Part shown: positions 1 to 55,336 of the stretch, one piece after another
Numbering within the stretch: the stretch's first letter is position 1
Layout of the letters: every line of letters starts with the position of its first letter
Source of the DNA: Syntrophomonadaceae bacterium
Lineage (GTDB): Bacteria > Bacillota > Dethiobacteria > DTU022 > PWGO01
Direction: 5' to 3'
Length of the DNA: 55,336 nucleotides
Assembly (NCBI GenBank): GCA_003554525.1
Contig: PWGO01000004.1
Span: 1 to 55,336, forward strand
Notes under the pieces: model-generated
The model's database searches: none
What the model was told of the DNA's origin: nothing
What the model saw: only the letters and a program-made list of their open reading frames with translations
Program-made: the position numbers and the translations under genes

Positions 1-1
1 C

Positions 2-97
2 GAAGCCGTGGCTGAATTGAGAAGTTGCGCAGGGAGTCAGTTTGATCCTTACCTGGTGGATGTATTCCTGTCGGTGCTGGAAATGGAATATTCCTAA
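2..97 (+). CDS. 3' end of a gene that starts left of the window; HD/HD-GYP-type signalling protein C-terminus (partial)
   Basis: A frame is open from the left edge: ...EAVAELRSCAGSQFDPYLVDVFLSVLEMEYS*, with stop TAA at 95-97. The G(S/T)QFDP.LV..F tail is typical of HD/HD-GYP domain C-termini. The fragment is too short for certainty. Confidence 0.4.
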   Translation, partial: EAVAELRSCAGSQFDPYLVDVFLSVLEMEYS

Positions 98-169
98 GGC
101 CGGTGGATATTGGAGTTCTTTTTTAAAAAAGTGAAATTATCGCTGCGCATGGGGCCATGTAAAGGGTGA

Positions 170-415
170 TTAAACCTCCTTTGTGGTATAAAGTGCGCCT
201 GAAGGGCAGTAATTGGTACAGGTAAATTCCCGGCAGTCGGGAGTATATATGCAGTTTTCTTCTGTACACAGGCTAATGCTCCCGCTGGAGCGGTCCAGGT
301 AAATTTTTATTTTGGCCTTGGCCGGGTTAAACTCCTGGAAATTGATAAATGCACAGGCCAGCTCACAGCTGCGGCAAGCGGTACACAAATTATGGTGATA
401 ATTTAAGCGTGGCAT
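170..415 (-). CDS. small 4Fe-4S ferredoxin-like protein, probable redox partner of the adjacent AOR
   Basis: 81 aa from ATG 415, with AGGAG 8 nt upstream. The track's GTG at 424 lies on the RBS. CTACRSCELAC is a CxxCxxCxxxC motif, and a second Cys group ends ...CTNYCP. It lies 41 nt downstream of AOR-1 on the same strand. Confidence 0.75.
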   Translation of the reverse strand: MPRLNYHHNLCTACRSCELACAFINFQEFNPAKAKIKIYLDRSSGSISLCTEENCIYTPDCREFTCTNYCPSGALYTTKEV

Positions 416-465
416 AATAACCACTCCTTTTTATAAATTACAGGCACGGCTGCCTGTCAATATGG

Positions 466-2397
466 TTACTTCTCCACAAGGCTTCGGTTATTTTTCAGCT
501 TTTCCAATACGCTTTCCATTCCCAGGCCTTCCAGCCCGCTGCGGGTTTGTAAACCTGTTTCCGGATCCCACCCGTGCAGGTTGTAATATTCATCCAGCAT
601 TTTATCCCAGTGGTTTTGTTCCAACATCTCTCCCTTAAAGGGGCCGCTTTTTATGGGTTCATCCATTAGACGGCGGGGAGGGTAATCGTCCTGGCGTTGG
701 AAACCAGCATGAAGCGTGTTGAATGCTTTTTCCAGGTTGTGTATGCGCTGCCCGGTTTTCATAATTTCCCCGGCAGTCAAGTTTTTACCGGTAGCGGCGT
801 TGAAAAGGCGGGTTATTTCCTCCAGGCCCGGCAGTTCGTAGTGCAACCAGCAGGTGATAAAACAGCACAATCCCATCATATCCACGACAGATTTAAATTT
901 TTCAAACCAGAATACAACCTGCGGCTTGCCTTCGTAGGAAGTAGGCACCCCGGCGGTTTCTACCCCGAACCTTTCCCGGGAATCCTGGCGCGATAATTTA
1001 CCAATTTCCGTTGTTATAGCCCCGTTAAGGTGTCCGCCACCCCGGGGAGCCACTACGGTTCCCAGTGCCCATCCTTTAAGTGAGCGAATTCCTTCTACCA
1101 GTTCTTGATTTTTTACGTGGATGGCGAAGTATTCGCTTTCCCGCTGTAGCAGGGAGGAGGCTTCTTTAACGCCGCGGGCCAGTATATCGCCGAAACCTTC
1201 GCGGTAAGCTATTTTGTGCAGAAGCTCCATAACCGGGGTATAATCTCCCCATTTTAAAGTCAGGCCCCCGGTATCTTTTTTGGTGATAATCCCTTTTTCA
1301 AACAGTTCCAGGGCCCAGGCAATTACCCCGGAACTGTTGTCGATATCCAGACCCAGGTCAATGCACATTTCATGGAATTTCAGGGCCGCCGGAGGATGGT
1401 TAATATCTATCCTGGATTGAAAATTCCATACCAGGTTGGCTTCAAAGCCTTCACAGGCCAGGCCAGCAAATTCGCCGTTTTTAATACGGTAAAAAGCGCT
1501 GCAGAATACGGGGCAGTTAAAACAGGATAGCTTGCGTACCCGGTAGTTATTTTTGAATTCTTCCGGGTGAACGCTGTTAATTTTGTCTTCGGGCCAGTGG
1601 TCATCCTGGAAATTTCGAACAGGTAGCCGGCACATCTGGTTGGCCCCGGGTATGGTAGCAGGGGTTCCCAGGGTGCGCAGGGTTTTAATAACTTCGTTCC
1701 GGTTTAATTTTTCCCGGTATTGATTTACTTCGTGTAAAAATTCCCCGGGGTTAAAAATACTAAATCCCTGCGTGCCTCGAACAGCCAGCGCTTTTAGATT
1801 CTTGGATCCCATAACAGCACCCAAAGCTCCGCGGCCGGCGGCACGGGATTCATCTCCAATAATGCAAGCAGATTTCACCAGGTTTTCACCCGCCGGTCCT
1901 ATGGAGATTATTCTGGTGTACTTGTCCATTAACTCCTGTTTTATCCTGTTTTCTGTTTCCCGGGTACCCAGTCCCCACAGGTTTTCCGCATGTTTCAAGC
2001 AGGCTTTTCCGTTGTTAATATACAGGTACACCGGAGCGGGGGCCTGACCGGTTACAATTACAGCATCAAAACCGGCAAATTTTAACTCGGGCGCAAAGTG
2101 GCCTCCCATGTTGGAAGAAGCCATACCTCCGGTAACCGGGTTTTTGGCGTCAATACTGAGACGGCACGATGCGGGGGCCATGGTTCCTGTCAGCGGTCCG
2201 CAGCTGAAAACCATAACGTTTTCCTTTTCCAGGGGGTCAGCTGTTACCGGTATTTCGTTAAAAATTACCCACTGGCCCAGTCCTCTCCCGCCCGGGTAAT
2301 GATTAACCAGCGACAGGGAAGATTCCACTTTTATTTCCTTAGTAGTTAAGTCAATCCTGAGCAATTTTCCGGTCCACCCGCCAGCTTGTTCATCCAT
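466..2397 (-). CDS. aldehyde:ferredoxin oxidoreductase family (tungstopterin) enzyme, copy 1
   Basis: 643 aa. The N-terminus GKLLRIDLTTKEIKVE...YPGGRGLG...GPLTG is typical of the AOR family. CFNCPVFC is the CxxCxxxC cluster motif. AGGAGG lies 9 nt upstream of the ATG. It is a paralog of 29881..31761. Confidence 0.9.
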   Translation of the reverse strand: MDEQAGGWTGKLLRIDLTTKEIKVESSLSLVNHYPGGRGLGQWVIFNEIPVTADPLEKENVMVFSCGPLTGTMAPASCRLSIDAKNPVTGGMASSNMGGHFAPELKFAGFDAVIVTGQAPAPVYLYINNGKACLKHAENLWGLGTRETENRIKQELMDKYTRIISIGPAGENLVKSACIIGDESRAAGRGALGAVMGSKNLKALAVRGTQGFSIFNPGEFLHEVNQYREKLNRNEVIKTLRTLGTPATIPGANQMCRLPVRNFQDDHWPEDKINSVHPEEFKNNYRVRKLSCFNCPVFCSAFYRIKNGEFAGLACEGFEANLVWNFQSRIDINHPPAALKFHEMCIDLGLDIDNSSGVIAWALELFEKGIITKKDTGGLTLKWGDYTPVMELLHKIAYREGFGDILARGVKEASSLLQRESEYFAIHVKNQELVEGIRSLKGWALGTVVAPRGGGHLNGAITTEIGKLSRQDSRERFGVETAGVPTSYEGKPQVVFWFEKFKSVVDMMGLCCFITCWLHYELPGLEEITRLFNAATGKNLTAGEIMKTGQRIHNLEKAFNTLHAGFQRQDDYPPRRLMDEPIKSGPFKGEMLEQNHWDKMLDEYYNLHGWDPETGLQTRSGLEGLGMESVLEKLKNNRSLVEK

Positions 2398-2510
2398 GCT
2401 TATTCGTCCTCCTTTTTATGGCAAAATTACGTTAAATTTGATGTGCTATTGTATTGAGCCTGTATAACCAGCTTTGCTCTCTTGTTTTAAATGCTGTCAC
2501 GGCCGGGAAT

Positions 2511-3422
2511 TTACTTGTTTTTTATTTCACGGTACCAGGGTTTTCCTTTAACCGGGTGAAAGCAAAGTTTGTTCTCTTTGGCCATGCAGTTTACACAGCC
2601 CGGTGTGGTTATGCCTGGCAGTTGCGCACCTTTGACTTTTTCCGCGGTTTCTACTGCTGTTTTAACCTGTTCTTCCGTTCCTTCCAGTACCAGGGTGACA
2701 GCGCCCCGGGCTTCTTCAAAACCACCGCTGGAGATACAGTAAGCATTGACCCCGCTAATGATTTTAAAAGCCTCCAGTTCGGTTATTGTTTTACCCTGGT
2801 CTGTAGCAACCAGGCAGCAAGAAATACCCATGGAATAGGAATACTCGTTTCTTTTTGCAAACTTACTAACCTGGTGAACCGGTTGGGGAACAAGCTTTTC
2901 CAGTCCGGCGGGGTAAACCATAGAGAAATTGTTTTCCTTGGCTTTCTCCAGCACGAAACCAAAAGTGCCGCCTTCAACCGGGTGCCCGGCCAAAACACCT
3001 ACATTTTTTTCATGGTCTACTGCATTTACTCCCTTAATGTACAGGTCTCCCTGTCCCATTTCCGAAATAATATCGCCTAAAGGATAATCGTAAATTACTT
3101 CACCCTTTTTTAATACCCAGGAATGGCGGAATCCGGTAGGGGAGGGGTGTTGTTTTATTTCACTGTCTTCTTTTTTTTCAGAATGAAAAGTAATATTGTT
3201 TTCCACGCAGGCCCCGTTTGAAGTTATAACCCCGCAAACCCAAACCCTTTCTTTGGATGGTGGGAAACCGGTGAGCTCTTCAAAAAGGAACCAGGTGCTG
3301 CTGCTGGGATGTATGGTAATAGTGCCGTTTTGCCAGGCATTTTGTACTTCCGGCAGCCTGGCGGTGGCTATACCGATAATTTTTTTGCCTTCCGTTGGAG
3401 TCAGGCTGATCTGAGCTAACAT
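2511..3422 (-). CDS. conserved hypothetical protein with a C-terminal Cys cluster (paralog of 40788..41651)
   Basis: 303 aa from ATG 3422. This start aligns MLAQISLTPTEGKKI with MIAQFVLTSSEAKKF of the paralog. Shared blocks are IHPSSST(W/Y)FL, VW(V/A)(C/A)GVI...GACVE, YIKGVNAVD and G(A/G)VTL(V/L)(L/V)EG.EE.V. The tail is CVNCMAKENKLCFH. I recognise no family. Confidence 0.7.
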   Translation of the reverse strand: MLAQISLTPTEGKKIIGIATARLPEVQNAWQNGTITIHPSSSTWFLFEELTGFPPSKERVWVCGVITSNGACVENNITFHSEKKEDSEIKQHPSPTGFRHSWVLKKGEVIYDYPLGDIISEMGQGDLYIKGVNAVDHEKNVGVLAGHPVEGGTFGFVLEKAKENNFSMVYPAGLEKLVPQPVHQVSKFAKRNEYSYSMGISCCLVATDQGKTITELEAFKIISGVNAYCISSGGFEEARGAVTLVLEGTEEQVKTAVETAEKVKGAQLPGITTPGCVNCMAKENKLCFHPVKGKPWYREIKNK

Positions 3423-3450
3423 AAAATTCACGCTCCCGTTTTTAATAAAC

Positions 3451-5568
3451 TTAGTCGGAAATTCCGTATTGCTTAAGCTTTTCGTAAAGTACAGATCGGT
3501 GTATCCCGAGGATCTGTGAAGCCTGGCGTTTATTACCCCCGGTTCTCTTCAGGGCTTCTTTTATGGCGTCTTTTTCTACTTCCTGCACCAGCTGGTAAAG
3601 GTGGATGTCGCGGTCGTGGAATTTATAGCTTTTGTCTTTTTTAACCGGCAGGTCATCTACAGTAATATTGCCGTCCTGCTTTGAGACCACCGTTCTTTCC
3701 AGTATATTTAATAGCTCCCTGACATTGCCGGGCCAGCTGTATTCTTGCAGGAGCTGTATGGCATTTTCTTCTATTTCGTATTCGAAATTGTCCAGCCCTT
3801 TTTCCCTGCACAGGATTTGCAGGAAATGTTCCACTAAAAGCGGTATATCTTCGGGGCGCTCTCTCAGCGGGGGTATATCTATACGGCACACGTTTAATCG
3901 GTAGAACAGATCCTGCCTGAATTCGCCCCTGTTAACCATTTCTTCCAGGTTTCGGTTGGTGGCGGTTATCAGTCGGAAATCTATGTACTTCACCTTTTCT
4001 CCGCCTACTTTTTCAATTTCCTTGTTTTCTACCACCCTGAGCAGTTTGGACTGGGTTTCTATCGGCATATCGCCTATTTCATCGAGGAAAATTGTCCCTT
4101 TATGTGCCAGCTCGAATTTGCCTTTTTTGCCCTTTTTAGAGGCACCGGTAAAAGCGCCTTCTTCGTATCCAAAAAGCTCCGATTCAAACAGTTCACGCGG
4201 GATGGCGGAACAGTTTACCCGGATAAAAGGCTGGTTGCTTCTTTTGCTGGACTGGTGTATACCGTGTGCAAACAGTTCTTTTCCCGTCCCACTTTCCCCG
4301 TAAATTAAGATATTGTAATTTCCCTGGGCAAAACGGATGCTCAGGTTTTTGATATTTTCTACCCTGTGGTTACGGGTAATGATATGGTCAAAAGAATACC
4401 TGGCTTTACGGAGGTTGGAAAGTTCCTGGTGGTAATATTCTACCTTGCTTTCCAGTAGGTTGAGCTTTTCCGTTAGCTTTTCCAGTTCTTTTTTGTCTTT
4501 GAAAATCACCATTCCCACGGCCCCGAGAACTTCACCATTTTTATTTTTGATGGGCAGCCTGTTGACTACCATTTCACGGTTGTTGTGTTTTAATATGGTG
4601 CCAATCTGGGGCTGTCCCGTTTCCAGTACCGTCTGCATCTGTGATTTGGGGGTGAGGGAGGTTATGTGTTTGCCCATGACCTCCGCCGGTTTTAGATTAA
4701 ATATGCTGGTATTCTGTTCGTTGGTGTATTTTATAAATCCTTTCCTGTCTACAATTACAATTCCTTCGTAGGCGTAATCCATTATGTCTTTAAGGTTGTC
4801 CAGTGTGGATTGAAAAAAGGAATCTTTCTTTTGGGAGGCCAGGTAGGAAAGATTGCTTACATCATGCAGGGTTATACACACTTCCGCTACGGTATCGTTC
4901 TCCAACAGGGGGACACAATTTACCAGTATTTTCTTGCTTTCTTGCAGCTCAATTACCCAGATTTTGCTAGATTTTTCGCTGAATACGGAGTTAACTTTTA
5001 TCCAGGGCGCTACGTCTACTATTAGCCTGTCTATTACTTCCCGGTGGTTAAGACTGAGCAGGTTAATTGCGGCCTGGTTAATGGAAGTTATTCTTTCGTT
5101 TTTGTTTACCAGTATGACCCCGGCGGCTTCATAGATAGTACTTATCCTGGCTTTAAGCCGGTGATAATTTTGTTCCAGTAATTTTAACCAGTCTTCAGCA
5201 AGAATTATTCCTTCGATAATATCTTTGTCTTTCTCTTCATTTACCACTACCAGCGGGAATTTCCACTCCCGGTGCTGCCACATTTCCAGGAGGTTTTCAG
5301 GATCCATGTTTGTTATATGTCCACGCTTAATTATGTTAACAGGACATAGTTCGAGCCTGCTGATTTTTTCCCCGCTATCCATTAAATGCGCCTGTGCCAT
5401 GGTGTTTAAATCTACCGTTCCTTTTGGGTATCCCCTGGAGCTAACTACCATTATTGCCGAACAGTTATTGTTAGCCGCTGCTTTCCACATTTTATCTAAC
5501 GTCTGTTGTTCTGATAAGGTGCAGAAGTTTTGATTGAGGGTTAGATGCCTGGATTCGGTTAAAGTCAA
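3451..5568 (-). CDS. sigma-54-dependent transcriptional activator (bEBP) with N-terminal sensory region, two PAS-like segments, AAA+ domain and Fis-type HTH
   Basis: Walker A is YGESGTGKE. The GAFTGA loop is YEEGAFTGA. Walker B is FLDEIGDM. The C-terminal HTH is NKRQASQILGIHRSVLYEKLKQYGI. TTG start, with GGGGGT 7 nt upstream. Confidence 0.9.
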   Translation of the reverse strand: MTLTESRHLTLNQNFCTLSEQQTLDKMWKAAANNNCSAIMVVSSRGYPKGTVDLNTMAQAHLMDSGEKISRLELCPVNIIKRGHITNMDPENLLEMWQHREWKFPLVVVNEEKDKDIIEGIILAEDWLKLLEQNYHRLKARISTIYEAAGVILVNKNERITSINQAAINLLSLNHREVIDRLIVDVAPWIKVNSVFSEKSSKIWVIELQESKKILVNCVPLLENDTVAEVCITLHDVSNLSYLASQKKDSFFQSTLDNLKDIMDYAYEGIVIVDRKGFIKYTNEQNTSIFNLKPAEVMGKHITSLTPKSQMQTVLETGQPQIGTILKHNNREMVVNRLPIKNKNGEVLGAVGMVIFKDKKELEKLTEKLNLLESKVEYYHQELSNLRKARYSFDHIITRNHRVENIKNLSIRFAQGNYNILIYGESGTGKELFAHGIHQSSKRSNQPFIRVNCSAIPRELFESELFGYEEGAFTGASKKGKKGKFELAHKGTIFLDEIGDMPIETQSKLLRVVENKEIEKVGGEKVKYIDFRLITATNRNLEEMVNRGEFRQDLFYRLNVCRIDIPPLRERPEDIPLLVEHFLQILCREKGLDNFEYEIEENAIQLLQEYSWPGNVRELLNILERTVVSKQDGNITVDDLPVKKDKSYKFHDRDIHLYQLVQEVEKDAIKEALKRTGGNKRQASQILGIHRSVLYEKLKQYGISD

Positions 5569-5692
5569 AGAGTAAACCCCCTTGTAAATTTCCGTAAAAA
5601 TTTTAATAAGTTTACCCGGGCTGCTTTGCTGTCAGGTACGGGTTCCGGTCAAGGCCTGGGTAAACACGTCAGTTAACTAACTGCTTTTGCCT

Positions 5693-7108
5693 TCATGCCT
5701 GTAGCCTTGTCTGCTGGGCCAGCCATTCCCGGGTGAAGTCTGTTATTAGCTTTACTTCCTCCAGGTTAAGTATACGGTTTAAGAGGCCGTATACGCTTTT
5801 GTTGTTGATAAATATGGTGTGAATGTTGCTTTTGAATTTTTCAATAATGTCTTCTTTTTGCATGGGATTTAGAAGACTTCCCTTGTATCCGGATTCCCTG
5901 GCGGTAAAGGTGGAGCCGTCCCGGGTTTTAACAGTTACCCTGTGCAGATCTTCTTCGTTGTTTTTTATTATACTATAAATTTTGCTCATTAGATACTTAA
6001 TTTCATGATCCGTGCAGGTAAATGCGGAGTCAAATTCTTCTATGCCGGCTCTATTTCTTGACAGTACCAGGGCCACCGCAAAAGGAAGGCTGTACTTGGA
6101 GGCGTATGTATTTTTGGGGTTTATTTTTTCTTCCCACGGTTCGCAAATTATTTTGGACTGTATTTCATTTACGCAACATTCTACAGATTCTATATCCCCG
6201 GGTTTTATGCCGTGATTTTGAACCAGCTTAAAGGCGGCTTCCATGTACGGATGAATGTAAAAGCAGCAGGGGTAGGGCTTGAAGGATATTTTGCAACTGT
6301 TCCAGTTTATACCAAGGTCGTCGAAAAAACCGGAATTTAACCGGGGGTTTCCAAAATAAGCCTGGTTGAAACCCAGGTGTCCTTCAAAGATTTTTTCTGG
6401 GCCGGTAATGCCCCTGGAGGCAAGCATGGCTGCAGTAATACCGGCTTTTGATGACCATCCCGGATGCATGATTTTAGCAAAGCTACCATCTACTGTAGAT
6501 TGAAGCAGGTTGGAATTAAAGTTTGCTCCAATTCCCAGGGCGTTCATGGTCTGTTCTTTAGTTAAACCGAACATTTTGGAGGCCAGAAGGGAGGAAGTAA
6601 TACTCCCGAGCAGGCCGGTAGGAGAGAGTCCGTTGCCGATTAAATTGTTTTGGCTGGAAATGGCTAAAGCGAGCCTGGTAGATATTTCGTATCCCAGGGA
6701 AGCCACGGTAATGACCTCCCTGCCGCTTGCACCAACGGTTTCTCCCAGGGCAAGGGCGGCAGGGACTATAAAGCAGCTGGGGTGGAGGCCGGTGCTTTGG
6801 TGAACGTCATCATATTGAAGCCCGTGGGCAAAAACGGAATTAAAAAAAGCGGCAGTAGGGGCGGAAAGCTTGTAATCCATCCCGAAAACAGTTCCGTGTT
6901 TGTCCGGGCCGGGTAAAAAGTATTCTTCGCCAACCTCCAATAATTTTAAACTCTGTTCCATTTTAGAATATAGCAAGGCGTTCCCCAGGGTATCGACAAA
7001 CCTCAATTTAACGTCTTCCCTGGCATAGTCTGGGAGGTAATCATTGGAAAAGTTGACGGTAAATTCCGCAAGCTTTTCACTAATGGTGGCATAGTTTGGT
7101 TTTTCCAT
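5693..7108 (-). CDS. MmgE/PrpD-family protein (2-methylcitrate dehydratase / cis-aconitate decarboxylase superfamily), copy 2
   Basis: 471 aa. Family-typical block FAHGLQYDDVHQSTGLHPSCF. Its length and overall layout resemble the other two PrpD-family ORFs in the window. Confidence 0.85.
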   Translation of the reverse strand: MEKPNYATISEKLAEFTVNFSNDYLPDYAREDVKLRFVDTLGNALLYSKMEQSLKLLEVGEEYFLPGPDKHGTVFGMDYKLSAPTAAFFNSVFAHGLQYDDVHQSTGLHPSCFIVPAALALGETVGASGREVITVASLGYEISTRLALAISSQNNLIGNGLSPTGLLGSITSSLLASKMFGLTKEQTMNALGIGANFNSNLLQSTVDGSFAKIMHPGWSSKAGITAAMLASRGITGPEKIFEGHLGFNQAYFGNPRLNSGFFDDLGINWNSCKISFKPYPCCFYIHPYMEAAFKLVQNHGIKPGDIESVECCVNEIQSKIICEPWEEKINPKNTYASKYSLPFAVALVLSRNRAGIEEFDSAFTCTDHEIKYLMSKIYSIIKNNEEDLHRVTVKTRDGSTFTARESGYKGSLLNPMQKEDIIEKFKSNIHTIFINNKSVYGLLNRILNLEEVKLITDFTREWLAQQTRLQA

Positions 7109-7178
7109 ATGGCCTCACCTTTTTTAAAAAATATATTTGCTGGAGATGACCTGCCTTGTTTTATGAAAGTTAATTTAG

Positions 7179-8549
7179 TCAGGCTTTTAAGTGCCTGGAT
7201 AGGCTGGATATCTTGATGTTTTCCAGGTCCTTTACTTTGTTTATTATTTTGTTTTTGGTTTCTTTATTCAAGTTATTTACTACGTCATTAAATTTTTGAA
7301 CCAGTTCGTCCCAGCTTAAGGGGTTTTGAGGATCCCCCCGGGGATAATCAATTTTGGCCTGGTAATTCTCTCCTTTTGTGGTGTAAATGTTTACCCGGGC
7401 TGGCCATTTTTGCGGAAACTCCGCATTTAATTCTTCGTCAGTGTAGCATTCTACTTTTTGCATCAGTATTTTAACCTCCTGGCTGCCAATCATTTGCAGG
7501 GTATATTCATCCAGGGAGGCCCTGTTTTTCAACAGGGTGACTGCAGCGGCAAAGGGTAGGCTAAACTGGGCATCAACTACACTCTGTGGGGCTTTTTTGT
7601 GTTCTTCCGGCTCTATTACAATGGGAAAAGCTGTTTTTACCGCCCCAATTTTAATTTTTTCAATTTCTTCTACCGGGACCCGGTGGCTCTTTAATATTTC
7701 CTGGATGGCGTCAATTGGCGCCTGGTTGTACCTGCAGCAGGCATGAGGTTTGATACTGGTATCGTTGATAAGCAGCCTGCCTCCCAGGTCTTTATCAACC
7801 AGCTCCGGGGAGGGTGCTTCGGAATAAGAGCTTAAAAAACCGTTTTTGCCTTCTATAGGGCGGGAGGGACCTTTAAAACCTTCACTGGCCAGGAAAGCGG
7901 CAATTATACCGCTGTGGCAGGCCCAACCCGGGTGAAAGCGCTTGGTCCAGGCGCCGTCGGCCAAAAATTCCATGGAGGCAGCTGCCTGGCTGGCGGCAAT
8001 ACCCAGGGCGTTTAAAAATTCATCTTCTCTTAAATTTAAAAGTCTGGAAGCTACTGCTGCAGCGGCAAAGGTGCCGCAAGTTCCGGTAGGGTGAAATCCG
8101 CGGCGGTAATGCTCTCTGGGATTAAGGGCGCGACCCAGCCTTATCATAATTTCGTAGCCTACAGCGGAAGCGGTAATCAAGTCTTTACCTGAAGCCCCTG
8201 TCATCTCCGAGATGGCTGTAGCAGCAGGGAAAACTGCAACTGCCGGGTGCAGGGAGGCTTCATTTACAACGTCATCAAGCTCCAGGCTGTGTGCAAAGCA
8301 GCCGTTGGCAATCACCGCGTATTCAGGGGAAGTAGTTATATCGGTGCCGGATACCACCGAGGTGGAGTTACCGGGCAGCCTGTTTTTTAACATGTTTATT
8401 ACCGGGGCGCTGGATTCCGCGGCAGAACCCCGCAAAGAGAGGCCCAGGTAATCCAGGTACAGGCTCCGGGTGGATTCCACGGTTTCGGAAGATAGATCTA
8501 CAAATTTTAAAGAGCTTAAATATTCTACCATTTTACTGCTTGCGTTCAT
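7179..8549 (-). CDS. MmgE/PrpD-family protein, copy 1
   Basis: 456 aa. Family-typical block FAHSLELDDVVNEASLHPAVAV. GGGAGGT lies 7 nt upstream of the ATG. Confidence 0.85.
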   Translation of the reverse strand: MNASSKMVEYLSSLKFVDLSSETVESTRSLYLDYLGLSLRGSAAESSAPVINMLKNRLPGNSTSVVSGTDITTSPEYAVIANGCFAHSLELDDVVNEASLHPAVAVFPAATAISEMTGASGKDLITASAVGYEIMIRLGRALNPREHYRRGFHPTGTCGTFAAAAVASRLLNLREDEFLNALGIAASQAAASMEFLADGAWTKRFHPGWACHSGIIAAFLASEGFKGPSRPIEGKNGFLSSYSEAPSPELVDKDLGGRLLINDTSIKPHACCRYNQAPIDAIQEILKSHRVPVEEIEKIKIGAVKTAFPIVIEPEEHKKAPQSVVDAQFSLPFAAAVTLLKNRASLDEYTLQMIGSQEVKILMQKVECYTDEELNAEFPQKWPARVNIYTTKGENYQAKIDYPRGDPQNPLSWDELVQKFNDVVNNLNKETKNKIINKVKDLENIKISSLSRHLKA

Positions 8550-8579
8550 TATACTTACCTCCCTATGGTTTGTTTGTTT

Positions 8580-9227
8580 TTACTGCTGTGGGGCCAGGGA
8601 CTGTATGTGTTTAATGACCCTTTCAGTCTCCATAACATCTGCGTACTTGTTGCCCATGTCGAAAAGAGACTGGTTGTGTGCATTTTCATCCCGGTCGGCT
8701 ACGCATTCCCGGGGGACTATGGTGCGAAAGCCGTAAGAAATACCGTCTACCACGGTAGCCCTAACACATCCGCTGGTGGTCATCCCGGTTATGACCAGGG
8801 TATCCACATCCCGGGAATTCAGGTGCATTAACAATCCTGTCCCAATAAAGGCGGAAGCCATCTTTTTTACAATTACCCGGTCATTTTCCTGCGGGGGGAT
8901 TAGAGGGTCTATGGTACAGTTTTTGCTTCCTTCGCTGCATACGGCCAGGCCGGGGATTTTTTTACCGAATATGCCGGCATCGCTCAGGTCTTTTTCGTAC
9001 TGGACCAGGGTGTAAAACAGGGGTATGTTTTTGGAGCGTGCCGCATCTAAAAGTGGTTTGGTGCTTTCAACTGCCCTGATTCCCTCGGGGCCACCGCCCA
9101 GCTCACCACGGGTGAACGCGTGCTGGAAATCTACCAGGATGATGGCAATTTTACGGCCAAAACCTATTTCCGCGGCAAAGCCCTGCTTTTCAAAAAGCTC
9201 CGTGGTCTCAAAGTTTTGGTTGGACAT
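8580..9227 (-). CDS. isochorismatase-family cysteine hydrolase (N-carbamoylsarcosine amidase / maleamate amidohydrolase-like), copy 1
   Basis: 215 aa. D-K-C triad context: ILVDFQ, VKKMASAF and TSGCVRAT. It is a paralog of 32134..32754. Confidence 0.85.
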   Translation of the reverse strand: MSNQNFETTELFEKQGFAAEIGFGRKIAIILVDFQHAFTRGELGGGPEGIRAVESTKPLLDAARSKNIPLFYTLVQYEKDLSDAGIFGKKIPGLAVCSEGSKNCTIDPLIPPQENDRVIVKKMASAFIGTGLLMHLNSRDVDTLVITGMTTSGCVRATVVDGISYGFRTIVPRECVADRDENAHNQSLFDMGNKYADVMETERVIKHIQSLAPQQ

Positions 9228-9263
9228 ATAAACCTCTCCCTTTCTGTTTATTTTTAGCTAAAA

Positions 9264-10547
9264 TTAATTAACAAGATTTACTAACCCCAAAGAGATAGCT
9301 GGCACGTAGGTTATTAACAGGACCGTGGCCAGCCTTACCAGGAAAAACGGGGGAATATTCCGCAGAATTTTTTCTACCGGTGTCTTGGATATACCGGACA
9401 TGACATACATGTTCAATCCTACCGGAGGTGTTATTTGGGCGATCTCTATACAAGTGCAAAGCACCACGCCGAAGTGAATGGGGTTTACCCCTACGTGGGG
9501 CAGGATAGGATAAAGGATGGGGGCGGTAATCAACCCCAGGGAAATTCCGTCCAGGAAACACCCCAAAAGGATAAAAAACAGCATGGTTATGGTTAAAAAC
9601 ATATAGGGCCCCATGTCTGCAGCTGCTATGGCTTCGGAAAGGTAAATAGGTACCCTGGCGTAGGTGGCGGCATATCCGTATACCGTGGCGCCTACTACCA
9701 CGAACAGGACCATGGCGGTGCTCTGTGCGGATTCGTTTAATATTCTAAGGAGATCTTTAAAACCGATGGCCCGGTAAATAAACAACACGGCCAGAAAAGC
9801 ATACGCTGCTGCCGCAGCCGCTGCTTCTGTCGGGGTAAAAACGCCTCCGTAAATTCCGCCCAGGATAATAGCCGGCATCAGCAAGGCCCAAAAAGCCTGT
9901 AAGAAAGACTTTCCCCATTCTTTCAGGGTTGCCATTTTGCCTATGATTCCGTACTGATACTTGCGGGCTATAAAATAGGCCAGCAGGGCAATGCTTCCAG
10001 TTTCAATTAAGCCCGGAACAATGCCCGCCAGGAACAGCATGGGTATTGAAACCCCGGTTACCGCTCCAATTAGAATAAATACCAGGCTGGGAGGCAACAT
10101 GATTCCCAGGGCGCCTACCGTGGAAATTAAGGCGTTAGAAAAGCCTTCTTCGTAATTTTCCCTTCTTAATTCGGGGTACCCCACACTGCCCACGGCTGCA
10201 GTGCAGGCCACACTGGAGCCGGTTATGGCGCCAAAAATAGCTCCACTAAAGGTAAGGCCTATACTTTTACCCCCGTAAATGCTGCGGGTAGCCCCGCTCA
10301 TGAAATCCAGCAGGTACCTGGCCAGCTTTCCTTTAAGCATGATATTGCCCGCAAGAAGGAAAAATGGTATGGCCAGCATGGTAAAAGAGTTGATGCTGCC
10401 AAAAACCTGTTGAGGTATGAAAGTGGGGGAGGCAAGGTCAAACAGCAATATCCCGGCGGTTCCGGTTATTAAAAGCGCAAAACCAACCGGCACTCCCAAA
10501 ATTAAAAGCAACAGCAACAAACCGACAAAAACCAGGGCTGTTTCCAT
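9264..10547 (-). CDS. dctM: TRAP transporter large permease (DctM family)
   Basis: 427 aa, polytopic and hydrophobic. Length and sequence are typical of DctM, and it follows the DctQ and DctP genes. Confidence 0.9.
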   Translation of the reverse strand: METALVFVGLLLLLLILGVPVGFALLITGTAGILLFDLASPTFIPQQVFGSINSFTMLAIPFFLLAGNIMLKGKLARYLLDFMSGATRSIYGGKSIGLTFSGAIFGAITGSSVACTAAVGSVGYPELRRENYEEGFSNALISTVGALGIMLPPSLVFILIGAVTGVSIPMLFLAGIVPGLIETGSIALLAYFIARKYQYGIIGKMATLKEWGKSFLQAFWALLMPAIILGGIYGGVFTPTEAAAAAAAYAFLAVLFIYRAIGFKDLLRILNESAQSTAMVLFVVVGATVYGYAATYARVPIYLSEAIAAADMGPYMFLTITMLFFILLGCFLDGISLGLITAPILYPILPHVGVNPIHFGVVLCTCIEIAQITPPVGLNMYVMSGISKTPVEKILRNIPPFFLVRLATVLLITYVPAISLGLVNLVN

Positions 10548-10576
10548 TTATGGCACTCCTTTACTGTAATAGTTAA

Positions 10577-11188
10577 TTACATATCAACAACTTTTTCCTC
10601 TGTTCGGGCCTCTTCTTCTTGTTCTTCCGTTTTTGCTTCAACGGGCGTAGTAAACTCAAGCACCAGCATTTCACCCCCCCTTATGAAAAGAAGCAGTGCA
10701 CCGACGAATATGGCAAGGTGGGGAAGCCACAGGGGAAACCTTAGTGGGGTGGAAGAGCGCAGGCCCAGGTCTAAAGTGCTGGCGAAAAATTCGTAAGAAA
10801 TGTAGGTTAGAAGCAACCCAAACAGCATGAATATCAGGCGGTTTAAAACTACCACGATTTTTCCCGCTATACCGCGAAAAAAGCGGTAAAAAAAAGTCAT
10901 TTGCACGTGGTTGTTATACTTGTATACCAGGCTGAACCCGATCAGGGCCAACCACACCAGGATGTAGCGGTTAAATTCTTCGGCCCATACAGTAGAAGAC
11001 CTGAGGACGTAGCGCATGAAAACTTCGTATACAGCTATAAAGGTGGAAGCCCCCATCAACAGCGTTATAACGGCAATCTGCAGGTAATCGAGCTTATCCA
11101 GCAAGAATTTAAATATACCCGCAATTATTTTTATAAGGTAAACCAGCTTGTCAAGCAAGAATTTAAACAAACCCACAATTTTTTTCAT
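10577..11188 (-). CDS. dctQ: TRAP transporter small permease (DctQ family)
   Basis: The start is taken at ATG 11188 (MKKIVG...). The ORF-track extension to 11269 has no RBS and is not DctQ-like. A TTG at 11200, with GGAGGT 8 nt upstream, is an alternative start. Contains the typical ...EVFMRYVLR... segment. Confidence 0.7.
   Translation of the reverse strand: MKKIVGLFKFLLDKLVYLIKIIAGIFKFLLDKLDYLQIAVITLLMGASTFIAVYEVFMRYVLRSSTVWAEEFNRYILVWLALIGFSLVYKYNNHVQMTFFYRFFRGIAGKIVVVLNRLIFMLFGLLLTYISYEFFASTLDLGLRSSTPLRFPLWLPHLAIFVGALLLFIRGGEMLVLEFTTPVEAKTEEQEEEARTEEKVVDM
11081..11180. repeat. in-frame ~54-nt tandem duplication at the 5' end of dctQ
   Basis: Copy A (11081-11126) and copy B (11135-11180) align at roughly 37 of 46 positions. 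They encode KFLLDKL(V/D)YL twice. Confidence 0.8.
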
Positions 11189-11290
11189 GAATATTTTCAA
11201 GAGAATGTACCTCCTTTGGCCCCCTGGATTAAAACCGTGGGAAAAAAGCTGCAGGAGTGGTTGAAGCACCCCTGCAGCTTAAGCAAACCC

Positions 11291-12322
11291 CTAGTAACCA
11301 AATTCCTCTCTGGCTTCTTCCAGCTCTTGCATGATGTCTTCGCCAATCATATCCCGGTGTTCATCCCATACATCTTCACCGACTTCAATCCAGCGCTCCC
11401 TTTCCTCTTCCTCCAGGTGGTGGATTTCCATACCTTTTTCTTCCAGCTCATCTATGCAGCGCTGTTCATCTTTGATTACTTCTTCTCTCCATTCCCTGGT
11501 TTCTTCTACAATAATTTCTTCCATTAAATCACGGATGTCGTCGGGCAGGCCTTCCCACCAGTCAATATTTACGGTGTAGTTAATCAGGCAGTGCAGGTGG
11601 CGGCTCCGGGTCATGTAGTCCTGAAATTCCCAGTAACCCTGGTGCAGGAAAGAATCCGGGCCGGTCATGGCTCCGTCAATAACTCCCTGTTGCAGGGCGG
11701 TAGGTGCTTCAATGCCGGCGATAAATTCGGGTGATCCCCCCGCTGCTTCGATAAAGTCTCCCAGGACCGGGCCGTAGGCCCTCATCCGGATGCCTTCCAT
11801 ATCTTCCAGGGTAGTAATGGGATAGTCCGCGTTGGTAATGTCAATATACGAGTAGTCCATGGAGGCGATTACTCTGATGCCGTAATCTTCTAAAGGTCCA
11901 AAAGCCTTGTCGGGCACATCGGTTTCATCCAGAACGTGATACAGGACTTCCCTTTCCGGAAAAGCAAATGGGAGTTCAAAAACAGCTGGCTCGTCCGACA
12001 GGGCCAGCAGATAAGCGTTGACTACAGGAGTGATCTCTATGTCTCCTCTCTGTACCGCTTCTACTGCCGCGTCAGGCTCGTACAGCTGGGCTGCCGGGTA
12101 AATTTCAAACTGCACCTTGCCGTCGCTTTCTTCTTCAATTCTTTCTGCAATTTTCCGGTTCAGCCTGGCCGGGTGCAATTCATCAATGTAAGCGTAAGAC
12201 ATCCTAACTGTTATCGTATCATCGTCGCCTACTGCGTCACAGCCGGAAACAAACCACATGGAAGTCAAACCTAGCAAAACCGCCAGAAGCATTGTCAGGA
12301 GTGCTTTACCCCTCTTTTTCAT
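11291..12322 (-). CDS. dctP: TRAP transporter solute-binding lipoprotein (DctP family)
   Basis: 343 aa. Signal peptide with lipobox ...WFVSGC. AAGGAGG lies 8 nt upstream of the ATG. The C-terminal tail is acidic. It is followed by dctQ and dctM. Confidence 0.85.
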   Translation of the reverse strand: MKKRGKALLTMLLAVLLGLTSMWFVSGCDAVGDDDTITVRMSYAYIDELHPARLNRKIAERIEEESDGKVQFEIYPAAQLYEPDAAVEAVQRGDIEITPVVNAYLLALSDEPAVFELPFAFPEREVLYHVLDETDVPDKAFGPLEDYGIRVIASMDYSYIDITNADYPITTLEDMEGIRMRAYGPVLGDFIEAAGGSPEFIAGIEAPTALQQGVIDGAMTGPDSFLHQGYWEFQDYMTRSRHLHCLINYTVNIDWWEGLPDDIRDLMEEIIVEETREWREEVIKDEQRCIDELEEKGMEIHHLEEEERERWIEVGEDVWDEHRDMIGEDIMQELEEAREEFGY

Positions 12323-12485
12323 ACGGAAACCTCCTTAAAAATAAAAATGTAGTTTTAACCCTTTCAAAACTCTTTTACAAAAAAATCTTGCTAATAGAGG
12401 TTAAATTCTTATTTAACCACCCCATGTCAGGAAAATGCTGGTCGGGCAGGCACAGGTTCATAATTTTTTATTTAATTTTTAGAAG

Positions 12486-12501
12486 TGCAAATTTTGTGCC
12501 A
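12486..12501 (-). promoter_or_regulatory. sigma-54 -24/-12 promoter for the dctPQM / hydrolase / PrpD-PrpD operon
   Basis: The minus strand reads TGGCAC-AAAAT-TTGCA, an exact fit to TGGCAC-N5-TTGCW. It lies 164 nt upstream of the dctP ATG. Confidence 0.75.
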
Positions 12502-12996
12502 AAACTACTGGCCTCAAAATAAACTGGCAATTTTGATATTTAAAAAAGGTTAAAACTTTTTTTTTGGAGCCGGGCAACCGTCATATAGTTGATAGAAAGG
12601 TTATAAATTCAGTCAATCCGGGAGGGAAAAACAAAAATATAAAAAAAGGCTGCGGCTCAATAATTATTACCGGTGTCTAAATAATGTACAGCATTTTAAG
12701 CCAGTTTTTTAAGTTTTATTTTCAAGGGCGGAGTATTCGGGGGGATTATTTAACCCCGGTTACTGTGCATTTACCCTGTACAAAATTTAGACATGTTTCG
12801 CAACCCGACAGGTATGTTGTGTCGAAAAAACAGATATAAATTATTTTTCTAATATTTATATCTGTAGCTTCCAGCTTTGTAACTCCGGCTTTTAATATAA
12901 AAAGGGTTTTTAAGGGAAGGTGCTGACTGTGTTCCCGCCGGTTCCGTGCAATTGTAATTTTAACCTGTAAAGAGTGTTTTATAAAGCGGAATTATG

Positions 12997-13012
12997 TGGC
13001 ATATATTTTGCT
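12997..13012 (+). promoter_or_regulatory. sigma-54 -24/-12 promoter for the MFS transporter gene
   Basis: TGGCAT-ATATT-TTGCT, about 137 nt upstream of ATG 13150. It is divergent from the dctP promoter. Confidence 0.7.
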
Positions 13013-13149
13013 TGTCTTAATTATTATAGAAAAATTTTTATTAGTATAATAGGAGATATTTTGCAGTGGAACTGCCGGAGCTGGCGGTCCAATTAACATC
13101 ACCAGCGTTTACAGTAAAGCAAATAATCCAGTGAACAAGGGAGCCTAAA

Positions 13150-14382
13150 ATGAAAAACAAGGCGCAGGTGCTAATTATAATTTTTCTGGTTCATATTGTT
13201 GCTGCCACTATTCCTTTTGGTATTCCCCCTCTATCTCCTTTTATTTTAGAAGCCCTGGATATAACCAAGGCCGAGTTCGGGCTTTTCATGAGCCTGTTTT
13301 ATATGGGATTGATTCTATTATCTTTCGGCAGCGGATGGATTGTAGATTACCTGGGTATGGGGAAGTCTCTGTTTTTAGGAAAAATAATCCTGGTGATTTC
13401 CGTTAGCATGTTTTCCTTGATAAATCATTACTGGATCATGCTATTTTTTGCCCTGGTAATCGGTGTAGGTTACAGCTTTATTAACCCCGGGACAACAAAA
13501 GCGGTAATGTACTGGTTTCCGGTAAAACACAGGGGAGCCGCAATGGGTTTTAAGCAAACCGGGGTTACTGTGGGAAGTATGCTTGCAGCGTTTGTTTTGC
13601 CTTTCCTGGCTGTAAACCTGGGATGGAGAACGGCTTTACTGCTCATGTCTGTTCTGGCTTTTGTCATGGCTTTTGTATGCAGATTCAAGCTACAGGAGAA
13701 AGGTGATAATAGCCATAATAGCCATAATGAAAGGGATGCGGGCAGGGAAAACGGAGTCAATTTAAATTTAAAAGAAATTAAAGAACGCATCCTGTTTTCG
13801 CTGCGCCAGGTAGATTGCAGGCCTATTGTGGTAGTAAGCCTGCTTATAGGCATACTGGTATTTTCCCAGGCCTCTTTTATCACCTACCTGGTATTGTTTA
13901 TAAATGAAGAGCTGCTATTTCCCGTGGCTGTTTCCACAATAGCCCTGGGTATTGCCCAGGGAAGCGGTACCGCGGGAAGGGTGGCGTGGGGTTATATAAG
14001 TGACCGGGCGCTGAAGGGCAACCGGAAAAAGACTTTGTCTTTAATTGGGACAATAGCCGCCCTGGTTTTTGTATCTTTTTTATTTTTAACCCCTGATTCT
14101 CCTAACATAATTATTTACTTTCTGGCAGGCGCAGGGGGGTTTTCTATCTTGGGCTATAACGCTGTTTACCTTACCCTGATAGGCGAGCTGGCCGGTGAAG
14201 AAAACACGGGGATATCTAGCGGTTTAAGCATTTCCATAACCCACGCCGGTATTTTACTGGTAAACCCTTTGTTCGGGTATCTGGTAGATACCCTGGGAAC
14301 ATTTTACTATTCGTGGCTTTTTCTTTCCGTACTACTGTTTCTCGTTTCTGCTGCTTTTATCTGGATGGATCGAAAGCAGTGA
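13150..14382 (+). CDS. MFS-type transporter
   Basis: 410 aa. About 12 hydrophobic segments flank a central hydrophilic loop (...EKGDNSHNSHNERDAGRE...). GGGAG lies 7 nt upstream of the ATG. Confidence 0.85.
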   Translation: MKNKAQVLIIIFLVHIVAATIPFGIPPLSPFILEALDITKAEFGLFMSLFYMGLILLSFGSGWIVDYLGMGKSLFLGKIILVISVSMFSLINHYWIMLFFALVIGVGYSFINPGTTKAVMYWFPVKHRGAAMGFKQTGVTVGSMLAAFVLPFLAVNLGWRTALLLMSVLAFVMAFVCRFKLQEKGDNSHNSHNERDAGRENGVNLNLKEIKERILFSLRQVDCRPIVVVSLLIGILVFSQASFITYLVLFINEELLFPVAVSTIALGIAQGSGTAGRVAWGYISDRALKGNRKKTLSLIGTIAALVFVSFLFLTPDSPNIIIYFLAGAGGFSILGYNAVYLTLIGELAGEENTGISSGLSISITHAGILLVNPLFGYLVDTLGTFYYSWLFLSVLLFLVSAAFIWMDRKQ

Positions 14383-14670
14383 CCCGCAACTGTACATGTC
14401 CTGATATTGTACATACTTATCAAAATAAAACCGATGCTATGCAAGTTGAAAGCACAGTATGTACATAAAATAGACAGTTTCCTGCCAGGAGGAAACATGT
14501 TTACAGCAGGACTCGAACCAGTATTATTAATATGCAAAATCTAAAAGTTGGAGCATTACGCAATTTAATTATGGAAGCAACAGGGAAGCAAAGTCGTCCC
14601 GGGCAGATACAACAATAAATAAGAGTACATTTGGCTTTCTAAAATAATTTTATGACTGTAGAGATTGTGT

Positions 14671-14686
14671 TGGCATGTTATTTGCA
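14671..14686 (+). promoter_or_regulatory. sigma-54 -24/-12 promoter for the flavoprotein / CoA-synthetase / lyase operon
   Basis: TGGCAT-GTTAT-TTGCA, about 150 nt upstream of ATG 14837. Confidence 0.7.
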
Positions 14687-14836
14687 TTATTTAATATACA
14701 AAAGTCATCTGATAAGGCCAATCAAGAGCAGTAAATTGCCAGGTAGTTACATTTAGAAGGCTGGAAGAGCGACTAACAGATTAATTATTAATCAATCAAA
14801 AATATATTTATTTTAACAGAGGAGGTATTTAAAAGT

Positions 14837-16585
14837 ATGGTTGATTTAAACAGCCTGGTGGATGAGCGAAAATCAACAGATGTGCTGGTAGTAGGTGCGG
14901 GAGGAGCGGGAGCCAGAGCTGCAATAGCTGCCGCGGAAAACGGTTCCAGGGTTACAGTAGCTGTTAAAGATCTTTTTGGACACAGCGGTTGTACCCCGGT
15001 AGCCATGGGCGGGCATGCCGGGTATGTCGATTACCCGGGTGACAGCTGGATGGTTTATTTTACGGACACAGTAGTAGGTGGAGGTTTTTTAAACAATCAA
15101 AAGCTGGTTGAAGTATTAACCAAAGAAGGCAAACAGAGATTTTGTGAACTGGAAGACTGGTGTGCTGCTTTTGACCGGGATGAGGACAACAAAGTGTACC
15201 TCAGAAGATTCGGAGGACATACTTTCAACCGCAGTACTATAAGTGGAGACCGTACCGGACGTGAAATGATGTGGGCCCTTAAAAGGAAGTGTTTTCAAAA
15301 CGAGCTGGTGGAAGTAAAGGACGAAGTTTTTTTGACACGCCTTTTAGTTAAAGAGGGAAAAATAAACGGGGCCATAGGAGTAGATACCCGTAAAGGTACC
15401 GTTATACTGTTTGAATGCCCTACGGTTATTCTGGCCAGCGGGGGCAGCGGCAGGCTTTGGCCTATTACTTTTTCTACCAAAGGTAAAGTTGGGGACGGGC
15501 CATACCTTGCTTTTGAAGCCGGTGCAGAAGTCAGGGATATAGAGTTTTTCCAAATACATCCGACGGGCTGGCTATGGCCTCCGGCCATCAGGGGCCGGGT
15601 TGTTAGTGAAGGGGTTCGTGCTGATGGTGGTATTTTGCGAAATTGTAACGGGGAAAGATTTATGGAAAGGTACGACCCGCTTAAAAAAGAGCTGGCTACC
15701 AGGGATTACGTTTCCCGCTGCATATTTAAAGAGGTGCAGGAAGGCCGGGGAAGCGAACACGGCGGGGCCTACCTGGATGTAACGCATTTTCCGCCCGAGT
15801 TTATTGAAAGAAGATTAAGCTCCGTAATGGAAACTGGCCTGGTTGGGGGAGTGGATATTAGAAAAGAGATGTTTGAAATTATACCGGAGCATCATTATCA
15901 AAACGGCGGGGTTGATATTAACGAGTGGGCCGAGACCAGGATAGAAGGTCTTTACGCCTGCGGTGAAGCGGCCGGAGGAGTGCACGGCGGAAACCGCCTG
16001 GGAAGCAATTCGCTGCCAGACCTGCTGGTGTTTGGTGCCAGGTCGGGGGAAAGAGCCAGTGAATACGCTGCTTCAAACCAGCCTCCCGGCATAGATAAAA
16101 GCCAGGTTAAAGATGAAGTAGAAAAAATTACTGCACCCCTGCAGAACGACAGCGGCATTGATCCTTTTGAAATATCAAGGAAACTTCACCAGGTAATGTT
16201 TGAAGAGATGCATATAGCCCGCAATGAAAAGGGACTGAATAGGTGCTTAAATGATCTTGAAGAGGCGGAAGGTCAACTGGAAAAAATATCTGTTCCGGGG
16301 GGCTTGAGAGGAAACGAAGCCTGGGCTACTGCCATGGAACTGAGGCCACGGGTGACAGTGGGTAAAATGATGGTAAAAGCTTCACTGGAAAGAACGGAAA
16401 GCAGGTCCGCCCTTTTCCGGGAGGATTATCCCAAAATTAACCGGGAAGAGTGGGATAAGAATATACTGGTCAGGAAAGAAGACGGAAACGGCATGAAGCT
16501 TTATACCAAGCCTGTAGAAGTACTGCACCTTACGCCCCAACAGGTTAATCTGCCTTACTTCCCGGTTCCAGGGGAAGACAAGTAG
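14837..16585 (+). CDS. succinate dehydrogenase / fumarate reductase flavoprotein-like subunit (TfrA/SdhA-like)
   Basis: 582 aa. FAD fold VVGAGGAGARAAIAAAENG. GHSGCTPVAMGG aligns with the canonical RSHTVAAQGG. Also FQIHPTG, HHYQNGGV and GVHGGNRLGSNSLPDLLVFG. Confidence 0.85.
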   Translation: MVDLNSLVDERKSTDVLVVGAGGAGARAAIAAAENGSRVTVAVKDLFGHSGCTPVAMGGHAGYVDYPGDSWMVYFTDTVVGGGFLNNQKLVEVLTKEGKQRFCELEDWCAAFDRDEDNKVYLRRFGGHTFNRSTISGDRTGREMMWALKRKCFQNELVEVKDEVFLTRLLVKEGKINGAIGVDTRKGTVILFECPTVILASGGSGRLWPITFSTKGKVGDGPYLAFEAGAEVRDIEFFQIHPTGWLWPPAIRGRVVSEGVRADGGILRNCNGERFMERYDPLKKELATRDYVSRCIFKEVQEGRGSEHGGAYLDVTHFPPEFIERRLSSVMETGLVGGVDIRKEMFEIIPEHHYQNGGVDINEWAETRIEGLYACGEAAGGVHGGNRLGSNSLPDLLVFGARSGERASEYAASNQPPGIDKSQVKDEVEKITAPLQNDSGIDPFEISRKLHQVMFEEMHIARNEKGLNRCLNDLEEAEGQLEKISVPGGLRGNEAWATAMELRPRVTVGKMMVKASLERTESRSALFREDYPKINREEWDKNILVRKEDGNGMKLYTKPVEVLHLTPQQVNLPYFPVPGEDK

Positions 16586-16639
16586 GAGAAGTAATTAAAG
16601 AGTTAATTTATTTGATGAAAAGAAAAGGAGTGAAACCGC

Positions 16640-18178
16640 ATGGGTGAAACTATCAGAGTTGAGATTTTCAGGTTTGACCCGGAATCCGAAGCAAGTGGAA
16701 GTTTTAAGGAATATACCCTGGAAAAAGATGTCCCCGGGATGCGTATATTGATGGCTTTAAATGCTTTAAACCAGAAACAAGAAGCAAATATATCTTACCG
16801 GTTTTCCTGCGAAGAATGGCAGTGTGGTTCCTGTGCCATCCAGGTAAACGGGGTTCCCAAACTGGCTTGTAAGGAGGAAATACACGACGGGGACAGGTTG
16901 GAACCGCTCCCTGTCTTCCCGGTAATAAAAGACCTGATGGTTGATTTAAGTCAAAGCTTTGAAAAACACGTGGAGCTTGCGCGCCTTAAAGTAAAAGAAA
17001 CGGGGGATCCGCTGGATTACGATACCCAGTCCAGGCTGTGGGAAAGTATTAATTGCATGCAGTGTGATATATGTGTGGCTTCCTGTCCTATGATGTTAAC
17101 CACGGGAAATTCCTACAGTTACACGGGGCAGGAGTACATGATACAGCTATACCGCATGGAATTTGATCCCCGCTACGAAAGCGAAGCCTTGAGGAAAACT
17201 ATTGAAGATGGTCTGTGGGAATGCTTTACCTGCCGCCAGTGCGAAAACAATTGTCCCCAGAGGATACCGCTGACCAAAAACATGGTGGATCTGCGTTCGC
17301 GAGTAATGGAGAAAGATCCTACCCTGCTTCCTCCTACCATACGTGATTTAAACGAAAACCTGTTTAAGCACGGCAACGAATTTGGAGTTCCCAGGTTTAA
17401 GAGAACGGAATGGACAGGGGAGCTGGAAGTACCGCAGCTGCAGGACGGAGAAAAGGAATACCTTTATTTTGTAGGGTGTTCCGAATCTTCAGACCAGCTA
17501 AACCAGGCAGCTGCAAGGGCCATGGTTAACGTGCTAAACCGACTTCAAATTAGCTACGGTATACTGGGTGAGGAAGAAGTATGTGCCAGCGATGCGGCCC
17601 TGCAGACGGGAGAAGTTGATTTGTTCGAGGAGCTGGCCGAAACCAATATAAAAACTTTCAAGAAATACAATGTTTCCAGGGTGATTACTTCTTCTCCGCA
17701 CGTTTATCACATTATTAAAAACGAGTATCCACAGTACGGGGGAGAATATGAAGTCATGCATTACGTTCAGCTGCTGGAAAAAGCACTAAAGGAAGGAAAA
17801 CTTGAATTTAACCAATCTATTAACCAGACTGTCACTTATCATGATCCCTGCTTTTTAGGGCGTTACAATGAAATTTACGAAGCGCCGCGCAAAGTTTTGC
17901 AGGGCTTGCCCGGAGTAGAACTGGTAGAAATGGAGAAAAACAGGGAACAAGCCGAGTGCTGCGGCGGCGGAGGAGGTGGAATGTGGATGGAGATACCCCC
18001 CGGGGAGAGAGTTTCCGAGCGCCGGGTACAGCAGGCCGCTGATACCGGTGCAGGCGTCCTGGTAGTAGCTTGCCCGTGGTGCTGCAGCATGTTCGACGAC
18101 GCCATCAAGAATAAAGGCCTGGAAGAAAAATTGCAAGTTAAACACATCCTGGAGCTTATAGACGAGGCCTTGCAGTAG
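16640..18178 (+). CDS. iron-sulfur subunit: SdhB-like N-terminus fused to two CCG (heterodisulfide-reductase-type) domains (TfrB-like)
   Basis: 512 aa. CEEWQCGSCAIQVNGVPKLAC is 2Fe-2S-like. CMQCDICVASCP and CFTCRQCENNCP are 4Fe-4S motifs. The C-terminal half carries ...YFVGC... and ...ECCGGGGG...VACPWCCSMF. No membrane-anchor gene is adjacent. Confidence 0.8.
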   Translation: MGETIRVEIFRFDPESEASGSFKEYTLEKDVPGMRILMALNALNQKQEANISYRFSCEEWQCGSCAIQVNGVPKLACKEEIHDGDRLEPLPVFPVIKDLMVDLSQSFEKHVELARLKVKETGDPLDYDTQSRLWESINCMQCDICVASCPMMLTTGNSYSYTGQEYMIQLYRMEFDPRYESEALRKTIEDGLWECFTCRQCENNCPQRIPLTKNMVDLRSRVMEKDPTLLPPTIRDLNENLFKHGNEFGVPRFKRTEWTGELEVPQLQDGEKEYLYFVGCSESSDQLNQAAARAMVNVLNRLQISYGILGEEEVCASDAALQTGEVDLFEELAETNIKTFKKYNVSRVITSSPHVYHIIKNEYPQYGGEYEVMHYVQLLEKALKEGKLEFNQSINQTVTYHDPCFLGRYNEIYEAPRKVLQGLPGVELVEMEKNREQAECCGGGGGGMWMEIPPGERVSERRVQQAADTGAGVLVVACPWCCSMFDDAIKNKGLEEKLQVKHILELIDEALQ

Positions 18179-18224
18179 AAGATTTTTGATATGATTTTAA
18201 CTTGAGACAGGAGGTGTCTTTAGA

Positions 18225-19490
18225 GTGGCCAGAATTCACGAATATCAGGGTAAAGAAGTATTAAAAAATTGCGGAATTCCCGTTCCCAGGGGAATGGTTG
18301 CTCAGGATGCGGAGGAAGCAAAAAGATACATGGAAGAGCTGGGTAAACCTGCGGCTCTAAAAGCACAAGTGCTTACCACCGGTCGCTACAAGGCTGGAGG
18401 TATTAAGTTTGCATCGGATCCCGAAGAAGCAGCCAACCGGGCCCGGGAACTGTTTGATACCAGGGTAAGAGGTTTACAGGTAGATCAGCTACTGGTGGAG
18501 GAAAAACTGGATATTAAAAGTGAGTATTACCTGGGGATTATAATTAATAACTCCCACAAGGTCAAGTCTCCTACGCTAATCCTTAGCAGCAGGGGCGGGG
18601 TTGACGTTGAAGAAATAGCTTCCAGCACGCCGGAGAAAATTGCCTATTTAAATGTAGATTACCTGCAAGGGGTAGGAGAAGATGAAGCGGAGAAGATTTT
18701 AGGCATGGTTTCTTTCGATGAAGAGTTAAGCGGCGAGGCTAAAGAAGAGATGAAGAAAATAATATCCAGCTTCTACCAATCCTATATGGAAAGCGATGCC
18801 AGGATAGCGGAAATCAACCCCCTGGTTTTAACCCAGGATGGCCGCCTGCTGGCAGGCGATTGCCGTTTTACCATCGACGATAATTCAGATTTCCGTCAAA
18901 CCCGGTTTGGAATCAGGCTGCCGCGCGACATGGACCGCTCTCCTACAGAACTGGAGTATATAGCGTGGACAATTGAAGAGGGTGACTTCCGGGGTACCGG
19001 CTATTTTACCCAGATGGTGCCGGAGATAGATAAAGAAGGTTATATAGGTTTCCACGGTATTGGGGGCGGAGGCGCTATGCTGGCGGCCAGTGCCCTGGTT
19101 AACCGTAATTTCAAGATAGCGAACTATACCGATACCAGCGGAGACCCTCCGGCCAGCAAAGTGTACCGCGTGGTAAAATGCATATTTTCTCAACCCATTG
19201 AAGGTTATGCCCTGATGGGAGCCTGCCTGGCCAACCAGGAGCAGTGGCACCATGCGCATGCCCTGGTAAAGATACTAAGGGAAGAAGCGGAAAACAGGCC
19301 CGGTTTCCCGGTAGTGCTGCTGTTGGCCGGGAACAGGGAAAAAGAGACCCACGACATAATTGAAAAAGGATTAAAAGATGCAAACCTTCGCTGGGAACTG
19401 TACGGCAGGCAGTATATCTACAACACTGATTATATTGCGGAAAGGATACAAAAGCTGGTGGAGGATTATAGAGAAGAACAAAGGAGGTAA
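18225..19490 (+). CDS. ATP-grasp beta-like subunit of an ADP-forming acyl-CoA synthetase (SucC / malate-thiokinase-like, divergent), unit 1
   Basis: 421 aa, GTG start with AGGAGGTG 8 nt upstream. The N-terminus MARIHEYQGKEVLKNCGIPVPRG is SucC-like. TTGRYKAGGI replaces the canonical GGRGKAGGV. It is about 35 aa longer than a typical SucC. Confidence 0.8.
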   Translation: MARIHEYQGKEVLKNCGIPVPRGMVAQDAEEAKRYMEELGKPAALKAQVLTTGRYKAGGIKFASDPEEAANRARELFDTRVRGLQVDQLLVEEKLDIKSEYYLGIIINNSHKVKSPTLILSSRGGVDVEEIASSTPEKIAYLNVDYLQGVGEDEAEKILGMVSFDEELSGEAKEEMKKIISSFYQSYMESDARIAEINPLVLTQDGRLLAGDCRFTIDDNSDFRQTRFGIRLPRDMDRSPTELEYIAWTIEEGDFRGTGYFTQMVPEIDKEGYIGFHGIGGGGAMLAASALVNRNFKIANYTDTSGDPPASKVYRVVKCIFSQPIEGYALMGACLANQEQWHHAHALVKILREEAENRPGFPVVLLLAGNREKETHDIIEKGLKDANLRWELYGRQYIYNTDYIAERIQKLVEDYREEQRR

Positions 19491-19495
19491 GCCAG

Positions 19496-19822
19496 ATGAA
19501 TGATAAAAAGATCTCTTTTGAAACCAAGACGGCTAAAATAGAAATTAACCTGGACAAGTGTGCAGCAGCCAGGGAGAACAGTCCCAACCCTTCCTGCGGG
19601 TTTATGTGTGTAAAAGCTTGCCGGCTTTACGGTCGTAACGTTTTAAAAATTGAAAACAACCGGCCGGTTTTAACAGTTAGCGACCCGGAAGAAATAAAAC
19701 GGCTGGATAATGAGTGCCTGGCCTGTGAATTTAACTGTAAGATGTATGGTTCTGACTGTATTAACATTGAAATACCTCTGGAGGGGATAGAAGAGTACCG
19801 TAAGAAAGTGCTTTCCAGGTAG
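19496..19822 (+). CDS. small Cys-rich ferredoxin-like protein between the beta-like and alpha-like subunits, unit 1
   Basis: 108 aa with 8 Cys: C-x12-C-x3-C-x3-C ... C-x2-C-x3-C-x6-C. AAGGAGG upstream. It shares LDKC, CV.AC and CLACE..C..YG with 38294..38626. Confidence 0.6.
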   Translation: MNDKKISFETKTAKIEINLDKCAAARENSPNPSCGFMCVKACRLYGRNVLKIENNRPVLTVSDPEEIKRLDNECLACEFNCKMYGSDCINIEIPLEGIEEYRKKVLSR

Positions 19823-19863
19823 AAGTTTCTAAAGCCAAGGGATATTTGAAAGGAGTGAACCGC

Positions 19864-20769
19864 ATGGCCATTTTAATTGATGAGAACACCAAGGTTTTGG
19901 TGCAGGGTATAACTGGAAGGTTTGGAGAGCTGGTGACCAGGAACATGCTGGACAGCGGAACCAACATTGTGGCAGGGGTTACACCCGGACGAGGGGGACA
20001 GAAAGTCTGGGATGTCCCGGTTTATGATAGTGTAGGCGAGGCAATGGAAAAAGAAGGTGAGATAGATACTTCACTGATTGTGGTTCCCGGCCCCGCGGCC
20101 AAGAAAGGTGCCCTGGAAGCAATTGATGCTGGTATAAGAACTATTTTGATGGAAGTAGAAAGGATACCGCTGCACGATTCGCTGGAAGTAATATCCCGGG
20201 CGGAAAAAGCAGGGGTAAGGCTTATAGGCCCCGGTTCAGGAGGGGTGGTTTCTGCCGGTAAAGCGACACTTGGTTTTATCGGTTCCGCTTCTGATGTGGC
20301 TAAAGCGGCTTTTAAACCGGGAAAGCTGGGGGTTATATCGCGCAGCGGCGGACAGACATCAACTCTTTCCTGGGTAGTGGTTAACTCTGGATTTGGGGTT
20401 AGCACGGCTATAAACCTGGGTTCGGAACCGGTACTGGGTACGATGTTCCCGGAACTTTTACCCATGTTTGAAGAAGATGATGAAACAGACGGAGTGGTGT
20501 ATTTTGGCGAAATCGGTACCGTTATGGAAGAAGAGGCAGCCGAAGTAATGAAAGAAGGACGATATACCAAGCCCCTGGTAGCCTATATTGCAGGAAAAGG
20601 CTTGCCTTCCGGGTTACGATTTTCTCACGCCAGTGCCATTATTGAAGGAGGAAGGGGTTCGGCGGAGAGCAAGATTTCAACCTTGAGAGATGCAGGAGCG
20701 CATGTGGTGGAGAATCCTCATGAGCTGTTCTCGGTGCTGCAGAAAGTATTTGGCCCCGGGCAGGGCTAA
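19864..20769 (+). CDS. CoA-binding alpha-like subunit of an ADP-forming acyl-CoA synthetase (SucD-like), unit 1
   Basis: Start at ATG 19864, with AAAGGAGTGA upstream. MAILIDENTKVLVQGITGRFG is SucD-like. Also SRSGGQTST and a phosphohistidine-loop equivalent, RFSHASAII (canonical GHAGAI). Confidence 0.85.
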   Translation: MAILIDENTKVLVQGITGRFGELVTRNMLDSGTNIVAGVTPGRGGQKVWDVPVYDSVGEAMEKEGEIDTSLIVVPGPAAKKGALEAIDAGIRTILMEVERIPLHDSLEVISRAEKAGVRLIGPGSGGVVSAGKATLGFIGSASDVAKAAFKPGKLGVISRSGGQTSTLSWVVVNSGFGVSTAINLGSEPVLGTMFPELLPMFEEDDETDGVVYFGEIGTVMEEEAAEVMKEGRYTKPLVAYIAGKGLPSGLRFSHASAIIEGGRGSAESKISTLRDAGAHVVENPHELFSVLQKVFGPGQG

Positions 20770-20803
20770 ACAGGGTTATTAATAATCTAGGAGGGATAAA
20801 GTC

Positions 20804-21733
20804 ATGAGCGTGGTCCTTAGAACAATGCTTTATGTGCCTTCAAACAGTTGGCGGATGATAAACAATGCTACCAGGGAAATGGCGGATGCAGTAATACTGG
20901 ACCTGGAGGATGCTGTTTCTTTAGAAGAAAAAGAAACCGGCAGGATATTTTCCAGGGATTCCGTGGGTACATTGAAAGAGGCCGGACTGGATGTTTATGT
21001 CCGGGTTAACTCCACTTCCAGCGGCCTCTTGAAAGAGGACATACCGTACGTGGTAGTAGAAGGCCTGGATGGTATTATGCTGGCCAAGACAGAAACCAGC
21101 GAGGATATAATAGATGTAGACAGGCAGATAAGCGAAGAAGAAAAGAAAAAAGGAATAACACAAAACCGTACCGGTATAATTCCCCTGATTGAGAATCCCC
21201 TGGGAGCGCAGAATGTGTTTGAAATAACAGAAGCCAGCCAAAGAGTAGTTGGTGTTGGTTTCGGTGCAGGAGATTACTTGCGGGAAATGGGTGTAGGTTT
21301 TGCCATAACCAGGCTTACAGCAAGAGAATATTTCCCGGCTATCCTTTATGCGCGTTCCCGGATAGCCAATGCCGCCAATATTGCCGGTATAGAAGCAATT
21401 GACACCCCGTTTTTCGGCTTGCTTATTGATACCGAAGGGCTGGTTAATGAGGCGGAATCGGTTAAACTGCTTGGTTTTACCGGCAAGCAGCTGGTTCACC
21501 CGCGGCATATAGAACCTGTAAACAGGGTTTTTGCGCCCTCGGAAGAAGACCTGGAATACGCCAAAAAAATGGTGGAAGTTTATGAAGATGCAAAAGCAAA
21601 GGGGTTGGGCTCTGCTTCTTACCAGGGTCGCATGATAGATTATGCCATGTATAAGATGGGCATGGACATGCTAAATAAAGCTGAAAGGATTTCGGAAAAA
21701 GAAAAAATGAAGCCCGAAGATAGTTTAACCTGA
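20804..21733 (+). CDS. HpcH/HpaI-CitE-family acyl-CoA lyase (malyl-/citramalyl-CoA lyase or citrate lyase beta-like)
   Basis: 309 aa. MLYVPSNS...ADAVILDLEDAV...K is the CitE-type N-terminal signature. TAGGAGGG lies upstream of the ATG. Confidence 0.8.
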   Translation: MSVVLRTMLYVPSNSWRMINNATREMADAVILDLEDAVSLEEKETGRIFSRDSVGTLKEAGLDVYVRVNSTSSGLLKEDIPYVVVEGLDGIMLAKTETSEDIIDVDRQISEEEKKKGITQNRTGIIPLIENPLGAQNVFEITEASQRVVGVGFGAGDYLREMGVGFAITRLTAREYFPAILYARSRIANAANIAGIEAIDTPFFGLLIDTEGLVNEAESVKLLGFTGKQLVHPRHIEPVNRVFAPSEEDLEYAKKMVEVYEDAKAKGLGSASYQGRMIDYAMYKMGMDMLNKAERISEKEKMKPEDSLT

Positions 21734-21889
21734 ACCAGGACATGCATTAGTTAGTTTTCTGCCGGGGCAGGTTGAAGATAAAAAACCAGCCAAGCGATAT
21801 ATAAGGTGACAGGCAGTAAATCTTACAGAAATGAACCAGGAAACGCGAAATTAAAGGACCAGTAAACCTGAATAAATTTGAATAACCGT

Positions 21890-21915
21890 TGTAGGAATAA
21901 ACTGTAGGAATAAAC
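21890..21915. repeat. perfect 13-bp tandem direct repeat TGTAGGAATAAAC x2
   Basis: Read directly: 21890-21902 and 21903-21915 are identical. It sits in the 388-nt gap upstream of the hydro-lyase operon. Confidence 0.9.
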
Positions 21916-22121
21916 GCGGCAGTTAGTTTTTAAAGTATTTAGCAGTGCTCCCAGCAAAACTTTAAAAAATAATCACTCAATTAAGTTAAAGCCCTGTCCC
22001 GGCAGATTTAATATAAGTTTAATGTATTTCTAAACCGGCGGGTGTAACTAACACCTCAGTAAAGTTTATAAACTTTCAGTATATAAAGTGCAGTTTAATG
22101 TATAAGGAGGAGAGAAAAAAA

Positions 22122-23039
22122 ATGATAACACAACAGGTTTTAGGCAAAGCCATTTTTGAAACCATAAAAAAGGCATCCTGTTGTATACCGGGTGATATTG
22201 AAGAGGCGTTCCAGGACTCTATAAGCCGGGAAAGCTCTTCAGTTTCTAAGATGGCCCTGGAAGCAACCCTGGAAAGCCTGCAGCGTTCCAGGGAAACTTC
22301 ACTACTGGCTTGCCCGGATACGGGGTGGCCTCTATTTTTTGTGGAAGTAGGAGATGAAGCTGTAGTTGAAGGAGGCCTGCGGGTAATTGAGACCGCCTCC
22401 AAAAGGGCGGTGGAAAAGGCGACACATGAAGGGTACCTGCGTGCTACTATGAAACATCCCCTTACCGGTGAAGATCCCGGCAACAATATTGGAAATAATG
22501 TTCCCAATTTTACTTACAAATTCGTGCCCGGGGACACTATCAAGTTAACCTTTGTTCCTAAAGGTGGGGGGTCGGAATGCTTTGGGGGAACGCGTTACCA
22601 GGTAATGGCTTTTGCAGACGGCCTAACTGCCATCAAGAAATTTATTGTAGACGCTTATATAGCGGCTTCCCGCGCCGGGGCTATCTGCCCGCCTTCCGTC
22701 CTGGGAGTAGGTATTGGGGGTACTTCCGATATTTCCACCAAACTTGCCAAGGAAGCGGCTGCTTTGAGGAAAGTAGGCAGCAAAAACCCCGAGCCTGAAA
22801 TTGCCCGGATAGAAGAAGAACTGTATGAAGGAATAAACCGGCTGGGTATTGGAGCCATGGGGTCGGGGGGAGACGTTTCTGTTTTTGATGTGAACGTAGA
22901 ATACGCGTATACTCACCTGGCGGGGATAGCCGTGGCCATGAACGCCAACTGTTTTATTGCCCGCCGTGCTACCGTAGAGGTTGACGGTAAAGGAAATATT
23001 AAAGAACACGAAAGTCCAAACTGGTTTAACGGGAGGTAG
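22122..23039 (+). CDS. Fe-S-type hydro-lyase alpha subunit (class I fumarate / L-tartrate / mesaconate hydratase family)
   Basis: Start at ATG 22122, with AAGGAGGAG 9 nt upstream. The track's ATG 22098 lies upstream of the RBS. About 305 aa with CPDTGWP and VPKGGGSE type blocks. The beta subunit follows 5 nt later. Confidence 0.85.
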   Translation: MITQQVLGKAIFETIKKASCCIPGDIEEAFQDSISRESSSVSKMALEATLESLQRSRETSLLACPDTGWPLFFVEVGDEAVVEGGLRVIETASKRAVEKATHEGYLRATMKHPLTGEDPGNNIGNNVPNFTYKFVPGDTIKLTFVPKGGGSECFGGTRYQVMAFADGLTAIKKFIVDAYIAASRAGAICPPSVLGVGIGGTSDISTKLAKEAAALRKVGSKNPEPEIARIEEELYEGINRLGIGAMGSGGDVSVFDVNVEYAYTHLAGIAVAMNANCFIARRATVEVDGKGNIKEHESPNWFNGR

Positions 23040-23044
23040 GTAAA

Positions 23045-23668
23045 ATGGCTGAATATCACCTGAAAACTCCACTGCAGGATGAGGAGATAAAGGATTTAAA
23101 AACAGGGGATAAAGTATATTTTTCCGGGGAAGCCTGGACGTGCCGCTCAAAGCTGCAGAAAACTGTTTTTGACGAGGGGTGGAAGCTGCCTTTTGACACC
23201 CGGGAAAAAAACCTGTTGATTCATGTAGGCCCAGTTATTATAGATGAAGGCGGTAATTGGAAACTGGTATCATTCCAGCCCACTTCCAGTATACGGTTTG
23301 AAAAGTGGGGCCCCGCCTCGGTTAAAGACCTAGGTTTGAAAGCCATAATCGGCAAAACCACCATGGGAAAAGATAGCCAGGAAGCCATGAAAAAATACTG
23401 CTGCATTCACGCTACTCCCCTGGGAGTAACCCCTACTCTTTTTATTGAAAGAATAAAAGTTAAAGAAGTTCACTGGCTGGAAGAAATGGGTAGTATTGAA
23501 GCGGCCTGGATACTGGAACTTGACGAACTGGGCCCCTTCCTGGTAGATATTGACTGTGAGGGCAAAAACCATTTTGACCACCTGGACGAAAAAATTGCCG
23601 CCAACCGCAGGTCTGTATACCAGGAGATGGGTATACCGGAGGATTTTGAGTATACCAGGTTATATTAA
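23045..23668 (+). CDS. Fe-S-type hydro-lyase beta subunit
   Basis: 207 aa. LKTGDKVYFSGEAWTCRSK..., IIGKTTMG and the overall size are typical of the beta region of two-subunit class I hydratases. Confidence 0.85.
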   Translation: MAEYHLKTPLQDEEIKDLKTGDKVYFSGEAWTCRSKLQKTVFDEGWKLPFDTREKNLLIHVGPVIIDEGGNWKLVSFQPTSSIRFEKWGPASVKDLGLKAIIGKTTMGKDSQEAMKKYCCIHATPLGVTPTLFIERIKVKEVHWLEEMGSIEAAWILELDELGPFLVDIDCEGKNHFDHLDEKIAANRRSVYQEMGIPEDFEYTRLY

Positions 23669-23747
23669 AAACTCGAGAAAAACCGCTCACCTCCTTCAAG
23701 GCGGTGGCAAGCGTGCATAAAGCCAACCAAACATTTTTGAGGAGTTA

Positions 23748-23785
23748 TGAGGGGAAGGATTGAGGGGAAGGATTGAGGGGAAGGA
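23748..23785. repeat. 13-bp tandem repeat TGAGGGGAAGGAT x~3, each unit containing a Shine-Dalgarno-like core
   Basis: Units at 23748-23760 and 23761-23773, plus a truncated unit at 23774-23785. They end 8 nt before ATG 23794. Confidence 0.9.
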
Positions 23786-23793
23786 AGGTTTAT

Positions 23794-24489
23794 ATGGAAA
23801 AACTACCATCCTGTGCCAGGTGTAGCTTAAATACGGAAGAAAAAATATGTCGTTCCCCGGGGGGGAAAGGACCGGATTTTTGTCCTACCAGGTTTATGAG
23901 GGAAGCCCTGGAAAAAGCCCGGGAAAAACTTTCCGACCGGGTAATTTACGAGTTTGCACGCCAGGCTTCTATTCAGGAAGGGGAAGGGTATATTAACCGG
24001 GAAGTTAAACCTCACGTGCGCCACCCGGTTAAACCCAGGTTGGAAGAAATCTGTGATTTTGCGGCCCGAATGGGGTGCCGCAGGTTGGGACTGGCATACT
24101 GTGGAGGGTTGCAGTACGAGGCGAGCCTTCTCCAGAAGGTGTTGGAAGCGCATAATTTTGATTTGGTTTCCGTAGTATGCAAGGTGGGTGGCACCTCCAA
24201 GGAAGAAATCGGCCTTACCGAGGAGCAGAAAGTAAGGATAGGAGAGTTTGAACCCATGTGCCACCCCCTGGCTCAAGCGGAAATTCTAAACCAGGCCGGG
24301 ACCGATTTAAATATAATAATGGGGTTGTGCGTGGGCCACGATTCACTTTTTATTAAGCAGGCCCGGGCCATGACCACTGTATTTGCGGTTAAAGACCGGG
24401 TCTTGGGCCACAATCCTGTGGCGGCACTGTATACGCTGAATTCTTATTACCAGAGATATATAAAAAAACCGTTTGCCAATAATAAATAA
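23794..24489 (+). CDS. Cys-rich putative metal-binding protein (DUF1847-like)
   Basis: 231 aa from ATG 23794. The track's TTG 23773 lies inside the repeat. The N-terminus is CARCS...EEKIC...GPDFCPT, with later LAYCGG, VCKVGG and MGLCVGHD. The family assignment is from memory only. Confidence 0.55.
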   Translation: MEKLPSCARCSLNTEEKICRSPGGKGPDFCPTRFMREALEKAREKLSDRVIYEFARQASIQEGEGYINREVKPHVRHPVKPRLEEICDFAARMGCRRLGLAYCGGLQYEASLLQKVLEAHNFDLVSVVCKVGGTSKEEIGLTEEQKVRIGEFEPMCHPLAQAEILNQAGTDLNIIMGLCVGHDSLFIKQARAMTTVFAVKDRVLGHNPVAALYTLNSYYQRYIKKPFANNK

Positions 24490-24498
24490 TGGTATAAT
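24490..24498 (+). promoter_or_regulatory. extended -10 (TGgTATAAT) candidate sigma-A promoter for the PrpR-type regulator gene
   Basis: TGGTATAAT at 24490-24498, about 90 nt upstream of ATG 24590. The -35 is poor (TTTGCC/TTGCCA at sub-optimal spacing). Confidence 0.4.
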
Positions 24499-24589
24499 TA
24501 AAGTACCTGCTTTTGTTTAAAAGCTGTGAGTTAATATTTCAAGTATTACTGGTTTAAAGATAAAATAACCTGGTAAAGGTGCTGTTTAT

Positions 24590-26479
24590 ATGGCCCAGCG
24601 GATTGTTTTTTTTAGTTACCCGCGCCTGACCTCCCTGGCTCAAAATGTGCTGGATAAAAAGACCATTAAAAAAATATGGGTGATAGAAAAATCATTTACC
24701 GAGCTTGTTTCCATAGCGGAATCTCTTATGAATAAAGGCATGGTTGACGTTTTTGTAAGTGCAGGGAGCAACGCCAGTGTTTTAAGCAGCAATTTTCCAC
24801 ACATGCCGCTGGTGCCTATAAACGTCAAGGGCTACGACCTGATAGAATCCATAGTCAAGGCTTCTTGTTACGGTCCGCGTATTGCCGTGGTTACAGTAGA
24901 AGAACAGGTTTCCAGGCTGGAAAAGCTGAAAAATATTTTAAAAGTAGACCTGCTCCAGCGCACTTTTAGCAGCGAAAATGAGCTGGCCCGCATAATGGAT
25001 GAGCTAAAGCTGGAAAAAGTAGATGCGGTTACAGGATCCAGTATTGTGTGCGATTACGCCAATTACTACCGGATAAACAATGTATTTATTTATTCGGAGA
25101 CCAGTGTTAAGGAAGCGTTGAATAAAGCAGTTGATATGCAGGAAGTATTGATCAACGAAAAAATGAAAGCAAACCAGTTTAAAGCCATTATTGATTTTGC
25201 TTACAGCGGGATAGTAGCGATAGATGAAAACCGGAAGGTAAAAGTATTTAACCCGCTTGCGGAAAAGATTACGGGTTTTTCGAAGAACAGTGTCCTGGAG
25301 AAACATATAGACGAAGTAATACCTGATACGCGTCTGGTTAGAGTGCTGGAAAGCGGCGAAAAGGAATGTAATCAGCTGATGAAAGTCCGGGATAACCTGG
25401 TTGTGCTTACCAACCGTATTCCCATCAGGGTTGATAACCGGACAGTAGGTGTTGTAGCCACTTTCCAGGATGTGGCCGATATTAAAAAAGCAGAGCGCCA
25501 TATCCGTATGAACCTTTACCAGAAGGGCTTGATTGCCAAGTATACTTTTGGTGATATCATGGGGCAGTCCGAGGCCATTGATAAAGCCAGAAGGCTGGCC
25601 CGTACTTTTGCCCGCGAAGATTCAACTATCTTGCTGCATGGGGAAACCGGCACCGGCAAAGAGCTGTTTGCCCAAAGCATCCACAATCACAGTTTGCGTT
25701 CTGAAAAGCCGTTTGTAGTAATTAATTGTGCTGCCCTGCCGGAAACACTTTTGGAAAGCGAGCTTTTTGGCTACGAAGAAGGAGCTTTTACCGGGGCCAA
25801 AAAAGGCGGGAAGACAGGCCTTATTGAACTGGCAAATGAAGGGACCCTGTTTTTGGATGAAATATCGGAAATGCCTATAAACCTGCAGGCCCGCTTCCTG
25901 AGGGTTTTACAAGAAAAAGAGATTTTAAGGATCGGGGGCGATAAAATAATACCAGTGGATGTGCGTATTATTGCCGCCACCAACCGGAACCTGATCCAGG
26001 AAATACAAAAAGGAAACTTTAGAGAAGACCTCTACTACCGGTTATATTTAATGTACATCAAGGTTCCTTCGCTGGAAGAAATGCCGGAGGACATACCGTT
26101 TCTGGTGCTTAAAACCATTGAAAATAATTACCCTGAATTGATGGATAAATATTCAAAAACCGTATGCCGGGTGGCCAGGAAGTTAAGCAGGTTATCCTGG
26201 CCGGGAAATGTAAGGCAGCTGTTTAATACAGTTCATCGTATAGCAGTAGTCTTGAAAAGCAGTGAGAGTCGGGAAATATCCCCGGAAGAAATTTTCAGCC
26301 GGGTGTTGGACAATAACCCGGAGAGCGCGGGCAAAACAATTGAAACGGTACCGGAAAAGGAAAGAGAGCTTATAATTCAAAAGTTAAACGAAACGGGCTG
26401 GAACCGCTCCAGAACCGCTCAGAGCCTTGGTATAAGCAGATCCACCCTGTGGCGGAAGATGAAAGAATACCGTATATAA
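24590..26479 (+). CDS. sigma-54-dependent activator with PrpR-type N-terminal sensor domain, PAS, AAA+ and HTH
   Basis: The N-terminus aligns with E. coli PrpR as I remember it: DVFVSAGSNASVL...VPINVKGYDLIESI...IAVVTVEE...VFIYS. Also HGETGTGKE, EEGAFTGA, FLDEISEM and the HTH NRSRTAQSLGISRSTLWRKMKEY. Confidence 0.9.
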   Translation: MAQRIVFFSYPRLTSLAQNVLDKKTIKKIWVIEKSFTELVSIAESLMNKGMVDVFVSAGSNASVLSSNFPHMPLVPINVKGYDLIESIVKASCYGPRIAVVTVEEQVSRLEKLKNILKVDLLQRTFSSENELARIMDELKLEKVDAVTGSSIVCDYANYYRINNVFIYSETSVKEALNKAVDMQEVLINEKMKANQFKAIIDFAYSGIVAIDENRKVKVFNPLAEKITGFSKNSVLEKHIDEVIPDTRLVRVLESGEKECNQLMKVRDNLVVLTNRIPIRVDNRTVGVVATFQDVADIKKAERHIRMNLYQKGLIAKYTFGDIMGQSEAIDKARRLARTFAREDSTILLHGETGTGKELFAQSIHNHSLRSEKPFVVINCAALPETLLESELFGYEEGAFTGAKKGGKTGLIELANEGTLFLDEISEMPINLQARFLRVLQEKEILRIGGDKIIPVDVRIIAATNRNLIQEIQKGNFREDLYYRLYLMYIKVPSLEEMPEDIPFLVLKTIENNYPELMDKYSKTVCRVARKLSRLSWPGNVRQLFNTVHRIAVVLKSSESREISPEEIFSRVLDNNPESAGKTIETVPEKERELIIQKLNETGWNRSRTAQSLGISRSTLWRKMKEYRI

Positions 26480-26580
26480 GTATGCCCCGATGATTTACCC
26501 ATTTCCTCCCCCCTGGTGAGTTATGTTTCTGGTGTTTAGTTCACTTAAACAAGATGTTAAAACAATATGTTTCATAAAGC

Positions 26581-26613
26581 AAAGAAACAACGGCGATATT
26601 TGTTTCTTTTTTT
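26581..26613 (+). terminator. rho-independent terminator candidate after the regulator gene
   Basis: AAAGAAACAA - 9-nt loop - TTGTTTCTTT, then a T-run. The stem is AT-rich. Confidence 0.5.
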
Positions 26614-26675
26614 GTGTTGTATTATTTTTATTGCCCCCTGAAATTATTTTAAACAGGGCTATCAGTGCTACTTTC

Positions 26676-26706
26676 AACAGGCCTTAAACGGCCTGTTTAT
26701 TTATTT
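26676..26706 (+). terminator. second hairpin + T-rich tract
   Basis: AACAGGCC - ttaaac - GGCCTGTT followed by TATTTATTT. It lies about 30 nt upstream of the sigma-54 promoter. Confidence 0.4.
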
Positions 26707-26736
26707 AAAACTATTTAAAACAAGGTATTTTAGATT

Positions 26737-26752
26737 TGGCACGGGAATTGCA
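26737..26752 (+). promoter_or_regulatory. sigma-54 -24/-12 promoter for the symporter / nitrilase-like / AOR-2 operon
   Basis: TGGCAC-GGGAA-TTGCA, an exact consensus match. It lies about 160 nt upstream of the small ORF at 26911. Confidence 0.8.
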
Positions 26753-26910
26753 AAAGAATTATACAGTTAAATCAAAACAGTATTAAAATTGATAATATTT
26801 AAACGCGAAAGGGAGGTGTGGAATAATAGCGGTTCAAGGCTGGACAGGCAGTGTAAGTGTTTTGATAAAGGCCTTGGTTGGCACATTTCTGGAAAAGAGG
26901 TGAATAAGAA

Positions 26911-27003
26911 ATGCTTATGTTGATTATCTGGTTGGTTTTTTCCGTCTTGTTTTTGGGGGGTGTTTTTTATTACGTGTTGACTCAGAGTGGGCCCGACTGG
27001 TAA
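26911..27003 (+). CDS. 30-aa single-pass membrane peptide upstream of the symporter (below the ORF-track length cut-off)
   Basis: MLMLIIWLVFSVLFLGGVFYYVLTQSGPDW*. AAAAGAGGTG lies 7-8 nt upstream, and the ORF ends 45 nt before the symporter ATG. Small TM partners of SSS transporters are known. Confidence 0.4.
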   Translation: MLMLIIWLVFSVLFLGGVFYYVLTQSGPDW

Positions 27004-27048
27004 TCCAACAGGTTTTTCTATACTAAAAGAAAGAAGGAGGTTAATTAT

Positions 27049-28545
27049 ATGTTGTTGTGGATATTCCTGGGAATTTACCTGGTTGTACTGGCCGCTTTAA
27101 CTATTTACAGCTACAAGAAGACCAAGGTATACGAAGACTTTGCCATTGCAGGTGGTCATATTGGACCGTACATGCTGGGTTTTGCTACCGCAGCTACCGC
27201 GGCAAGTACCGCTTTGTTTATGGGGACCCCGGCATGGGGTTATCTGGCGGGGATGACTGTTCTCTGGTACGGGATTGCCATATTTGCTGCCTGTTTTATC
27301 AGTTTTATGATAATTATCAAGCAGTTTAGCGGGATGAGCGGGGTAAAAAAATCTTTAACTCTTCCCGACTGGCTGGGGGACAGGTACAACAGTAACCTTA
27401 TAAAAGTTATTGTAGGGGTTATCTGTTTTGCCAATGTTTTTTATGTAGCCGGCCAGTTTTCCGGGGCTGGTTTTATTTTTGAAGTAGCTACTGACCTGGG
27501 TTACGAGGTAGGGATTATTCTGGCCGTGGTTGTGGTGGTAATATACATTTCCTTGGGCGGCAGCCGCACCGATATCTACACCGATTATTTCCAGGGGGTT
27601 TTAATGAGTGTGATTGCCCTGCTGGTGGGACTGTCTATTTTCTGGGTTTTTGACGGCGGGCTAACGGAAATGATAACCACTCTTGGTGACAAAGATCCCA
27701 ACTTGTTAAGCGCCACCAACCCGGCGGTTCCAGTTTTTAAGGGTCCCATTGACATAATCAGCATCTTTATTTTTTACCTTACCTTCTCATTTTCGCCGCA
27801 GCTTATTAACAAGATCATGATGTTGGACAAGCCTGAGGTGAATTCCCGCAAGTTTGTTGCCACCTACGGAATAGTGTTGTTTATATTCACGCTGATGATA
27901 TTCGGGGGTATAGCAGCCAGGGCTTTTATGCCCATGGGCACTCTTGAAAACCCGAATATGGCAATTCCGCTTTACCTGGAAATTGCGTTTCCCGCAGCAG
28001 TTGCCACCCTGTTTTTGGTTATTATCTTGTGTGCGGCCATGTCTACGGTGGACGGGCTGTTCGTTGTTTTTGCTACTTTTGTTTCCAACGATATCTACCG
28101 CAAGATAATCGTCAAGAAAAGGATAGAAAAAGACCCCAATTACGATGCGCGGGATATTGAAAGAAAGTCTTTCCGCATAAGCCAGGTAGTGGTGGTGATT
28201 GTGGGGATTGTGAGTATTTTGCTGGTTCTTGATCCGCCAGAAATAGTTACGGCAATGGTGGTAGTGGGAATTAACGCTATAGTGGCTTCGTGTTCGGGCC
28301 CCCTGCTGTTTGGAATGTTTTCTAAGCGCCCGTCGAAAGAAGCCGCGCTTTTGTCAATAATTGTGGGTTTTGTAGCTTATCTGGTGGCTGAATTCAGCGG
28401 TATTACAGAAAGTATCCACACTTCAGGAGCTATCGCCGTGGTTATAAATATTGTGGTAATGGCAGTGGCAACTTATGCTTTTAAAGCAATGCCGCAGGAA
28501 GAAGCCAAAGGATTTTTTAAGGCAGGTGCACCGGATAAAGGGTGA
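27049..28545 (+). CDS. sodium:solute symporter (SSS) family transporter
   Basis: 498 aa, about 13 hydrophobic segments. GAAGGAGG upstream of the ATG. Layout is typical of the SSS family (PutP/PanF-like). Confidence 0.85.
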   Translation: MLLWIFLGIYLVVLAALTIYSYKKTKVYEDFAIAGGHIGPYMLGFATAATAASTALFMGTPAWGYLAGMTVLWYGIAIFAACFISFMIIIKQFSGMSGVKKSLTLPDWLGDRYNSNLIKVIVGVICFANVFYVAGQFSGAGFIFEVATDLGYEVGIILAVVVVVIYISLGGSRTDIYTDYFQGVLMSVIALLVGLSIFWVFDGGLTEMITTLGDKDPNLLSATNPAVPVFKGPIDIISIFIFYLTFSFSPQLINKIMMLDKPEVNSRKFVATYGIVLFIFTLMIFGGIAARAFMPMGTLENPNMAIPLYLEIAFPAAVATLFLVIILCAAMSTVDGLFVVFATFVSNDIYRKIIVKKRIEKDPNYDARDIERKSFRISQVVVVIVGIVSILLVLDPPEIVTAMVVVGINAIVASCSGPLLFGMFSKRPSKEAALLSIIVGFVAYLVAEFSGITESIHTSGAIAVVINIVVMAVATYAFKAMPQEEAKGFFKAGAPDKG

Positions 28546-28738
28546 AACATAGATAAGAAAAGCTAAATCAGGTGGTGTGCTCCCTTTTAAAGTTGTTGTT
28601 ATTTAAGGAGGTGAGTTAAAACGGCATGAGGGGAAGTTGCTCGAGCCGGCAGATATAACCAATACTTGAAAACGGAATTTGGTTGAAGTTTGGAATATAA
28701 GAAACTATATTATTTTAATAAACCGGGAGGTATTAAAT

Positions 28739-29833
28739 ATGGGTGATAAGTTTCCTAAATTTAAAGCAGCGGCTGTTCAGGCGTCGCCGGTGTTCCTGGA
28801 CCGTGAAGCCACGGTAGAAAAAGCATGCAAATTGATGAAAGAAGCCAGCGATAACGGAGCCAAACTGGTTGCTTTTCCTGAAACATTTGTGGCAGGGTTT
28901 CCTTACTGGACTTTCCTGGATGCGCCTCTTTCCAGAAACCACTTTTTTGTAAAGATGTTTGAGGAAGGGGTGGAGGTGCCCGGCCCGGCCACGGAAGAAC
29001 TTTGCCGCGGGGCCAGGGAAGCGGATGTCTGTGTGGTGATTGGTATTAACGAAAGGCAGAAGAACCAGATGGGTACCATGTTTAACACCAATATTATCAT
29101 TGACAACAACGGCAACCTTTTAGGCAGGCACCGCAAGATAGTTACTACCGTATCGGAAAAGCTGGTTTATTCAAGGGGTGACGGTAGTGGCCTCAGGGTA
29201 TGGGAGACGGACCTGGGCCGTATCGGGACTCTGATATGCGGCAACAATACCCACAACCTGTACAAGTACGCCCTGCTGGCTCAAGGCGAACAGGTTCATG
29301 TGGCGAACTATCCATCTTACCATCAGCCCACGCACGTGGACTTGCCCAACTGGATCAGGATCAGGTCCGGGGCACATAGCCTGGAAGGGAAGCTCTTTAC
29401 GGTAACTTCCTCAAGTACCATGAACCCGGAAATGGTGGAGATGTTAAGTGAAGGAGACGAGAAGAAGCAGCAGTGGCTGGAAGCCTGCCGCTGTTACAGC
29501 TGTATTCACGATCCCATTGGTAATGAGCTGGCCGGGGCGGAAAGTGAAGACACGATTATATACGCAGATGTCGACATATCGGAGGAGATTGTTCCCAAGC
29601 AGTACCACGATATCCTGGGCCAATACACGCGGATGGACGTGGTTTCCATGAACCTTTGCCAGGATGAAGACCGGCCCATTTATTTCGTTTCGCGCAAAAA
29701 AAACCAGCGGGTGGAAGCCGAAAGTGTGGGAGGCAATATGCAGGGATACTTGAAAGAATTAAAGCAGGAGATAGAAGAAGTAAAAAGCCTTACGGAGAAG
29801 CTTGCTGACAAAATAGGAAAAGATGACGTTTAG
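28739..29833 (+). CDS. carbon-nitrogen hydrolase (nitrilase superfamily) with atypical active-site context and coiled-coil tail
   Basis: Start at ATG 28739, with GGGAGG upstream. FKAAAVQASPVFLD...LVAFPETF (Glu), HRKI (Lys), GTLICGNNTHNLYKYALLAQGEQVHVANYP (Cys). The canonical C-W-E is C-G-N here. The C-terminal ~40 aa is heptad-like (LKELKQEIEEVKSLTEKL). Confidence 0.8.
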   Translation: MGDKFPKFKAAAVQASPVFLDREATVEKACKLMKEASDNGAKLVAFPETFVAGFPYWTFLDAPLSRNHFFVKMFEEGVEVPGPATEELCRGAREADVCVVIGINERQKNQMGTMFNTNIIIDNNGNLLGRHRKIVTTVSEKLVYSRGDGSGLRVWETDLGRIGTLICGNNTHNLYKYALLAQGEQVHVANYPSYHQPTHVDLPNWIRIRSGAHSLEGKLFTVTSSSTMNPEMVEMLSEGDEKKQQWLEACRCYSCIHDPIGNELAGAESEDTIIYADVDISEEIVPKQYHDILGQYTRMDVVSMNLCQDEDRPIYFVSRKKNQRVEAESVGGNMQGYLKELKQEIEEVKSLTEKLADKIGKDDV

Positions 29834-29880
29834 GAGGTAGACGGCTATCACAAATATACTGCAGTTAAAGGAGGTTAACC

Positions 29881-31761
29881 ATGTTTGGTGGATACGCCGG
29901 AAAAATCCTGCGGGTAAACTTGACTACCCGGAAAATTACTCGGGAGGATATACCCGAAAATGTAATCAGGGATTATGTAGGGGGAGTAGGTCTGGGAACT
30001 TATTACCTTACTAAAGAAATAGATCCCACAGTGGATGCGCTTGGCTCGCAAAACAAGATGATATTTGCCAGCGGGCCCCTCTGCGGTATTGGCCTACCTG
30101 CTGCTTCAAGGTGGTCAGTGGTTACCAAGTCTCCCCTGGGTATATGGGGAGAGGGGTTGGGAGGCGGTTTCTGGGGCCCCGAGTTAAAGTTCAGCGGATA
30201 TGACGCGGTTATAATGGAAGGAAAAGCATCAAGCCCGGTGTACCTGTATATAAACAACGGCTTTCCCGAGCTCAGGAGTGCGGAACACCTCTGGGGCCTG
30301 GATACGTACCAGACAGTTAATGTTGTAAGGAACGAACTGATGGAACGCTGGGTGCGGATTGCCTGTATAGGACCTGCCGGGGAAAGCCAGTGCCACCTGG
30401 CTGGAATTATCAGCGATCCTGATGCCGGTGCCTGGCGGGGAGGCCTGGGGGCGGTAATGGGTTCCAAGAATTTAAAAGCTATTGCGGTGCGCGGAGAAGG
30501 GGAAATCAGTGTGGCCCACCCGGACACCCTGGAGGAGATAGTACACGATCTTTTATTTGAACATTTCGGCAAAAACTCCCTGATAACTGATTTCAGTGAA
30601 GTAGGGGGCATGCAGGTGCTTACTTCTCTTAACCTGGAGGGAGTTTTGCCTTCCTTTAACTGGCGGGATGGTTATTTTGACACCACAGAGAATTTTGACG
30701 GCAAAAAGGTAAAGGAAACCATACTGTTGAGCAAGTACGGCTGCATGGATTGCCGGGTAAGGTGCAGGGGAAACGTCCGGGTTAAAGACGGTCCTTTTGC
30801 GGGCACTACGGGTTACAGGCCGCAAATTGACCCGGCTTGTGCATTTGGACCGCTAAGCGGCGTGGGAGAGCTGGGCGCGATTATCAAAAATACTATCGAG
30901 TGCAACCGGCTGGGTATGTGCGGCATCTCCGCTGGGGCAAGTATAGCTTTTGCCATGGAATGCTATGAAAAAGGGCTTATCAACAAGACGGATACGGGGG
31001 GAATAGACCTTTCGTGGGGGAATAGCCAGGGTATATACGAATTGCTGCAGCTAATGGCCAGGAAAGAAGGTTTTGGCAAGGTTCTTTCAGATGGCGTAAG
31101 GGAGGCGGCCAAAAGGATAGGTGGTAATTCCGAAGATTTCGCTGTTCACGTCAAGGGTCTGGAGCCGTACACCTACGATGCCAGGGGCCTTTGGGGGATG
31201 GGCCTAACTTTTGCCACCTCTAACCGCGGGGCCTGTGGCGTAAGGCAGGCCATGGTTAACCTGGACCTGGGTGAAAAATACAGTCTGGGAGGCGGCGGTA
31301 CGGGAGGTTACCATCCTGCGCTGGGAATTACCCCGGAGAAGTATTCCCAGTTTAAAATTGACAACAAGGGGCAAACCCTGGTGTTGCTGCAGAATATTAA
31401 ATCAATAATTGACTCCGCCATAGTCTGCAATCTGCCATGGCGGCGACTGACCGACCTTCCCGAGCTGCTTCCCAAGGTTATCTCTGCAGTTACCGGTTGC
31501 GACATGAGCATGAACCAGATGCTGGAAAACGGGGAGCGTATTTTTAACCTTCAGAAAATGTTCAACGTTAAAAACGGAGTAAAACGCAAAGACGACATGT
31601 TGCCCAGAAGATTCCTGGAGCATCCCTTGAGGAACGGGAAGTTGAAAGGTAAAGTTCTGGAGAACTTCGAGGAGATGCTTTCGGAATATTACACGGCGCG
31701 GGGGTGGGACGAAGATGGCATTCCCCAACGAGAAACACTGGACAGGCTGGGGATAAGGTAA
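29881..31761 (+). CDS. aldehyde:ferredoxin oxidoreductase family (tungstopterin) enzyme, copy 2
   Basis: 626 aa. GKILRVNLTTRKITRE...YVGGVGLG...GPLCG. CMDCRVRC is the CxxCxxxC motif. AAAGGAGG upstream. Confidence 0.9.
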   Translation: MFGGYAGKILRVNLTTRKITREDIPENVIRDYVGGVGLGTYYLTKEIDPTVDALGSQNKMIFASGPLCGIGLPAASRWSVVTKSPLGIWGEGLGGGFWGPELKFSGYDAVIMEGKASSPVYLYINNGFPELRSAEHLWGLDTYQTVNVVRNELMERWVRIACIGPAGESQCHLAGIISDPDAGAWRGGLGAVMGSKNLKAIAVRGEGEISVAHPDTLEEIVHDLLFEHFGKNSLITDFSEVGGMQVLTSLNLEGVLPSFNWRDGYFDTTENFDGKKVKETILLSKYGCMDCRVRCRGNVRVKDGPFAGTTGYRPQIDPACAFGPLSGVGELGAIIKNTIECNRLGMCGISAGASIAFAMECYEKGLINKTDTGGIDLSWGNSQGIYELLQLMARKEGFGKVLSDGVREAAKRIGGNSEDFAVHVKGLEPYTYDARGLWGMGLTFATSNRGACGVRQAMVNLDLGEKYSLGGGGTGGYHPALGITPEKYSQFKIDNKGQTLVLLQNIKSIIDSAIVCNLPWRRLTDLPELLPKVISAVTGCDMSMNQMLENGERIFNLQKMFNVKNGVKRKDDMLPRRFLEHPLRNGKLKGKVLENFEEMLSEYYTARGWDEDGIPQRETLDRLGIR

Positions 31762-31810
31762 ACGTTTCACGGGCTTAAACAAATAAATTTTGTGAATCTC
31801 ATCTCACTAA

Positions 31811-31856
31811 TTACTAAGGGTGCATGAAATTTATTTATGCACCCTTAGTAATTTTA
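31811..31856 (+). terminator. strong rho-independent terminator after AOR-2
   Basis: A perfect 15-bp stem, TTACTAAGGGTGCAT / ATGCACCCTTAGTAA, with an 11-nt loop, followed by TTTT. Confidence 0.85.
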
Positions 31857-32030
31857 ACTGCTGCTGTTTAAACGTGGCATTATTGGTGGATTACAATATA
31901 AAGCCAACCTGTGGGGTGTTGCAACAAAGTGTTTACACGCAATGTAGCATATTAACGGTGGGTATACCGATGTTTAATTGCGGTCACCGGGCCGGGGCTA
32001 TATCCGGTATTTATATATTTCACCTGAAAG

Positions 32031-32046
32031 TGGCACCGATTTTGCA
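32031..32046 (+). promoter_or_regulatory. sigma-54 -24/-12 promoter for the 10-gene hydrolase ... PrpF operon
   Basis: TGGCAC-CGATT-TTGCA, an exact consensus match, 88 nt upstream of ATG 32134. Confidence 0.8.
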
Positions 32047-32133
32047 TGGTTAGTATTATAAACCTTATGTTTGCTTAAACGGTGGAGTAATAGTAATCCT
32101 GGTCGATTAAAGTAAACAGGGGTGATTAGCGTT

Positions 32134-32754
32134 ATGCGTGGAGATGGAACAAGAGAAAACGCCGGTTTTAAAGGCAGGCACGGTTTTGGGAAAAGTCCCG
32201 CGGTTCTGGTAGTGGACCTGATAAAAGGAGAAACAAACCCGGAGTACCCCTTGGGCTCGGATTTATCTTCCGTGCTGCTCAATACCAGGCGGTTGGTAGA
32301 GGAGGCCAGAAAAAAAAATGCCCCAGTAATATACGTTAAGCACGGCTATGAGCCAAACCTGTGTGATGTGGGAGTATGGAGCAACAAGGTTAAATCCGTA
32401 GAAACCTTGCGGTTGGGGACCAAACTGGTGGAACTTGATGAGATGCTGGAGGTAAAAGAAGAAGACGTGATTATAATAAAAAAACAGGCTTCTGCTTTTT
32501 TCAATACTCCGTTGCAGGCGGTTTTTACCTCAAGAAAAATAGATACGGTAATTGTATGCGGCTGCTCTACCAGCGGATGTATCCGGGCTACTGCCACGGA
32601 TGCCTGTATGAGCGGCTACTTGACCGTTATACCGGAAGAGTGCGTAGGGGATCGCTCCCTGGAAGCGCACAATTACAACTTGAGAGACCTTGATTATATT
32701 TTCGCAGATGTGGTTCCTTTAAAAGAAGTTATTTCTTACTTTTCCGCCATGTAA
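32134..32754 (+). CDS. isochorismatase-family cysteine hydrolase, copy 2
   Basis: Start at ATG 32134, with AGGGGTGA 8 nt upstream. VLVVDLI, IKKQASAF and TSGCIRAT give the D-K-C triad context. Confidence 0.85.
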   Translation: MRGDGTRENAGFKGRHGFGKSPAVLVVDLIKGETNPEYPLGSDLSSVLLNTRRLVEEARKKNAPVIYVKHGYEPNLCDVGVWSNKVKSVETLRLGTKLVELDEMLEVKEEDVIIIKKQASAFFNTPLQAVFTSRKIDTVIVCGCSTSGCIRATATDACMSGYLTVIPEECVGDRSLEAHNYNLRDLDYIFADVVPLKEVISYFSAM

Positions 32755-32828
32755 CTGCAAATTAGATAAATAAATAAAATGATAGAAATTTTGTTTTTTG
32801 GTTTTTAAGGTGGTAATTACAAGGAGGT

Positions 32829-34202
32829 GTGGTTTTGGATTATACTTTTAAAATTGCCGAACACGTATTCTCCACGAACATAGAGCACCTGCCTTCAGAA
32901 GTGCGGAATAAAGCAAAAGAAGTGCTGCTGGACTACCTGGGTGTCACCCTGTACGGCGGGCAAAAACCGTGGTCGAAAATGGTTTTGGATTACGTCAGGG
33001 AAAGGAAGGGGACCCCGCAGAGCACGGTAATTGGAACAGCTTTAAAAGCAGACTGTGCTTCTGCTGCGCTGGCTAACGGAAGCATGGCCCACGGGTTCGA
33101 AATTGACGATACTCATGATCCTTCAGTTTCACACCCAGGGGCGGTAGTAATATCTGCGGCCCTGGCTTTGGGAGAAAAAGAAAACGCAGTAGGGAAAGAA
33201 GTGCTGACGGCTATAGTCCACGGGTATGAGGTAATGGCGCGGGTTGGCATGGCAGTGGGCAGCTCCTTGATAGAGCGAGGTTTTCATCCTACTTCTTCAT
33301 TGGGCCCCTTTGGAGCTGCCGCTGCGGCCGGAAAAGTGTTGGGGCTGGACAGAGAGAAGCAGCAAAACTGCCTGAGCCTGGCCGGTTCTTTTTCCTCGGG
33401 GTTGATGGAGTTTTCGCAGGATTCCGCGGGCAACATGGTCAAAAGGCTGCACGCGGGTAAAGCTGCGGAAAACGGTATAGAAGCGGCATGCCTGGCGCAG
33501 AGGGGATTTACTGGCCCCCGAAAGGTACTAGAGGGAAAATACGGCTTTTGCCGGGTTTTTTCCGAAACACCGGAAATGGAAAAATTAACTAAGGACTTGG
33601 GTGAAGATTATCAAATCATGCACTTGAGCGTAAAGCCCTATGCTTGCTGCCGCCTGTTTCACTCGCTTATTGATGCGGTTTTGGAAATAAAGCGAAAGGA
33701 GGGGGTAAGCGCGGAGTTAGGAGAAATAGAAAAAATAACCGTATACGGGCCTTCCATAATGATTACCCAGCATCTGGTTTACCGGCCCGCCTCCATCATG
33801 GCTGCTCAGTACAGCCTGCCATATGTTGCGGCGGTTGCAGTTTGCAGGGATCCCGGAGACCCGAACTTGTTTTCGGAAGAAAATCTTTATAACCGGGAGC
33901 TGCTGGAAATGGCCTCCCGGGTGGATGCGGAAATCGATATGAATTTGGACCGGCAATTTCCCAAAAAATTTGGTTCGGCGGTGCAGGTTGAGTTCAAGGA
34001 CGGCAGGAAGTGCTACCAGGAAATGCTGGATTCCCGGGGGACTCCTTCTCGCCCCTTGAGCGGGGAAGAGATGGAAGCAAAATTTTTGGCCTTAACTGAT
34101 CGTATTTTATCAACGGCTGCACAAAAGAAAGTTATTGAAAAAGTAAATGGCCTGGAAGAGCTTGAAGATATTACTGCGCTGGTAGAGGAAACATTGGCTT
34201 AA
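32829..34202 (+). CDS. MmgE/PrpD-family protein, copy 3
   Basis: Family-typical block MAHGFEIDDTHDPSVSHPGAVV. The start is ambiguous: GTG 32829 is only 1 nt from AAGGAGG, so TTG 32835 (7 nt spacing) is more likely. Confidence 0.85.
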   Translation: MVLDYTFKIAEHVFSTNIEHLPSEVRNKAKEVLLDYLGVTLYGGQKPWSKMVLDYVRERKGTPQSTVIGTALKADCASAALANGSMAHGFEIDDTHDPSVSHPGAVVISAALALGEKENAVGKEVLTAIVHGYEVMARVGMAVGSSLIERGFHPTSSLGPFGAAAAAGKVLGLDREKQQNCLSLAGSFSSGLMEFSQDSAGNMVKRLHAGKAAENGIEAACLAQRGFTGPRKVLEGKYGFCRVFSETPEMEKLTKDLGEDYQIMHLSVKPYACCRLFHSLIDAVLEIKRKEGVSAELGEIEKITVYGPSIMITQHLVYRPASIMAAQYSLPYVAAVAVCRDPGDPNLFSEENLYNRELLEMASRVDAEIDMNLDRQFPKKFGSAVQVEFKDGRKCYQEMLDSRGTPSRPLSGEEMEAKFLALTDRILSTAAQKKVIEKVNGLEELEDITALVEETLA

Positions 34203-34231
34203 AGTAAACGTTAAAAAGGAGTGAATGGAAA

Positions 34232-35503
34232 TTGGGTGAAACCTTTGCACAAAAGATCCTGGCTCAAAAATCGGGGCGGAAAAGGGTGGAAAACGATCAG
34301 TTTTTACGTTGTAAGGTGGACGGGGTGCTGGCAAATGACGCCACCGCCAAGCTCATGATTGAGAGTTTTAACAAGATGAACCGCGAAGTTGCCGACATGC
34401 CGGAAGGATGCACTATTTATTTTGATCACTTTGCCCCGGCACCCAACCAGGATGCGGCAGCCAACCACAACCTGGTAAGGGATTTTTGTCGCAAACACAA
34501 AATCAAGCTTTACGATGTGGGAAGGGGCAGTCACCTGCACGTACCGGTAGAAATAGGACAGTGCAGGCCAGGAATGCTTTTTGTGGGCGCAGATTCTCAC
34601 ACTACTGTTTTGGGAGGTGTGGGGGCTTTTGCCACCGGCGTTGGTTCCACTGAGCTGGCTTCGGTTCTGGCCACTGGAGAGCTCTGGTTTCGCGTGCCCC
34701 GGGTTGTAAAAGTTGAGCTAAAAGGCGAAATGCCGGAGTACGTAGTAGCAAAAGACATTATGCTTGAGGTGGTACGCCAGCTAACTATATCGGGCGGGAG
34801 GTATAAAGCGCTGGAGTTTACCGGTGAAGCAGTAAAAAATTTAAGCGTGGAATCGCGTCTGGCCATGGCCAGTATGGCGGTTGATATCGGCGCCAAGGTG
34901 GGATTCTTTGCTGCAGACCGCATAACGGAAGAATACATTCGTGAATATACGGACAGGCCCTTTAACATTGTAACAAGCGACCCGGGAGCAAATTACGAGC
35001 GTACTGTTACTGTTGATTTATCCAGCCTGGAGCCTCTGGTGGCCCTGCATCCCAGCATAGACAATGTACAGCCGGTTTCCGGACTAACCGAAACTATAGA
35101 AATAAATGAAGTATACCTGGGTTCCTGCACTAACGGGAGGCTGGAAGACCTGGAAACAGCGGCGGAAATGCTGCAGGGAAGAAGGATTTGCCCCGGGGTA
35201 AGGCTGATAGTAGCACCACAGAGTAAAATTATTTACGAAAAAGCGCTGGCGGAAGGCATTATTCAAAAATTGTCCGAGGCCGGGGCGGTAATTTTGCCCA
35301 GCGGCTGCGGCCCGTGCTCCGGGACTCACCTGGGAGTTATGGCTCCGGGAGAAAAAGTTTTATCCACTGGCAGTCGCAACTCCCCCGGAAGAATGGGAAG
35401 CGGGCAGTCGCAGATATTTGTTGCCTCCCCGGTTACAGCTGCGGCAGCGGCACTGGAAGGAAGGATAGTTGATCCCAAACAAACAGGATGGGGGGGGAAA
35501 TAA
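34232..35503 (+). CDS. aconitase-family hydratase large subunit (LeuC / homoaconitase / dimethylmaleate-hydratase type)
   Basis: 423 aa, TTG start with AAAGGAGTGA upstream. VGADSHTT, GSCTNGR and PSGCGPCSG are the Fe-S ligand and substrate motifs of this family. Confidence 0.85.
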   Translation: MGETFAQKILAQKSGRKRVENDQFLRCKVDGVLANDATAKLMIESFNKMNREVADMPEGCTIYFDHFAPAPNQDAAANHNLVRDFCRKHKIKLYDVGRGSHLHVPVEIGQCRPGMLFVGADSHTTVLGGVGAFATGVGSTELASVLATGELWFRVPRVVKVELKGEMPEYVVAKDIMLEVVRQLTISGGRYKALEFTGEAVKNLSVESRLAMASMAVDIGAKVGFFAADRITEEYIREYTDRPFNIVTSDPGANYERTVTVDLSSLEPLVALHPSIDNVQPVSGLTETIEINEVYLGSCTNGRLEDLETAAEMLQGRRICPGVRLIVAPQSKIIYEKALAEGIIQKLSEAGAVILPSGCGPCSGTHLGVMAPGEKVLSTGSRNSPGRMGSGQSQIFVASPVTAAAAALEGRIVDPKQTGWGGK

Positions 35504-35504
35504 G

Positions 35505-36011
35505 ATGCTGGAAACGTATAAAGGGAAAGTAGTAAAACTGGGTGATAACGTGGATACCAACGACATAATTGCCACCAGATTTTTAATTTATACTGATCCC
35601 CAAAAACTCAAAGATTACCTGTTTTACGAAATAGACCCGGGTTTCACTGAACGTATTGAACCCGGGAGCATCCTTGTGGCCGGACACAATTTCGGGTGCG
35701 GCAGTTCACGGGAGCATGCGGCTATAGTAATTAAGGCAGCGGGTTTCAGGGCTGTAGTAGCAGAAAGTTTTGCCCGTATATTTTTCCGAAATTCTATTGC
35801 CATAGGGCTGCCCCTTATAGAGTGCCCGGGCATTGCCACGGAATGCAAGCAGGGTGATGAACTGGAAGTGGATATCAGGAACTCGGTGGTAAAAGTAAAG
35901 GACAGGGAGATGGAGGGCCTTAAGTACCCGGAATTTATTCTGGATATACTCGAATACGAGGGGCTTTCCAACTGGATAGCGGAAAACAGGGACCAGGTAT
36001 TAAAGCCATAA
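35505..36011 (+). CDS. aconitase-family hydratase small subunit (LeuD type)
   Basis: ATG 35505 sits immediately after the large-subunit stop (ATAAGATG). GHNFGCGSSREHA is the LeuD signature. Confidence 0.85.
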   Translation: MLETYKGKVVKLGDNVDTNDIIATRFLIYTDPQKLKDYLFYEIDPGFTERIEPGSILVAGHNFGCGSSREHAAIVIKAAGFRAVVAESFARIFFRNSIAIGLPLIECPGIATECKQGDELEVDIRNSVVKVKDREMEGLKYPEFILDILEYEGLSNWIAENRDQVLKP

Positions 36012-36029
36012 AAAGCTCAGACGGGAAAT

Positions 36030-36893
36030 TTGATGGAGGTGAAAAAAGTGACGGAACAGAGTAGCGGCAGAAAAGGATGGTGGGATAGCTCCATTTTTAA
36101 GGCAGAACCGAACAAGCTGTTGTACAGGGGTTACCGTATAGAGGATTTGTTAGGCCGCGTTTCATACGGTGAAATGGTTTATTTGATGGTCAAGGGTGAA
36201 CTGCCCCGCAAAAACGCAGGAAGGCTTATGGATGCTCTCCTGGTAGCGGCATGCGACCATGGGGCGGTATCACCTGCGGTAACCGCCTCCATGATGGCTG
36301 CCACCTGCGGGGTTACTTTTAACTCAGTAATAGCTACGGGTATGAACCTCCTGGGAAGAATACACGGGGGTGCAGTGGAAGAAGCCATGCGGGTTTACCT
36401 GGAGGCTGGAAGAGAAGTGGAAGATGGCCGGGAAGAGCTGGAAGTGTGCCGGGAAATTGCCCGGCGCTATAAAGAAAACAAACATTTTGTTCCCGGCTAC
36501 GGGCATCCCGTACACGACGATGATCCCCGGGTAAAAAAGCTTTTGGAAATGGGCTCGGAGGTGGTTCAGCTTGGGGAAATAAGCGGCAGGTATATATCTA
36601 TTTCACGGACCATGGGTGAATGTATAAACGAAAATTCCCGCCGACATATACCTTTAAACGTGGATGCGGCTATTGCAGCACTGTTGTGTGAGCTGGAACT
36701 GCCCCCGGAAACGGCCATGGGGTATATCTGTCTGTCGCGTGGAATTGGCCTGATGGCGCATGGCTACGAGGAATACCGGAAAGGAACCAGGATGAAAGCA
36801 CCCTGCCCTCCGGACATCTTGAAGGAAGAGATGACGTATTCTGGCCCGTCGGAAAGAGACCTCCCGGAGGAGCGCGAAAAAAATAAGGAGTAA
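36030..36893 (+). CDS. short citrate-synthase-family protein (citryl-CoA-lyase-like)
   Basis: About 281-287 aa, far shorter than a full citrate synthase. LLYRGYRIEDL, GRIHGGAVEE, VPGYGHPVH and PLNVDAAIA are the citrate-synthase catalytic His/His/Asp contexts. The start is ambiguous (TTG 36030, ATG 36033, or GTG 36048 with GGAGGTG 6 nt upstream). Confidence 0.75.
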   Translation: MMEVKKVTEQSSGRKGWWDSSIFKAEPNKLLYRGYRIEDLLGRVSYGEMVYLMVKGELPRKNAGRLMDALLVAACDHGAVSPAVTASMMAATCGVTFNSVIATGMNLLGRIHGGAVEEAMRVYLEAGREVEDGREELEVCREIARRYKENKHFVPGYGHPVHDDDPRVKKLLEMGSEVVQLGEISGRYISISRTMGECINENSRRHIPLNVDAAIAALLCELELPPETAMGYICLSRGIGLMAHGYEEYRKGTRMKAPCPPDILKEEMTYSGPSERDLPEEREKNKE

Positions 36894-37014
36894 GGTAGAA
36901 GTGAAATGGGGACCAGCTGGTAGTAAAGGAAGCCTTAATAATCCGGGAAGTGAAGTTAGTTGCGCATGCGGTACTTTTAAAGGGTAAACATCCAGGAAGG
37001 AGGAGGTTGAATAC

Positions 37015-38286
37015 ATGGCAAGGCTGCTGGAATACCAGGGGAAGGAACTGCTAAAGAAGTCGAAAATAAAAGTGCCCCGTGGGGAAGTAGTTGAAAGCAT
37101 GGAGAGGGCCGTGGCTGCTGCTTTAGAGATAGGTTTCCCGGTTATGGTAAAAGCCCAGGTGTTTCGCGGGGGAAGGGGAAAAGCCGGGGGCATTCATAAA
37201 GCGGAAGATATGACTTCCCTGGATAAGATTTGCAGGACGTTGCTGGGGAACGAGGTGGGCGGGTTAAAGGTAGAGAAGTTGCTGGTGGAAGAAAAGCTGG
37301 ACATAAAAAAAGAGGTTTACCTGGCGATAACGGGAGACCCTCAGACCCGCAAACCGGTGTTAATTTTCAGCGAAACCGGGGGAGTAGATATTGAAGAAGT
37401 TGCCCGTAATAACCCGGAAAAGGTAGTGTCGCAAACCATTGATATTTTAGAAGGACTTTACGATTACCAGGCCCGGAATGCTATTCGGAAGTGTCCCGGT
37501 CTGGACGGCAGAGAAATGGTCAAGTGTGCCGAAGCTGCTACCGGGCTATTTCTTGTTTACCGCGGTTACGATTGCAAACTGGTGGAAATCAACCCGATGG
37601 TTATCACTACCGGGGGTGAACTGCTGGCGGCTGATGCCCGTGTAGACGTGGATGATGATGCCGTATGGCGACACCCGGAGCTGGGCCTTACCGCGGCGGA
37701 AGAGGCGGGAGACCGGCCTTCCACGCTTCTGGAAATGGAGGCCGGCTGTATTGACGAGGGCGATCACCGCGGCTCGGCTCATTTTGTCCAAATAGACCCG
37801 GACGGGGCTTATGCCGAAGAAACCGGTAAAATATCCATAGGGTTTAACACGGTGGGTACCGGCTGCGGCCTGACCTTGCTGGACGAAATAGTTCCGCTGG
37901 GTTACTACCCGGTGAACTTTTGTGATACCTCCGGCAACCCTACCTCCTTGAAAATGTACGCTGCCACCAGGATTATTTTTTCTCAGCCTGGTATAAACGG
38001 CTATATATTTGTCACGGGAGTTGCGGCACAGCTGCTGGATAATACTGCCAGGGGTATAATAAAAGCGCTCCTGGAGTTATACCCGGGAACAGGAGGGCAG
38101 CCAAACATACCCTGTGTTTTTGTTTTTCGGGGACGTTCCGATGAGGTGGCTCTGCAGCTTTTCGAGGAGCACGGAATAAGCAAAAGCCCCATGGTTAAAA
38201 TGATGGGGCGGTGGGCCACGGAAAAAGATGCGGCACGTGCTTTTGACGAATTATACCGGAAGTTTCAACCGGTGGGAAAGGAGTAG
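37015..38286 (+). CDS. ATP-grasp beta-like subunit of an ADP-forming acyl-CoA synthetase (SucC / citryl-CoA-synthetase large-subunit-like), unit 2
   Basis: 423 aa. MARLLEYQGKELLKKSKIKVPRG...KAQVFRGGRGKAGGI. GAAGGAGGAGG upstream. Confidence 0.8.
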   Translation: MARLLEYQGKELLKKSKIKVPRGEVVESMERAVAAALEIGFPVMVKAQVFRGGRGKAGGIHKAEDMTSLDKICRTLLGNEVGGLKVEKLLVEEKLDIKKEVYLAITGDPQTRKPVLIFSETGGVDIEEVARNNPEKVVSQTIDILEGLYDYQARNAIRKCPGLDGREMVKCAEAATGLFLVYRGYDCKLVEINPMVITTGGELLAADARVDVDDDAVWRHPELGLTAAEEAGDRPSTLLEMEAGCIDEGDHRGSAHFVQIDPDGAYAEETGKISIGFNTVGTGCGLTLLDEIVPLGYYPVNFCDTSGNPTSLKMYAATRIIFSQPGINGYIFVTGVAAQLLDNTARGIIKALLELYPGTGGQPNIPCVFVFRGRSDEVALQLFEEHGISKSPMVKMMGRWATEKDAARAFDELYRKFQPVGKE

Positions 38287-38293
38287 GTGGATA

Positions 38294-38626
38294 ATGCCGG
38301 AAATAATGAAGTTTAGAACCATGGGGGAAGCAACGGTAACCGTGGAACTGGATAAGTGCGGGGCATGTCGCAGCAAGGCCTGCGTAGAAGCATGTAGCAA
38401 ACCGCACATGGGTAATATCCTGGAACTGGACGGGGAAGGGAAACCCAGGCTGTTAATGGAGAAAAACAAGGTAAAACGTGGCGGATGTACGGACTGCCTG
38501 GCCTGTGAGCTTGACTGCAGGCTTTACGGTAAAGGGGCGCTAAAAATTAGCCTGGAAATGCCCTACCTGGAAGAACACCTGCGGCAATTAACCGAACGCG
38601 GGGAGAAAATAGTTTACCGGGATTAA
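38294..38626 (+). CDS. small ferredoxin-like protein between the beta-like and alpha-like subunits, unit 2
   Basis: 110 aa from ATG 38294. The track's earlier start overlaps the upstream gene. CGACRSKACVEAC and CTDCLACELDC make 8 Cys, with the second motif canonical CxxCxxCxxxC. It is a homolog of 19496..19822. Confidence 0.65.
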   Translation: MPEIMKFRTMGEATVTVELDKCGACRSKACVEACSKPHMGNILELDGEGKPRLLMEKNKVKRGGCTDCLACELDCRLYGKGALKISLEMPYLEEHLRQLTERGEKIVYRD

Positions 38627-38692
38627 TAACGGCAAATAAGGGAATTTGTCAATTTCCCTTGATCATTAACAAGAAGAGCCAAGGAGGCCTGA

Positions 38693-39595
38693 ATGATGAG
38701 TATTCTATTGGATCAAAATACGGGATGTATGGTCCAGGGGATAACGGGAAGGGAAGCGCGAATACGCGCTGCTACCATGAAAGAATACGGAACCAGGCTT
38801 GTCTGTGGGATTACTCCCGGACGCGGAGGTGAAGTGGTGGAGGGAGATATCCCGGTTTACGATACCGTAGAAGAAGCGAAGGAAAACCACCCTGAGGTAG
38901 CGGCATCCGCGCTAATGGTGCCCGCCGCACTGGTGAAAAATGCCGCTTTTGAAGCCATTGATGCCGGTATAAAAGTTATTCTTTTAATTCCCGAAAGAGT
39001 TCCCCAGCAGGATATGCTGGAGATTATCGAGAGAAGCAGGAAAAAAGGTAGTTTTGTGGTTGGCCCCAACTCTATCGGGCTGATCAGCCCCGGGAAAGCC
39101 CTGCTGGGTATGATAGGGGGCACCCCGGAGCTGGCGCGGGAGCTTTTTAAAGAAGGCGAGTGCGGAGTGATGTCGCGAAGCGGAGGGCATACTACCACTA
39201 CTTCTTACTACCTTACCAGGGAAGGTGTGGGACAGAGTACTTGTGTAGCAGTGGGAGGCGACGCTTTTGTGGGCTCTTCTTTCGACGAGCTACTGCCCCT
39301 TTTTGAAACAGACCCGCAGACAAGGGCGGTGGTGATTTTTGGCGAACCGGGCACTACTGCCGAGGAAGATGTGGCCCGGATGATGGAAGAGAAAAAGTTT
39401 ACCAAGCCGCTTATCGCTTACGTAGCGGGGAAATACGTGCGCCCGGGTATGCGCTTTGGACATGCGGGAGCCATAATAAACAAGGGTGAAGGCAGGGTGG
39501 AAGATAAATTGCACAGGTTGAGAAAAGCAGGAGTTCACGTGGTGGATCACCTGGGGGATGTGGGAAAGGTAGCCCGTGAGCTTAACCTGAAATAA
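38693..39595 (+). CDS. CoA-binding alpha-like subunit (SucD / citryl-CoA-synthetase small-subunit-like), unit 2
   Basis: 300 aa. CMVQGITGREA, SRSGGHTTT and RFGHAGAII (phosphohistidine loop). AAGGAGG upstream. Confidence 0.85.
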   Translation: MMSILLDQNTGCMVQGITGREARIRAATMKEYGTRLVCGITPGRGGEVVEGDIPVYDTVEEAKENHPEVAASALMVPAALVKNAAFEAIDAGIKVILLIPERVPQQDMLEIIERSRKKGSFVVGPNSIGLISPGKALLGMIGGTPELARELFKEGECGVMSRSGGHTTTTSYYLTREGVGQSTCVAVGGDAFVGSSFDELLPLFETDPQTRAVVIFGEPGTTAEEDVARMMEEKKFTKPLIAYVAGKYVRPGMRFGHAGAIINKGEGRVEDKLHRLRKAGVHVVDHLGDVGKVARELNLK

Positions 39596-39608
39596 GGTGG
39601 GTAGACCT

Positions 39609-40760
39609 ATGTGGAGCCGCGAACAGGATCTTTTAAAATGTGTAATCATGCGGGGTGGGACCAGTAAAGCGGTGTTTTTTAAATCCAACGAGCTTCCCGG
39701 GAATCTGGCAGAGCGGGAAAGACTGATTTTAAAGGTTTTTGGTAGCCCTGATTTAAGGCAGATAGATGGACTGGGTGGAGCCGACGTTACTACCAGCAAG
39801 GTGGCTATTATCGGGCCTTCTACCAGGAAAGATGCAGATGTGGATTATACTTTTGGACAGGTTGGCTTGAACCAACCCCGGGTGGACTGGAATGTGAACT
39901 GCGGCAATATTTCTGCGGCAGTGGGCCCTTTTGCTGTAGACGAAGGGATGGTTCCTCCTGCAGAGGGGGAAACCAGGGTGCGTATATTTAATACCAATAC
40001 GCAGAAGATTATTACCGCCTTTGTTCCCGTGATTTCCGGGAAAGCAGCGGTAAAAGGTGAATACGCTATAGACGGTGTGCCGGGGCGGGGGGGGCGGATT
40101 AACCTGGACTACTCGCAGACAGTGGGGGCCGCCACGGGCAAGCTCCTGCCCACGGGAAACGCCGTAGATTATATCGAGCACAGCGGAAAGAAAGTGCCGG
40201 TTTCAGTGGTGGATGTAGCCAATCCTTCCCTGTTTATTGCTGCCGAAGAGGTAGGGCTTACCGGTAAAGAAGCCAGGCCGGCGCTGTCTTCTTGCACGGA
40301 GGTACTGCAGCATCTGGAAGAAATCCGTTGCATAGCCGCGGTAAAATGCGGTTTTGTAAAGAACCCGGGGGAGGCAACGGAGAAAAGCCCGGTCCGGCCC
40401 AAGGTTATCCTGGTAGCGGCTCCGGTTGATTATGAGGATTACGCAAGCGGTGAAATCATTGCCGGGGATAAAGTGGATTTCCTTTCCCGGGTGATCTGGA
40501 ACCAGGCCCCTGTGGAAACGCACACGGGAACAGGGGCGGTTTGTGCTGCTGCTGCGGCGCTGGTGCCAGGAACTGTTTTGAACATGGTAGCCTCCGAAAA
40601 AGCCAAAAACAGCGGCCTGGTGCGCATAGGACATCCCCGCGGCATCCTGGAACTGGAGTGCGAAACAAAGATGGAAGGCGGAAGTATTTCTTTCCAGCGG
40701 ATCTTTTTTGGAAGGACTGCCAGGAGAATTATGGAGGGATATGTATATATAACGGTTTAA
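39609..40760 (+). CDS. PrpF / 3-methylitaconate-isomerase / aconitate-isomerase family protein
   Basis: Start at ATG 39609, with AAGGTGG 8 nt upstream. LKCVIMRGGTSKAVFF is the family's N-terminal signature. About 383 aa. Confidence 0.85.
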   Translation: MWSREQDLLKCVIMRGGTSKAVFFKSNELPGNLAERERLILKVFGSPDLRQIDGLGGADVTTSKVAIIGPSTRKDADVDYTFGQVGLNQPRVDWNVNCGNISAAVGPFAVDEGMVPPAEGETRVRIFNTNTQKIITAFVPVISGKAAVKGEYAIDGVPGRGGRINLDYSQTVGAATGKLLPTGNAVDYIEHSGKKVPVSVVDVANPSLFIAAEEVGLTGKEARPALSSCTEVLQHLEEIRCIAAVKCGFVKNPGEATEKSPVRPKVILVAAPVDYEDYASGEIIAGDKVDFLSRVIWNQAPVETHTGTGAVCAAAAALVPGTVLNMVASEKAKNSGLVRIGHPRGILELECETKMEGGSISFQRIFFGRTARRIMEGYVYITV

Positions 40761-40787
40761 AATACAAACCAAACGGAGGAATGGCCT

Positions 40788-41651
40788 ATGATAGCCCAGT
40801 TTGTTTTGACCTCCAGCGAAGCCAAGAAATTTATATCCCTGGGGCTGGCCCGGCATCCCCTGGTACAGGAAGCTGTGGAAGATTCTATGGTAGTTATACA
40901 TCCCAGCAGCAGCACATATTTCCTGGTGGAGGCGCTTACCGGTTATGTACCCGGGACAAAGGTGTGGGTAGCGGGAGTTATTGTGCCGCGCGGGGCCTGC
41001 GTGGAAGCAAATACGCGGCCCACGCGCCGGGAAGGTGAAGCCCTGACTACTTCCCTGAAAGACCCGGGAATGTTTCCATACTCCTGGGTAATAAAAAAGG
41101 GGAGCCTGTATACTGGTATAAAACTCGATGATATCCTGAAAGAGATGGACGAAAAATCGGTCTATGTAAAAGGTGTTAATGCCGTAGATACAGCCAAAAA
41201 TGCAGGGGTGCTTCGTGCCAGCATGGCCGAAGGTACCATCGGCAAGGTTTTAAAGGTGTCGGAAAAAAATAAATTTAAAATTATTTGCCCTGTGGGAACG
41301 GAAAAACTGGTATGGGGAAGCTTGGCGGAAAAAGACGGTTTTAGCTCAAAAAAGAAAGACTACGCTATGGGTTGCAGCGTCAATCTGTTTACGTTAAAGC
41401 CGTTGGTAATAAACGAAACGGAAGCCGCATCTCTTCTGGGTGAAGTCAACGCAGAAGTTATAGCTTCAGGTGGACTGGCCGGAGCGGAAGGAGGGGTAAC
41501 GCTCCTGGTAGAAGGAGAAAAAGAAGAAGTAAGAAAAGTTATCCAGGCCGCAGAACTTAGCAAGGGAGCCCGCCTGCCGGAGGTGCTGTTGGCCCCGTGC
41601 AGTGACTGTGGAGTGCCCACCTGCGAGTTTAAGGGTTGGGAAGAAGTATAA
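40788..41651 (+). CDS. conserved hypothetical protein with a C-terminal Cys cluster (paralog of 2511..3422)
   Basis: 287 aa. See 2511..3422 for the shared blocks. The tail is APCSDCGVPTCEF. It is the last gene of the operon. Confidence 0.7.
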   Translation: MIAQFVLTSSEAKKFISLGLARHPLVQEAVEDSMVVIHPSSSTYFLVEALTGYVPGTKVWVAGVIVPRGACVEANTRPTRREGEALTTSLKDPGMFPYSWVIKKGSLYTGIKLDDILKEMDEKSVYVKGVNAVDTAKNAGVLRASMAEGTIGKVLKVSEKNKFKIICPVGTEKLVWGSLAEKDGFSSKKKDYAMGCSVNLFTLKPLVINETEAASLLGEVNAEVIASGGLAGAEGGVTLLVEGEKEEVRKVIQAAELSKGARLPEVLLAPCSDCGVPTCEFKGWEEV

Positions 41652-41973
41652 GTGTATTTTTAAGTATTAAATTTAGAAATACGGCTGTTAATATGGGTGG
41701 TAATATATAGATATTAAGCTGCTCCTGTTCCCGTTTGAGGCAACAGTTAAGAGTGGCTTTTTTTTAATTTTGGCTTTATAATTAATGTACCCTCAGGCAG
41801 CCGGGTTATAGCAGGAAAGATGGAAATAAATGATACCGGGTGGAGGTATCAGTTTCCTGAAGGAAAAAGGGGCTCTTTATGGAAGTACCAAAATATCGTA
41901 TCAGAATTTTAACACAAGGCTGGGGGAATAAAGAAAAAAAACAACCTTCTTAAACGAAACGAGGGGTTTTAAT

Positions 41974-43377
41974 ATGAAATTAGAACAAAACTTGGATATA
42001 AAACAAGCCCAGAAATTAGTAATGACTCCCGAGTTGAAACAGGCTATTGCTCTTTTACAGATGCCTGCTGTACAGTTGCTGGAATTTTTACAAGAAGAAA
42101 TGATTAACAACCCGGTCCTGGAGTGGGAAGAAGATAAGGAAAATAGCGGGGAATACGATGAAAAAGTAGAAACCGGGGAAGAAGAGTTTCCCTGGGAATA
42201 TTACTTTTCGGAAAATAACTATGAAGAAAATACCGGCGTGGCTTCTGACGGATATTCTACCAGCCATGTGCTGGAGAATACTTATAGTAATGAAGAATCC
42301 CTGCTGGATGAACTCTGCAGCCAGGTAAGGATGTTGTTTGCAAGAAAAGACCATTCTCTGGGTGAATACCTGATAGGCTGTCTGGACGCGGATGGATACC
42401 TCAGGCTGGAATTGCAGGAAATAGCTTATGCTTTAAAAGTACCGAAAAGAAGGATCAAAGAAGTTTTAAAATTAATCCAGGATTACCTGGAACCGCCGGG
42501 TATAGGTGCGCGAAGTTTAAAAGAGTGTCTGTTGATACAGATGAGAAGAAACATGGATTACCCGGAACTGGTCGAAGAACTGTTAAACAACTATCTTCCT
42601 GCGGTAGCTGACGGGCGATACAGTTACCTGTCTGGACAGTTAGATGTGAGTCTCGAAAAAATATTTGAAGCGGTTGATTATATCAAAACCCTGAATCCCA
42701 GGCCGGGAAATCTGTGGGGCTCTTTACTGGATGTGCGGTTTATAAACCCCGATGTAATTGTAGAAAAAGTAGAAGGGGAATACGTGATCCATATTCCGGA
42801 AAACAGTTCACCTTACATTAAAATAAATCCTTACTACCGCAGCCTGCTCCATGATAACAAAAGCGAAGGCTCTGTTTATATTAAAAAATGCCTGGACCGG
42901 GCCATGTGGTTGTTGAAAAGCATAGAGCAGCGCCGTATTACTCTATACCGGGTTTCGGAAATTATTGTAAATGAACAACAAGGGTTTTTAGAGCACGGCT
43001 TAAAATATTTATCGCCACTTACCTTGAAGAAAGTTGCCGCTTCGCTGGAAATGCATGAATCCACGGTAAGTCGTGCAACTTCTAACAAGTATATGCAGAC
43101 ACCGTTGGGTCTGTTTCCCTTTAAATTTTTTTTTACCAGCAGCCTGCAGGGAGAAGACGGCCAGAATTATTCTTCTACCAGCATAAAATCTTATATCAAG
43201 GAGCTAATTTCGCAGGAAAGCCCGGAAAAACCTTACAGCGACAGCAAGCTTGCTGGACTATTAAACCAGGAAGGAATTGAAATCTCCCGACGAACTGTGG
43301 CCAAGTACAGGGAAGAACTCTATATTCCATCTTCGCAGAAAAGGAAACAAAAAAGCAGGAAAGAAGTAACGATATAA
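41974..43377 (+). CDS. rpoN: RNA polymerase sigma-54 factor
   Basis: 467 aa. Region I is LKQAQKLVMTPELKQAIALLQM, followed by an acidic linker. The C-terminal RpoN box is ISRRTVAKYREEL. Confidence 0.9.
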   Translation: MKLEQNLDIKQAQKLVMTPELKQAIALLQMPAVQLLEFLQEEMINNPVLEWEEDKENSGEYDEKVETGEEEFPWEYYFSENNYEENTGVASDGYSTSHVLENTYSNEESLLDELCSQVRMLFARKDHSLGEYLIGCLDADGYLRLELQEIAYALKVPKRRIKEVLKLIQDYLEPPGIGARSLKECLLIQMRRNMDYPELVEELLNNYLPAVADGRYSYLSGQLDVSLEKIFEAVDYIKTLNPRPGNLWGSLLDVRFINPDVIVEKVEGEYVIHIPENSSPYIKINPYYRSLLHDNKSEGSVYIKKCLDRAMWLLKSIEQRRITLYRVSEIIVNEQQGFLEHGLKYLSPLTLKKVAASLEMHESTVSRATSNKYMQTPLGLFPFKFFFTSSLQGEDGQNYSSTSIKSYIKELISQESPEKPYSDSKLAGLLNQEGIEISRRTVAKYREELYIPSSQKRKQKSRKEVTI

Positions 43378-43595
43378 CGTAGGTAGAAAGCTCACTGTAA
43401 AAAAATGCGGTGGAATTTGTCAATACCGGTGGGAAGCTTGTAACCAGGAAAGCCCGGGAGTCCTGCTTAGCTAAATGGTAACTACTAAGAGTGTGAATCT
43501 TAGAGGATAAGAAGCCCTACTACACCATGAGACTGAGTAGATGCGTCAAATTTTTAATCGTATTGTTGTATCATTTGCCTTGGGAGGGGTTAAAT

Positions 43596-45050
43596 ATGTT
43601 AACAGCCGATGAATATATTAAATCTTTGCGGAAGCTAAATCTAAAAGTTTACCTGTTTGGAGAACTGGTAGATAACGTGGTGGATCACCCGGTAATAAAG
43701 CCCTCTATTAACTCCGTGGCCAGGACCTACGAGCTGGCTGCGGATCCGGATTACCGTGAAGTAATGACCGCCCAGTCCAGTTTAAACAGACAGGTAATTA
43801 ACCGTTTTACCCACCTGCATCAGAGCACGGAGGACTTGATTAAAAAAATAAAGATGCAGCGCATTTTGGGCCAGGAAACAGCTTCGTGTTTCCAGAGGTG
43901 TGTGGGCTTTGATGCTTTTAACGCGGTAGACAGCGTAACTTTTGAAATGGATAAAAAGCTGGACACGGATTACCACCATAGATTCCGCCGTTTTATACAA
44001 CAGGTACAGGAGAAAGACCTGGTAGTGGATGGGGCCATGACCGATCCCAAGGGGGACCGTTCTTTGCGCCCCTCGCAGCAAGCCGATCCAGATTTGTACC
44101 TTAGGCTGGTGGAAGAAAGGGAAGACGGAATAGTGGTCAAAGGGGCCAAAACCCACCAGACAGGAGCTCTTTGTTCGCACGAAATCCTGGCCATGCCTAC
44201 CGTGGCCATGGGGGAAGAAGATAGCAATTATGCGCTTTGCTTTGCCGTTCCTAGCGATAGCGATAACCTGGTTTACATATACGGGCGGCAGTCCAGTGAT
44301 ACCCGCAAACTTGAGGGAGGGAACATAGACGTGGGCAACTGCCGCTACGGGGGACACGAGGCGCTGGTAATATTCGATAACGTGTTTGTACCAAAAGAAA
44401 GGGTTTTTATGTGTGGGGAATATGAATTCAGCGGTTCCCTGGTAGAGCGTTTTGCAGGCTACCACCGGCAGAGCTACGGGGGCTGCAAGGTTGGCGTAGG
44501 AGATGTTTTGATCGGGGCGGCAGCACAGATAGCCGAGTACAATGGTGTTCAAAGGGCCTCCCATATCCGGGACAAGATTATAGAAATGGTGAACTTAAAC
44601 GAAACCATATATTCGTGCGGGATTGCCTGTTCCAGCCAGGGGGTACCTACAGCTTCCGGTACTTACCTTATTGATTTGTTGCTAGCAAATGTCTGCAAGC
44701 AGAACGTTACTCGCTATCCTTACGAAATAGCCAGGCTGGCGGAGGATATAGCGGGAGGATTAATGGTAACTCTGCCTTCGGAAAAAGATTTTAACCATCC
44801 CGAGGCGGGCAAGTACCTTAAAAAGTATTTAAAAGGGGTTGACGGAGTAAAGACGGAAAACCGGCTGCGCATGCTGCGGCTGCTGGAAAACATGACCCTG
44901 GGAACTGCGGCAGTGGGTTACCGTACGGAATCCATGCACGGTGCCGGTTCTCCCCAGGCCCAGCGCATCATGATATCGCGCCAGGCTGACCTGGAAAACA
45001 AGAAGAAAATGGCACGGGCTATAGCCGGGATAGAGGAAGAGAAACAGTAA
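43596..45050 (+). CDS. abfD: 4-hydroxybutyryl-CoA dehydratase / vinylacetyl-CoA isomerase-like protein
   Basis: Start at ATG 43596, with GGGAGGGG upstream. MLTADEYIKSLRKLNLKVYLFGE is AbfD-like. CFQRC and HRQSYGGC match the Cys-x3-Cys and His-x6-Cys cluster ligand spacing I recall for AbfD. The related HpaB family is not fully excluded. Confidence 0.75.
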   Translation: MLTADEYIKSLRKLNLKVYLFGELVDNVVDHPVIKPSINSVARTYELAADPDYREVMTAQSSLNRQVINRFTHLHQSTEDLIKKIKMQRILGQETASCFQRCVGFDAFNAVDSVTFEMDKKLDTDYHHRFRRFIQQVQEKDLVVDGAMTDPKGDRSLRPSQQADPDLYLRLVEEREDGIVVKGAKTHQTGALCSHEILAMPTVAMGEEDSNYALCFAVPSDSDNLVYIYGRQSSDTRKLEGGNIDVGNCRYGGHEALVIFDNVFVPKERVFMCGEYEFSGSLVERFAGYHRQSYGGCKVGVGDVLIGAAAQIAEYNGVQRASHIRDKIIEMVNLNETIYSCGIACSSQGVPTASGTYLIDLLLANVCKQNVTRYPYEIARLAEDIAGGLMVTLPSEKDFNHPEAGKYLKKYLKGVDGVKTENRLRMLRLLENMTLGTAAVGYRTESMHGAGSPQAQRIMISRQADLENKKKMARAIAGIEEEKQ

Positions 45051-45600
45051 CTATAGCAAAAACCTCTGAACAAAAACAACTATTGGGAGGGCCGAAGTTA
45101 ATACATGCTCACTTTAGTGATGGTGGCTCTCACAGCAGTTTGCCCGGGTTGGGCAACTCTGTAGACGCTGTATTTGAAGATGGTATATACGCATTTTTTT
45201 CCACCAGATAACACACTCCGGGATAGCTGCAAGTTTAATTAAGAATACCATAACGTTATTAATCAATACAATTGAGTTTACTAAAAGTTTACATATTAAT
45301 TTTTTCCACTTCTCTTTCTACAAAGTATTCCCTGTAAAGGATATTACTATTCAATTACTAATAATGTTGTAACTACTCAGGCCTCTATGTGGATAGGGAA
45401 AAATCAATACAGTGAGCAATTTATACGAGTTTAACAAAATGGCTTGCAATTACAGGCAAGCTGTGGTATTGTTAAATATAATTAATGTTAAAAAGTAGAA
45501 AGAGCAGGCCATTTTTGACTTCTGTAACTTGTTTACAAGGTTAAGCTTATGGTTCTTGAAAAAGTTTTACTTTTTGACAAAAAACATAAGGAGGCCAAAA

Positions 45601-45798
45601 ATGGTCGGTACAGTCAAGTGGTTTAATGCAAATAAAGGGTACGGTTTTATTGAAAGAGATGACGGGGACGATGTTTTTGTCCATTATACCGCTATCAATG
45701 GAGATGGATTTAAAACACTGGAAGAAGGGCAGAAAGTTGAGTTTGAAGTAGTTGAAGGGAGCAAGGGTTTGCAATCCGCAAATGTAACCGTAATTTAA
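45601..45798 (+). CDS. cold-shock protein (CspA family)
   Basis: 65 aa from ATG 45601, with AAGGAGG upstream. [15 protein letters not shown] is RNP1 and VFVHY is RNP2. Confidence 0.95.
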
Positions 45799-45823
45799 AG
45801 TAGCTAAATTTTAAATTAACATG

Positions 45824-45857
45824 GGGCATTTCCGGCTTACCGGGAATGCCCTTGTTT
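45824..45857 (+). terminator. rho-independent terminator after csp
   Basis: GGGCATTTCCGG - ctta - CCGGGAATGCCC (one mismatch), followed by TTGTTTAT. Confidence 0.7.
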
Positions 45858-45964
45858 ATGGGTTATTATGTTATATTGTCGCCTGTTAGCAGGGTCAACT
45901 AAATAAAGAGACAAAGCGGGGCGTAGAGGTCCACGTGATAAAAATTATAAAGGAGAACAAGATC

Positions 45965-47398
45965 ATGTTTACATTTGAAGAGATAGGATTAAGCCGGTAT
46001 GTAATCCAGGCAATTTACGGTATGGGGTTTGAAACCCCTACTACAATCCAGGAAAAGGCTGTTCCTCCAGCTATAAAAGGCCAGGATTTGATAGGGCAGG
46101 CCCAGACCGGCACCGGGAAGACGGCGGCTTTTGGTATACCTATGGTAGAAAAAATTGATGCCGCTAAAGGTAGTATCCAGGGGTTGGTAATCACGCCTAC
46201 CCGTGAACTGGCTGTCCAGGTAGCTACAGAGATTAATACTATCGGGCAGTACAAAGGGGTACGTGCTTTACCTGTTTTTGGAGGGCAGGATATAAACCGT
46301 CAAATAAAGGCTCTTAAAAAAAAGCCCCAGGTAATTGTCGGTACGCCGGGGCGGCTTATGGATCACATGATGCGGAAAACCATCCGGCTGGCAAGCGTAA
46401 CAGTGGCGGTATTGGATGAAGCTGACGAAATGCTGAATATGGGGTTTATTGAAGATATTGAAACTATAATGCATGAAGTGCCAGAGCAGCGGCAAACGTT
46501 ACTTTTTTCAGCTACCATTCCAAAATCGATCCAGGATCTGGCCCAACGTTTTATGAAGGAGCCCCAGGTATTAAAAACCAGGCCCAAAGAAGTAACTGTT
46601 TCCAACACAGAACAGTTTTATATCGAGGTTTCGGAAAGACAAAAGTTTGATGTGTTGTGTCGAATTTTAGATCTGCAATCCCCCGATATGGCCATAGTTT
46701 TTGGGCGAACCAAAAGGCGGGTGGATGAACTAAATGAAGCCTTAAACAAGCGCGGGTATTCCGCGGAGGGCATTCACGGGGATTTAACCCAGGCAAGAAG
46801 AGATAGTGTAATGCATAACTTTAAACAGGCAAATACAGAGCTTTTGGTAGCTACAGATGTTGCAGCCCGGGGATTGGATATAGGAGGGGTAACCCACGTA
46901 TATAACTTTGATATACCCCAGGACCCGGACAGCTATGTTCACCGTATTGGCCGCACCGGGCGCCTGGGTAAAACCGGGATGGCTATTACCCTGGTGACTC
47001 CAAGGGAAATAACCCATTTGAGAACGATTGAATCGTCAATTAAAAGAAAAATTAAAAGGCAGCCTATACCCACTATGAGCGAAGTGATGGAAGGACAGAG
47101 CCGTCTTACGTTAGAAAAGTTGAGGCAGGTGGTAAAAGAAGAAGATCTGCGGCCGTATTATGAAGCTGCAGAATCACTATTAGAAGAAATAGATTCCGTT
47201 TCCCTTTTATCGGCGGCTTTAAAAATACTAACCAGGGAACCAGACAGCACGCCGGTAAGCCTTACCGAAGAGCGGCCTCAGCAGAAGAATAAAAAACATG
47301 CCAGGGGGAAGGAGGAATTTTACCGGAAACATGATAAAAAATCCAAGGGTGGGAAGGGAAAAAGAAGAAATTACTACCGGGACGACAGGAAGCGGTAA
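45965..47398 (+). CDS. cshA: DEAD-box ATP-dependent RNA helicase with basic C-terminal tail
   Basis: Start at ATG 45965, with AAGGAG 9 nt upstream. Motifs [18 protein letters not shown] (VLDEADEML), SAT and HRIGRTGR. The gene symbol is by analogy only. Confidence 0.9.
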
Positions 47399-47557
47399 AC
47401 AGTATTGATTTGTTCATGTTTATAGTAATTTGAGGGAGGGCAATACAGCAGCGCTGGTTTATTGTTTTTTCTGCCTGGCTTGCTCTGTGCGGTGTTATAA
47501 GTTTACATTAACTCGGTTACATCAACTCGGAAGGTAGAGAAACAATAAACCTGAACC

Positions 47558-47586
47558 TTGATCCGCCTGGTTTTATATATTATAAT
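47558..47586 (+). promoter_or_regulatory. sigma-A promoter for tRNA-Thr
   Basis: TTGATC - 17 nt - TATAAT. The -10 ends 16 nt before the mature tRNA 5' end. Confidence 0.55.
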
Positions 47587-47602
47587 AATATACGCAATGC
47601 GC

Positions 47603-47677
47603 GCCGGCGTAGCTCAAGGGCAGAGCAGCTGATTTGTAATCAGCAGGTTACCAGTTCAAATCTGGTCGCCGGCTCCA
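47603..47677 (+). tRNA. tRNA-Thr (anticodon UGU), CCA encoded
   Basis: Hand-folded 75-nt cloverleaf. Acceptor GCCGGCG/CGCCGGC, D stem GCTC/GAGC, anticodon stem GCTGA/TCAGC with loop TTTGTAA, T stem ACCAG/CTGGT with loop TTCAAAT, discriminator T, then CCA. Confidence 0.9.
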
Positions 47678-47691
47678 GATTTGAAGGGATT

Positions 47692-47724
47692 GAGGGCTTG
47701 GCTAAAATTACCAAGCCCTCTTTA
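47692..47724 (+). terminator. rho-independent terminator after the tRNA
   Basis: GAGGGCTTGG - 9-nt loop - CCAAGCCCTC, then TTT. Confidence 0.75.
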
Positions 47725-47748
47725 GTGTGCATATAGTGTGCCTAGAAC

Positions 47749-47988
47749 TTATTTATTAGCTGCGGTATGAAATAAAAGGTCTTCAAGTTTTTGTGTAGCT
47801 TGTTCTTGCATAGTGGGAAGAACGTGGGAATAAGCGCCTCAGGTCAATCATTTTTTATATGCCGACTGGTACGGATAATTAAACGGCAATTTCATAATTA
47901 CATTTCGGACAGCCTTAATAATTTTTGCAGCCAGAAATACATGCTTCAAACGGAAGGTTTTAATCTGTTGTCTGTATTCCGCTGTTTT
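47749..47988 (-). pseudogene. decayed 3' fragment of a tyrosine recombinase (phage-type integrase)
   Basis: The minus strand reads ...FRLKHVFLAAK...YKK*LT*GAYSHVLPTMQEQATQKLEDLLFHTAANK*. Y-S-H-V-L-P-x-M-Q is the catalytic-Tyr tail of many integrases. An upstream L-K-H sits at about the right distance for the H-x-x-R box. There are two in-frame stops and no N-terminal part. Confidence 0.45.
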
Positions 47989-48216
47989 TTAAAGAACTAG
48001 ATTTGCGCCCTTATGTAACAACCCCCTTGCGCAGCAGTGGATGCCTGAGTAGTTACATTTTTATAAGTATTTGCACAAAAGAAGTTTTGCTATACCTAGA
48101 AGGAAATAAGCAATAATTTAAAGAATATATTAGTTACCTATTAGTTACCTACATTTTAATAAGTCCCGGCCGATGATTTCACAAGTTTATTCTTATAATT
48201 TTAAGATGAGGTGTTC

Positions 48217-49320
48217 ATGATGCGTCTTGTTCCTATTGAAAAAGTTCAACCCGGCAGTACCCTGGCCCGCTCCATTTACAGCTCCGGTGGTCAGCTCATT
48301 TTAAGAAACGGGGTAGAGCTAAAACCCCACTACCTGCAGTACCTGAAAGATCTGGGCGTAAAGCGTATATACCTCCAAGACAAAGAGCTGGAAGGAGAGG
48401 AAGAAGTAAAAGAAGTAGAAGACGTTATAACTGAAACCACGAAAATGGAAGCCCGCACTGCCCTGAACAATGTTTTTAAGTTTGCTGGAAGCCAAAATGT
48501 GCCCCAAAAAGCTTTAATTGACGATAAGTTGAGGAAAGTTACCACCGAGATTATTGAAGAACTTTTAAGTCAAAAAGAAGTGGTAGTGCAGCTTTCGGAA
48601 ATTAAAACGGAAGATAACTACTTGATTTCCCACTCGGTAAGTATAACTGCTCTTTCGGTAATACTGTTAAAAAAGATGAACTACCCGCACTCAAAAATCA
48701 AGCGGATGGCAACAGGGTTTTTGCTGCTGGACCTGGGTGCGGCCAAGCTGCCCGAACATTTACTGGCCAAAGAAGAAGATCAGCTTTCTGACAATGAAAA
48801 GAAAATTGTCCATGAACATCCCAGGTACGGGTACGATATGTTAAAAAAAACTGACTTGTTTACCGAGGAAGCAGGTAGAATTATTTACCAGCACCACGAA
48901 AGGATTGGGGGGCAGGGTTACCCCCAGGGATTAAAACAGGATGAAATATCAATTCCGGCCAGGATAGCAGCGGTAACCGATGTTTATGACACCTTGATTT
49001 CTCCACGCCCGGGGAAGACACCGTTTCAGCCATACCAGGCAATTAACTACATGCTGAAACACGAGCAGGAAAAACTGGACCCGGAAATAATGCAGGCCCT
49101 GTTTACTTTTGTAGCCGCTTACCCGGTGGGGACTCATGTTCGTTTAAGCAACGGGGACAGCGGCATAGTAATAGGAAATACCCCGGGTTATACATTTAAC
49201 CCCAAGGTTAAAGTTCTTTACCAGGGGGAAAACCTGGAGAACCACCCGGATCCGTATGAGATCAACCTGGCTCAAAATTTGGATTTTGTAGTTGAAGAAG
49301 TTATCGACGACAGGGCTTGA
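48217..49320 (+). CDS. HD-GYP domain protein (probable c-di-GMP phosphodiesterase / signalling protein)
   Basis: HHERIGGQGYPQGL is the HHExxDGxGYP-type motif. Upstream His/Asp blocks are present (ISHSVS..., VHEHPRYG). The start is ATG 48217 or 48220. Confidence 0.85.
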   Translation: MMRLVPIEKVQPGSTLARSIYSSGGQLILRNGVELKPHYLQYLKDLGVKRIYLQDKELEGEEEVKEVEDVITETTKMEARTALNNVFKFAGSQNVPQKALIDDKLRKVTTEIIEELLSQKEVVVQLSEIKTEDNYLISHSVSITALSVILLKKMNYPHSKIKRMATGFLLLDLGAAKLPEHLLAKEEDQLSDNEKKIVHEHPRYGYDMLKKTDLFTEEAGRIIYQHHERIGGQGYPQGLKQDEISIPARIAAVTDVYDTLISPRPGKTPFQPYQAINYMLKHEQEKLDPEIMQALFTFVAAYPVGTHVRLSNGDSGIVIGNTPGYTFNPKVKVLYQGENLENHPDPYEINLAQNLDFVVEEVIDDRA

Positions 49321-49335
49321 GTGTTTGAACCAAGC

Positions 49336-50427
49336 CTACATGTTTTTATGTTCAAGCAGGTTCTCCATTTTATGGGCCAGGCGGTTGATTTTTTGGTCCA
49401 TTTCATGCCAGCGATCTTCTAACCGGTTTTCCAGTTCTTTAATGGATGCCGTGGTATCCTGGTAATTTTCACGCCTTTCTTCACGGTTTATTGCCGGTTC
49501 CGTTTGTTTCCCTTTTTCCCCGTAGGGATAAGTTTCTTTTTCCGGGATTTCCCCCCGGTTTTTATATGCCTGCCAGGCTTCTATTAACTTGCGGCTTCCT
49601 TCATCAAACTTGCCGGCTGTATAATCAATACCCTCCAGGATTTCGCTAACCCCGGCGGAAAACAGCAGCTGGTAAAGCCGGTGGTTAGCCCGTGCTTCGT
49701 CAATAATTTCCTGGGTTATTATATCACCTTTATTTACCAGTGTTTTGCCGCTTGCGGTGCTGACAGTGTAGCCTGCTTCTTTACCCAGTGCGTGTTCAAT
49801 AGTTCTAACTTCCAGTGAACGCCCCAGGACGCGCGCTTTATCTTCCAGGCTTGAAGACCATGTTTCTGTAGGATATTTTACGGCTTCCCCGGCCTTTGTT
49901 TCAGCACGGGAGTCTTCTTTAATGTTTTCCGGCAGGGCCTCTATATTTTTAATACTGCTGCTGGTGCTTATAATAAAATCTCTTCCAAAATTCATTATGT
50001 TGTTTAATGGCAAGTAACCGCGTCCACCGGGGAAAGAAGCTGCAGTACCGCCTTTAATTACCAGGGCCTGCAGTTTTCCGGTAGCCGGGTCAAAAGTAAA
50101 ATCTTCTACTGTACCTACCAGCTTGCCTTCTTCGCTTATGACCTGTTGTTCAAGCAGACTGTTTTCCAGCTGTTTTTCCAACTCCGGGGTATTAGTCAGT
50201 TTAATAGCTTCTTCTTCGCTTCCTACGGTAATTGCATCCTGGCCGATACTGCGGAGCTGGTCAAAAAACACGGCTGCTGATTTGGTTTTTAAAAATACTT
50301 TTTCTCCTACTACCAGGGCGTTTACTTTTTTATTTTCTACATCCACGGCTACTTCCTGTACTTTTCCCAGCATTTTTCCCGTTTGCAGGGTAATTACGGG
50401 CAGGCTGCGTATTAATTTGCTTTCCAT
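49336..50427 (-). CDS. PRC-barrel-domain-like protein (two tandem barrel-like segments plus a charged C-terminal region)
   Basis: LPVITLQTGKMLGKVQEVAVDVENKKVNALVV and VISEEGKLVGTVEDFTFDPATGKLQALVI resemble PRC-barrel repeats. The function is unknown. Confidence 0.55.
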   Translation of the reverse strand: MESKLIRSLPVITLQTGKMLGKVQEVAVDVENKKVNALVVGEKVFLKTKSAAVFFDQLRSIGQDAITVGSEEEAIKLTNTPELEKQLENSLLEQQVISEEGKLVGTVEDFTFDPATGKLQALVIKGGTAASFPGGRGYLPLNNIMNFGRDFIISTSSSIKNIEALPENIKEDSRAETKAGEAVKYPTETWSSSLEDKARVLGRSLEVRTIEHALGKEAGYTVSTASGKTLVNKGDIITQEIIDEARANHRLYQLLFSAGVSEILEGIDYTAGKFDEGSRKLIEAWQAYKNRGEIPEKETYPYGEKGKQTEPAINREERRENYQDTTASIKELENRLEDRWHEMDQKINRLAHKMENLLEHKNM

Positions 50428-50607
50428 ATAGTAAAATAAACCTCCTTGAAAATTTAAGTGTCTTTTAAAATATAACCCTTTTAAAGTATAACCATAGAAA
50501 AAAATTTTATAGAGGGAGGGGAAAAGAATTTTAATATAAACTGTTCAGTATCTTTTTAAAATATATTATGAAAATTTTCAATCCGGGTGAAATCCGGGTG
50601 TGGGATT

Positions 50608-50635
50608 TTGCATATAGTTCAGGTAATGATATAAT
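50608..50635 (+). promoter_or_regulatory. sigma-A promoter (with extended -10) for the tsaE-tsaB-rimI operon
   Basis: TTGCAT - 16 nt - TGaTATAAT, which ends 16 nt before the TTG at 50652. Confidence 0.55.
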
Positions 50636-50651
50636 ATAATTAAGGAAAATA

Positions 50652-51227
50652 TTGAAAACAAAATGGAAAAAGCGTGAAACCATGAAAACCGGCAAGGTGC
50701 TTATTTCTACTACTGAAGAAAAAGAAACAATGGTCGTTGGCGAAGCCCTGGGATTTATAATTAAAGAGCCCCTGGTAATTGCTATAGACGGCGATTTGGG
50801 AGCGGGCAAAACAACGCTGGTAAGGGGAGCCGCCCTTGGTCTGGAAGTTGAGGGGAAAATCCGCAGCCCGACATTTAACCTCTTGCGGGTATACCGGGGA
50901 AGATTGCCGGTATACCACTTCGATTTTTACCGACTGGAAGTTGAAGAAGAGTTGTTTGATCTGGGGCTAGAGGAATACCTTGAAGGTCAGGGTGTGGTTT
51001 TTATTGAGTGGGCTAACAAGTTTCCTTCATTTCTTCCGGGAGAATACCTGGAAGTGTACCTGGAACGGGTTTGTGGAGAAGGGGGCAACCGGCAAGAGTG
51101 GAGGAACCTGTATTTTAACCCGCGCGGTGATTACTACGAGCGTCTTTTAGATATCTTTTTGGAAAATACCTGCTACGATTTCCAGGGTAGAATTAACTAC
51201 CGGGGAAGGGATATTAAAGAGGAATAA
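50652..51227 (+). CDS. tsaE: tRNA t6A37 biosynthesis ATPase TsaE
   Basis: IAIDGDLGAGKTTLVRG (P-loop), SPTFNL and YHFDFYRL are TsaE signatures. The start is either TTG 50652 or ATG 50682. It has a ~35-aa C-terminal extension relative to the usual ~150 aa. Confidence 0.8.
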   Translation: MKTKWKKRETMKTGKVLISTTEEKETMVVGEALGFIIKEPLVIAIDGDLGAGKTTLVRGAALGLEVEGKIRSPTFNLLRVYRGRLPVYHFDFYRLEVEEELFDLGLEEYLEGQGVVFIEWANKFPSFLPGEYLEVYLERVCGEGGNRQEWRNLYFNPRGDYYERLLDIFLENTCYDFQGRINYRGRDIKEE

Positions 51228-51240
51228 AGGGGTAATAAAG

Positions 51241-51945
51241 TTGATTATACTTGGGCTTGATACGACGTCTAAAACCTGCAGCGTGGCCTTGCTGGAGGGT
51301 GATAATGTTATAGCCGAATATACGCAGAACCTTCCCCGAACTCATTCGGAGAAGTTGATGCCTTTAATAGACACTGTTTTTAGAGATACTGGTTACGGCC
51401 CGAAAGACCTGGATGCAGTTGCAGTATCGCGGGGCCCCGGTTCTTTCACCGGTCTCCGTATCGGTGTTTCTACAGCCCGCGCTTTGACGCAGGGACTGGG
51501 ACTGCCTGCAGCTGGAATATGCACCCTGGAGGTGCTTGCCAGGGGAGCTTTTGTTGGTAATAATCTGGTTTGCCCGGTGCTGGATGCCAGAAAAAGCCAG
51601 GTTTATACTGCATTGTACCGCTTCAATAAATCATTTTCCAATCTGGAAATCCTGCAAGGACCTTTTGCCGTGAGTATAGAAAGTCTCTTAGAGCTGCTTT
51701 CCCGCTACCATGAACCGGTGGTTTTTAACGGGGACGGGGTTATTCCTTACGGGGAAATATTTAAAAAAAGGCTTAAAGAGAGGTATTTGCATTTGCCCCA
51801 TCCTTTAAGTTACCCTCGCGCTTCGCTGGTAGCCTGGTGTGCTTTAAAGCGCGTAGAGGAAGGAATACCTTTAACTTCATACCTGGAGCTAAAGCCGCTT
51901 TATTTAAGGGTTTCCGAAGCAGAGAGGGCACAACAGAGAGAATAG
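51241..51945 (+). CDS. tsaB: tRNA t6A37 biosynthesis protein TsaB
   Basis: ILGLDTTSKTCSVALLEG..., VSRGPGSFTGLRIG. TTG start. Confidence 0.85.
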   Translation: MIILGLDTTSKTCSVALLEGDNVIAEYTQNLPRTHSEKLMPLIDTVFRDTGYGPKDLDAVAVSRGPGSFTGLRIGVSTARALTQGLGLPAAGICTLEVLARGAFVGNNLVCPVLDARKSQVYTALYRFNKSFSNLEILQGPFAVSIESLLELLSRYHEPVVFNGDGVIPYGEIFKKRLKERYLHLPHPLSYPRASLVAWCALKRVEEGIPLTSYLELKPLYLRVSEAERAQQRE

Positions 51946-51990
51946 CAGCGGCCAGGTGGTGTAAAGGCTGCTTCCCGGGAGGAACAGATC

Positions 51991-52512
51991 GTGGCTAATT
52001 TGGGGGATGAAAACAAAAACGGTTCAGGCAAACCGAAAATTAAACGCCTGGGTATCCGGCCCATGAAGTGGGGAGATCTTAACCAGGTGATGGAAATTGA
52101 AACCCTGTCGTTTATGAGGCCGTGGAATATAAACGGTTTTATAATGGAAATTGTATTTAACAGCCTCTCTTGCTACCTGGTAGCTTTGGATAAAACAGAA
52201 AAAGAAAAGGTAGTGGGTTATGGGGGTATCTGGTTTATGTCCCAGAGGGCGCATATCACTACTCTGGCAGTTCATCCTCGCTACCACAACTGTGGGGTAG
52301 GAAGCAAACTGGTAAACAGCTTAAAACAGAGAGCGCGCTACCGGGGATGCACCCGCATGACCCTGGAAGTCAGGGTCAGCAACGAGGCTGCACGGCATCT
52401 TTATCAAAAGCACGGGTTTACCGTGAGCAGCGTCAGCCCCGATTATTATTACGATGAAGATGCGCTGGTTATGGAAATCAACCTGTTAAAAGAAAGAAGC
52501 GAGCAGGTGTAG
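51991..52512 (+). CDS. rimI: ribosomal-protein-alanine N-acetyltransferase (GNAT)
   Basis: The GNAT core is LAVHPRYHNCGVGSKLVNSL...LEVRVSNEAARHLYQKHGF. The tsaB-rimI-tsaD context is conserved. GTG start is uncertain. Confidence 0.8.
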   Translation: MANLGDENKNGSGKPKIKRLGIRPMKWGDLNQVMEIETLSFMRPWNINGFIMEIVFNSLSCYLVALDKTEKEKVVGYGGIWFMSQRAHITTLAVHPRYHNCGVGSKLVNSLKQRARYRGCTRMTLEVRVSNEAARHLYQKHGFTVSSVSPDYYYDEDALVMEINLLKERSEQV

Positions 52513-52535
52513 CTGTTAATAAATCGTAAATATTC

Positions 52536-52574
52536 ATGGGGTGAAAGCTTAGAGAATAAAAGCACCCCATTTTT
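52536..52574 (+). terminator. hairpin + T-run after rimI
   Basis: ATGGGGTG - 19-nt loop - CACCCCAT, then TTTT. The loop is long. Confidence 0.45.
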
Positions 52575-52660
52575 AATTACTTCTCCACCAGGGGGATGCG
52601 GGGTTAAATTGATAAAAAGTTGTATTTTTACAAATCCGAACTATAAAGAGGTACAATATC

Positions 52661-53689
52661 ATGAAAACACTAATTATGGGGCTGGAAACTTCTTGCGATG
52701 AAACAGCCGTAGCCGTGGTGGAGGACGGCTGCCGGATATTAAGCAACCTGGTTTCTTCTCAAACTGATCTTCATTCCAGGTATGGCGGGGTAGTTCCGGA
52801 AATAGCTTCAAGGAAGCACCTGGAGATGATAAACCCTTTAATTGACGAGGCACTAAAAGAGGCGGGTTTACATTACCAGCAACTTTCCGCTTTTGCGGTA
52901 TCCCATGGCCCCGGCCTTGTGGGAGCACTGCTGGTAGGCGTATCTACGGCGAAAGCTCTATCTTATGCCTGGGAAATTCCCCTGATACCTGTAAACCACT
53001 TGCGGGGGCATCTTTACGCCAATTACCTTACCGGGGCTACGGTTAAACATCCTTACGTTGGCCTGATAGCTTCCGGTGGGCATACTGACCTTCTTTATTC
53101 TTCGGAAGAAGGTGAAATAACCCTGCTGGGAGAAACAAGGGATGATGCCGCCGGTGAGGCTTTTGATAAAATAGCCAGAAGTCTGGGTCTGGGGTATCCC
53201 GGGGGCCCGGCAATTGATTCCCTGGCCCGGGAAGGAGACCCGGCCGCCGTTGAATTGCCCAGAGCTTCACTGGGTGAAGAAGGCAGGTTTGATTTCAGTT
53301 TCAGCGGTTTAAAAACCGCAGTATTAAACTATAAAAACCGGGTGGAACAAAAAGGAGAAGAGGTTAACCTGGAAAACCTTGCCGCCAGCTTTCAGCAGGC
53401 GGTAGTAGATATGCTGGTGGATAAAACTATTGATGCAGTTCTTCATAAAAAACCAGCTTCACTGCTTCTTTCCGGGGGTGTTGCTGCCAACAGCTTGTTG
53501 CGGCAACAGATGGAAGAAAGGCTATCACGTAAAGCTCCCGGGGTTTTCCTCTTGTGTCCCCCGGTGCACCTTTGTACTGACAATGCGGCCATGCTGGCTG
53601 CTGCAGCGCACTTTCAATACCGGGAAGGCGCCAAGGCTCCCCTGGACCTTAACGCGATACCCGATTTGGCCGTATCTCGAACCTCGTAA
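52661..53689 (+). CDS. tsaD: tRNA N6-adenosine threonylcarbamoyltransferase TsaD
   Basis: GLETSCDETAVAVV, VSHGPGLVGALLVG, NHLRGH and GGVAANS are classical Kae1/TsaD motifs. Confidence 0.95.
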   Translation: MKTLIMGLETSCDETAVAVVEDGCRILSNLVSSQTDLHSRYGGVVPEIASRKHLEMINPLIDEALKEAGLHYQQLSAFAVSHGPGLVGALLVGVSTAKALSYAWEIPLIPVNHLRGHLYANYLTGATVKHPYVGLIASGGHTDLLYSSEEGEITLLGETRDDAAGEAFDKIARSLGLGYPGGPAIDSLAREGDPAAVELPRASLGEEGRFDFSFSGLKTAVLNYKNRVEQKGEEVNLENLAASFQQAVVDMLVDKTIDAVLHKKPASLLLSGGVAANSLLRQQMEERLSRKAPGVFLLCPPVHLCTDNAAMLAAAAHFQYREGAKAPLDLNAIPDLAVSRTS

Positions 53690-53759
53690 TTAATATTTAC
53701 ATTCAATTTCCATGAATCAAGTTTCAATGAATTAATGAAAAACAAGAGGTGTATCTGGT

Positions 53760-55034
53760 TTGAATATGAAAATAAAAATGTTGGAAAACGGAGAGCCAGC
53801 TGCTGCTGTAATGGGGCATGTAGGAGCCGGGCATGTGAATAGCCACTCGGGCCTGGTGCAGGACGATTCTGCTGGATTTGCTGTTGCAGCTTACTTGTTA
53901 AGGGAAGCCATGCGGGTTAGCACTACTATTAAGGAAATTACTGCTTCTATCCATACGGCTACTGTAACCGTAGTAACTGAAGGGGGAGGGGAAGGGAGCG
54001 CGGAATCCGCAGCGGGTATCACTCCATACGAGATAGAATTATTGGAAAGAGCCAGGGGAGTAGATGCAATTTATTCCCAGCACGTTGCCACAAAGGTTTT
54101 AGGAAGGGTATACGGGCAGGGGGGTGGAGAAACTTCCGTTGCTTTAATTGCTGCAGCTTCACTTGCGGTAATTGACACATTATCACGGGACAGAAACTCG
54201 ATTTTAACCGGGAAAGAAGAAAACCCGAATAACTGTGGGGCTTTTGCCGGCGGGATAGTAGAACTGGAGGGAATACCGGTATCAGTAGTGGTATCGGTAA
54301 ACGCTACTCTGGGGGGGGTGGGCCCCAATGAAGACCTGGAAGGCAACGTGGCCCTGGGAGAAAAGGGGGAAATTATAAAAAAGTTAAAAGGGCCCCGGCT
54401 TCCTACTGTGGTCCTGGAAAGCAAGGCTTTTGATCCCGGTGTTTCCCCGGCGTTAGACAGCAGGCATATTTGGATACGCGCCAACCGGGAATGCGATAAC
54501 CAGGTAGTGGCCCGATCTCTGGCTGAAGCCGCGAAACAATTAAATTTTCCTTATATATTCAGTAACGAGGTAATGCCTCTTTCACGGGGACGCTTAAAAG
54601 AAAAAACCATTGACTTTGCAGACCGGGTAATAGAAACGGCTGAAAGCCTCAAAGAAGCCGAAAATTCATCACAGAAAGTGCAGGCGGTTTATCGCCTTTT
54701 AAAACTTGCCAGGGAAGAAGCAGGCGGTATAACTTTTATGACTGATGAGCTGTATGATACAGTGCGGGCCGTGGGATTAATACCGGGAACCTCTGCGGTT
54801 CTTTCCATGCTGGTGCCCCCGGATGAAAAAGAATACTGGAAAATTCCGCTTTTGACCGGGGAAGACTTGCAGAAGTACCTGGAAGTACTTGTACGGGGGC
54901 TTGAGATATTAAAAAAATACCGGGGGGAAGCCGCCAAAGAACTGGAACGCAAGTACGTTTTCCCCGAAGATCAGTTAAATAGGGTAGTTTACTACAGTAA
55001 GACCGGAACTACTACAGATAATACTGATAATTAA
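53760..55034 (+). CDS. hypothetical protein, no family recognised
   Basis: A long ORF of about 422-424 aa, starting at TTG 53760 or ATG 53766, with AAGAGGTG upstream. Composition is coding-like, Gly/Ala-rich at the N-terminus and charged and helical at the C-terminus. I see no diagnostic motif. Confidence 0.65.
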   Translation: MNMKIKMLENGEPAAAVMGHVGAGHVNSHSGLVQDDSAGFAVAAYLLREAMRVSTTIKEITASIHTATVTVVTEGGGEGSAESAAGITPYEIELLERARGVDAIYSQHVATKVLGRVYGQGGGETSVALIAAASLAVIDTLSRDRNSILTGKEENPNNCGAFAGGIVELEGIPVSVVVSVNATLGGVGPNEDLEGNVALGEKGEIIKKLKGPRLPTVVLESKAFDPGVSPALDSRHIWIRANRECDNQVVARSLAEAAKQLNFPYIFSNEVMPLSRGRLKEKTIDFADRVIETAESLKEAENSSQKVQAVYRLLKLAREEAGGITFMTDELYDTVRAVGLIPGTSAVLSMLVPPDEKEYWKIPLLTGEDLQKYLEVLVRGLEILKKYRGEAAKELERKYVFPEDQLNRVVYYSKTGTTTDNTDN

Positions 55035-55052
55035 TTGGGGGGAGCTTATTGG

Positions 55053-55254
55053 AAATTAGAGGTTGGAAAAGTAGCACCCTGGTAGTAGTACTCACAATGG
55101 AACCTCGAGTTTTTCCTCGGTGTCTCGACATCTTCCTCTTTTAATTCTAACTTCTCACCTCTAACTTCCAACTTCTAAGAAGGGGGGTATCTTGCCTCTT
55201 GCCTCTTACTTTTTGAAGGAAGTCTTTTCTTTTCTAACCACTAACCTCTAATAA
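55053..55254. repeat. non-coding stretch built from degenerate 7-nt repeats (CTAACTT family) in both orientations, rich in CCTCT motifs
   Basis: CTAACTT|CTCACCT|CTAACTT|CCAACTT|CTAAGAA at 55147-55181. CTAACCA|CTAACCT|CTAATAA at 55234-55254. Inverse-orientation copies AAATTAG|AGGTTGG|AAAAGTAG at 55053-55074. ATTAGAGGTT (55055-64) is perfectly complementary to AACCTCTAAT (55243-52). Confidence 0.7.
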
Positions 55255-55336
55255 GCACCAGGGGCGCCTCGGGTCTGTGTTATACCTTCGCTCGCTGCTT
55301 TGCGCATAAAATGTTCCGTGCTCGCGGCTTCAGGCC

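Follow-up and report, generated by a model that had tools for sequence, protein, structure and literature searches.

Gene content and organisation

The window analysed here is the whole stretch of 55,336 nucleotides, a contig of an as yet uncultured anaerobe within the Bacillota, and it holds a 41-kb region (170-41651) that begins with the end of the ferredoxin-like ORF following AOR1 and closes with the end of its last gene (Table 1). Anaerobic life is indicated by the AORs, the Fe-S hydro-lyases and TfrAB, and the closest named matches of TsaD are Firmicutes MAGs and Desulfohalotomaculum. Pfam and NCBIfam scans recover every item that the initial annotation had listed for this region; however, that inventory had overlooked both sigma-54 activators with the five sigma-54 promoters, the two members of an unannotated family (here U), two ferredoxin-like ORFs within the CoA-ligase operons, a DUF1847 protein and a small ferredoxin. 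Its word "island" is apt in the functional sense only; no integrase, transposase or flanking repeat is seen. The G+C content of the region is slightly above that of the flank.

The region is composed of two paralogous modules, A+B and C, and is not one linear pathway. Present twice are AOR, U, MmgE/PrpD, isochorismatase and a three-ORF ligase together with a lyase and an Fe-S hydro-lyase, and the identities between paralogs are 36% for AOR, 42% for U, 30-35% for PrpD, 36% for isochorismatase, 36% for SucC, 49% for SucD, 28% for the small ORF and 39% for the activators. The single route supposed earlier is replaced by two modules, each of which has an activator, promoters and a candidate upstream motif of its own; they could even serve unrelated substrates.

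Table 1. Features of the region and the adjoining rpoN gene, with coordinates in the window
Feature	Position	Strand	Details
Module A+B	170-26479		
Ferredoxin-like ORF, 84 aa, after AOR1	170..424	-	Cys-rich; weak Fer4 matches
AOR1, aldehyde:ferredoxin oxidoreductase family	466..2397	-	AFOR_N 245 bits, AFOR_C 348 bits
U306, family U	2511..3431	-	no Pfam or NCBIfam match
Sigma-54 activator 1 (PAS, AAA+, HTH_8)	3451..5568	-	Sigma54_activat 230 bits
PrpD-a, divergent MmgE/PrpD protein	5693..7108	-	Pfam
PrpD-b, MmgE/PrpD protein, two-base (His/Tyr) epimerase signature	7179..8549	-	residue comparison
Iso-a, isochorismatase-type amidohydrolase	8580..9227	-	Pfam 124 bits; 36% identical to Iso-b
TRAP transporter	9264..12322	-	DctM 9264-10547, DctQ 10577-11269, DctP 11291-12322
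Sigma-54 promoter PdctP, TGGCACAAAATTTGC	12487..12501	-	upstream of dctP
Sigma-54 promoter PMFS, TGGCATATATTTTGC	12997..13011	+	upstream of MFS gene
MFS transporter	13150..14382	+	MFS_1 157 bits
Sigma-54 promoter PtfrA, TGGCATGTTATTTGC	14671..14685	+	upstream of tfrA
TfrA-like flavoprotein and TfrB-like Fe-S/CCG protein	14837..18178	+	TfrA 14837-16585, TfrB 16640-18178
ADP-forming CoA ligase 1	18225..20769	+	SucC-like 18225-19490, sm108 19496-19822, SucD-like 19846-20769
CitE/HpcH-family acyl-CoA lyase	20804..21733	+	HpcH_HpaI 148 bits
Two-subunit class I Fe-S hydro-lyase (fumarase/mesaconase/tartrate dehydratase type)	22098..23668	+	Fumerase 242 bits, Fumerase_C 73 bits
DUF1847 Cys-rich protein	23773..24489	+	179 bits
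Sigma-54 activator 2 (PrpR_N sensor domain)	24590..26479	+	PrpR_N 121 bits, Sigma54_activat 235 bits
Sigma-54 promoter PSSF, TGGCACGGGAATTGC	26737..26751	+	upstream of SSF gene; YTTAAACR copies close by
Module C	27049-41651		
Sodium:solute symporter, SSF, PutP/PanF-like	27049..28545	+	profile scans
Branch-1 nitrilase	28679..29833	+	CN_hydrolase 143 bits
AOR2, canonical aldehyde:ferredoxin oxidoreductase	29881..31761	+	405 and 379 bits to solved AORs
Sigma-54 promoter PIsob, TGGCACCGATTTTGC	32031..32045	+	upstream of Iso-b
Iso-b, isochorismatase-type amidohydrolase	32122..32754	+	N-carbamoylsarcosine / maleamate amidohydrolase clade
PrpD-c, one-base MmgE/PrpD protein	32829..34202	+	Ile at Tyr145 position; residue comparison
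LeuC-like and LeuD-like Fe-S hydro-lyase	34232..36011	+	LeuC 34232-35503; LeuD probable start 35505, end 36011
CCL, short citrate-synthase-type citryl-CoA lyase	36030..36893	+	NF004864 303 bits, cut-off 261
ADP-forming CoA ligase 2	37015..39595	+	SucC-like 37015-38286, sm132 (listed 38228-38626, probable start 38294), SucD-like 38693-39595
PrpF-family double-bond isomerase, Mii-like	39597..40760	+	closest to 3-methylitaconate isomerase (Mii)
U287, family U	40788..41651	+	no Pfam match
rpoN (sigma-54)	41974..43377	+	three Sigma54 domains; directly downstream of cluster

The sigma-54 promoter consensus TGGCAY-N5-TTGC is present in five copies against 0.31 expected, and all five are intergenic, lie within the region and face the first gene of a unit. 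Two candidate upstream motifs go with them: TGTACA, with five of its 12 copies upstream of PdctP/PMFS and PtfrA (p 5e-6; three copies at 14391-14465 precede tfrA), and YTTAAACR, with eight of its 23 copies in the two intergenic regions of PSSF and PIsob (p 2e-9). A terminator-like hairpin (31991-32008) lies 3' of the SSF-nitrilase-AOR2 transcription unit. The N-terminal part of activator 1 contains a second PAS domain and a weak CBS match. The PrpR_N domain of activator 2 is the one that responds to 2-methylcitrate in Salmonella PrpR. These promoters and activators, the adjoining rpoN and the recurrence of sub-sets in other genomes show that the grouping of the genes is above chance.

Family U has members of about 290 aa; U287 shares 52% identity with a protein encoded beside PrpF and PrpD in another genome (L004), and its predicted structure (AF2 pLDDT 91) has no good fold match in the PDB. 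The 84-aa ORF matches Fer4 with E values of 1.6e-4 to 3e-3, under the Pfam cut-offs, and sm108 and sm132 are paralogous, ferredoxin-like small ORFs with eight Cys each.

Enzyme families

The three PrpD genes score 28-33 bits to solved PrpD but reach 121-148 bits when compared with IDS epimerase, CAD and B. subtilis "IRG1"; with 2-methylcitrate dehydratase models, whose cut-offs are 458-950, they score 36-63 bits. Given the low scores against solved PrpD, 2-methylcitrate dehydratase is rejected for all three. PrpD-b keeps H85, E88, H99, Y145, H150, K198 and K266, that is, the full His/Tyr epimerase signature as in methylsuccinate isomerase and IDS epimerase, for which the criterion was described (PMC12290011), and its L004 ortholog retains the Tyr. 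PrpD-a has Q88, I145 and S150 at these positions, and the PrpD-c orthogroup conserves LIERGFH. Since none resembles 2-methylcitrate dehydratase and PrpD-b carries the two-base signature, the former description of these proteins as dehydratases or decarboxylases on tricarboxylates names the right family with too narrow a reaction; all known MmgE/PrpD substrates have a common C2/C3-substituted 1,4-dicarboxylate backbone (PMC12290011). The PrpF-family isomerase shares 49.5% identity with Eubacterium barkeri Mii (3G7K; 382 bits, versus 238 bits to PrpF).

Among the hydro-lyases, the LeuC-like subunit is above the cut-off of the aconitase/IPM dehydratase large-subunit subfamily, and the LeuD-like subunit is of the LeuD/DmdB family type (TIGR02087). 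The reference motifs used for the LeuD loop, YLVY versus YLRT, are those reportedly given by Jeyakanthan et al. in 2010. Here the specificity loop reads R-F-L-I-Y-T, which is hydrophobic and of isopropylmalate-isomerase type. As this loop determines substrate preference (PMC7308503), alkyl-substituted dicarboxylates are favoured over tricarboxylates, and the tricarboxylate option of the initial annotation is disfavoured. For the class I hydro-lyase, the alpha subunit scores 247 bits with the fumarate hydratase model versus 156 with that of tartrate dehydratase, and the beta subunit about equally with both (131 vs 133 bits); a class I fumarase has been shown to have mesaconate hydratase activity (PMC12290011).

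The best NCBIfam matches of TfrA and TfrB reach 555 bits (cut-off 718) and 323 bits (cut-off 385). The SucC-like subunits score 223 and 242 bits against a cut-off of 370 and the SucD-like ones 282 and 281 against 336, both of the latter retaining the phospho-His (SHASA in ligase 1, GHAGA in ligase 2). The CitE/HpcH lyase has 202 bits with citE and 133 with RipC/Ccl, both under the cut-off. As these scores are under the curated cut-offs of the nearest models, any substrate named for TfrAB, for either ligase or for the CitE-like lyase is tentative. CCL retains HGGA, GYGH, DPR, NVD and SR..G..AH, motifs found in citrate synthase and in the CCL of H. thermophilus, and its closest solved structure is 6HXP citryl-CoA lyase (144 bits).

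Besides these enzymes, DctP is above the TRAP_S1 cut-off, and the nitrilase scores 182-198 bits with its closest solved structures, which comprise NitA, cyanide dihydratases and nitrilases. AOR2 scores 229 bits against BamB. Iso-b has 168 bits to a solved N-carbamoylsarcosine amidohydrolase, versus 128 to 4L07 and 86 to the maleamate amidohydrolase NicF (3OT4/3UAO; for 3UAO the identity is confirmed by PMC5806882); it groups with amidohydrolases of heterocycle ring-opening products, NicF among them.

Related loci and described pathways

The initial annotation had proposed looking for this neighbourhood in other genomes, and gene sub-sets are indeed found together elsewhere. The metagenome relatives have in common PrpD, U, LeuCD and a lyase for a C-C bond, the core of the cluster; the place of the lyase is taken by an ICL-type enzyme or by a CoA ligase with CCL. 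This linkage recurs in unrelated lineages. L009 has the order CCL-SucC-small ORF-SucD-LeuCD-U (41-65% identity), conserving the complete ligase 2 set. L025 and L026 both show PrpD-U-LeuCD-ICL-type lyase, accompanied by a PrpR_N activator, PrpF and TRAP in the former and by an Amidohydro_1 enzyme and two isochorismatases in the latter. L004 has PrpF-PrpD-U-PrpD with an ICL-type lyase; in L001-3 the PrpD-c orthologs adjoin LeuCD, an ICL-type lyase and an enoate reductase, while in L030 and L031 they adjoin family III CoA-transferases, MaoC and acyl-CoA dehydrogenase, like the itaconate/methylsuccinate cluster. In addition, a DUF1847 homolog lies between U and LeuCD in L032, a NicX-family gene adjoins U in L029, and one U locus adjoins the tricarboxylate transporter TctABC. 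The exchange of an ICL-type lyase for ligase plus CCL would be chemically coherent, since both would cleave the same kind of 2-hydroxy-3-alkyl-dicarboxylate. The nitrilase, AORs and isochorismatases are not conserved alongside the core in most related loci and may serve some other purpose; the nitrilase-AOR sub-operon is tied to the rest by adjacency and a common promoter type only.

The literature searched contains no described cluster of this make-up. Membership tests fail on defining genes for the methylcitrate cycle, the nicotinate fermentation of E. barkeri, the degradation of itaconate/methylsuccinate and the rTCA cycle, in agreement with the former statement that no complete known pathway has this set of enzymes. 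The list of missing enzymes given there is likewise borne out among ORFs of at least 100 aa, which include no ICL/PEP-mutase lyase, full-length citrate synthase, Mo-hydroxylase, amidohydrolase-type enamidase, B12 mutase, MaoC hydratase, family III CoA-transferase or 2-oxoacid:ferredoxin oxidoreductase. The E. barkeri route was dismissed there, but its terminal segment is the closest characterised relative: the isomerase here is Mii-like, and the relatives of the cluster have an ICL-type lyase where ligase and CCL are found here.

Proposed route and alternatives

Our best reading is a sigma-54-dependent, inducible catabolic cluster in which both modules would break down alkyl-branched C4-dicarboxylates (methylsuccinate / mesaconate / citraconate / itaconate / dimethylmaleate class) along with amide, nitrile and aldehyde precursors; as a whole we give it a probability of about 0.5. 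Most likely, this would be a route not yet described for branched dicarboxylates and their masked precursors. The four-step logic suggested before (import, deamidation or unmasking, isomerisation and hydration, ATP-dependent thioesterification followed by a lyase) still fits best, and the probable order is unmasking, isomerisation or dehydrogenation, hydration, thioesterification with ATP, and cleavage, with flux presumably in this direction. In module C, the substrate would be imported by the SSF symporter, and nitrilase, AOR2 and Iso-b would turn -CN, -CHO and -CONH2 into -COO-. PrpD-c and the Mii-like isomerase may then shift protons and double bonds, for example from an exo-methylene to a cis-alkylmaleate, which LeuCD would hydrate to 2-alkylmalate; the SucCD-like ligase, together with the additional ORF that resembles a ferredoxin, would spend ATP on a CoA thioester, to be split by the CCL-type lyase into acyl-CoA and a 2-oxoacid. 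In module A+B, import would be by the TRAP and MFS transporters and unmasking of carboxylates by Iso-a and AOR1, after which PrpD-b may epimerise an alkylsuccinate, the TfrAB-like enzyme interconvert it with an alkylfumarate, and the class I hydro-lyase hydrate this trans acid, so that the second SucCD-like ligase and the CitE-type lyase could yield acyl-CoA and pyruvate or glyoxylate. Family U, DUF1847 and the small ORFs rich in Cys may also have roles in the route.

Catabolism of a tricarboxylate (of trans/cis-aconitate, tricarballylate, citrate or 2-methylcitrate type) is rather unlikely. TfrAB would there be a tricarballylate or alkylsuccinate dehydrogenase-like enzyme, the PrpF-family enzyme would isomerise (methyl)aconitate, LeuCD and PrpD would interconvert it with (methyl)citrate, and ligase 2 with CCL would split the latter into acetyl- or propionyl-CoA and oxaloacetate. 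CCL, above the NCBIfam citryl-CoA lyase equivalog cut-off with its catalytic motifs kept, and PrpR_N in activator 2 suit such substrates as well or better; PrpR_N in the L025 activator, the TctABC neighbour and the pairing of MmgE/PrpD with PrpF, classic methylcitrate-cycle families, point the same way. Against this, the hydrophobic LeuD loop lacks an arginine, the isomerase is nearer to Mii than to PrpF, the PrpD paralogs fall far short of the 2-methylcitrate dehydratase cut-offs, and the CitE-type lyase with its ligase and the fumarase-type hydro-lyase are left without a role. Somewhat more doubtful is the lower half of a pathway for the anaerobic breakdown of an N-heterocycle or cyclic imide (nicotinate-like, or for a substituted maleimide/maleamate), with the ring-attacking enzymes encoded elsewhere. 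Amides and aldehydes left by ring opening would enter the cluster, ammonia would be freed, and a methylitaconate or dimethylmaleate-type skeleton would end as acyl-CoA and pyruvate, ligase and CCL replacing dimethylmalate lyase. The identity with Mii, the LeuD/DmdB family type, the Iso-b clade, the coupling of the core to Amidohydro_1 and isochorismatases in L026, the NicX-family neighbour of U and three enzyme types that yield carboxylate from N- or aldehyde-bearing groups are consistent with it. However, the 55-kb contig contains no Mo-hydroxylase, 6-hydroxynicotinate reductase, enamidase, B12 mutase, or 2-(hydroxymethyl)glutarate dehydrogenase or dehydratase, and the amide and nitrile enzymes are seldom conserved with the core; this explanation also overlaps our preferred one, the chief difference being where the carbon skeleton comes from.

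A part in central carbon metabolism, as a reductive or branched TCA cycle with fumarate reductase, fumarase, succinyl-CoA synthetase, citryl-CoA synthetase and lyase, and an aconitase-like LeuCD, is highly improbable. Five enzyme families are common to the rTCA cycle, but SucC, SucD and TfrA score below the housekeeping cut-offs, the genes are set among three transporters, amidases and inducible sigma-54 activators, and the window has no 2-oxoglutarate:ferredoxin oxidoreductase, isocitrate dehydrogenase or malate dehydrogenase. It is also quite unlikely, though less so, that the genes form no common pathway and are independent sigma-54 operons near rpoN, for nitrile/aldehyde detoxification, a dicarboxylate and a tricarboxylate. 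The five promoters with two activators and two distinct candidate motifs, the SSF-nitrilase-AOR2 unit ended by its own hairpin, and the rarity of AOR, nitrilase and isochorismatase genes with the core elsewhere would agree with this; on the other side, the same unusual set is duplicated in the region, and U, PrpD, LeuCD and a lyase are linked again in unrelated lineages.

Organisation and regulation of the cluster

On the whole, every enzyme class named by the initial annotation is present where it had been placed, as seen in the ORF listing and the Pfam/NCBIfam scans. We also identified features that it had missed, namely two sigma-54 enhancer-binding activators (one of them carrying a PrpR_N sensor), rpoN immediately after the cluster, a ferredoxin-like ORF after AOR1, DUF1847, the paralogs U306 and U287, which have no family assignment, and two paralogous 8-Cys ORFs, one in each CoA ligase, between the beta-type and the alpha-type subunit. 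The annotation had taken the cluster as one island. Its gene content is as listed, but the single linear pathway is not upheld: gene content is duplicated and the candidate upstream motifs differ from module to module, and therefore we read the cluster as two paralogous modules, A+B and C. Identities between the paralogs are 28% for the small ORFs between the ligase subunits, 30-35% among the MmgE/PrpD paralogs PrpD-a, PrpD-b and PrpD-c, 36% for each of AOR1/AOR2, SucC1/SucC2 and the isochorismatase-type Iso-a/Iso-b, 39% for the activators, 42% for U306/U287 and 49% for SucD1/SucD2. Module A+B has a minus-strand unit in the order TRAP-Iso-PrpD-PrpD-activator-U-AOR-ferredoxin and, divergent from it on the plus strand, MFS, TfrAB-ligase-CitE lyase and Fe-S hydro-lyase-DUF1847-activator. 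Module C runs SSF-nitrilase-AOR2, then Iso-b-PrpD-c-LeuCD-CCL-ligase-isomerase-U, where CCL is a lyase of the citryl-CoA lyase type.

Positions of features in the window
Feature	Position	Strand	Remark
Module A+B	170-26479		
Ferredoxin-like ORF	170-424		after AOR1
U306	2511-3431	-	family U
Sigma-54 activator	3451-5568	-	
PrpD-a	5693-7108	-	MmgE/PrpD
PrpD-b	7179-8549	-	MmgE/PrpD
Iso-a	8580-9227	-	isochorismatase type
TGTACA-enriched region	12685-12782		units A and B promoters
TGTACA-enriched region	14391-14465		units A and B promoters
Ligase 1	18225-20769	+	SucCD-like
8-Cys small ORF	19496-19822	+	in ligase 1
DUF1847	23773-24489	+	Cys-rich
Sigma-54 activator	24590-26479	+	PrpR_N sensor
YTTAAACR-enriched region	26544-26805		around unit C promoters
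Module C	27049-41651		
YTTAAACR-enriched region	31774-32081		around unit C promoters
Iso-b	32122-32754	+	isochorismatase type
PrpD-c	32829-34202	+	MmgE/PrpD
CCL	36030-36893	+	citryl-CoA lyase type
Ligase 2	37015-39595	+	SucCD-like
8-Cys small ORF	38228-38626	+	in ligase 2; probable start 38294
U287	40788-41651	+	family U
rpoN	41974-43377		downstream of cluster
HpaB-family gene	43527-45050	+	after rpoN
Cold-shock-protein ORF	~45600-45800	+	housekeeping flank
tRNA-Thr(TGT)	47603-47677	+	housekeeping flank
tsaE-tsaB-rimI-tsaD	50652-53689	+	housekeeping flank

The sigma-54 consensus TGGCAY-N5-TTGC occurs five times in the window against 0.31 expected, and all five copies are intergenic and in the right orientation, before dctP, the MFS gene, tfrA, the SSF gene and Iso-b. 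With -24/-12 elements, two activators and rpoN all present, a sigma-54 regulon is predicted. Of the 12 TGTACA copies in the window, five fall into two stretches of intergenic DNA that precede the dctP/MFS and tfrA promoters (p 5e-6). Of the 23 YTTAAACR copies, eight fall into the two intergenic regions that hold the promoters of the SSF gene and Iso-b (p 2e-9). The two motifs may be where the two activators bind, and from them modules A+B and C would form two regulons. The Rfam scan detected no riboswitch, its sole match being a tRNA.

Enzymes and the proposed route

Overall, we favour the reading, at a probability of about 0.5, that both modules serve the inducible catabolism of alkyl-branched C4-dicarboxylates. 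The PrpF-family gene matches the 3-methylitaconate isomerase of Eubacterium barkeri (Mii, 3G7K) over its full length with 382 bits (E 3e-113, 49.5% identity), compared with about 238 bits for PrpF methylaconitate isomerases and about 215 bits for oxalomesaconate isomerases, and it keeps the Lys62 and Cys96 positions of Mii. All three MmgE/PrpD paralogs have both Pfam domains of the superfamily and the conserved catalytic His99 and Lys198/Lys266 positions. Against 2-methylcitrate dehydratase models they score 36-63 bits, where the cut-offs are 458-950, and against solved PrpD 28-33 bits. The initial annotation had equated the family with tricarboxylate dehydratases or decarboxylases, which is too narrow for paralogs so remote from the 2-methylcitrate dehydratases, one of which, PrpD-b, bears epimerase residues. 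To our knowledge, most of the MmgE/PrpD family is uncharacterised. Its known substrates all share a C2/C3-substituted 1,4-dicarboxylate, and its epimerases use a His/Tyr pair (PMC12290011); an enzyme that interconverts (S)- and (R)-methylsuccinate also belongs to the family (Gonner et al. 2025, PMC12290011). Aligned to IDS epimerase, PrpD-b has seven of seven diagnostic residues (catalytic His and Tyr; carboxylate-binding H, D/E, H, K and K). In the same alignment, PrpD-c has Ile in place of the Tyr, as do all its orthologs from other loci, and PrpD-a is more diverged (Q88, I145, S150) and without the Tyr. The closest homologs of PrpD-c are at most 50% identical and stand in varied contexts.

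The LeuCD pair passes the large-subunit subfamily cut-off of aconitase/isopropylmalate dehydratase and matches the LeuD/DmdB subfamily model. The specificity loop of its small subunit reads R-F-L-I-Y-T. In work of Jeyakanthan and colleagues from 2010, hydrophobic residues in the loop reportedly go with alkyl-substituted substrates and Arg-Thr with homoaconitases. It is this loop that sets substrate preference (PMC7308503). The 287-aa CCL passes the citryl-CoA lyase model NF004864 (303 bits, cut-off 261), and its closest solved structure is 6HXP, the CCL of Hydrogenobacter thermophilus. It keeps the oxaloacetate-binding motifs of citrate synthase, and its product may be oxaloacetate or pyruvate. 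Both SucD-like subunits retain the phospho-histidine. In each ligase, one of the paralogous 8-Cys ORFs separates the SucC-like from the SucD-like gene and has its Cys in two ferredoxin-like groups, and a deltaproteobacterial locus, L009, has such an ORF at the same position (6877-7272); an Fe-S subunit would be an unusual part of an ADP-forming ligase.

The TfrAB pair, both ligases, the lyase of CitE type and the hydro-lyase of fumarase type match best the models that give them their names, yet stay under the curated cut-offs; they are paralogs and not housekeeping enzymes. TfrA has 555 bits (cut-off 718) and TfrB 323 bits (cut-off 385), with identical domain architecture, and the CitE/HpcH protein has 133 bits against the (S)-citramalyl-CoA lyase model RipC_Ccl (cut-off 375). 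TfrAB presumably resembles the TcuA flavoprotein and TcuB Fe-S protein of tricarballylate utilisation. The nitrilase is a true branch-1 enzyme, and Iso-b groups with N-carbamoylsarcosine and maleamate amidohydrolases. A role of AOR2 as a BamB-like ring reductase was considered and rejected, its closest relatives being genuine AORs and the protein a canonical AOR. AORs, Fe-S hydro-lyases and the TfrAB-type enzyme together mark the host as an anaerobe.

The families, their operon order, the promoters and the synteny are observed, while substrates, direction and stereochemical split are proposed. On this proposal, uptake would be followed by conversion of amide, nitrile and aldehyde functions to carboxylates, releasing ammonia or reduced ferredoxin. 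MmgE/PrpD enzymes, the Mii-like enzyme and perhaps U would then carry out stereo- and double-bond isomerisation, and TfrAB would interconvert alkylsuccinate and alkylfumarate. Hydration would take a trans/(S) line through the Fe-S fumarase/mesaconase-type enzyme of module B and a cis/(R) line through LeuCD of module C. ATP-dependent formation of a thioester would precede lyase cleavage to an acyl-CoA and a 2-oxoacid.

Known systems and alternative readings

The initial annotation had stated that no complete known pathway matches, and this is borne out: each of the closest systems shares two to four families with the window and fails on its defining members. In the literature we found no description of this gene combination or of new routes via dimethylmaleate or methylitaconate. 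With the nicotinate end of E. barkeri (Mii, the dimethylmaleate hydratase DmdAB, and Dml) the window shares the PrpF-family isomerase and, in the same operon, a two-subunit hydratase of LeuCD type. Dml is of the ICL/PEP-mutase type, as is the lyase after LeuCD in relatives of the cluster, whereas the window uses an ATP-dependent CoA ligase and a citrate-synthase-type lyase at this step, and has extra MmgE/PrpD, U, AOR, nitrilase and isochorismatase genes. The homology to Mii, Iso-b and two related loci (L026 and L029) would also suit a lower pathway for ring-opening products of N-heterocycles or cyclic imides, a reading that overlaps the main one. We hold it improbable, as all ring-attacking genes are absent from the window. 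Pfam/NCBIfam scans found no Mo nicotinate dehydrogenase, 6-hydroxynicotinate reductase, enamidase, B12-dependent 2-methyleneglutarate mutase or ICL-family dimethylmalate lyase among its ORFs, Hgd and Hmd are likewise missing, and tblastn of the window with the ICL-type lyase and the amidohydrolase from related loci gave no match.

Catabolism of a tricarboxylate such as aconitate, tricarballylate or methylcitrate is unlikely, though the foremost of the alternatives; the CCL model match, the PrpR_N sensor and the family names speak for it, while the LeuD loop and the affinity to Mii speak against it. The methylcitrate cycle (PrpC, PrpD or AcnD/PrpF, PrpB, PrpR) has in common with the window the MmgE/PrpD and PrpF families, an aconitase-superfamily hydro-lyase and a PrpR_N sigma-54 activator. 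However, the PrpD paralogs are distant, the isomerase is Mii-like, and PrpC and PrpB are lacking, the window having of the citrate synthase fold only the 287-aa CCL-type fragment and no ICL/PEP-mutase protein. The citrate cleavage of the rTCA cycle in H. thermophilus (CCS/CCL) likewise has a short CCL adjacent to SucC- and SucD-like subunits; in the window, by contrast, these lie among LeuCD, Mii and MmgE/PrpD genes, in a setting that is catabolic and inducible, and with the extra ORF between the ligase subunits. The substrate of the window CCL is probably not citrate. A central rTCA role is rejected as very improbable, since 2-oxoglutarate:ferredoxin oxidoreductase, isocitrate dehydrogenase and other rTCA key enzymes are not found within the window. 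That the operons are independent and have no common pathway we consider a little less probable than the ring-product reading.

With the pseudomonad itaconate/methylsuccinate cluster (Ict, Ich, Ccl, Mcd, Msi; PMC12290011) the window shares a His/Tyr MmgE/PrpD enzyme (PrpD-b), a CitE-family lyase, TRAP transport, dehydrogenation at the level of alkylsuccinate to alkylfumarate, and a class I fumarase-type hydratase, which can act as mesaconase (PMC12290011). Unlike the pseudomonads, the host is anaerobic, and the window has ADP-forming ligases in place of a family III CoA-transferase, a TfrAB-type enzyme on the free acid in place of an acyl-CoA dehydrogenase, and Fe-S hydro-lyases on the free acid in place of a MaoC hydratase on the CoA ester; the transferase, the MaoC itaconyl-CoA hydratase and the acyl-CoA dehydrogenase are absent from the window by Pfam/NCBIfam scans. 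The mesaconate branch of clostridial glutamate fermentation also has an Fe-S hydro-lyase of fumarase type, made of two subunits, and after it a CitE-type beta-subunit lyase, and the expected products, an acetyl unit and pyruvate, are the same; however, glutamate mutase, methylaspartase, CitD and CitF are lacking in the window, where an ATP-dependent ligase would supply the thioester.

The cluster holds known catabolic families in a new arrangement, with several parts without assigned function. Guts and soils are rich in itaconate and methylsuccinate. No itaconate-fermenting bacteria are known, and reduction is the sole known anaerobic fate (Gonner et al. 2025, PMC12290011). A gene set for the anaerobic breakdown of this class would close that gap and could serve as a marker in metagenomes. 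The genes make a coherent, testable case for a new anaerobic route. More tentatively, the cluster might give the first gene-level outline of how branched dicarboxylic acids of the itaconate and methylsuccinate type are catabolised by fermentation or otherwise anaerobically, handling free acids by Fe-S hydro-lyases and a TfrAB-type dehydrogenase, conserving the thioester by ADP-forming ligases with a new ferredoxin-like subunit ahead of CCL- and CitE-type lyases, and depending on U, a hitherto unrecognised family with four conserved Cys, as a partner of MmgE/PrpD and glycyl-radical enzymes.

Relatives elsewhere, family U and the flank

In the family U scan, the full gene complement is found in none of 20 U loci from species-representative genomes, mostly Dehalococcoidia MAGs. 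Sub-sets of it recur in other genomes. L009 has GntR, CCL, SucC, a small Cys ORF, SucD, LeuC, LeuD and U (41-65% identity), and next along an ABC transporter and an enoate-reductase-type flavoenzyme. L026 has PanB-like, PrpD, U, LeuC, LeuD and ICL/PEP-mutase lyase genes, then an ABC transporter, an Amidohydro_1 enzyme and two isochorismatases. L025 carries a PrpR_N sigma-54 activator, PrpF, TRAP, PrpD, U, LeuCD, an ICL-type lyase and PrpD. L004 carries PrpF (55%), PrpD-c type (49%), U (52%), a further PrpD, PrpD-b type (47%), an ICL-type lyase, ETF and an Fe-S/CCG protein, and L001-3 have an ICL-type lyase, TRAP, PrpD-c type, LeuCD and enoate reductase. From the recurring sub-sets we therefore take the conserved core to be an MmgE/PrpD enzyme, U, LeuCD and a C-C lyase, to which a PrpF/Mii-type isomerase, a C=C oxidoreductase and amide hydrolases are apparently options. 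The lyase is swapped non-orthologously, being ICL-type in the other relatives and ATP-dependent ligase plus CCL in the window and L009. Both solutions would cleave C2-C3 of a 2-hydroxy-3-substituted dicarboxylate, and ligase plus CCL would keep the acyl thioester, hence an energy-saving logic typical of anaerobes. Two MmgE/PrpD paralogs beside U, in L025 (13594-14922) and L109 (6396-7742), have lost several carboxylate-binding residues (e.g. M85, L88, R150, V198) and may be inactive or catalyse another kind of reaction.

Family U, with proteins of about 290 aa, has about 640 cluster representatives at E <=1e-10 among 1.84 billion, annotated only as "hypothetical", and is covered by neither Pfam nor NCBIfam. 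Among its invariant residues are His38, Cys71, Lys128, Asn131, Asp134, Glu172, Lys173 and three more Cys near the C-terminus (CxxCxxxxC in U287), making four conserved Cys in total, and the motifs HPSSST and KGVNAxD are near-invariant. The AF2 model of U287 has a pLDDT of 91; Foldseek against the PDB gave only weak matches, ribose-1,5-bisphosphate isomerase and eIF2B (E ~3e-3, TM 0.32), and a PDB sequence search gave none. U is found in the window, L004, L009, L025-L029, L112 and about 80 metagenome loci. Its neighbours within 6 kb, over the 50 loci of at least 6 kb, are MmgE/PrpD (14), TRAP permease (10), family III CoA-transferase (9) and glycyl-radical enzyme with activase (8). Among loci with gene order read, from Dehalococcoidia and other anaerobes, U directly adjoins a glycyl-radical enzyme in L028, L029 and L112, and in L028 and L112 it lies between this enzyme and its activase. 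The latter two, Dehalococcoidia-type contigs, share a conserved cluster of two family III CoA-transferases, carboxylesterases, glycyl-radical enzyme, U, radical-SAM activase, a second glycyl-radical enzyme or esterase, a flavodoxin-like protein and a phosphotriesterase-family protein, which is an uncharacterised glycyl-radical system. U, the 8-Cys ORF of the SucCD-like operons and DUF1847 recur beside Fe-S hydro-lyases, MmgE/PrpD or glycyl-radical enzymes. DUF1847 follows the fumarase-type Fe-S hydro-lyase in the window, its homolog in L032 (55% identity) lies between U and LeuCD, and it might assist Fe-S hydro-lyases as an accessory protein.

The closest named relatives of TsaD are in Firmicutes MAGs (about 63-65% identity) and Desulfohalotomaculum (59%), and the host is an uncultured member of Bacillota. 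The window spans one entire contig of 55,336 bp. A mobile island was considered and rejected, the contig having no mobility genes anywhere. The HpaB-family protein directly after rpoN is far under the 4-hydroxyphenylacetate monooxygenase cut-offs, and in an anaerobe it is more likely an enzyme of the 4-hydroxybutyryl-CoA dehydratase type.

What the first reader, a model, noticed from the sequence alone, without database searches (positions are those of the whole stretch)
12486..43377. Five near-consensus sigma-54 promoters, two enhancer-binding proteins and rpoN itself tie ~40 kb into one regulon-like island
Reading the intergenic regions, I found TGGCAY-N5-TTGCW in front of every major transcription unit. 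The sites are:
- 12501..12486 on the minus strand: TGGCAC-AAAAT-TTGCA, upstream of dctP
- 12997: TGGCAT-ATATT-TTGCT, upstream of the MFS gene
- 14671: TGGCAT-GTTAT-TTGCA, upstream of the flavoprotein operon
- 26737: TGGCAC-GGGAA-TTGCA, upstream of the symporter operon
- 32031: TGGCAC-CGATT-TTGCA, upstream of the 10-gene operon

All lie 75-165 nt upstream of the first start codon and have the correct GG-N10-GC spacing. Two bEBPs with intact GAFTGA loops (3451..5568 and 24590..26479) are embedded in the island, and rpoN (41974..43377) directly follows it. This density of sigma-54 promoters around one metabolic theme is unusual. It implies tight, effector-gated expression of the whole set.
Basis: partly seen in the sequence, partly recalled or inferred. 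Interest (0 to 1): 0.72.

Follow-up and report, generated by a model that had tools for sequence, protein, structure and literature searches.

The report
Sigma-54 promoter cluster driving organic-acid catabolism

Summary
TGGCAY-N5-TTGCW occurs exactly five times in 55 kb (0.12 expected). All five sites are intergenic, co-oriented with the downstream genes, and end 75-163 nt before a start codon. No exact match lies in coding DNA. Both bEBPs have intact Walker A/B and GAFTGA motifs, and RpoN passes its curated cutoff.

New here: the promoters fall into two enhancer classes.
- P1, P2 and P3 carry paired TGT-N11-ACA sites (TGTACA-N5-TAGACA, 3 exact against 0.00 expected). A 75%-identical relative keeps this promoter and site arrangement with the same 63-64 bp spacing.
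- P4 carries GTTTCA/GAAACA half-sites like the Salmonella PrpR enhancer. Five orthologous loci of the PrpR-like bEBP2 share them.
- P5 is only weakly linked to this second class.

So this looks like at least two adjacent sub-regulons, not one. The bEBP genes, rpoN, an AOR unit and possibly the fumarase sub-cluster lack -24/-12 elements. The rpoN adjacency has no support as functional.

The enzymes point to itaconate/citraconate/mesaconate/aconitate-type acid catabolism. Published Clostridiales surveys already describe EBPs controlling 2-6 co-localized operons, so this is a new member of a known kind, of modest interest.

The parts
12486..12501 (-). P1: sigma-54 promoter TGGCAC-AAAAT-TTGCA, 163 nt before the dctP start (operon A)
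   Evidence: Exact consensus match. Intergenic and co-oriented. Geometry.
12997..13012 (+). P2: sigma-54 promoter TGGCAT-ATATT-TTGCT, 137 nt before the MFS transporter start; divergent from P1
14671..14686 (+). P3: sigma-54 promoter TGGCAT-GTTAT-TTGCA, 150 nt before the TfrA-like flavoprotein start (operon C)
   Evidence: The equivalent promoter TGGCACGGATTTTGCA is conserved in relative L017.
26737..26752 (+). P4: sigma-54 promoter TGGCAC-GGGAA-TTGCA, 158 nt before a 30-aa ORF and 296 nt before the SSF symporter (operon D)
   Evidence: Five bEBP2-ortholog loci (plus L012, a near-duplicate of L011) have a -24/-12 element (degenerate -12 in L010) in the same position.
32031..32046 (+). P5: sigma-54 promoter TGGCAC-CGATT-TTGCA, 75 nt before the first gene of the 10-gene operon E
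   Evidence: No comparative support could be obtained.
12674..12690 (-). UAS class A, site 1 (TGTACATTATTTAGACA; TGT-N11-ACA), about 183 bp from P1 and 317 bp from P2
   Evidence: Exact pattern 3 against 0.00 expected. Distances.
12777..12793 (+). UAS class A, site 2 (TGTACAAAATTTAGACA), about 214 bp from P2 and 286 bp from P1; 103 bp from site 1
14397..14413 (-). UAS class A, site 3, degenerate (TGTACAATATCAGGACA), about 268 bp upstream of P3
   Evidence: One of only four TGTMCW-N5-NNGACA matches in the window.
14460..14476 (+). UAS class A, site 4 (TGTACATAAAATAGACA), about 205 bp upstream of P3; 63 bp from site 3
   Evidence: L017 has two TGT-N11-ACA sites 64 bp apart upstream of its promoter.
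26524..26606 (.). UAS class B cluster upstream of P4: TGTTTC x3, GAAACA, TGTTTA/TAAACA and TGTTAAAACA, 136-213 bp upstream
   Evidence: GTTTCA/GAAACA 6-mers are shared by 6 of 7 bEBP2-type UAS windows, 0 of 300 shuffles. They resemble the Salmonella PrpR enhancer CGTTTCATGAAACG (PMC4987338).
31865..31976 (.). Candidate UAS upstream of P5: TGTTTAAAC (31865), TGTTGCAACA (31917), TGTTTA x2. Tentative.
   Evidence: TGTTNNAACA is not enriched overall (3 against 1.04 expected), so only the position supports it.
3451..5568 (-). bEBP1: (CBS-like)-PAS-PAS-AAA+-HTH_8 sigma-54 activator; proposed regulator of P1-P3. The true start codon may lie downstream of the TTG.
   Evidence: Pfam. GESGTGKE, GAFTGA and Walker B. 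The best NCBIfam match is PrdR, below cutoff. No close ortholog was found.
24590..26479 (+). bEBP2: PrpR_N-PAS-AAA+-HTH_8 sigma-54 activator; proposed regulator of P4 and possibly P5
   Evidence: Pfam. GETGTGKE and GAFTGA. PrpR TIGR02329 scores 450.9 bits, below the 499.2 cutoff. Orthologs at 45-64% identity have conserved downstream promoters.
24490..24498 (+). Extended -10-like element TGgTATAAT in front of bEBP2 (probable own sigma-A promoter)
   Evidence: Read directly from the sequence. Inference only.
41974..43377 (+). rpoN (sigma-54); a separate unit with no -24/-12 element upstream
   Evidence: Pfam three domains. TIGR02395 scores 425 against a cutoff of 277. RpoN box SRRTVAKYR. Upstream region.
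5693..12322 (-). Operon A: DctPQM TRAP transporter, isochorismatase-family amidase, two IRG1/PrpD-family proteins
13150..14382 (+). MFS transporter (single-gene unit driven by P2)
14837..24489 (+). Operon C: TfrA/TfrB-like flavoprotein and FeS-CCG subunit, SucC-like, 108-aa Cys-rich ORF, SucD-like, CitE/HpcH lyase, a 364-bp gap, class I fumarase alpha and beta, DUF1847
   Evidence: The same module is one operon in L018 and L020-L026.
26911..31761 (+). Operon D: 30-aa hydrophobic ORF, SSF symporter, nitrilase-family hydrolase, tungsten-type AOR
32122..41651 (+). Operon E (10 genes): amidase, IRG1/PrpD-like, aconitase-family large and small subunits, citryl-CoA lyase, SucC-like, Cys-rich ORF, SucD-like, 3-methylitaconate-isomerase-like, 287-aa unknown
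466..3431 (-). 306-aa unknown (paralog of the 287-aa protein) and a second AOR, downstream of bEBP1; no sigma-54 promoter detected

Best explanation
**Setting.** This is a chromosomal catabolic gene cluster of an uncultured Bacillota anaerobe. The exact rpoN product is found on JGI metagenome 3300000557 contigs named SL_8KL_010_SED. Transcription of its five main units depends on sigma-54 RNA polymerase and at least two co-localized, ligand-sensing enhancer-binding proteins.

**Mechanism.** This part is established knowledge of the class and is inferred for this locus. E-sigma54 sits as a closed complex on each TGGCAY-N5-TTGCW element. A bEBP hexamer assembles on upstream sites about 110-320 bp away, loops over, and uses ATP hydrolysis through its GAFTGA loop to open the promoter once its sensor domain has bound a pathway metabolite.

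**Proposed wiring.**
- Sub-regulon A: paired TGT-N11-ACA sites (TGTACA-N5-TAGACA) serve the divergent P1/P2 pair (TRAP-transporter operon and MFS transporter) and P3 (TfrAB-like dehydrogenase, acid-CoA ligase, lyase and hydratase operon). They are most likely bound by bEBP1, whose closest named family (PrdR) uses TGT-N10-12-ACA sites.
- Sub-regulon B: GTTTCA/GAAACA and TGTTnnAACA sites serve P4 (symporter, nitrilase, AOR) and, tentatively, P5 (10-gene isomerase, hydratase, ligase and lyase operon). They are bound by the PrpR-like bEBP2.
- The regulators and rpoN appear to have their own sigma-A-type promoters.

**Pathway.** The encoded pathway most likely degrades unsaturated or branched C4-C6 di- and tricarboxylates (itaconate, citraconate, mesaconate or aconitate type, possibly arriving as amides or nitriles) to acetyl-CoA plus pyruvate or oxaloacetate.

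**Status.** Shown: the sequence features, their statistics and their conservation. Inferred: activity, regulator-to-promoter assignment, effectors and substrates.
For: **Promoters**
- 5 exact matches against 0.12 expected.
- They are the top five scorers, all intergenic and co-oriented.
- No extra sites appear at one mismatch beyond chance.
- At most 1 unexplained match occurs in 326 kb of other DNA, and none in 75 kb of homologous enzyme operons.

**Machinery**
- RpoN is above its equivalog cutoff.
- Both bEBPs have the Sigma54_activat, AAA_lid and HTH_8 domains with intact GAFTGA and Walker motifs.

**UAS class A**
- TGTACA-N5-TAGACA occurs 3 times against 0.00 expected.
- The four TGTMCW-N5-NNGACA matches in the window all lie 183-317 bp upstream of P1-P3.
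- L017 (75%-identical TfrA) keeps a perfect -24/-12 element plus two TGT-N11-ACA sites 64 bp apart, against 63 bp in the window.
- Published Clostridiales UAS are typically TGT-N10-12-ACA, multiple, and 100-250 bp upstream; PrdR is in that group (PMC6615313).

**UAS class B**
- Five bEBP2-ortholog loci (plus L012, a near-duplicate of L011) show the layout bEBP, then GAAACA/TGTTTC cluster, then -24/-12 (degenerate -12 in L010), then aconitase-family hydratase, lyase and SSF symporter; a hairpin precedes the -24/-12 in L009, L010, L011 and L015.
- The 6-mers are shared in 6 of 7 UAS windows with 0 of 300 shuffles.
- The Salmonella PrpR enhancer is CGTTTCATGAAACG, with 2-methylcitrate as signal (PMC4987338).

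**Pathway**
- Citryl-CoA lyase scores above cutoff.
- The isomerase best matches 3-methylitaconate isomerase 3g7k at 382 bits.
- The PrpD-family proteins best match IRG1/CAD, and the amidase best matches N-carbamoylsarcosine amidohydrolase.
Against: - There are no expression data of any kind.
- bEBP1 has no close ortholog (40% identity or less), and L017's fragment shows no bEBP. The bEBP1-to-class-A assignment therefore rests on DBD family resemblance and on elimination.
- P5 lacks GAAACA/GTTTCA, and TGTTNNAACA is not enriched overall (3 against 1.04 expected).
- No relative of operon E was found.
- P3's upstream region also contains a GTTTCC-N8-GGAAAC repeat and GAAACATGTTTA, so cross-regulation by bEBP2 cannot be excluded.
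- Other bEBPs elsewhere in the genome are invisible from this window.
- Sigma-70-like matches occur at background frequency in the same spacers, so they neither support nor exclude dual promoters.
- All enzyme hits except citryl-CoA lyase, the LeuCD/aconitase-family subunits, DctP (generic subfamily models) and RpoN are below the curated equivalog cutoffs, so the substrate is uncertain.
Confidence: 0.7

Rival explanations
1. One joint regulon. Both bEBPs act on all five promoters, for example as hetero-oligomers or through overlapping site recognition, so the island behaves as a single regulon.
For: - The two bEBPs are paralogs, 39% identical over 452 aa.
- P3's upstream region carries both TGT-N11-ACA sites and GTTTCC-N8-GGAAAC/GAAACATGTTTA elements.
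- RedR1/RedR2 of Aromatoleum form hetero-oligomers on three sigma-54 promoters (PMC10084136).
- The enzyme sets of operons A, C and E are paralogous and plausibly belong to one metabolic network.
Against: - The class A motif is absent upstream of P4 and P5.
- Class B 6-mers are sparse upstream of P1 and P2.
- At 39% identity the two bEBPs are far from the near-identity of RedR1/RedR2.
- Their sensor architectures differ: CBS-like-PAS-PAS against PrpR_N-PAS.
Confidence: 0.12
2. The promoters are real, but one or more are served by bEBPs encoded outside the window. bEBP1 and/or bEBP2 would then control something else, or only the adjacent unit.
For: - Clostridia-like genomes can encode up to 35 EBPs, and 38 of 263 analysed EBPs are not clustered with their targets (PMC6615313).
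- bEBP1 is 7 kb from the P1/P2 UAS, at the far end of operon A.
- P5 has no convincing bEBP2-type UAS.
- L017 shows the P3-type promoter with no bEBP on the 7.8 kb visible.
Against: - Most EBP targets are co-localized with the EBP gene.
- Exactly two UAS classes match exactly two local bEBPs.
- The bEBP2-then-promoter adjacency is conserved in five orthologous loci.
Confidence: 0.15
3. The matches are fortuitous AT-rich intergenic sequences. The operons are transcribed from ordinary sigma-A promoters.
For: - The intergenic DNA is AT-rich, and sigma-70-like hexamer pairs occur in the same spacers (for example 14500-14527).
- No transcript data exist.
Against: - 5 matches against 0.12 expected, with 0 of 100 shuffles reaching 5.
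- Orientation and distance are correct for all five sites.
- UAS are present at canonical distances.
- The promoter is conserved in relatives at the same positions.
- rpoN and two intact bEBPs lie in the same window.
- Sigma-70-like hits are not above shuffle expectation.
Confidence: 0.03
4. The linkage of rpoN to the cluster is functional. The sigma factor, its activators and their targets would form a co-inherited, self-contained module, possibly acquired horizontally.
For: - rpoN begins 323 nt after operon E.
- This differs from the usual Firmicutes rpoN context of yhbJ/cggR-glycolysis genes (PMC3162934).
Against: - No integrase, transposase or flanking repeat was found.
- GC content is 0.41-0.52 throughout, with continuous GC skew.
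- rpoN has no -24/-12 element and has its own -10-like TATAAT.
- The adjacency is seen only in contigs of the same organism.
- Searches for relatives by RpoN found nothing.
- Housekeeping genes (tsaEBD, rimI, DEAD helicase, tRNA-Thr) follow immediately.
Confidence: 0.08

Closest known systems
Sigma-54/EBP regulons of Clostridiales (Nie, Dong & Yang 2019, BMC Genomics 20:565; PMC6615313)
   Same: - The promoter consensus is the same (TTGGCATNNNNNTTGCT).
- The EBPs are one-component, with PAS, CBS or PrpR_N sensor domains and a Fis-type HTH.
- UAS are mostly 100-250 bp upstream and usually multiple.
- 15 EBP groups use TGT-N10-12-ACA.
- 35% of EBPs control 2-6 operons, mostly co-localized.
- The targets are fermentation and catabolic operons, including AOR genes.
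   Different: - None of the 39 named EBP groups in that survey has these target operons (TfrAB-like/acid-CoA ligase/lyase, TRAP or SSF transporter, aconitase-family hydratase).
- bEBP1 has no ortholog in the databases searched.
- Five promoters lie within 20 kb, and rpoN is adjacent.
PrpR / prpBCDE of Salmonella enterica and E. coli (Palacios & Escalante-Semerena 2000, 2004, as tabulated in PMC4987338)
   Same: - bEBP2 has the PrpR_N sensor domain followed by AAA+ and HTH_8.
- Its candidate sites contain the GTTTCA/TGAAAC half-sites of the PrpR enhancer CGTTTCATGAAACG.
- The regulated enzymes act on citrate-like tri- and dicarboxylates (PrpD-family, PrpF-family, aconitase-family), in line with a tricarboxylate effector such as 2-methylcitrate.
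   Different: - bEBP2 scores below the PrpR equivalog cutoffs (450.9 against 499.2; 428 against 703).
- It has an extra PAS domain.
- There is no prpB, prpC or prpE.
- The PrpD- and PrpF-family proteins are closer to IRG1/CAD and to 3-methylitaconate isomerase.
- The half-sites are arranged differently, as dispersed repeats or TGTTnnAACA rather than one 14-bp palindrome.
RedR1/RedR2 control of anaerobic resorcinol degradation in Aromatoleum anaerobium (PMC10084136)
   Same: Two bEBPs encoded within a catabolic cluster drive several (three) sigma-54 promoters that express an anaerobic degradation pathway.
   Different: - RedR1 and RedR2 are near-identical GAF-PAS proteins that share promoters and hetero-oligomerize.
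- Here the two bEBPs are only 39% identical, have different sensors, and appear to use different UAS.
- The phylum and the substrate class also differ.
Eubacterium barkeri nicotinate-fermentation late steps (3-methylitaconate isomerase Mii, dimethylmaleate hydratase DmdAB, dimethylmalate lyase) and bacterial itaconate/methylsuccinate degradation (PMC12290011)
   Same: - The isomerase best matches Mii (3g7k, 382 bits).
- The LeuD/DmdB-family hydratase subunits match.
- bEBP2 orthologs elsewhere sit beside aconitase-family hydratases and PEP-mutase/ICL-type lyases, or HMGL-type lyases with CoA-transferases.
- The CitE-like lyase hits the RipC/Ccl itaconate-degradation lyase model.
   Different: - The window has no B12 mutase and no nicotinate dehydrogenase or enamidase.
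- CoA activation uses SucCD/citryl-CoA-synthetase-like ligases with an extra Cys-rich small ORF instead of CoA-transferases.
- Cleavage uses a citryl-CoA-lyase-type enzyme.
- The substrate has not been demonstrated.

Membership tests
Sigma-54 (-24/-12) promoter class | GG and GC dinucleotides exactly 10 nt apart within TGGCAC-N5-TTGCW-like elements | tested here: met
   Five exact matches. Their flanks agree with the Clostridiales consensus TTGGCATNNNNNTTGCT.
Sigma-54 (-24/-12) promoter class | Located in non-coding DNA upstream of, and co-oriented with, a transcription unit | tested here: met
   All five are intergenic and end 75-163 nt before a start codon.
Sigma-54 (-24/-12) promoter class | The genome encodes RpoN and at least one GAFTGA-containing bEBP | tested here: met
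Sigma-54 (-24/-12) promoter class | Upstream activator sequences roughly 100-250 bp upstream | tested here: met
   Met for P1-P4. Inconclusive for P5.
Sigma-54 (-24/-12) promoter class | Transcription start about 12 nt downstream of the GC, with rpoN- and bEBP-dependent expression | not testable with these tools
   This needs 5'-RACE or dRNA-seq and genetics.
Bacterial enhancer-binding protein (AAA+ sigma-54 activator) | Sigma54_activat AAA+ domain with Walker A, Walker B and an intact GAFTGA loop, plus a C-terminal HTH_8 | tested here: met
   bEBP1 has GESGTGKE, GAFTGA and FLDEIGDM. bEBP2 has GETGTGKE, GAFTGA and FLDEISEM. Pfam E-values are 2e-68 and 5e-70.
PrpR (propionate catabolism regulator, TIGR02329 / NF011953) | Score at or above the curated equivalog cutoff | tested here: not met
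   bEBP2 scores 450.9 bits against a cutoff of 499.2, and 428.2 against 703. It is PrpR-like, not PrpR.
PrpR (propionate catabolism regulator, TIGR02329 / NF011953) | N-terminal PrpR_N sensor domain | tested here: met
   PF06506 E = 6e-35, residues 29-188.
PrpR (propionate catabolism regulator, TIGR02329 / NF011953) | Adjacent to prpBCDE methylcitrate-cycle genes | tested here: not met
   There is no PrpB, PrpC or PrpE. The PrpD- and PrpF-family genes present are closer to IRG1/CAD and Mii.
PrdR (proline reductase regulator, NF041552) | Score at or above the equivalog cutoff, and adjacency to prd genes | tested here: not met
   bEBP1 scores 507 bits against a cutoff of 795. There are no prd genes in the window.
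RpoN / sigma-54 (TIGR02395) | AID, core-binding and DNA-binding domains, an RpoN box, and a score above cutoff | tested here: met
   Three Pfam domains. 425.3 bits against 277.35. SRRTVAKYR is present.
Mobile genomic island | Integrase or transposase, a flanking tRNA or direct repeats, and deviant composition | tested here: not met
   No such genes appear among the annotated ORFs. GC is 0.41-0.52 with continuous skew. The only tRNA lies 4 kb beyond rpoN. 'Island' here means a gene cluster only.

The most novel reading that the evidence does not exclude
The cluster encodes a not-yet-described anaerobic route for branched or unsaturated C5/C6 di- and tricarboxylates, possibly delivered as amides or nitriles. 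Its components would include:
- IRG1-like proteins, a 3-methylitaconate-isomerase-like enzyme and aconitase-family hydratases;
- two SucCD-like acid-CoA ligases that each carry an extra Cys-rich, ferredoxin-like small subunit;
- CitE-type and citryl-CoA-type lyases;
- a TfrAB-like dehydrogenase;
- a conserved 290-aa protein family with no annotation.

The route would be wired entirely to sigma-54 through two new EBP specificities: an orphan CBS-PAS-PAS EBP, and a PrpR-like EBP family dedicated to C5-dicarboxylate operons across Bacillota.
Probability: 0.25. Interest if true: 0.55.

Novelty: new member of a known kind. Interest (0 to 1): 0.33.

Why it matters
**If the predictions hold**
- They add two EBP specificities and their enhancer motifs to the sigma-54 regulatory map of anaerobic Bacillota.
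- One is a PrpR-like family that recurs next to aconitase-family hydratase, lyase and symporter operons in several Bacillota lineages. That gives a transferable rule for annotating those loci.
- They flag a widely conserved but uncharacterized enzyme module (SucC-fd-SucD-CitE-FumAB-unk/DUF1847-TfrAB) as a regulated catabolic pathway worth biochemical study.
- Different lineages run the same enzyme module with or without sigma-54 control.

**What it does not change**
- It does not change how sigma-54 is understood to work.
- The architecture of several co-localized promoters per EBP is already documented.

Tried and rejected
1. **Close relatives in representative genomes.** The search with bEBP2 returned only AAA+ domain matches. 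The search with RpoN returned nothing, because the tool chose non-conserved peptides. The organism and the conservation of the rpoN context could therefore not be established.
2. **Relatives of operon E.** A metagenome scan with the PrpD-like protein found nothing, so P5 has no comparative support.
3. **bEBP1 orthologs.** The best hits are 40% identical or less, so no comparative UAS derivation was possible. L017's partial first ORF turned out to be DctM-like, not a bEBP.
4. **Sigma-70 promoter and terminator scans.** Counts are at shuffle expectation (26 against 22.4, 29 against 23.6, 21 against 18.6), so they are uninformative for unit boundaries. The exception is individual hairpins at 26676-26697 and 31809-31853.
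5. **TGTT-N2-AACA as a statistically supported shared UAS for P4 and P5.** Rejected as significant: 3 matches against 1.04 expected. It is kept only as a positional hint.
6. **A regulatory cascade (bEBP1 to P3 to bEBP2 to P4/P5).** Weakened by the extended -10-like TGgTATAAT directly upstream of bEBP2.
7. **Structure prediction of the 306/287-aa unknown family.** From a two-sequence alignment the mean pLDDT was 34 and pTM 0.28. The model is unusable, so no fold search was run. The PDB sequence search was also negative.
8. **Rfam.** Only tRNA-Thr was found, so there is no riboswitch or leader in the long 5' regions or the 364-bp gap.
9. **A mobile-island reading.** Rejected: no mobility genes and uniform composition.
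10. **Source study.** The soda-lake sediment metagenomics paper does not mention the sample identifier, so the soda-lake origin is inferred from the record name only.

Full report
**1. Observation**

Dinucleotide-preserving shuffles give 0.12 matches on average, and none of 100 reached five.

In a relaxed weighted scan these five sites are the five best scorers. All lie in intergenic DNA and point toward the adjacent gene, while the next-best matches fall inside coding sequence. Allowing one mismatch adds only two hits, both antisense inside genes, against 4.06 expected.

The -12 element ends 163, 137, 150, 158 and 75 nt before the next start codon. For the fourth site that start codon belongs to a 30-aa hydrophobic ORF (26911-27003). 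The symporter gene itself begins 296 nt downstream.

It occurs six times. Five of those lie directly after a bEBP gene or in front of the ortholog of the operon C flavoprotein. That is 0.18 per 10 kb, against 2.55 per 10 kb between 12.4 and 32.1 kb of the window. In 75 kb of homologous enzyme operons from other organisms there was not one near-consensus match.

**2. The machinery**

- The ORF at 41974-43377 has the three sigma-54 domains and an RpoN box (SRRTVAKYR). It scores 425 bits on TIGR02395, whose cutoff is 277.
- bEBP1 (3451-5568, minus strand) has the architecture weak CBS-like signal, PAS, PAS, AAA+, HTH_8.
- bEBP2 (24590-26479) has the architecture PrpR_N, PAS, AAA+, HTH_8.
- Both carry Walker A, GAFTGA and Walker B motifs.
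- Neither reaches a curated equivalog cutoff. bEBP2 scores 450.9 on PrpR (cutoff 499.2), and bEBP1 scores 507 on PrdR (cutoff 795).

**3. Gene content**

The transcription units, from Pfam, NCBIfam and PDB matches, are as follows.

| Unit | Promoter | Content |
|---|---|---|
| Operon A (minus strand) | P1 | DctPQM TRAP transporter, an isochorismatase-family amidase, two MmgE/PrpD-family proteins |
| MFS unit | P2 | One MFS transporter |
| Operon C | P3 | TfrA/TfrB-like flavoprotein and FeS-CCG subunit, a SucC-like/108-aa Cys-rich/SucD-like trio, a CitE/HpcH lyase, class I fumarase alpha and beta, DUF1847 |
| Operon D | P4 | Small ORF, SSF symporter, nitrilase-family hydrolase, tungsten-type AOR |
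| Operon E (10 genes) | P5 | Amidase, MmgE/PrpD-family protein, aconitase-family large and small subunits, citryl-CoA lyase (302.7 bits, cutoff 261), a second SucC-like/Cys-rich/SucD-like trio, a PrpF-family isomerase, a 287-aa unknown |

Three PDB comparisons sharpen the theme:
- The isomerase matches Eubacterium barkeri 3-methylitaconate isomerase far better than PrpF (382 against about 238 bits).
- The PrpD-family protein best matches B. subtilis IRG1, IDS-epimerase and cis-aconitate decarboxylase.
- The amidase best matches N-carbamoylsarcosine amidohydrolase.

Together this points to catabolism of unsaturated or branched C4-C6 di- and tricarboxylates (itaconate, citraconate, mesaconate or aconitate type), perhaps entering as amides or nitriles. 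The exact substrate is not established.

The operon C module recurs at 55-70% identity as a single contiguous operon in more than ten metagenomic loci.

**4. Enhancers: two classes**

*Class A.* TGTACA-N5-TAGACA is a TGT-N11-ACA dyad. It occurs three times exactly against 0.00 expected.
- Two copies, 103 bp apart, lie between the divergent P1 and P2.
- One copy lies upstream of P3. A degenerate fourth copy sits 63 bp from it.
- A slightly relaxed form (TGTMCW-N5-NNGACA, defined after seeing the sites) has only four matches in the whole window, and these are the four sites.
- Their centres lie 183-317 bp from the -24 GG.
- The closest relative of the flavoprotein (L017, 75% identity) has a perfect TGGCACGGATTTTGCA 120 nt before its gene. 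Two TGT-N11-ACA sites lie upstream of it, 64 bp apart.

So the promoter, the motif class and the site spacing are all conserved in an independent contig.

*Class B.* Orthologs of bEBP2 at 45-64% identity were found in Calderihabitans maritimus and in several Bacillota metagenome contigs.
- In five orthologous loci with readable downstream sequence (L012 near-duplicates L011) the bEBP stop codon is followed by a cluster of GAAACA/TGTTTC and TGTTnnAACA elements.
- A hairpin follows that cluster in L009, L010, L011 and L015.
- A -24/-12 element follows (TGGCAT, TGGCAC or TGGTAC variants; L010's -12 element is degenerate, TTGAA).
- The operon after it encodes aconitase-family hydratase subunits, a lyase, and a small ORF plus SSF symporter.
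- GTTTCA/TGAAAC and GAAACA/TGTTTC are present in six of seven such UAS windows. None of 300 shuffles reached that.
- These are the half-sites of the Salmonella PrpR enhancer CGTTTCATGAAACG, whose effector is 2-methylcitrate (PMC4987338 Table 1).

Window P4 has this cluster 136-213 bp upstream. P5 has only TGTTTA/TAAACA variants and a TGTTGCAACA palindrome. TGTT-N2-AACA is not enriched overall (3 against 1.04 expected), so linking P5 to bEBP2 is tentative.

**5. Proposed mechanism**

By the established mechanism of the class, E-sigma54 forms closed complexes at the five promoters. bEBP hexamers assembled on the UAS remodel those complexes by ATP hydrolysis when their sensor domains bind a pathway metabolite.

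The most economical wiring is:
- bEBP1, whose PrdR-like DNA-binding region belongs to a group that uses TGT-N10-12-ACA (PMC6615313), acts on class A sites and so on P1, P2 and P3.
- bEBP2 (PrpR-like) acts on class B sites and so on P4, and perhaps P5.

Several other observations bear on the circuit:
- bEBP2 has an extended -10-like TGgTATAAT of its own.
- A long-loop hairpin followed by a T-rich run separates operon A from bEBP1.
- rpoN is preceded by a T-run and a TATAAT but no -24/-12 element. The regulators and the sigma factor therefore appear to be expressed independently.
- P3's upstream region also contains GTTTCC-N8-GGAAAC and GAAACATGTTTA next to its class A site, so some cross-talk cannot be excluded.

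What is shown is the sequence features, their statistics and their conservation. What is inferred is promoter activity, the regulator assignment, the effectors and the substrates.

**6. Comparison with what is known**

Nie et al. 2019 reconstructed sigma-54 regulons in 57 Clostridiales. They report:
- 1-35 EBPs per genome;
- PAS, CBS and PrpR_N sensor domains;
- 65% of EBPs with one target operon and 35% with two to six, mostly co-localized;
- multiple UAS, mostly 100-250 bp upstream;
- TGT-N10-12-ACA motifs in 15 groups.

Two bEBPs driving three sigma-54 promoters of an anaerobic catabolic pathway are characterized experimentally in Aromatoleum. The architecture here is therefore typical of the class.

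What is not in those catalogues is the target set and the two EBP specificities. In addition, more distant relatives carry the same enzyme module without a detectable sigma-54 promoter where the operon start is visible (L018).

The rpoN adjacency differs from the usual Firmicutes context, which is yhbJ/cggR (PMC3162934). It could be seen only in contigs of this same organism, and nothing indicates that it is functional. There are no mobility genes and the composition is uniform, so 'island' should be read simply as a gene cluster.

**7. Verdict**

The promoters and the effector-sensing activators are credible. However, the cluster is better described as at least two adjacent EBP sub-regulons. 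Not every unit has a sigma-54 promoter, the density is not exceptional for this kind of organism, and the role of rpoN's position is unsupported.
- Novelty: a new member of a known kind.
- Interest: modest. The main value is a transferable annotation rule for PrpR-like EBP loci in Bacillota and a pointer to an uncharacterized, widely conserved acid-degradation module.

Noticed in passing
window 2511-3431 (-) and 40788-41651 (+); L018 7551-8441; L017 3950-4816; L020 and L024: A conserved protein family of about 290 aa has no Pfam, NCBIfam or PDB sequence match. The two window paralogs are 42% identical, and both are 39-44% identical to proteins embedded between FumB and TfrA in the homologous operons. 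They share a C-terminal Cys pair. In other loci DUF1847 occupies the same slot.
   Followed up: partly
window 19496-19822 and 38228-38626; L018 3803-4132; L007 875-1207: A small Cys-rich ORF of about 108-132 aa sits between the SucC-like and SucD-like genes in both paralogous ligase sets, with a weak 4Fe-4S dicluster signal. It is 68% identical in L018. This suggests a three-subunit acid-CoA ligase with a ferredoxin-like component.
   Followed up: partly
window 26911-27003: A 30-aa hydrophobic ORF (MLMLIIWLVFSVLFLGGVFYYVLTQSGPDW) with a good RBS lies just before the SSF symporter. Relatives have 85-89-aa small ORFs in the same position (L009, L011, L015), probably a symporter accessory subunit.
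   Followed up: partly
window 14477-14506: An inverted repeat GTTTCC-N8-GGAAAC is followed by GAAACATGTTTA, immediately downstream of the class A UAS of P3. It resembles PrpR-type half-sites and could be a second regulator's site or just a hairpin.
   Followed up: partly
window 21734-22097: A 364-bp non-coding gap inside operon C, between the lyase and the fumarase genes, has no sigma-54 site, no Rfam hit and only an AT-rich inverted repeat (21923-21972). In relatives these genes are contiguous. Whether a separate promoter sits here is unknown.
   Followed up: partly
window 39597-40760 and 32829-34202: The 'PrpF' and 'PrpD' family proteins are much closer to 3-methylitaconate isomerase (3g7k, 382 bits) and to IRG1/cis-aconitate decarboxylase/IDS-epimerase than to the methylcitrate-cycle enzymes. 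Annotation transferred from the family names would be misleading.
   Followed up: yes
L013 and L014 (JGI 3300000557 and 3300027784): A 64%-identical homolog of bEBP2 occurs in the same sediment metagenome on low-GC (0.34-0.35) short contigs. It presumably comes from a different organism. The 227 nt available downstream show no -24/-12 element.
   Followed up: partly
window 8912-8927 (+): TGGTACAGTTTTTGCT lies antisense inside the operon A amidase gene. It has the TGGTAC variant of the -24 element seen in relatives L010 and L011. It is most likely chance, since one-mismatch hits are below expectation.
   Followed up: partly
window 43527-45050: The gene right after rpoN belongs to the HpaB family. 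From general knowledge, in strict anaerobes this family includes 4-hydroxybutyryl-CoA dehydratase. Its scores are well below the HpaB equivalog cutoffs.
   Followed up: no
window 45051-45934 and 47399-48210: Two large apparent gaps follow. By offset from L007's called genes, the first holds a roughly 65-aa cold-shock-domain gene, and a strong 13-bp-stem hairpin lies at 45823-45852. The second holds tRNA-Thr(TGT) at 47603-47677.
   Followed up: no
L018 11778-19019: In one relative the conserved enzyme module is followed by ETF alpha and beta, an Amidohydro_1 enzyme, an isochorismatase-family amidase and an OYE/pyridine-nucleotide-disulfide oxidoreductase. This hints that the module serves degradation of a nitrogen-containing, possibly heterocyclic, precursor.
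   Followed up: no

Follow-up and report, generated by a model that had tools for sequence, protein, structure and literature searches.

A ferredoxin-like gene lies between the subunit genes in a clade of ADP-forming CoA synthetases and may encode an iron-sulfur third subunit

Two gene pairs for SucCD-like, ADP-forming CoA synthetases lie in a 55,336-nucleotide stretch of DNA from a Syntrophomonadaceae bacterium (GCA_003554525.1 PWGO01000004.1:1-55336; hereafter, the window), and between the beta and alpha genes of each pair sits a small ORF for a Cys-rich protein. This class of CoA synthetase is not known to need a metal cluster, and the question is what a ferredoxin-like protein contributes to such an enzyme. 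The answer we prefer, and hold with modest confidence, is that the protein is an Fe-S gamma subunit, integral to the ADP-forming hydroxy-acid CoA synthetases that make up a separate and widespread clade, and that its clusters would be structural or redox/O2 gating.

Two split synthetase loci and their enzyme class

The genes of the copy 1 locus are as follows.

14837-16585, + strand: TfrA-like flavoprotein (NCBIfam TfrA best match, 555 bits, below cut-off)
16640-18178, + strand: TfrB-like Fe-S/CCG subunit (NCBIfam TfrB best match, 323 bits, below cut-off)
18225-19490, + strand: beta1, large (ATP-grasp) subunit of a malate-thiokinase-like, ADP-forming hydroxyacid-CoA synthetase (Pfam ATP-grasp_2, E=7e-55)
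19496-19822, + strand: small1, Cys-rich, ferredoxin-like protein of 108 aa and candidate Fe-S gamma subunit
19864-20769, + strand: alpha1, CoA-binding/phosphohistidine subunit (Pfam CoA_binding, Ligase_CoA, Succ_CoA_lig)
20804-21733, + strand: HpcH/CitE-type acyl-CoA C-C lyase, malyl-/citramalyl-CoA lyase-like (Pfam HpcH_HpaI, E=2.5e-43)
22098-23039, + strand: class I fumarase-type hydratase alpha, downstream of copy 1 (Pfam Fumerase/Fumerase_C)
23045-23668, + strand: class I fumarase-type hydratase beta, downstream of copy 1 (Pfam Fumerase/Fumerase_C)

Those of the copy 2 locus are the following.

32829-34202, + strand: PrpD-family protein, upstream of copy 2 (Pfam MmgE_PrpD)
34232-35503, + strand: aconitase-family large subunit, upstream of copy 2 (Pfam Aconitase/Aconitase_C)
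35469-36011, + strand: aconitase-family small subunit, upstream of copy 2 (Pfam Aconitase/Aconitase_C)
36030-36893, + strand: citryl-CoA lyase, short citrate-synthase-like (NCBIfam NF004864, 302.7 bits, above the cut-off of 261)
37015-38286, + strand: beta2, ATP-grasp large subunit, citryl-CoA-synthetase-like (Pfam ATP-grasp_2, E=6e-57)
38294-38626, + strand: small2, ferredoxin-like protein of 110 aa whose Cys pattern is the family consensus
38693-39595, + strand: alpha2, CoA-binding/phosphohistidine subunit (Pfam CoA_binding, Ligase_CoA)
39597-40760, + strand: PrpF-family isomerase, downstream of copy 2 (Pfam PrpF, E=1.7e-115)

The preliminary description of this DNA had placed a small ORF inside both SucCD-like pairs, and the ORF coordinates proved exactly as it gave them. 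Each small ORF has its own Shine-Dalgarno site: small1 starts 9 nt downstream of AGGAGG, and GGAG/AGGTGG precedes small2.

Both synthetases carry the features of the SCS/MTK/CCS/ACL superfamily. The large subunits combine an N-terminal ATP-grasp domain with a C-terminal domain of the CoA-ligase/citrate-binding type (the beta C-terminal half resembles Citrate_bind, for which beta1 gives a weak Pfam match), while both alphas contain a CoA-binding Rossmann domain and the His of the phosphohistidine loop, in 'RFSHASAI' of alpha1 (loop 'FSHASAI') and in an intact canonical 'GHAGA' loop of alpha2 ('FGHAGAI'). The closest solved structure to both betas is Thermus SCS (3ufx_B), followed by the large subunit of citryl-CoA synthetase (6hxq_B); E-values against PDB SCS/CCS range from 1e-43 to 1e-54 (beta2, 7e-45). 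Nonetheless, the equivalog cut-offs of the succinate-, malate-, and citrate-type NCBIfam models were all missed, the citryl-CoA lyase of copy 2 being the sole exception. The betas scored 223 (beta1) and 242 bits against SucC (cut-off, 370). Against SucD, alpha1 reached 286 bits where the cut-off is 353, and the alphas scored 282 and 281 bits where it is 336. For MtkA (equivalog NF010647; cut-off, 604), the window proteins reached 146 and 169 bits. Moreover, superfamily members are expected to consist of alpha and beta modules only, whether as alpha-beta, as (alpha-beta)2, or in one fused chain, whereas a third gene was present between beta and alpha in all of the approximately 190 loci of this clade that were inspected.

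The preliminary description was also right in calling small1 and small2 homologues: they share 28% identity (E=2e-13), against 36% for the betas and 49% for the alphas. small1 has 169 homologues across phyla at 57 to 70% identity, none with an informative name. Close relatives in other phyla reach 60 to 70% for small1 and 60% for small2, well above the identity of either to its partner in the window. The two copies are old paralogues that descend from an ancestral unit of three genes. A recent duplication within the genome was rejected, since each copy is much nearer to relatives in other phyla than to its window partner. The earlier view that the unit was duplicated and kept thus stands insofar as both lineages hold the beta–small–alpha order in many phyla, but the split is old.

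Cysteine pattern and predicted fold of the small protein

The family consensus of the small protein is the ferredoxin-type pattern Cx2Cx4Cx3C…Cx2Cx2Cx3C (4+4 Cys), which was dominant in a search of 1.8 billion proteins reduced to representatives. small2 follows it (C22x2C25x4C30x3C34 … C65x2C68x2C71x3C75), its second motif being a canonical CxxCxxCxxxC. In small1, both motifs are altered (C22x11C34x3C38x3C42 … C74x2C77x3C81x6C88), so the distinction drawn earlier between one canonical motif in copy 2 and stretched spacings in copy 1 was correct. Across the family and over very deep divergence, conservation reaches at least 90% at seven of the Cys, and most loci have seven. The Cys set varies by clade, with eight canonical residues, seven (the first Cys of motif 2 lost), or eight in shifted positions; different cluster types, or absence of the second cluster in some clades, could underlie these differences. 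All eight Cys are conserved in the small1 subfamily (8/8). There, every member examined has an Asp where the Cys was lost, and one further Cys has been gained; the pattern of small1 is Cx11Cx3Cx3C…(D)x2Cx2Cx3Cx6C. This exchange looks like ligand swapping rather than decay. Neither motif has a Pro after its last Cys.

No Pfam or NCBIfam model covers the family, and small1 matched none of these models. small2 gave weak matches to Fer4_10 (18.1 bits, short of the gathering cut-off of 25.5) and Fer4_7. When 55 family members were compared with Pfam, the families matched belonged, with one exception, to the Fer4 clan, each by at most 21 of the 55 (best E=1.8e-7). The AF2 model of small2 was confident (pLDDT, 95.5), and its best Foldseek matches were nearly all ferredoxin domains (probability, 0.77 to 0.99; e.g., 8a8o_D, probability 0.99 and rmsd 2.6 Å; HydB 7q4v_B, probability 0.98), with rmsd values of 2.4 to 3.1 Å over about 75 columns and a target-normalized TM-score of at most 0.67. 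The Foldseek E-values were weak (0.04 or higher), though the matches were mutually consistent. Cys consensus, Pfam matches, and predicted fold together support the ferredoxin-like nature first proposed for the small protein.

In its Cys consensus, predicted fold, and core size, the family broadly resembles bacterial-type 2x[4Fe-4S] ferredoxins and ferredoxin-domain subunits (PFOR delta, the HydB C-terminal domain, the polyferredoxin FwdF/FmdF). The small protein differs from them in the 4-residue spacer of its first motif (Cx2Cx4Cx3C), the missing trailing Pro, an extra N-terminal hairpin and C-terminal helix, and a partner that is a nonredox ligase. Databases name it 'hypothetical protein' or a generic 4Fe-4S domain protein, and no description of it was found in the full-text literature searched; an earlier characterization of such triplets, which the preliminary description had named as a refutation of its reading, did not come to light. 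Its distribution is nearly confined to anaerobes.

Gene order, fusions, and operon context

A survey of genomes for such triplets, proposed in the preliminary description, covered about 190 species-level loci of bacteria and archaea, and all showed the order beta–small–alpha. Wherever the contig allowed it to be seen, the three genes lay on one strand in that order (84/84, 17/17, and 78/78 loci, the set of 17 comprising loci with a beta of at least 44% identity), as they did in five copy-2-type loci. The small gene was downstream of all beta1 orthologues (44 to 63% identity), and it accompanied beta2 orthologues (49 to 69% identity) in Anaerolineae, Spirochaetota, and deltaproteobacterial MAGs; gene order was identical in one close small2 homologue (P0002). 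In contrast, the small gene was absent from about 60 canonical sucCD loci (beta identity, 40% or less), and Leptospirillum-like Nitrospirae, whose loci (L279, L280, and L283) encode a true citryl-CoA synthetase, gave no match to it in the interval that separates beta from alpha; in L279, for which ORFs were listed, alpha directly follows beta with a gap of 53 nt. The small gene thus strictly co-occurs with one beta/alpha clade. Furthermore, the small protein occurs naturally fused to either neighbor. The domain forms the extreme C terminus of beta in at least 10 representative proteins (471 to 541 aa), a fusion also present in Ignisphaera, Thermosphaera, Nezhaarchaeales, and a Spirochaetota genome, and two Thermoleophilia genomes encode a read-through fusion with the small protein at the N terminus of alpha. 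Co-occurrence and fusions strongly support the earlier suggestion that the small protein is a third subunit.

An acyl-CoA lyase accompanies the module in nearly all cases, of the HpcH/CitE type for copy 1 and of the citryl-CoA-lyase type for copy 2. An HpcH/CitE lyase homologue was present inside the fetched region at 88 of 104 loci, nearly always directly 3' of alpha; in copy 1 it directly follows alpha1 as the conserved fourth gene of the module. Against NCBIfam, the copy 1 lyase scored 202 bits for citE, 133 for RipC_Ccl, and 70 for malyl-CoA lyase, all below cut-off. A citryl-CoA lyase neighbor was found at copy 2 only, and this position is kept in L165 and L250. The PrpD gene and the aconitase-family pair accompany copy-2-type modules in L165, L247, L248, and L250, and PrpF recurs beside such modules.

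Glycolate-dehydrogenase operons house the module in Desulfofustis glycolicus, Moorella, Desulfosporosinus, and Bilophila, with GlcD/E/F-type genes adjoining it in Desulfosporosinus, D. glycolicus DSM 9705, Bilophila, and many Desulfobulbales MAGs. The glycolate clade combines an adjacent lyase with a glyoxylate source (GlcDEF), as in a malyl-CoA pathway. Copy 1 of the window has TfrAB and fumarase genes in place of GlcDEF. The TfrAB pair (14837 to 18178; Pfam FAD_binding_2, Fer2_3, and CCG) is of the soluble fumarate reductase/succinate dehydrogenase type, and fumarase genes also adjoin the module in L012 and L085. Several modules have genes for CCG-domain Fe-S proteins within 7 kb. Other operons contain no oxidoreductase, being either of a GntR-PrpD-beta-small-alpha-lyase-PrpD-transporter type or of a CCL/aconitase/PrpF type.

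To our knowledge, the genes of the anaerobic malyl-CoA pathway have never been assigned. In D. glycolicus and in Moorella relatives that use glycolate, the module is part of glycolate-dehydrogenase operons; it could not be confirmed in Syntrophobotulus glycolicus, the classic pathway organism. For D. glycolicus and Moorella, the malyl-CoA pathway has been reported for growth on glycolate, and an ATP-yielding direction of the synthetase fits the physiology reported for S. glycolicus, D. glycolicus, and Moorella sp. HUC22-1 (PMC6313629; PMC8092247). The placement of the module in glycolate operons agrees with this physiologically known, ATP-yielding pathway.

Possible roles of the small protein

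In the arrangement we favor, gamma would be a ferredoxin domain of the 2x[4Fe-4S] type, diverged in sequence and some 75 residues long, to which an N-terminal hairpin and a C-terminal helix are added. It would be placed between the beta C terminus and the alpha N terminus, at the position of the interdomain linker in single-chain ATP-citrate lyase. Beta/gamma/alpha and the adjacent acyl-CoA C-C lyase would form a two-step, ATP-coupled "hydroxy-acid lyase/synthase." For the largest clade, this is most likely a malyl-CoA lyase plus malate thiokinase (glyoxylate + acetyl-CoA -> malyl-CoA -> malate + ATP) of an anaerobic glycolate/glyoxylate pathway, an assignment for which operon context is the sole basis. 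Substrates of the window copies are guesses from neighboring genes: copy 1 may likewise be an enzyme of this kind, with either malate or a C5 analogue (e.g., citramalate) as its substrate, and copy 2 may resemble a citryl- or methylcitryl-CoA synthetase that partners with citryl-CoA lyase alongside PrpD, aconitase-like, and PrpF proteins. Ligase chemistry involves no net redox step, and the clusters are therefore proposed to be structural or redox/O2 gating. They would hold beta and alpha in one assembly and make activity depend on an anoxic, iron-replete state, with no electron relay during catalysis. Because the small gene is in every locus of the clade and is sometimes fused, an iron-sulfur component appears obligatory in these malate-/citrate-type CoA synthetases, which are widespread in anaerobic microbes.

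An electron-transfer role is conceivable because a flavoprotein/CCG Fe-S oxidoreductase adjoins the module in two major contexts (GlcDEF and, in the window, TfrAB). The small protein would then be a dedicated electron-carrier ferredoxin for these enzymes, either sharing no more than an operon with the synthetase or using it as a docking platform. Its ferredoxin Cys motif and fold, GlcD/E/F genes next to most glycolate-clade loci, TfrAB directly upstream of copy 1, and the nearby CCG-domain proteins favor such a carrier. We consider this unlikely, however. The gene always lies between beta and alpha and never beside the oxidoreductase genes, its fusions are to beta or alpha and none is to an oxidoreductase, and it is kept in PrpD-type and CCL/aconitase/PrpF operons that encode no redox enzyme; a general electron-carrier role is disfavored because such operons are many. 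The idea that ATP or thioester energy shifts the potential of a bound cluster, yielding ATP-driven low-potential electrons for endergonic glycolate or succinate oxidation, is very improbable. The glycolate/glyoxylate and succinate/fumarate couples are too positive to reduce ferredoxin, dehydrogenases of this type adjoin modules, and the domain is fused to an ATP-grasp/phosphohistidine machine; yet we know of no precedent for ATP-driven electron transfer in the SCS/ACL superfamily, and some modules have no dehydrogenase gene in their vicinity. In S. glycolicus, glycolate oxidation needs reversed electron transport, a problem that the glycolate- and succinate-oxidizing enzymes encoded beside the module would share, but there it has been ascribed to a membrane system (PMC3156405). 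Were such coupling real, the complex could push or pull electrons for adjacent glycolate/glyoxylate or succinate/fumarate steps and would represent a new type of ATP-/thioester-driven electron activation in this superfamily.

Two further readings deny the protein a cluster or a place in the mature enzyme. As a degenerate, cluster-less ferredoxin, it would bind zinc or nothing and act purely as a structural clamp. The inconstant ligand set (seven Cys in most loci, noncanonical spacing in copy 1), the lack of Pro after either motif, and the sub-threshold Pfam scores of the window copies are consistent with a clamp, but the deep conservation of seven Cys, the dominance of the 4+4 pattern, the Cys-to-Asp exchange with its extra Cys, and the almost wholly anaerobic distribution make it rather improbable. 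We give almost no credence to the small ORFs being spurious or encoding a transient assembly factor outside the mature enzyme. Functional annotation was found nowhere, which favors either reading; nevertheless, 57 to 70% identity across phyla, Shine-Dalgarno sites before both ORFs, a confident AF2 model, and the fusions that join the protein covalently and for good to beta or alpha all argue for a genuine, lasting component.

An integral Fe-S subunit would make this synthetase a known kind of enzyme in an altered form, for which no description was found in the literature searched. As in SucCD, the catalytic core consists of two subunits with the same domains and catalytic His loop, but the enzyme falls below the SucC/SucD cut-offs, its beta C-terminal half is Citrate_bind-like, and none of the approximately 60 sucCD loci has the small gene. 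Like MtkAB with malyl-CoA lyase in the serine cycle, it sets SucCD-type beta and alpha beside a CitE/HpcH-type lyase; unlike the canonical two-subunit MtkAB, it always has the ferredoxin-like gene inserted, and its MtkA scores are far under the equivalog cut-off. Copy 2 recalls CcsAB plus Ccl of Hydrogenobacter and Leptospirillum in directly following a citryl-CoA lyase above its NCBIfam cut-off and in the rank of 6hxq_B as second-best solved relative. True CCS loci lack the small gene, however, and copy 2 lies amid PrpD, aconitase-like, and PrpF genes, which suggests a substituted (e.g., methyl-) citrate rather than citrate. The beta–small–alpha(–lyase) order also mirrors the beta–linker–alpha–CCL domains of ATP-citrate lyase, whose linker is not an Fe-S domain. 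Finally, the N-terminal domain of ABCE1 (RNase L inhibitor) is ferredoxin-like, with two structural clusters on an ATP-using, nonredox machine. The likeness is a functional analogy only, as its ATPase fold and biology are unrelated, and a weak Fer4_RLI match occurs in only 1 of the 55 family members.

Two beta-small-alpha triplets and their distribution

The preliminary description reported two SucCD-like CoA synthetase gene pairs in the window, each split by a Cys-rich small ORF. The ORF table bore this out, with both triplets, here copy 1 and copy 2, on the plus strand. Each comprises an ATP-grasp large subunit (beta), a small ferredoxin-like protein, and a CoA-binding/phosphohistidine subunit (alpha):

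18225-19490, + strand: beta1, 421 aa; Pfam ATP-grasp_2
19496-19822, + strand: small1, 108 aa; Cx11Cx3Cx3C and Cx2Cx3Cx6C
19864-20769, + strand: alpha1; Pfam CoA_binding, Ligase_CoA, and Succ_CoA_lig
37015-38286, + strand: beta2, 423 aa; Pfam ATP-grasp_2
38294-38626, + strand: small2, 110 aa; Cx2Cx4Cx3C and canonical Cx2Cx2Cx3C
38693-39595, + strand: alpha2; Pfam CoA_binding, Ligase_CoA, and Succ_CoA_lig

In both copies the small ORF starts 5 to 7 nt past the beta stop codon and is preceded by a good Shine-Dalgarno sequence. The proposed homology of the two small proteins was upheld (28% identity over 98 aligned residues, E=2e-13), as was the reading that small2 has one canonical Cys motif while the spacings of small1 are stretched. 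Identity between the copies is 36% for beta and 49% for alpha. Because closer relatives of each copy were found elsewhere, the idea that the three-gene unit was recently duplicated in tandem was rejected. The catalytic core belongs to the NDP-forming acyl-CoA synthetase superfamily, and the catalytic subunits of the window score below every NCBIfam equivalog cutoff for SucCD and MtkA (of malate thiokinase).

The triplet is conserved beyond the window. A tblastn search with the window proteins recovered beta, small, and alpha in order on one strand at 84 of 84 loci. In a scan seeded with beta1, the small gene was present at all 17 informative loci with a beta of at least 44% identity and at none of about 60 canonical sucCD loci (beta at most 40% identical). 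Seeding with the Desulfosporosinus beta gave the triplet at 78 of 78 loci. No small-gene match was detected between beta and alpha at true citryl-CoA synthetase loci of Leptospirillum-like Nitrospirae; at one of these (L279), the listed ORFs leave a beta-alpha gap of 53 nt. When the small-protein profile was run against one genome per GTDB species, 319 loci were confirmed, which places the module in at least 319 species-level genomes of Thermodesulfobacteriota, Chloroflexota, Bacillota, Actinomycetota, and several archaeal phyla.

The small-protein family and its predicted fold

A homologue search with small1 returned 169 proteins at 57 to 70% identity, none with an informative name, and a word-indexed search with small2 returned one close homologue only. 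The family as a whole became visible only through an exhaustive search, in which a profile of both small types was compared with 1.8 billion representative proteins. This yielded 104 cluster representatives, mostly 85 to 130 aa long, with Cx2Cx4Cx3C…(25-30)…Cx2Cx2Cx3C as the commonest Cys pattern. Neither small1 nor small2 passed a Pfam or NCBIfam threshold, and a sequence search of the profile against the PDB gave no match. Among 55 members, all but one of the Pfam families matched belong to the Fer4 clan (best E=1.8e-7), with up to 21 of the 55 matching any single one of them. The family is unnamed and lacks a Pfam or NCBIfam model of its own; its members are labeled "hypothetical protein" in RefSeq, "4Fe-4S ferredoxin-type domain-containing protein" in UniProt, and "Fe-S-cluster-containing dehydrogenase component" at JGI. 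In one deltaproteobacterial MAG (L246, 7260-7530), a copy-2-type small gene is broken into a 47-aa and a 41-aa ORF, reflecting either a frameshift through assembly error or a pseudogene.

The AlphaFold model of small2, built on a 55-sequence alignment, had a pLDDT of 95.5 and a pTM of 0.83. With a shallow alignment, the AF2 model reached a pLDDT of 72 and its fold matches were at noise level only. Almost without exception, the best PDB matches in Foldseek were ferredoxin domains, although E-values were weak throughout (at least 0.04). They include polyferredoxin FmdF, HydB of HydABC, the PFOR delta subunit, the ferredoxin subunit of archaeal PAPS reductase (probability 0.99, rmsd 2.6 Å), and Rhodopseudomonas ferredoxins (target-normalized TM-score, 0.65 to 0.67). 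We conclude that the small protein is probably a ferredoxin domain of a diverged, two-cluster kind, with a hairpin at its N terminus and a helix at its C terminus.

The cysteine ligands vary between clades. The canonical form has eight Cys, and the glycolate clade has seven, with Gly in place of the first Cys of motif 2. This seven-Cys form is dominant, accounting for at least 113 of 164 distinct sequences, or about 125 with minor variants. Copy-1-type proteins carry a conserved Asp at the same position and an extra Cys downstream. Such variation is compatible with a cluster for which the exact potential matters little, and it could reflect a mixture of [3Fe-4S] and [4Fe-4S] forms.

Lyase partner, operon contexts, and probable reactions

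The fourth conserved gene of the module encodes an acyl-CoA C-C lyase. An HpcH/CitE-type homologue occurs in the fetched region of 88 of 104 loci, nearly always directly 3' of alpha. Copy 2 and its relatives instead have a citryl-CoA lyase (CCL) ahead of beta, and that of copy 2 scores above the NCBIfam cutoff (302.7 bits versus 261). AOR genes were dropped as a recurrent partner, being present at only 3 of the 104 loci. Three operon contexts were distinguished: a glycolate type, a PrpD type, and a CCL type. Every substrate assignment that follows is drawn from gene context.

The glycolate type is the largest clade. In Desulfosporosinus, the module comes after GlcF-GlcE-GlcD-cupin. In Desulfofustis glycolicus DSM 9705 and many Desulfobulbales MAGs, it lies between a TRAP transporter gene upstream and genes for a fused GlcD/E and for GlcF downstream. 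The module is likewise present in Bilophila wadsworthia, Moorella and Neomoorella species, Dehalobacter, Desulfitobacterium, and Acididesulfobacillus. Sakai et al. are said to have reported ATP synthesis for the Moorella pathway in 2008. Glycolate/glyoxylate degradation through malyl-CoA has been reported for D. glycolicus, Moorella, and Syntrophobotulus (PMC6313629; PMC8092247). No match labeled Syntrophobotulus glycolicus appeared among the named homologues, a minority of the matches. The presence of the module in glycolate operons and in malyl-CoA organisms fits a route in which glyoxylate and acetyl-CoA would form malyl-CoA, which would then yield malate and ATP. A complete beta-small-alpha-HpcH-lyase module is also found in Candidatus Dichloromethanomonas elyunquensis RM (L198, 8001-11521), an organism described as lacking canonical malyl-CoA lyase genes and as using glyoxylate carboligase for glyoxylate (PMC8092247).

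The PrpD-type operon reads GntR-PrpD-beta-small-alpha-lyase-PrpD-transporter. Copy 1 belongs to this clade by sequence; its flanks, however, are unlike those of the clade and encode a soluble, TfrAB-like fumarate reductase together with a fumarase-type hydratase of class I. These flanking genes suggest a malate-fumarate-succinate interconversion or the C5 series of citramalate, mesaconate, and methylsuccinate. A recent paper describes a methylsuccinate isomerase of the PrpD family (PMC12290011). The CCL type, to which copy 2 belongs, brings together PrpD, an aconitase-like pair, PrpF, citryl-CoA lyase, and beta-small-alpha, suggesting that copy 2 is a citryl- or methylcitryl-CoA synthetase.

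Placement and probable role of the small subunit

At least 10 representative proteins of 471 to 541 aa are beta subunits with a ferredoxin-like domain at the extreme C terminus, behind a linker of 25 to 45 aa. Such beta::small fusions also occur in Ignisphaera, Thermosphaera, Nezhaarchaeales, and one Spirochaetota genome; they are found in both copy-1-type and copy-2-type lineages and thus had more than one origin. As a mirror image, the small ORF reads through in frame into alpha in two Thermoleophilia MAGs (L226, 9028-10542; L232, 9202-10551), with an Arg/Pro-rich linker of 35 to 40 aa. The 90%-identity cluster that holds the 95-aa Bilophila small protein (cluster 3, P0254-P0268) also contains 298-aa entries; these are alpha subunits placed there by a clustering artifact of the protein collection and do not represent a fusion. 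Fusions at the C terminus of beta and the N terminus of alpha are what is expected of a domain located between the two. ATP-citrate lyase is a single chain with an inter-domain linker, and by analogy the small domain may occupy the position of that linker.

We consider it very probable that the small protein is an integral subunit of the synthetase; a spurious ORF or a transient factor is scarcely credible. That it binds Fe-S is predicted and likely, and a Zn-binding or cluster-less clamp is rated improbable. Gene neighborhoods offer some room for an electron carrier that serves GlcDEF or TfrAB specifically, a reading we find doubtful. The ligase reaction involves no net electron transfer, no oxidoreductase genes occur in the PrpD-type and CCL-type operon contexts, and neither fusion of the small domain to redox genes nor direct adjacency to them was ever seen at the loci surveyed. 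Together these points favor a structural or redox/O2-gating role, and ATP- or thioester-coupled electron activation appears very unlikely. The small protein would thus be an integral Fe-S gamma subunit whose clusters would serve structure or redox/O2 gating, a combined statement toward which we lean slightly.

To our knowledge, no metal cluster is required by the textbook enzymes of this group, namely succinyl-CoA synthetase, malate thiokinase, citryl-CoA synthetase, and ATP-citrate lyase. The module breaks the two-module composition rule of the superfamily, and its nearest systems, MtkAB with malyl-CoA lyase and CcsAB (citryl-CoA synthetase) with Ccl, contain no Fe-S component. As far as we know, the anaerobic malyl-CoA pathway of glycolate/glyoxylate oxidation has been known since the 1990s from enzyme activities only. 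Our full-text literature search, whose incomplete coverage leaves absence unproven, yielded neither an account of the small protein nor one of genes for this pathway, to which candidate genes are now assigned. Throughout one synthetase clade, a ferredoxin-like component is obligatory and in some cases covalently fused; among the carriers are Moorella thermoacetica, a model acetogen, and B. wadsworthia, a gut pathobiont. Cultured, partly genetically tractable organisms allow a direct test of what an Fe-S cluster does in a non-redox ligase. Heterologous expression of such "SucCD-like" pairs for synthetic malyl-CoA or citramalyl-CoA pathways would probably require both the small gene and anaerobic Fe-S assembly.

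Several other features of the window were recorded. Positions 14837-18178 encode a bacterial homologue of TfrAB, the thiol:fumarate reductase of methanogens; it comprises a flavoprotein and a subunit in which 2Fe-2S, 4Fe-4S, and CCG parts are fused, and no gene for a membrane anchor lies nearby. The gene for a Cys-rich DUF1847 protein (23773-24489) immediately follows the fumarase-type genes and precedes that for a PrpR-type sigma-54 activator (24590-26479). A 287-aa protein without a Pfam match (40788-41651) is encoded 3' of PrpF; in a Dehalococcoides-related MAG (L012, 2305-3162), the gene for a homologue with 42% identity adjoins fumarase-type genes upstream of the module. The window looks like an anaerobic catabolic island (466-12322 and 27049-32754), with two aldehyde:ferredoxin oxidoreductases of the tungsten type, two isochorismatase-family hydrolases, a carbon-nitrogen hydrolase, two extra PrpD paralogues, and one TRAP, one SSF, and one MFS transporter. 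The amide-hydrolase genes suggest that an N-containing or amide substrate feeds both CoA-synthetase modules. The island has two sigma-54 activators, with rpoN at 41974-43377, and just 3' of rpoN lies a gene for a 4-hydroxybutyryl-CoA dehydratase/HpaB-family protein (43527-45050; HpaB_N and HpaB).
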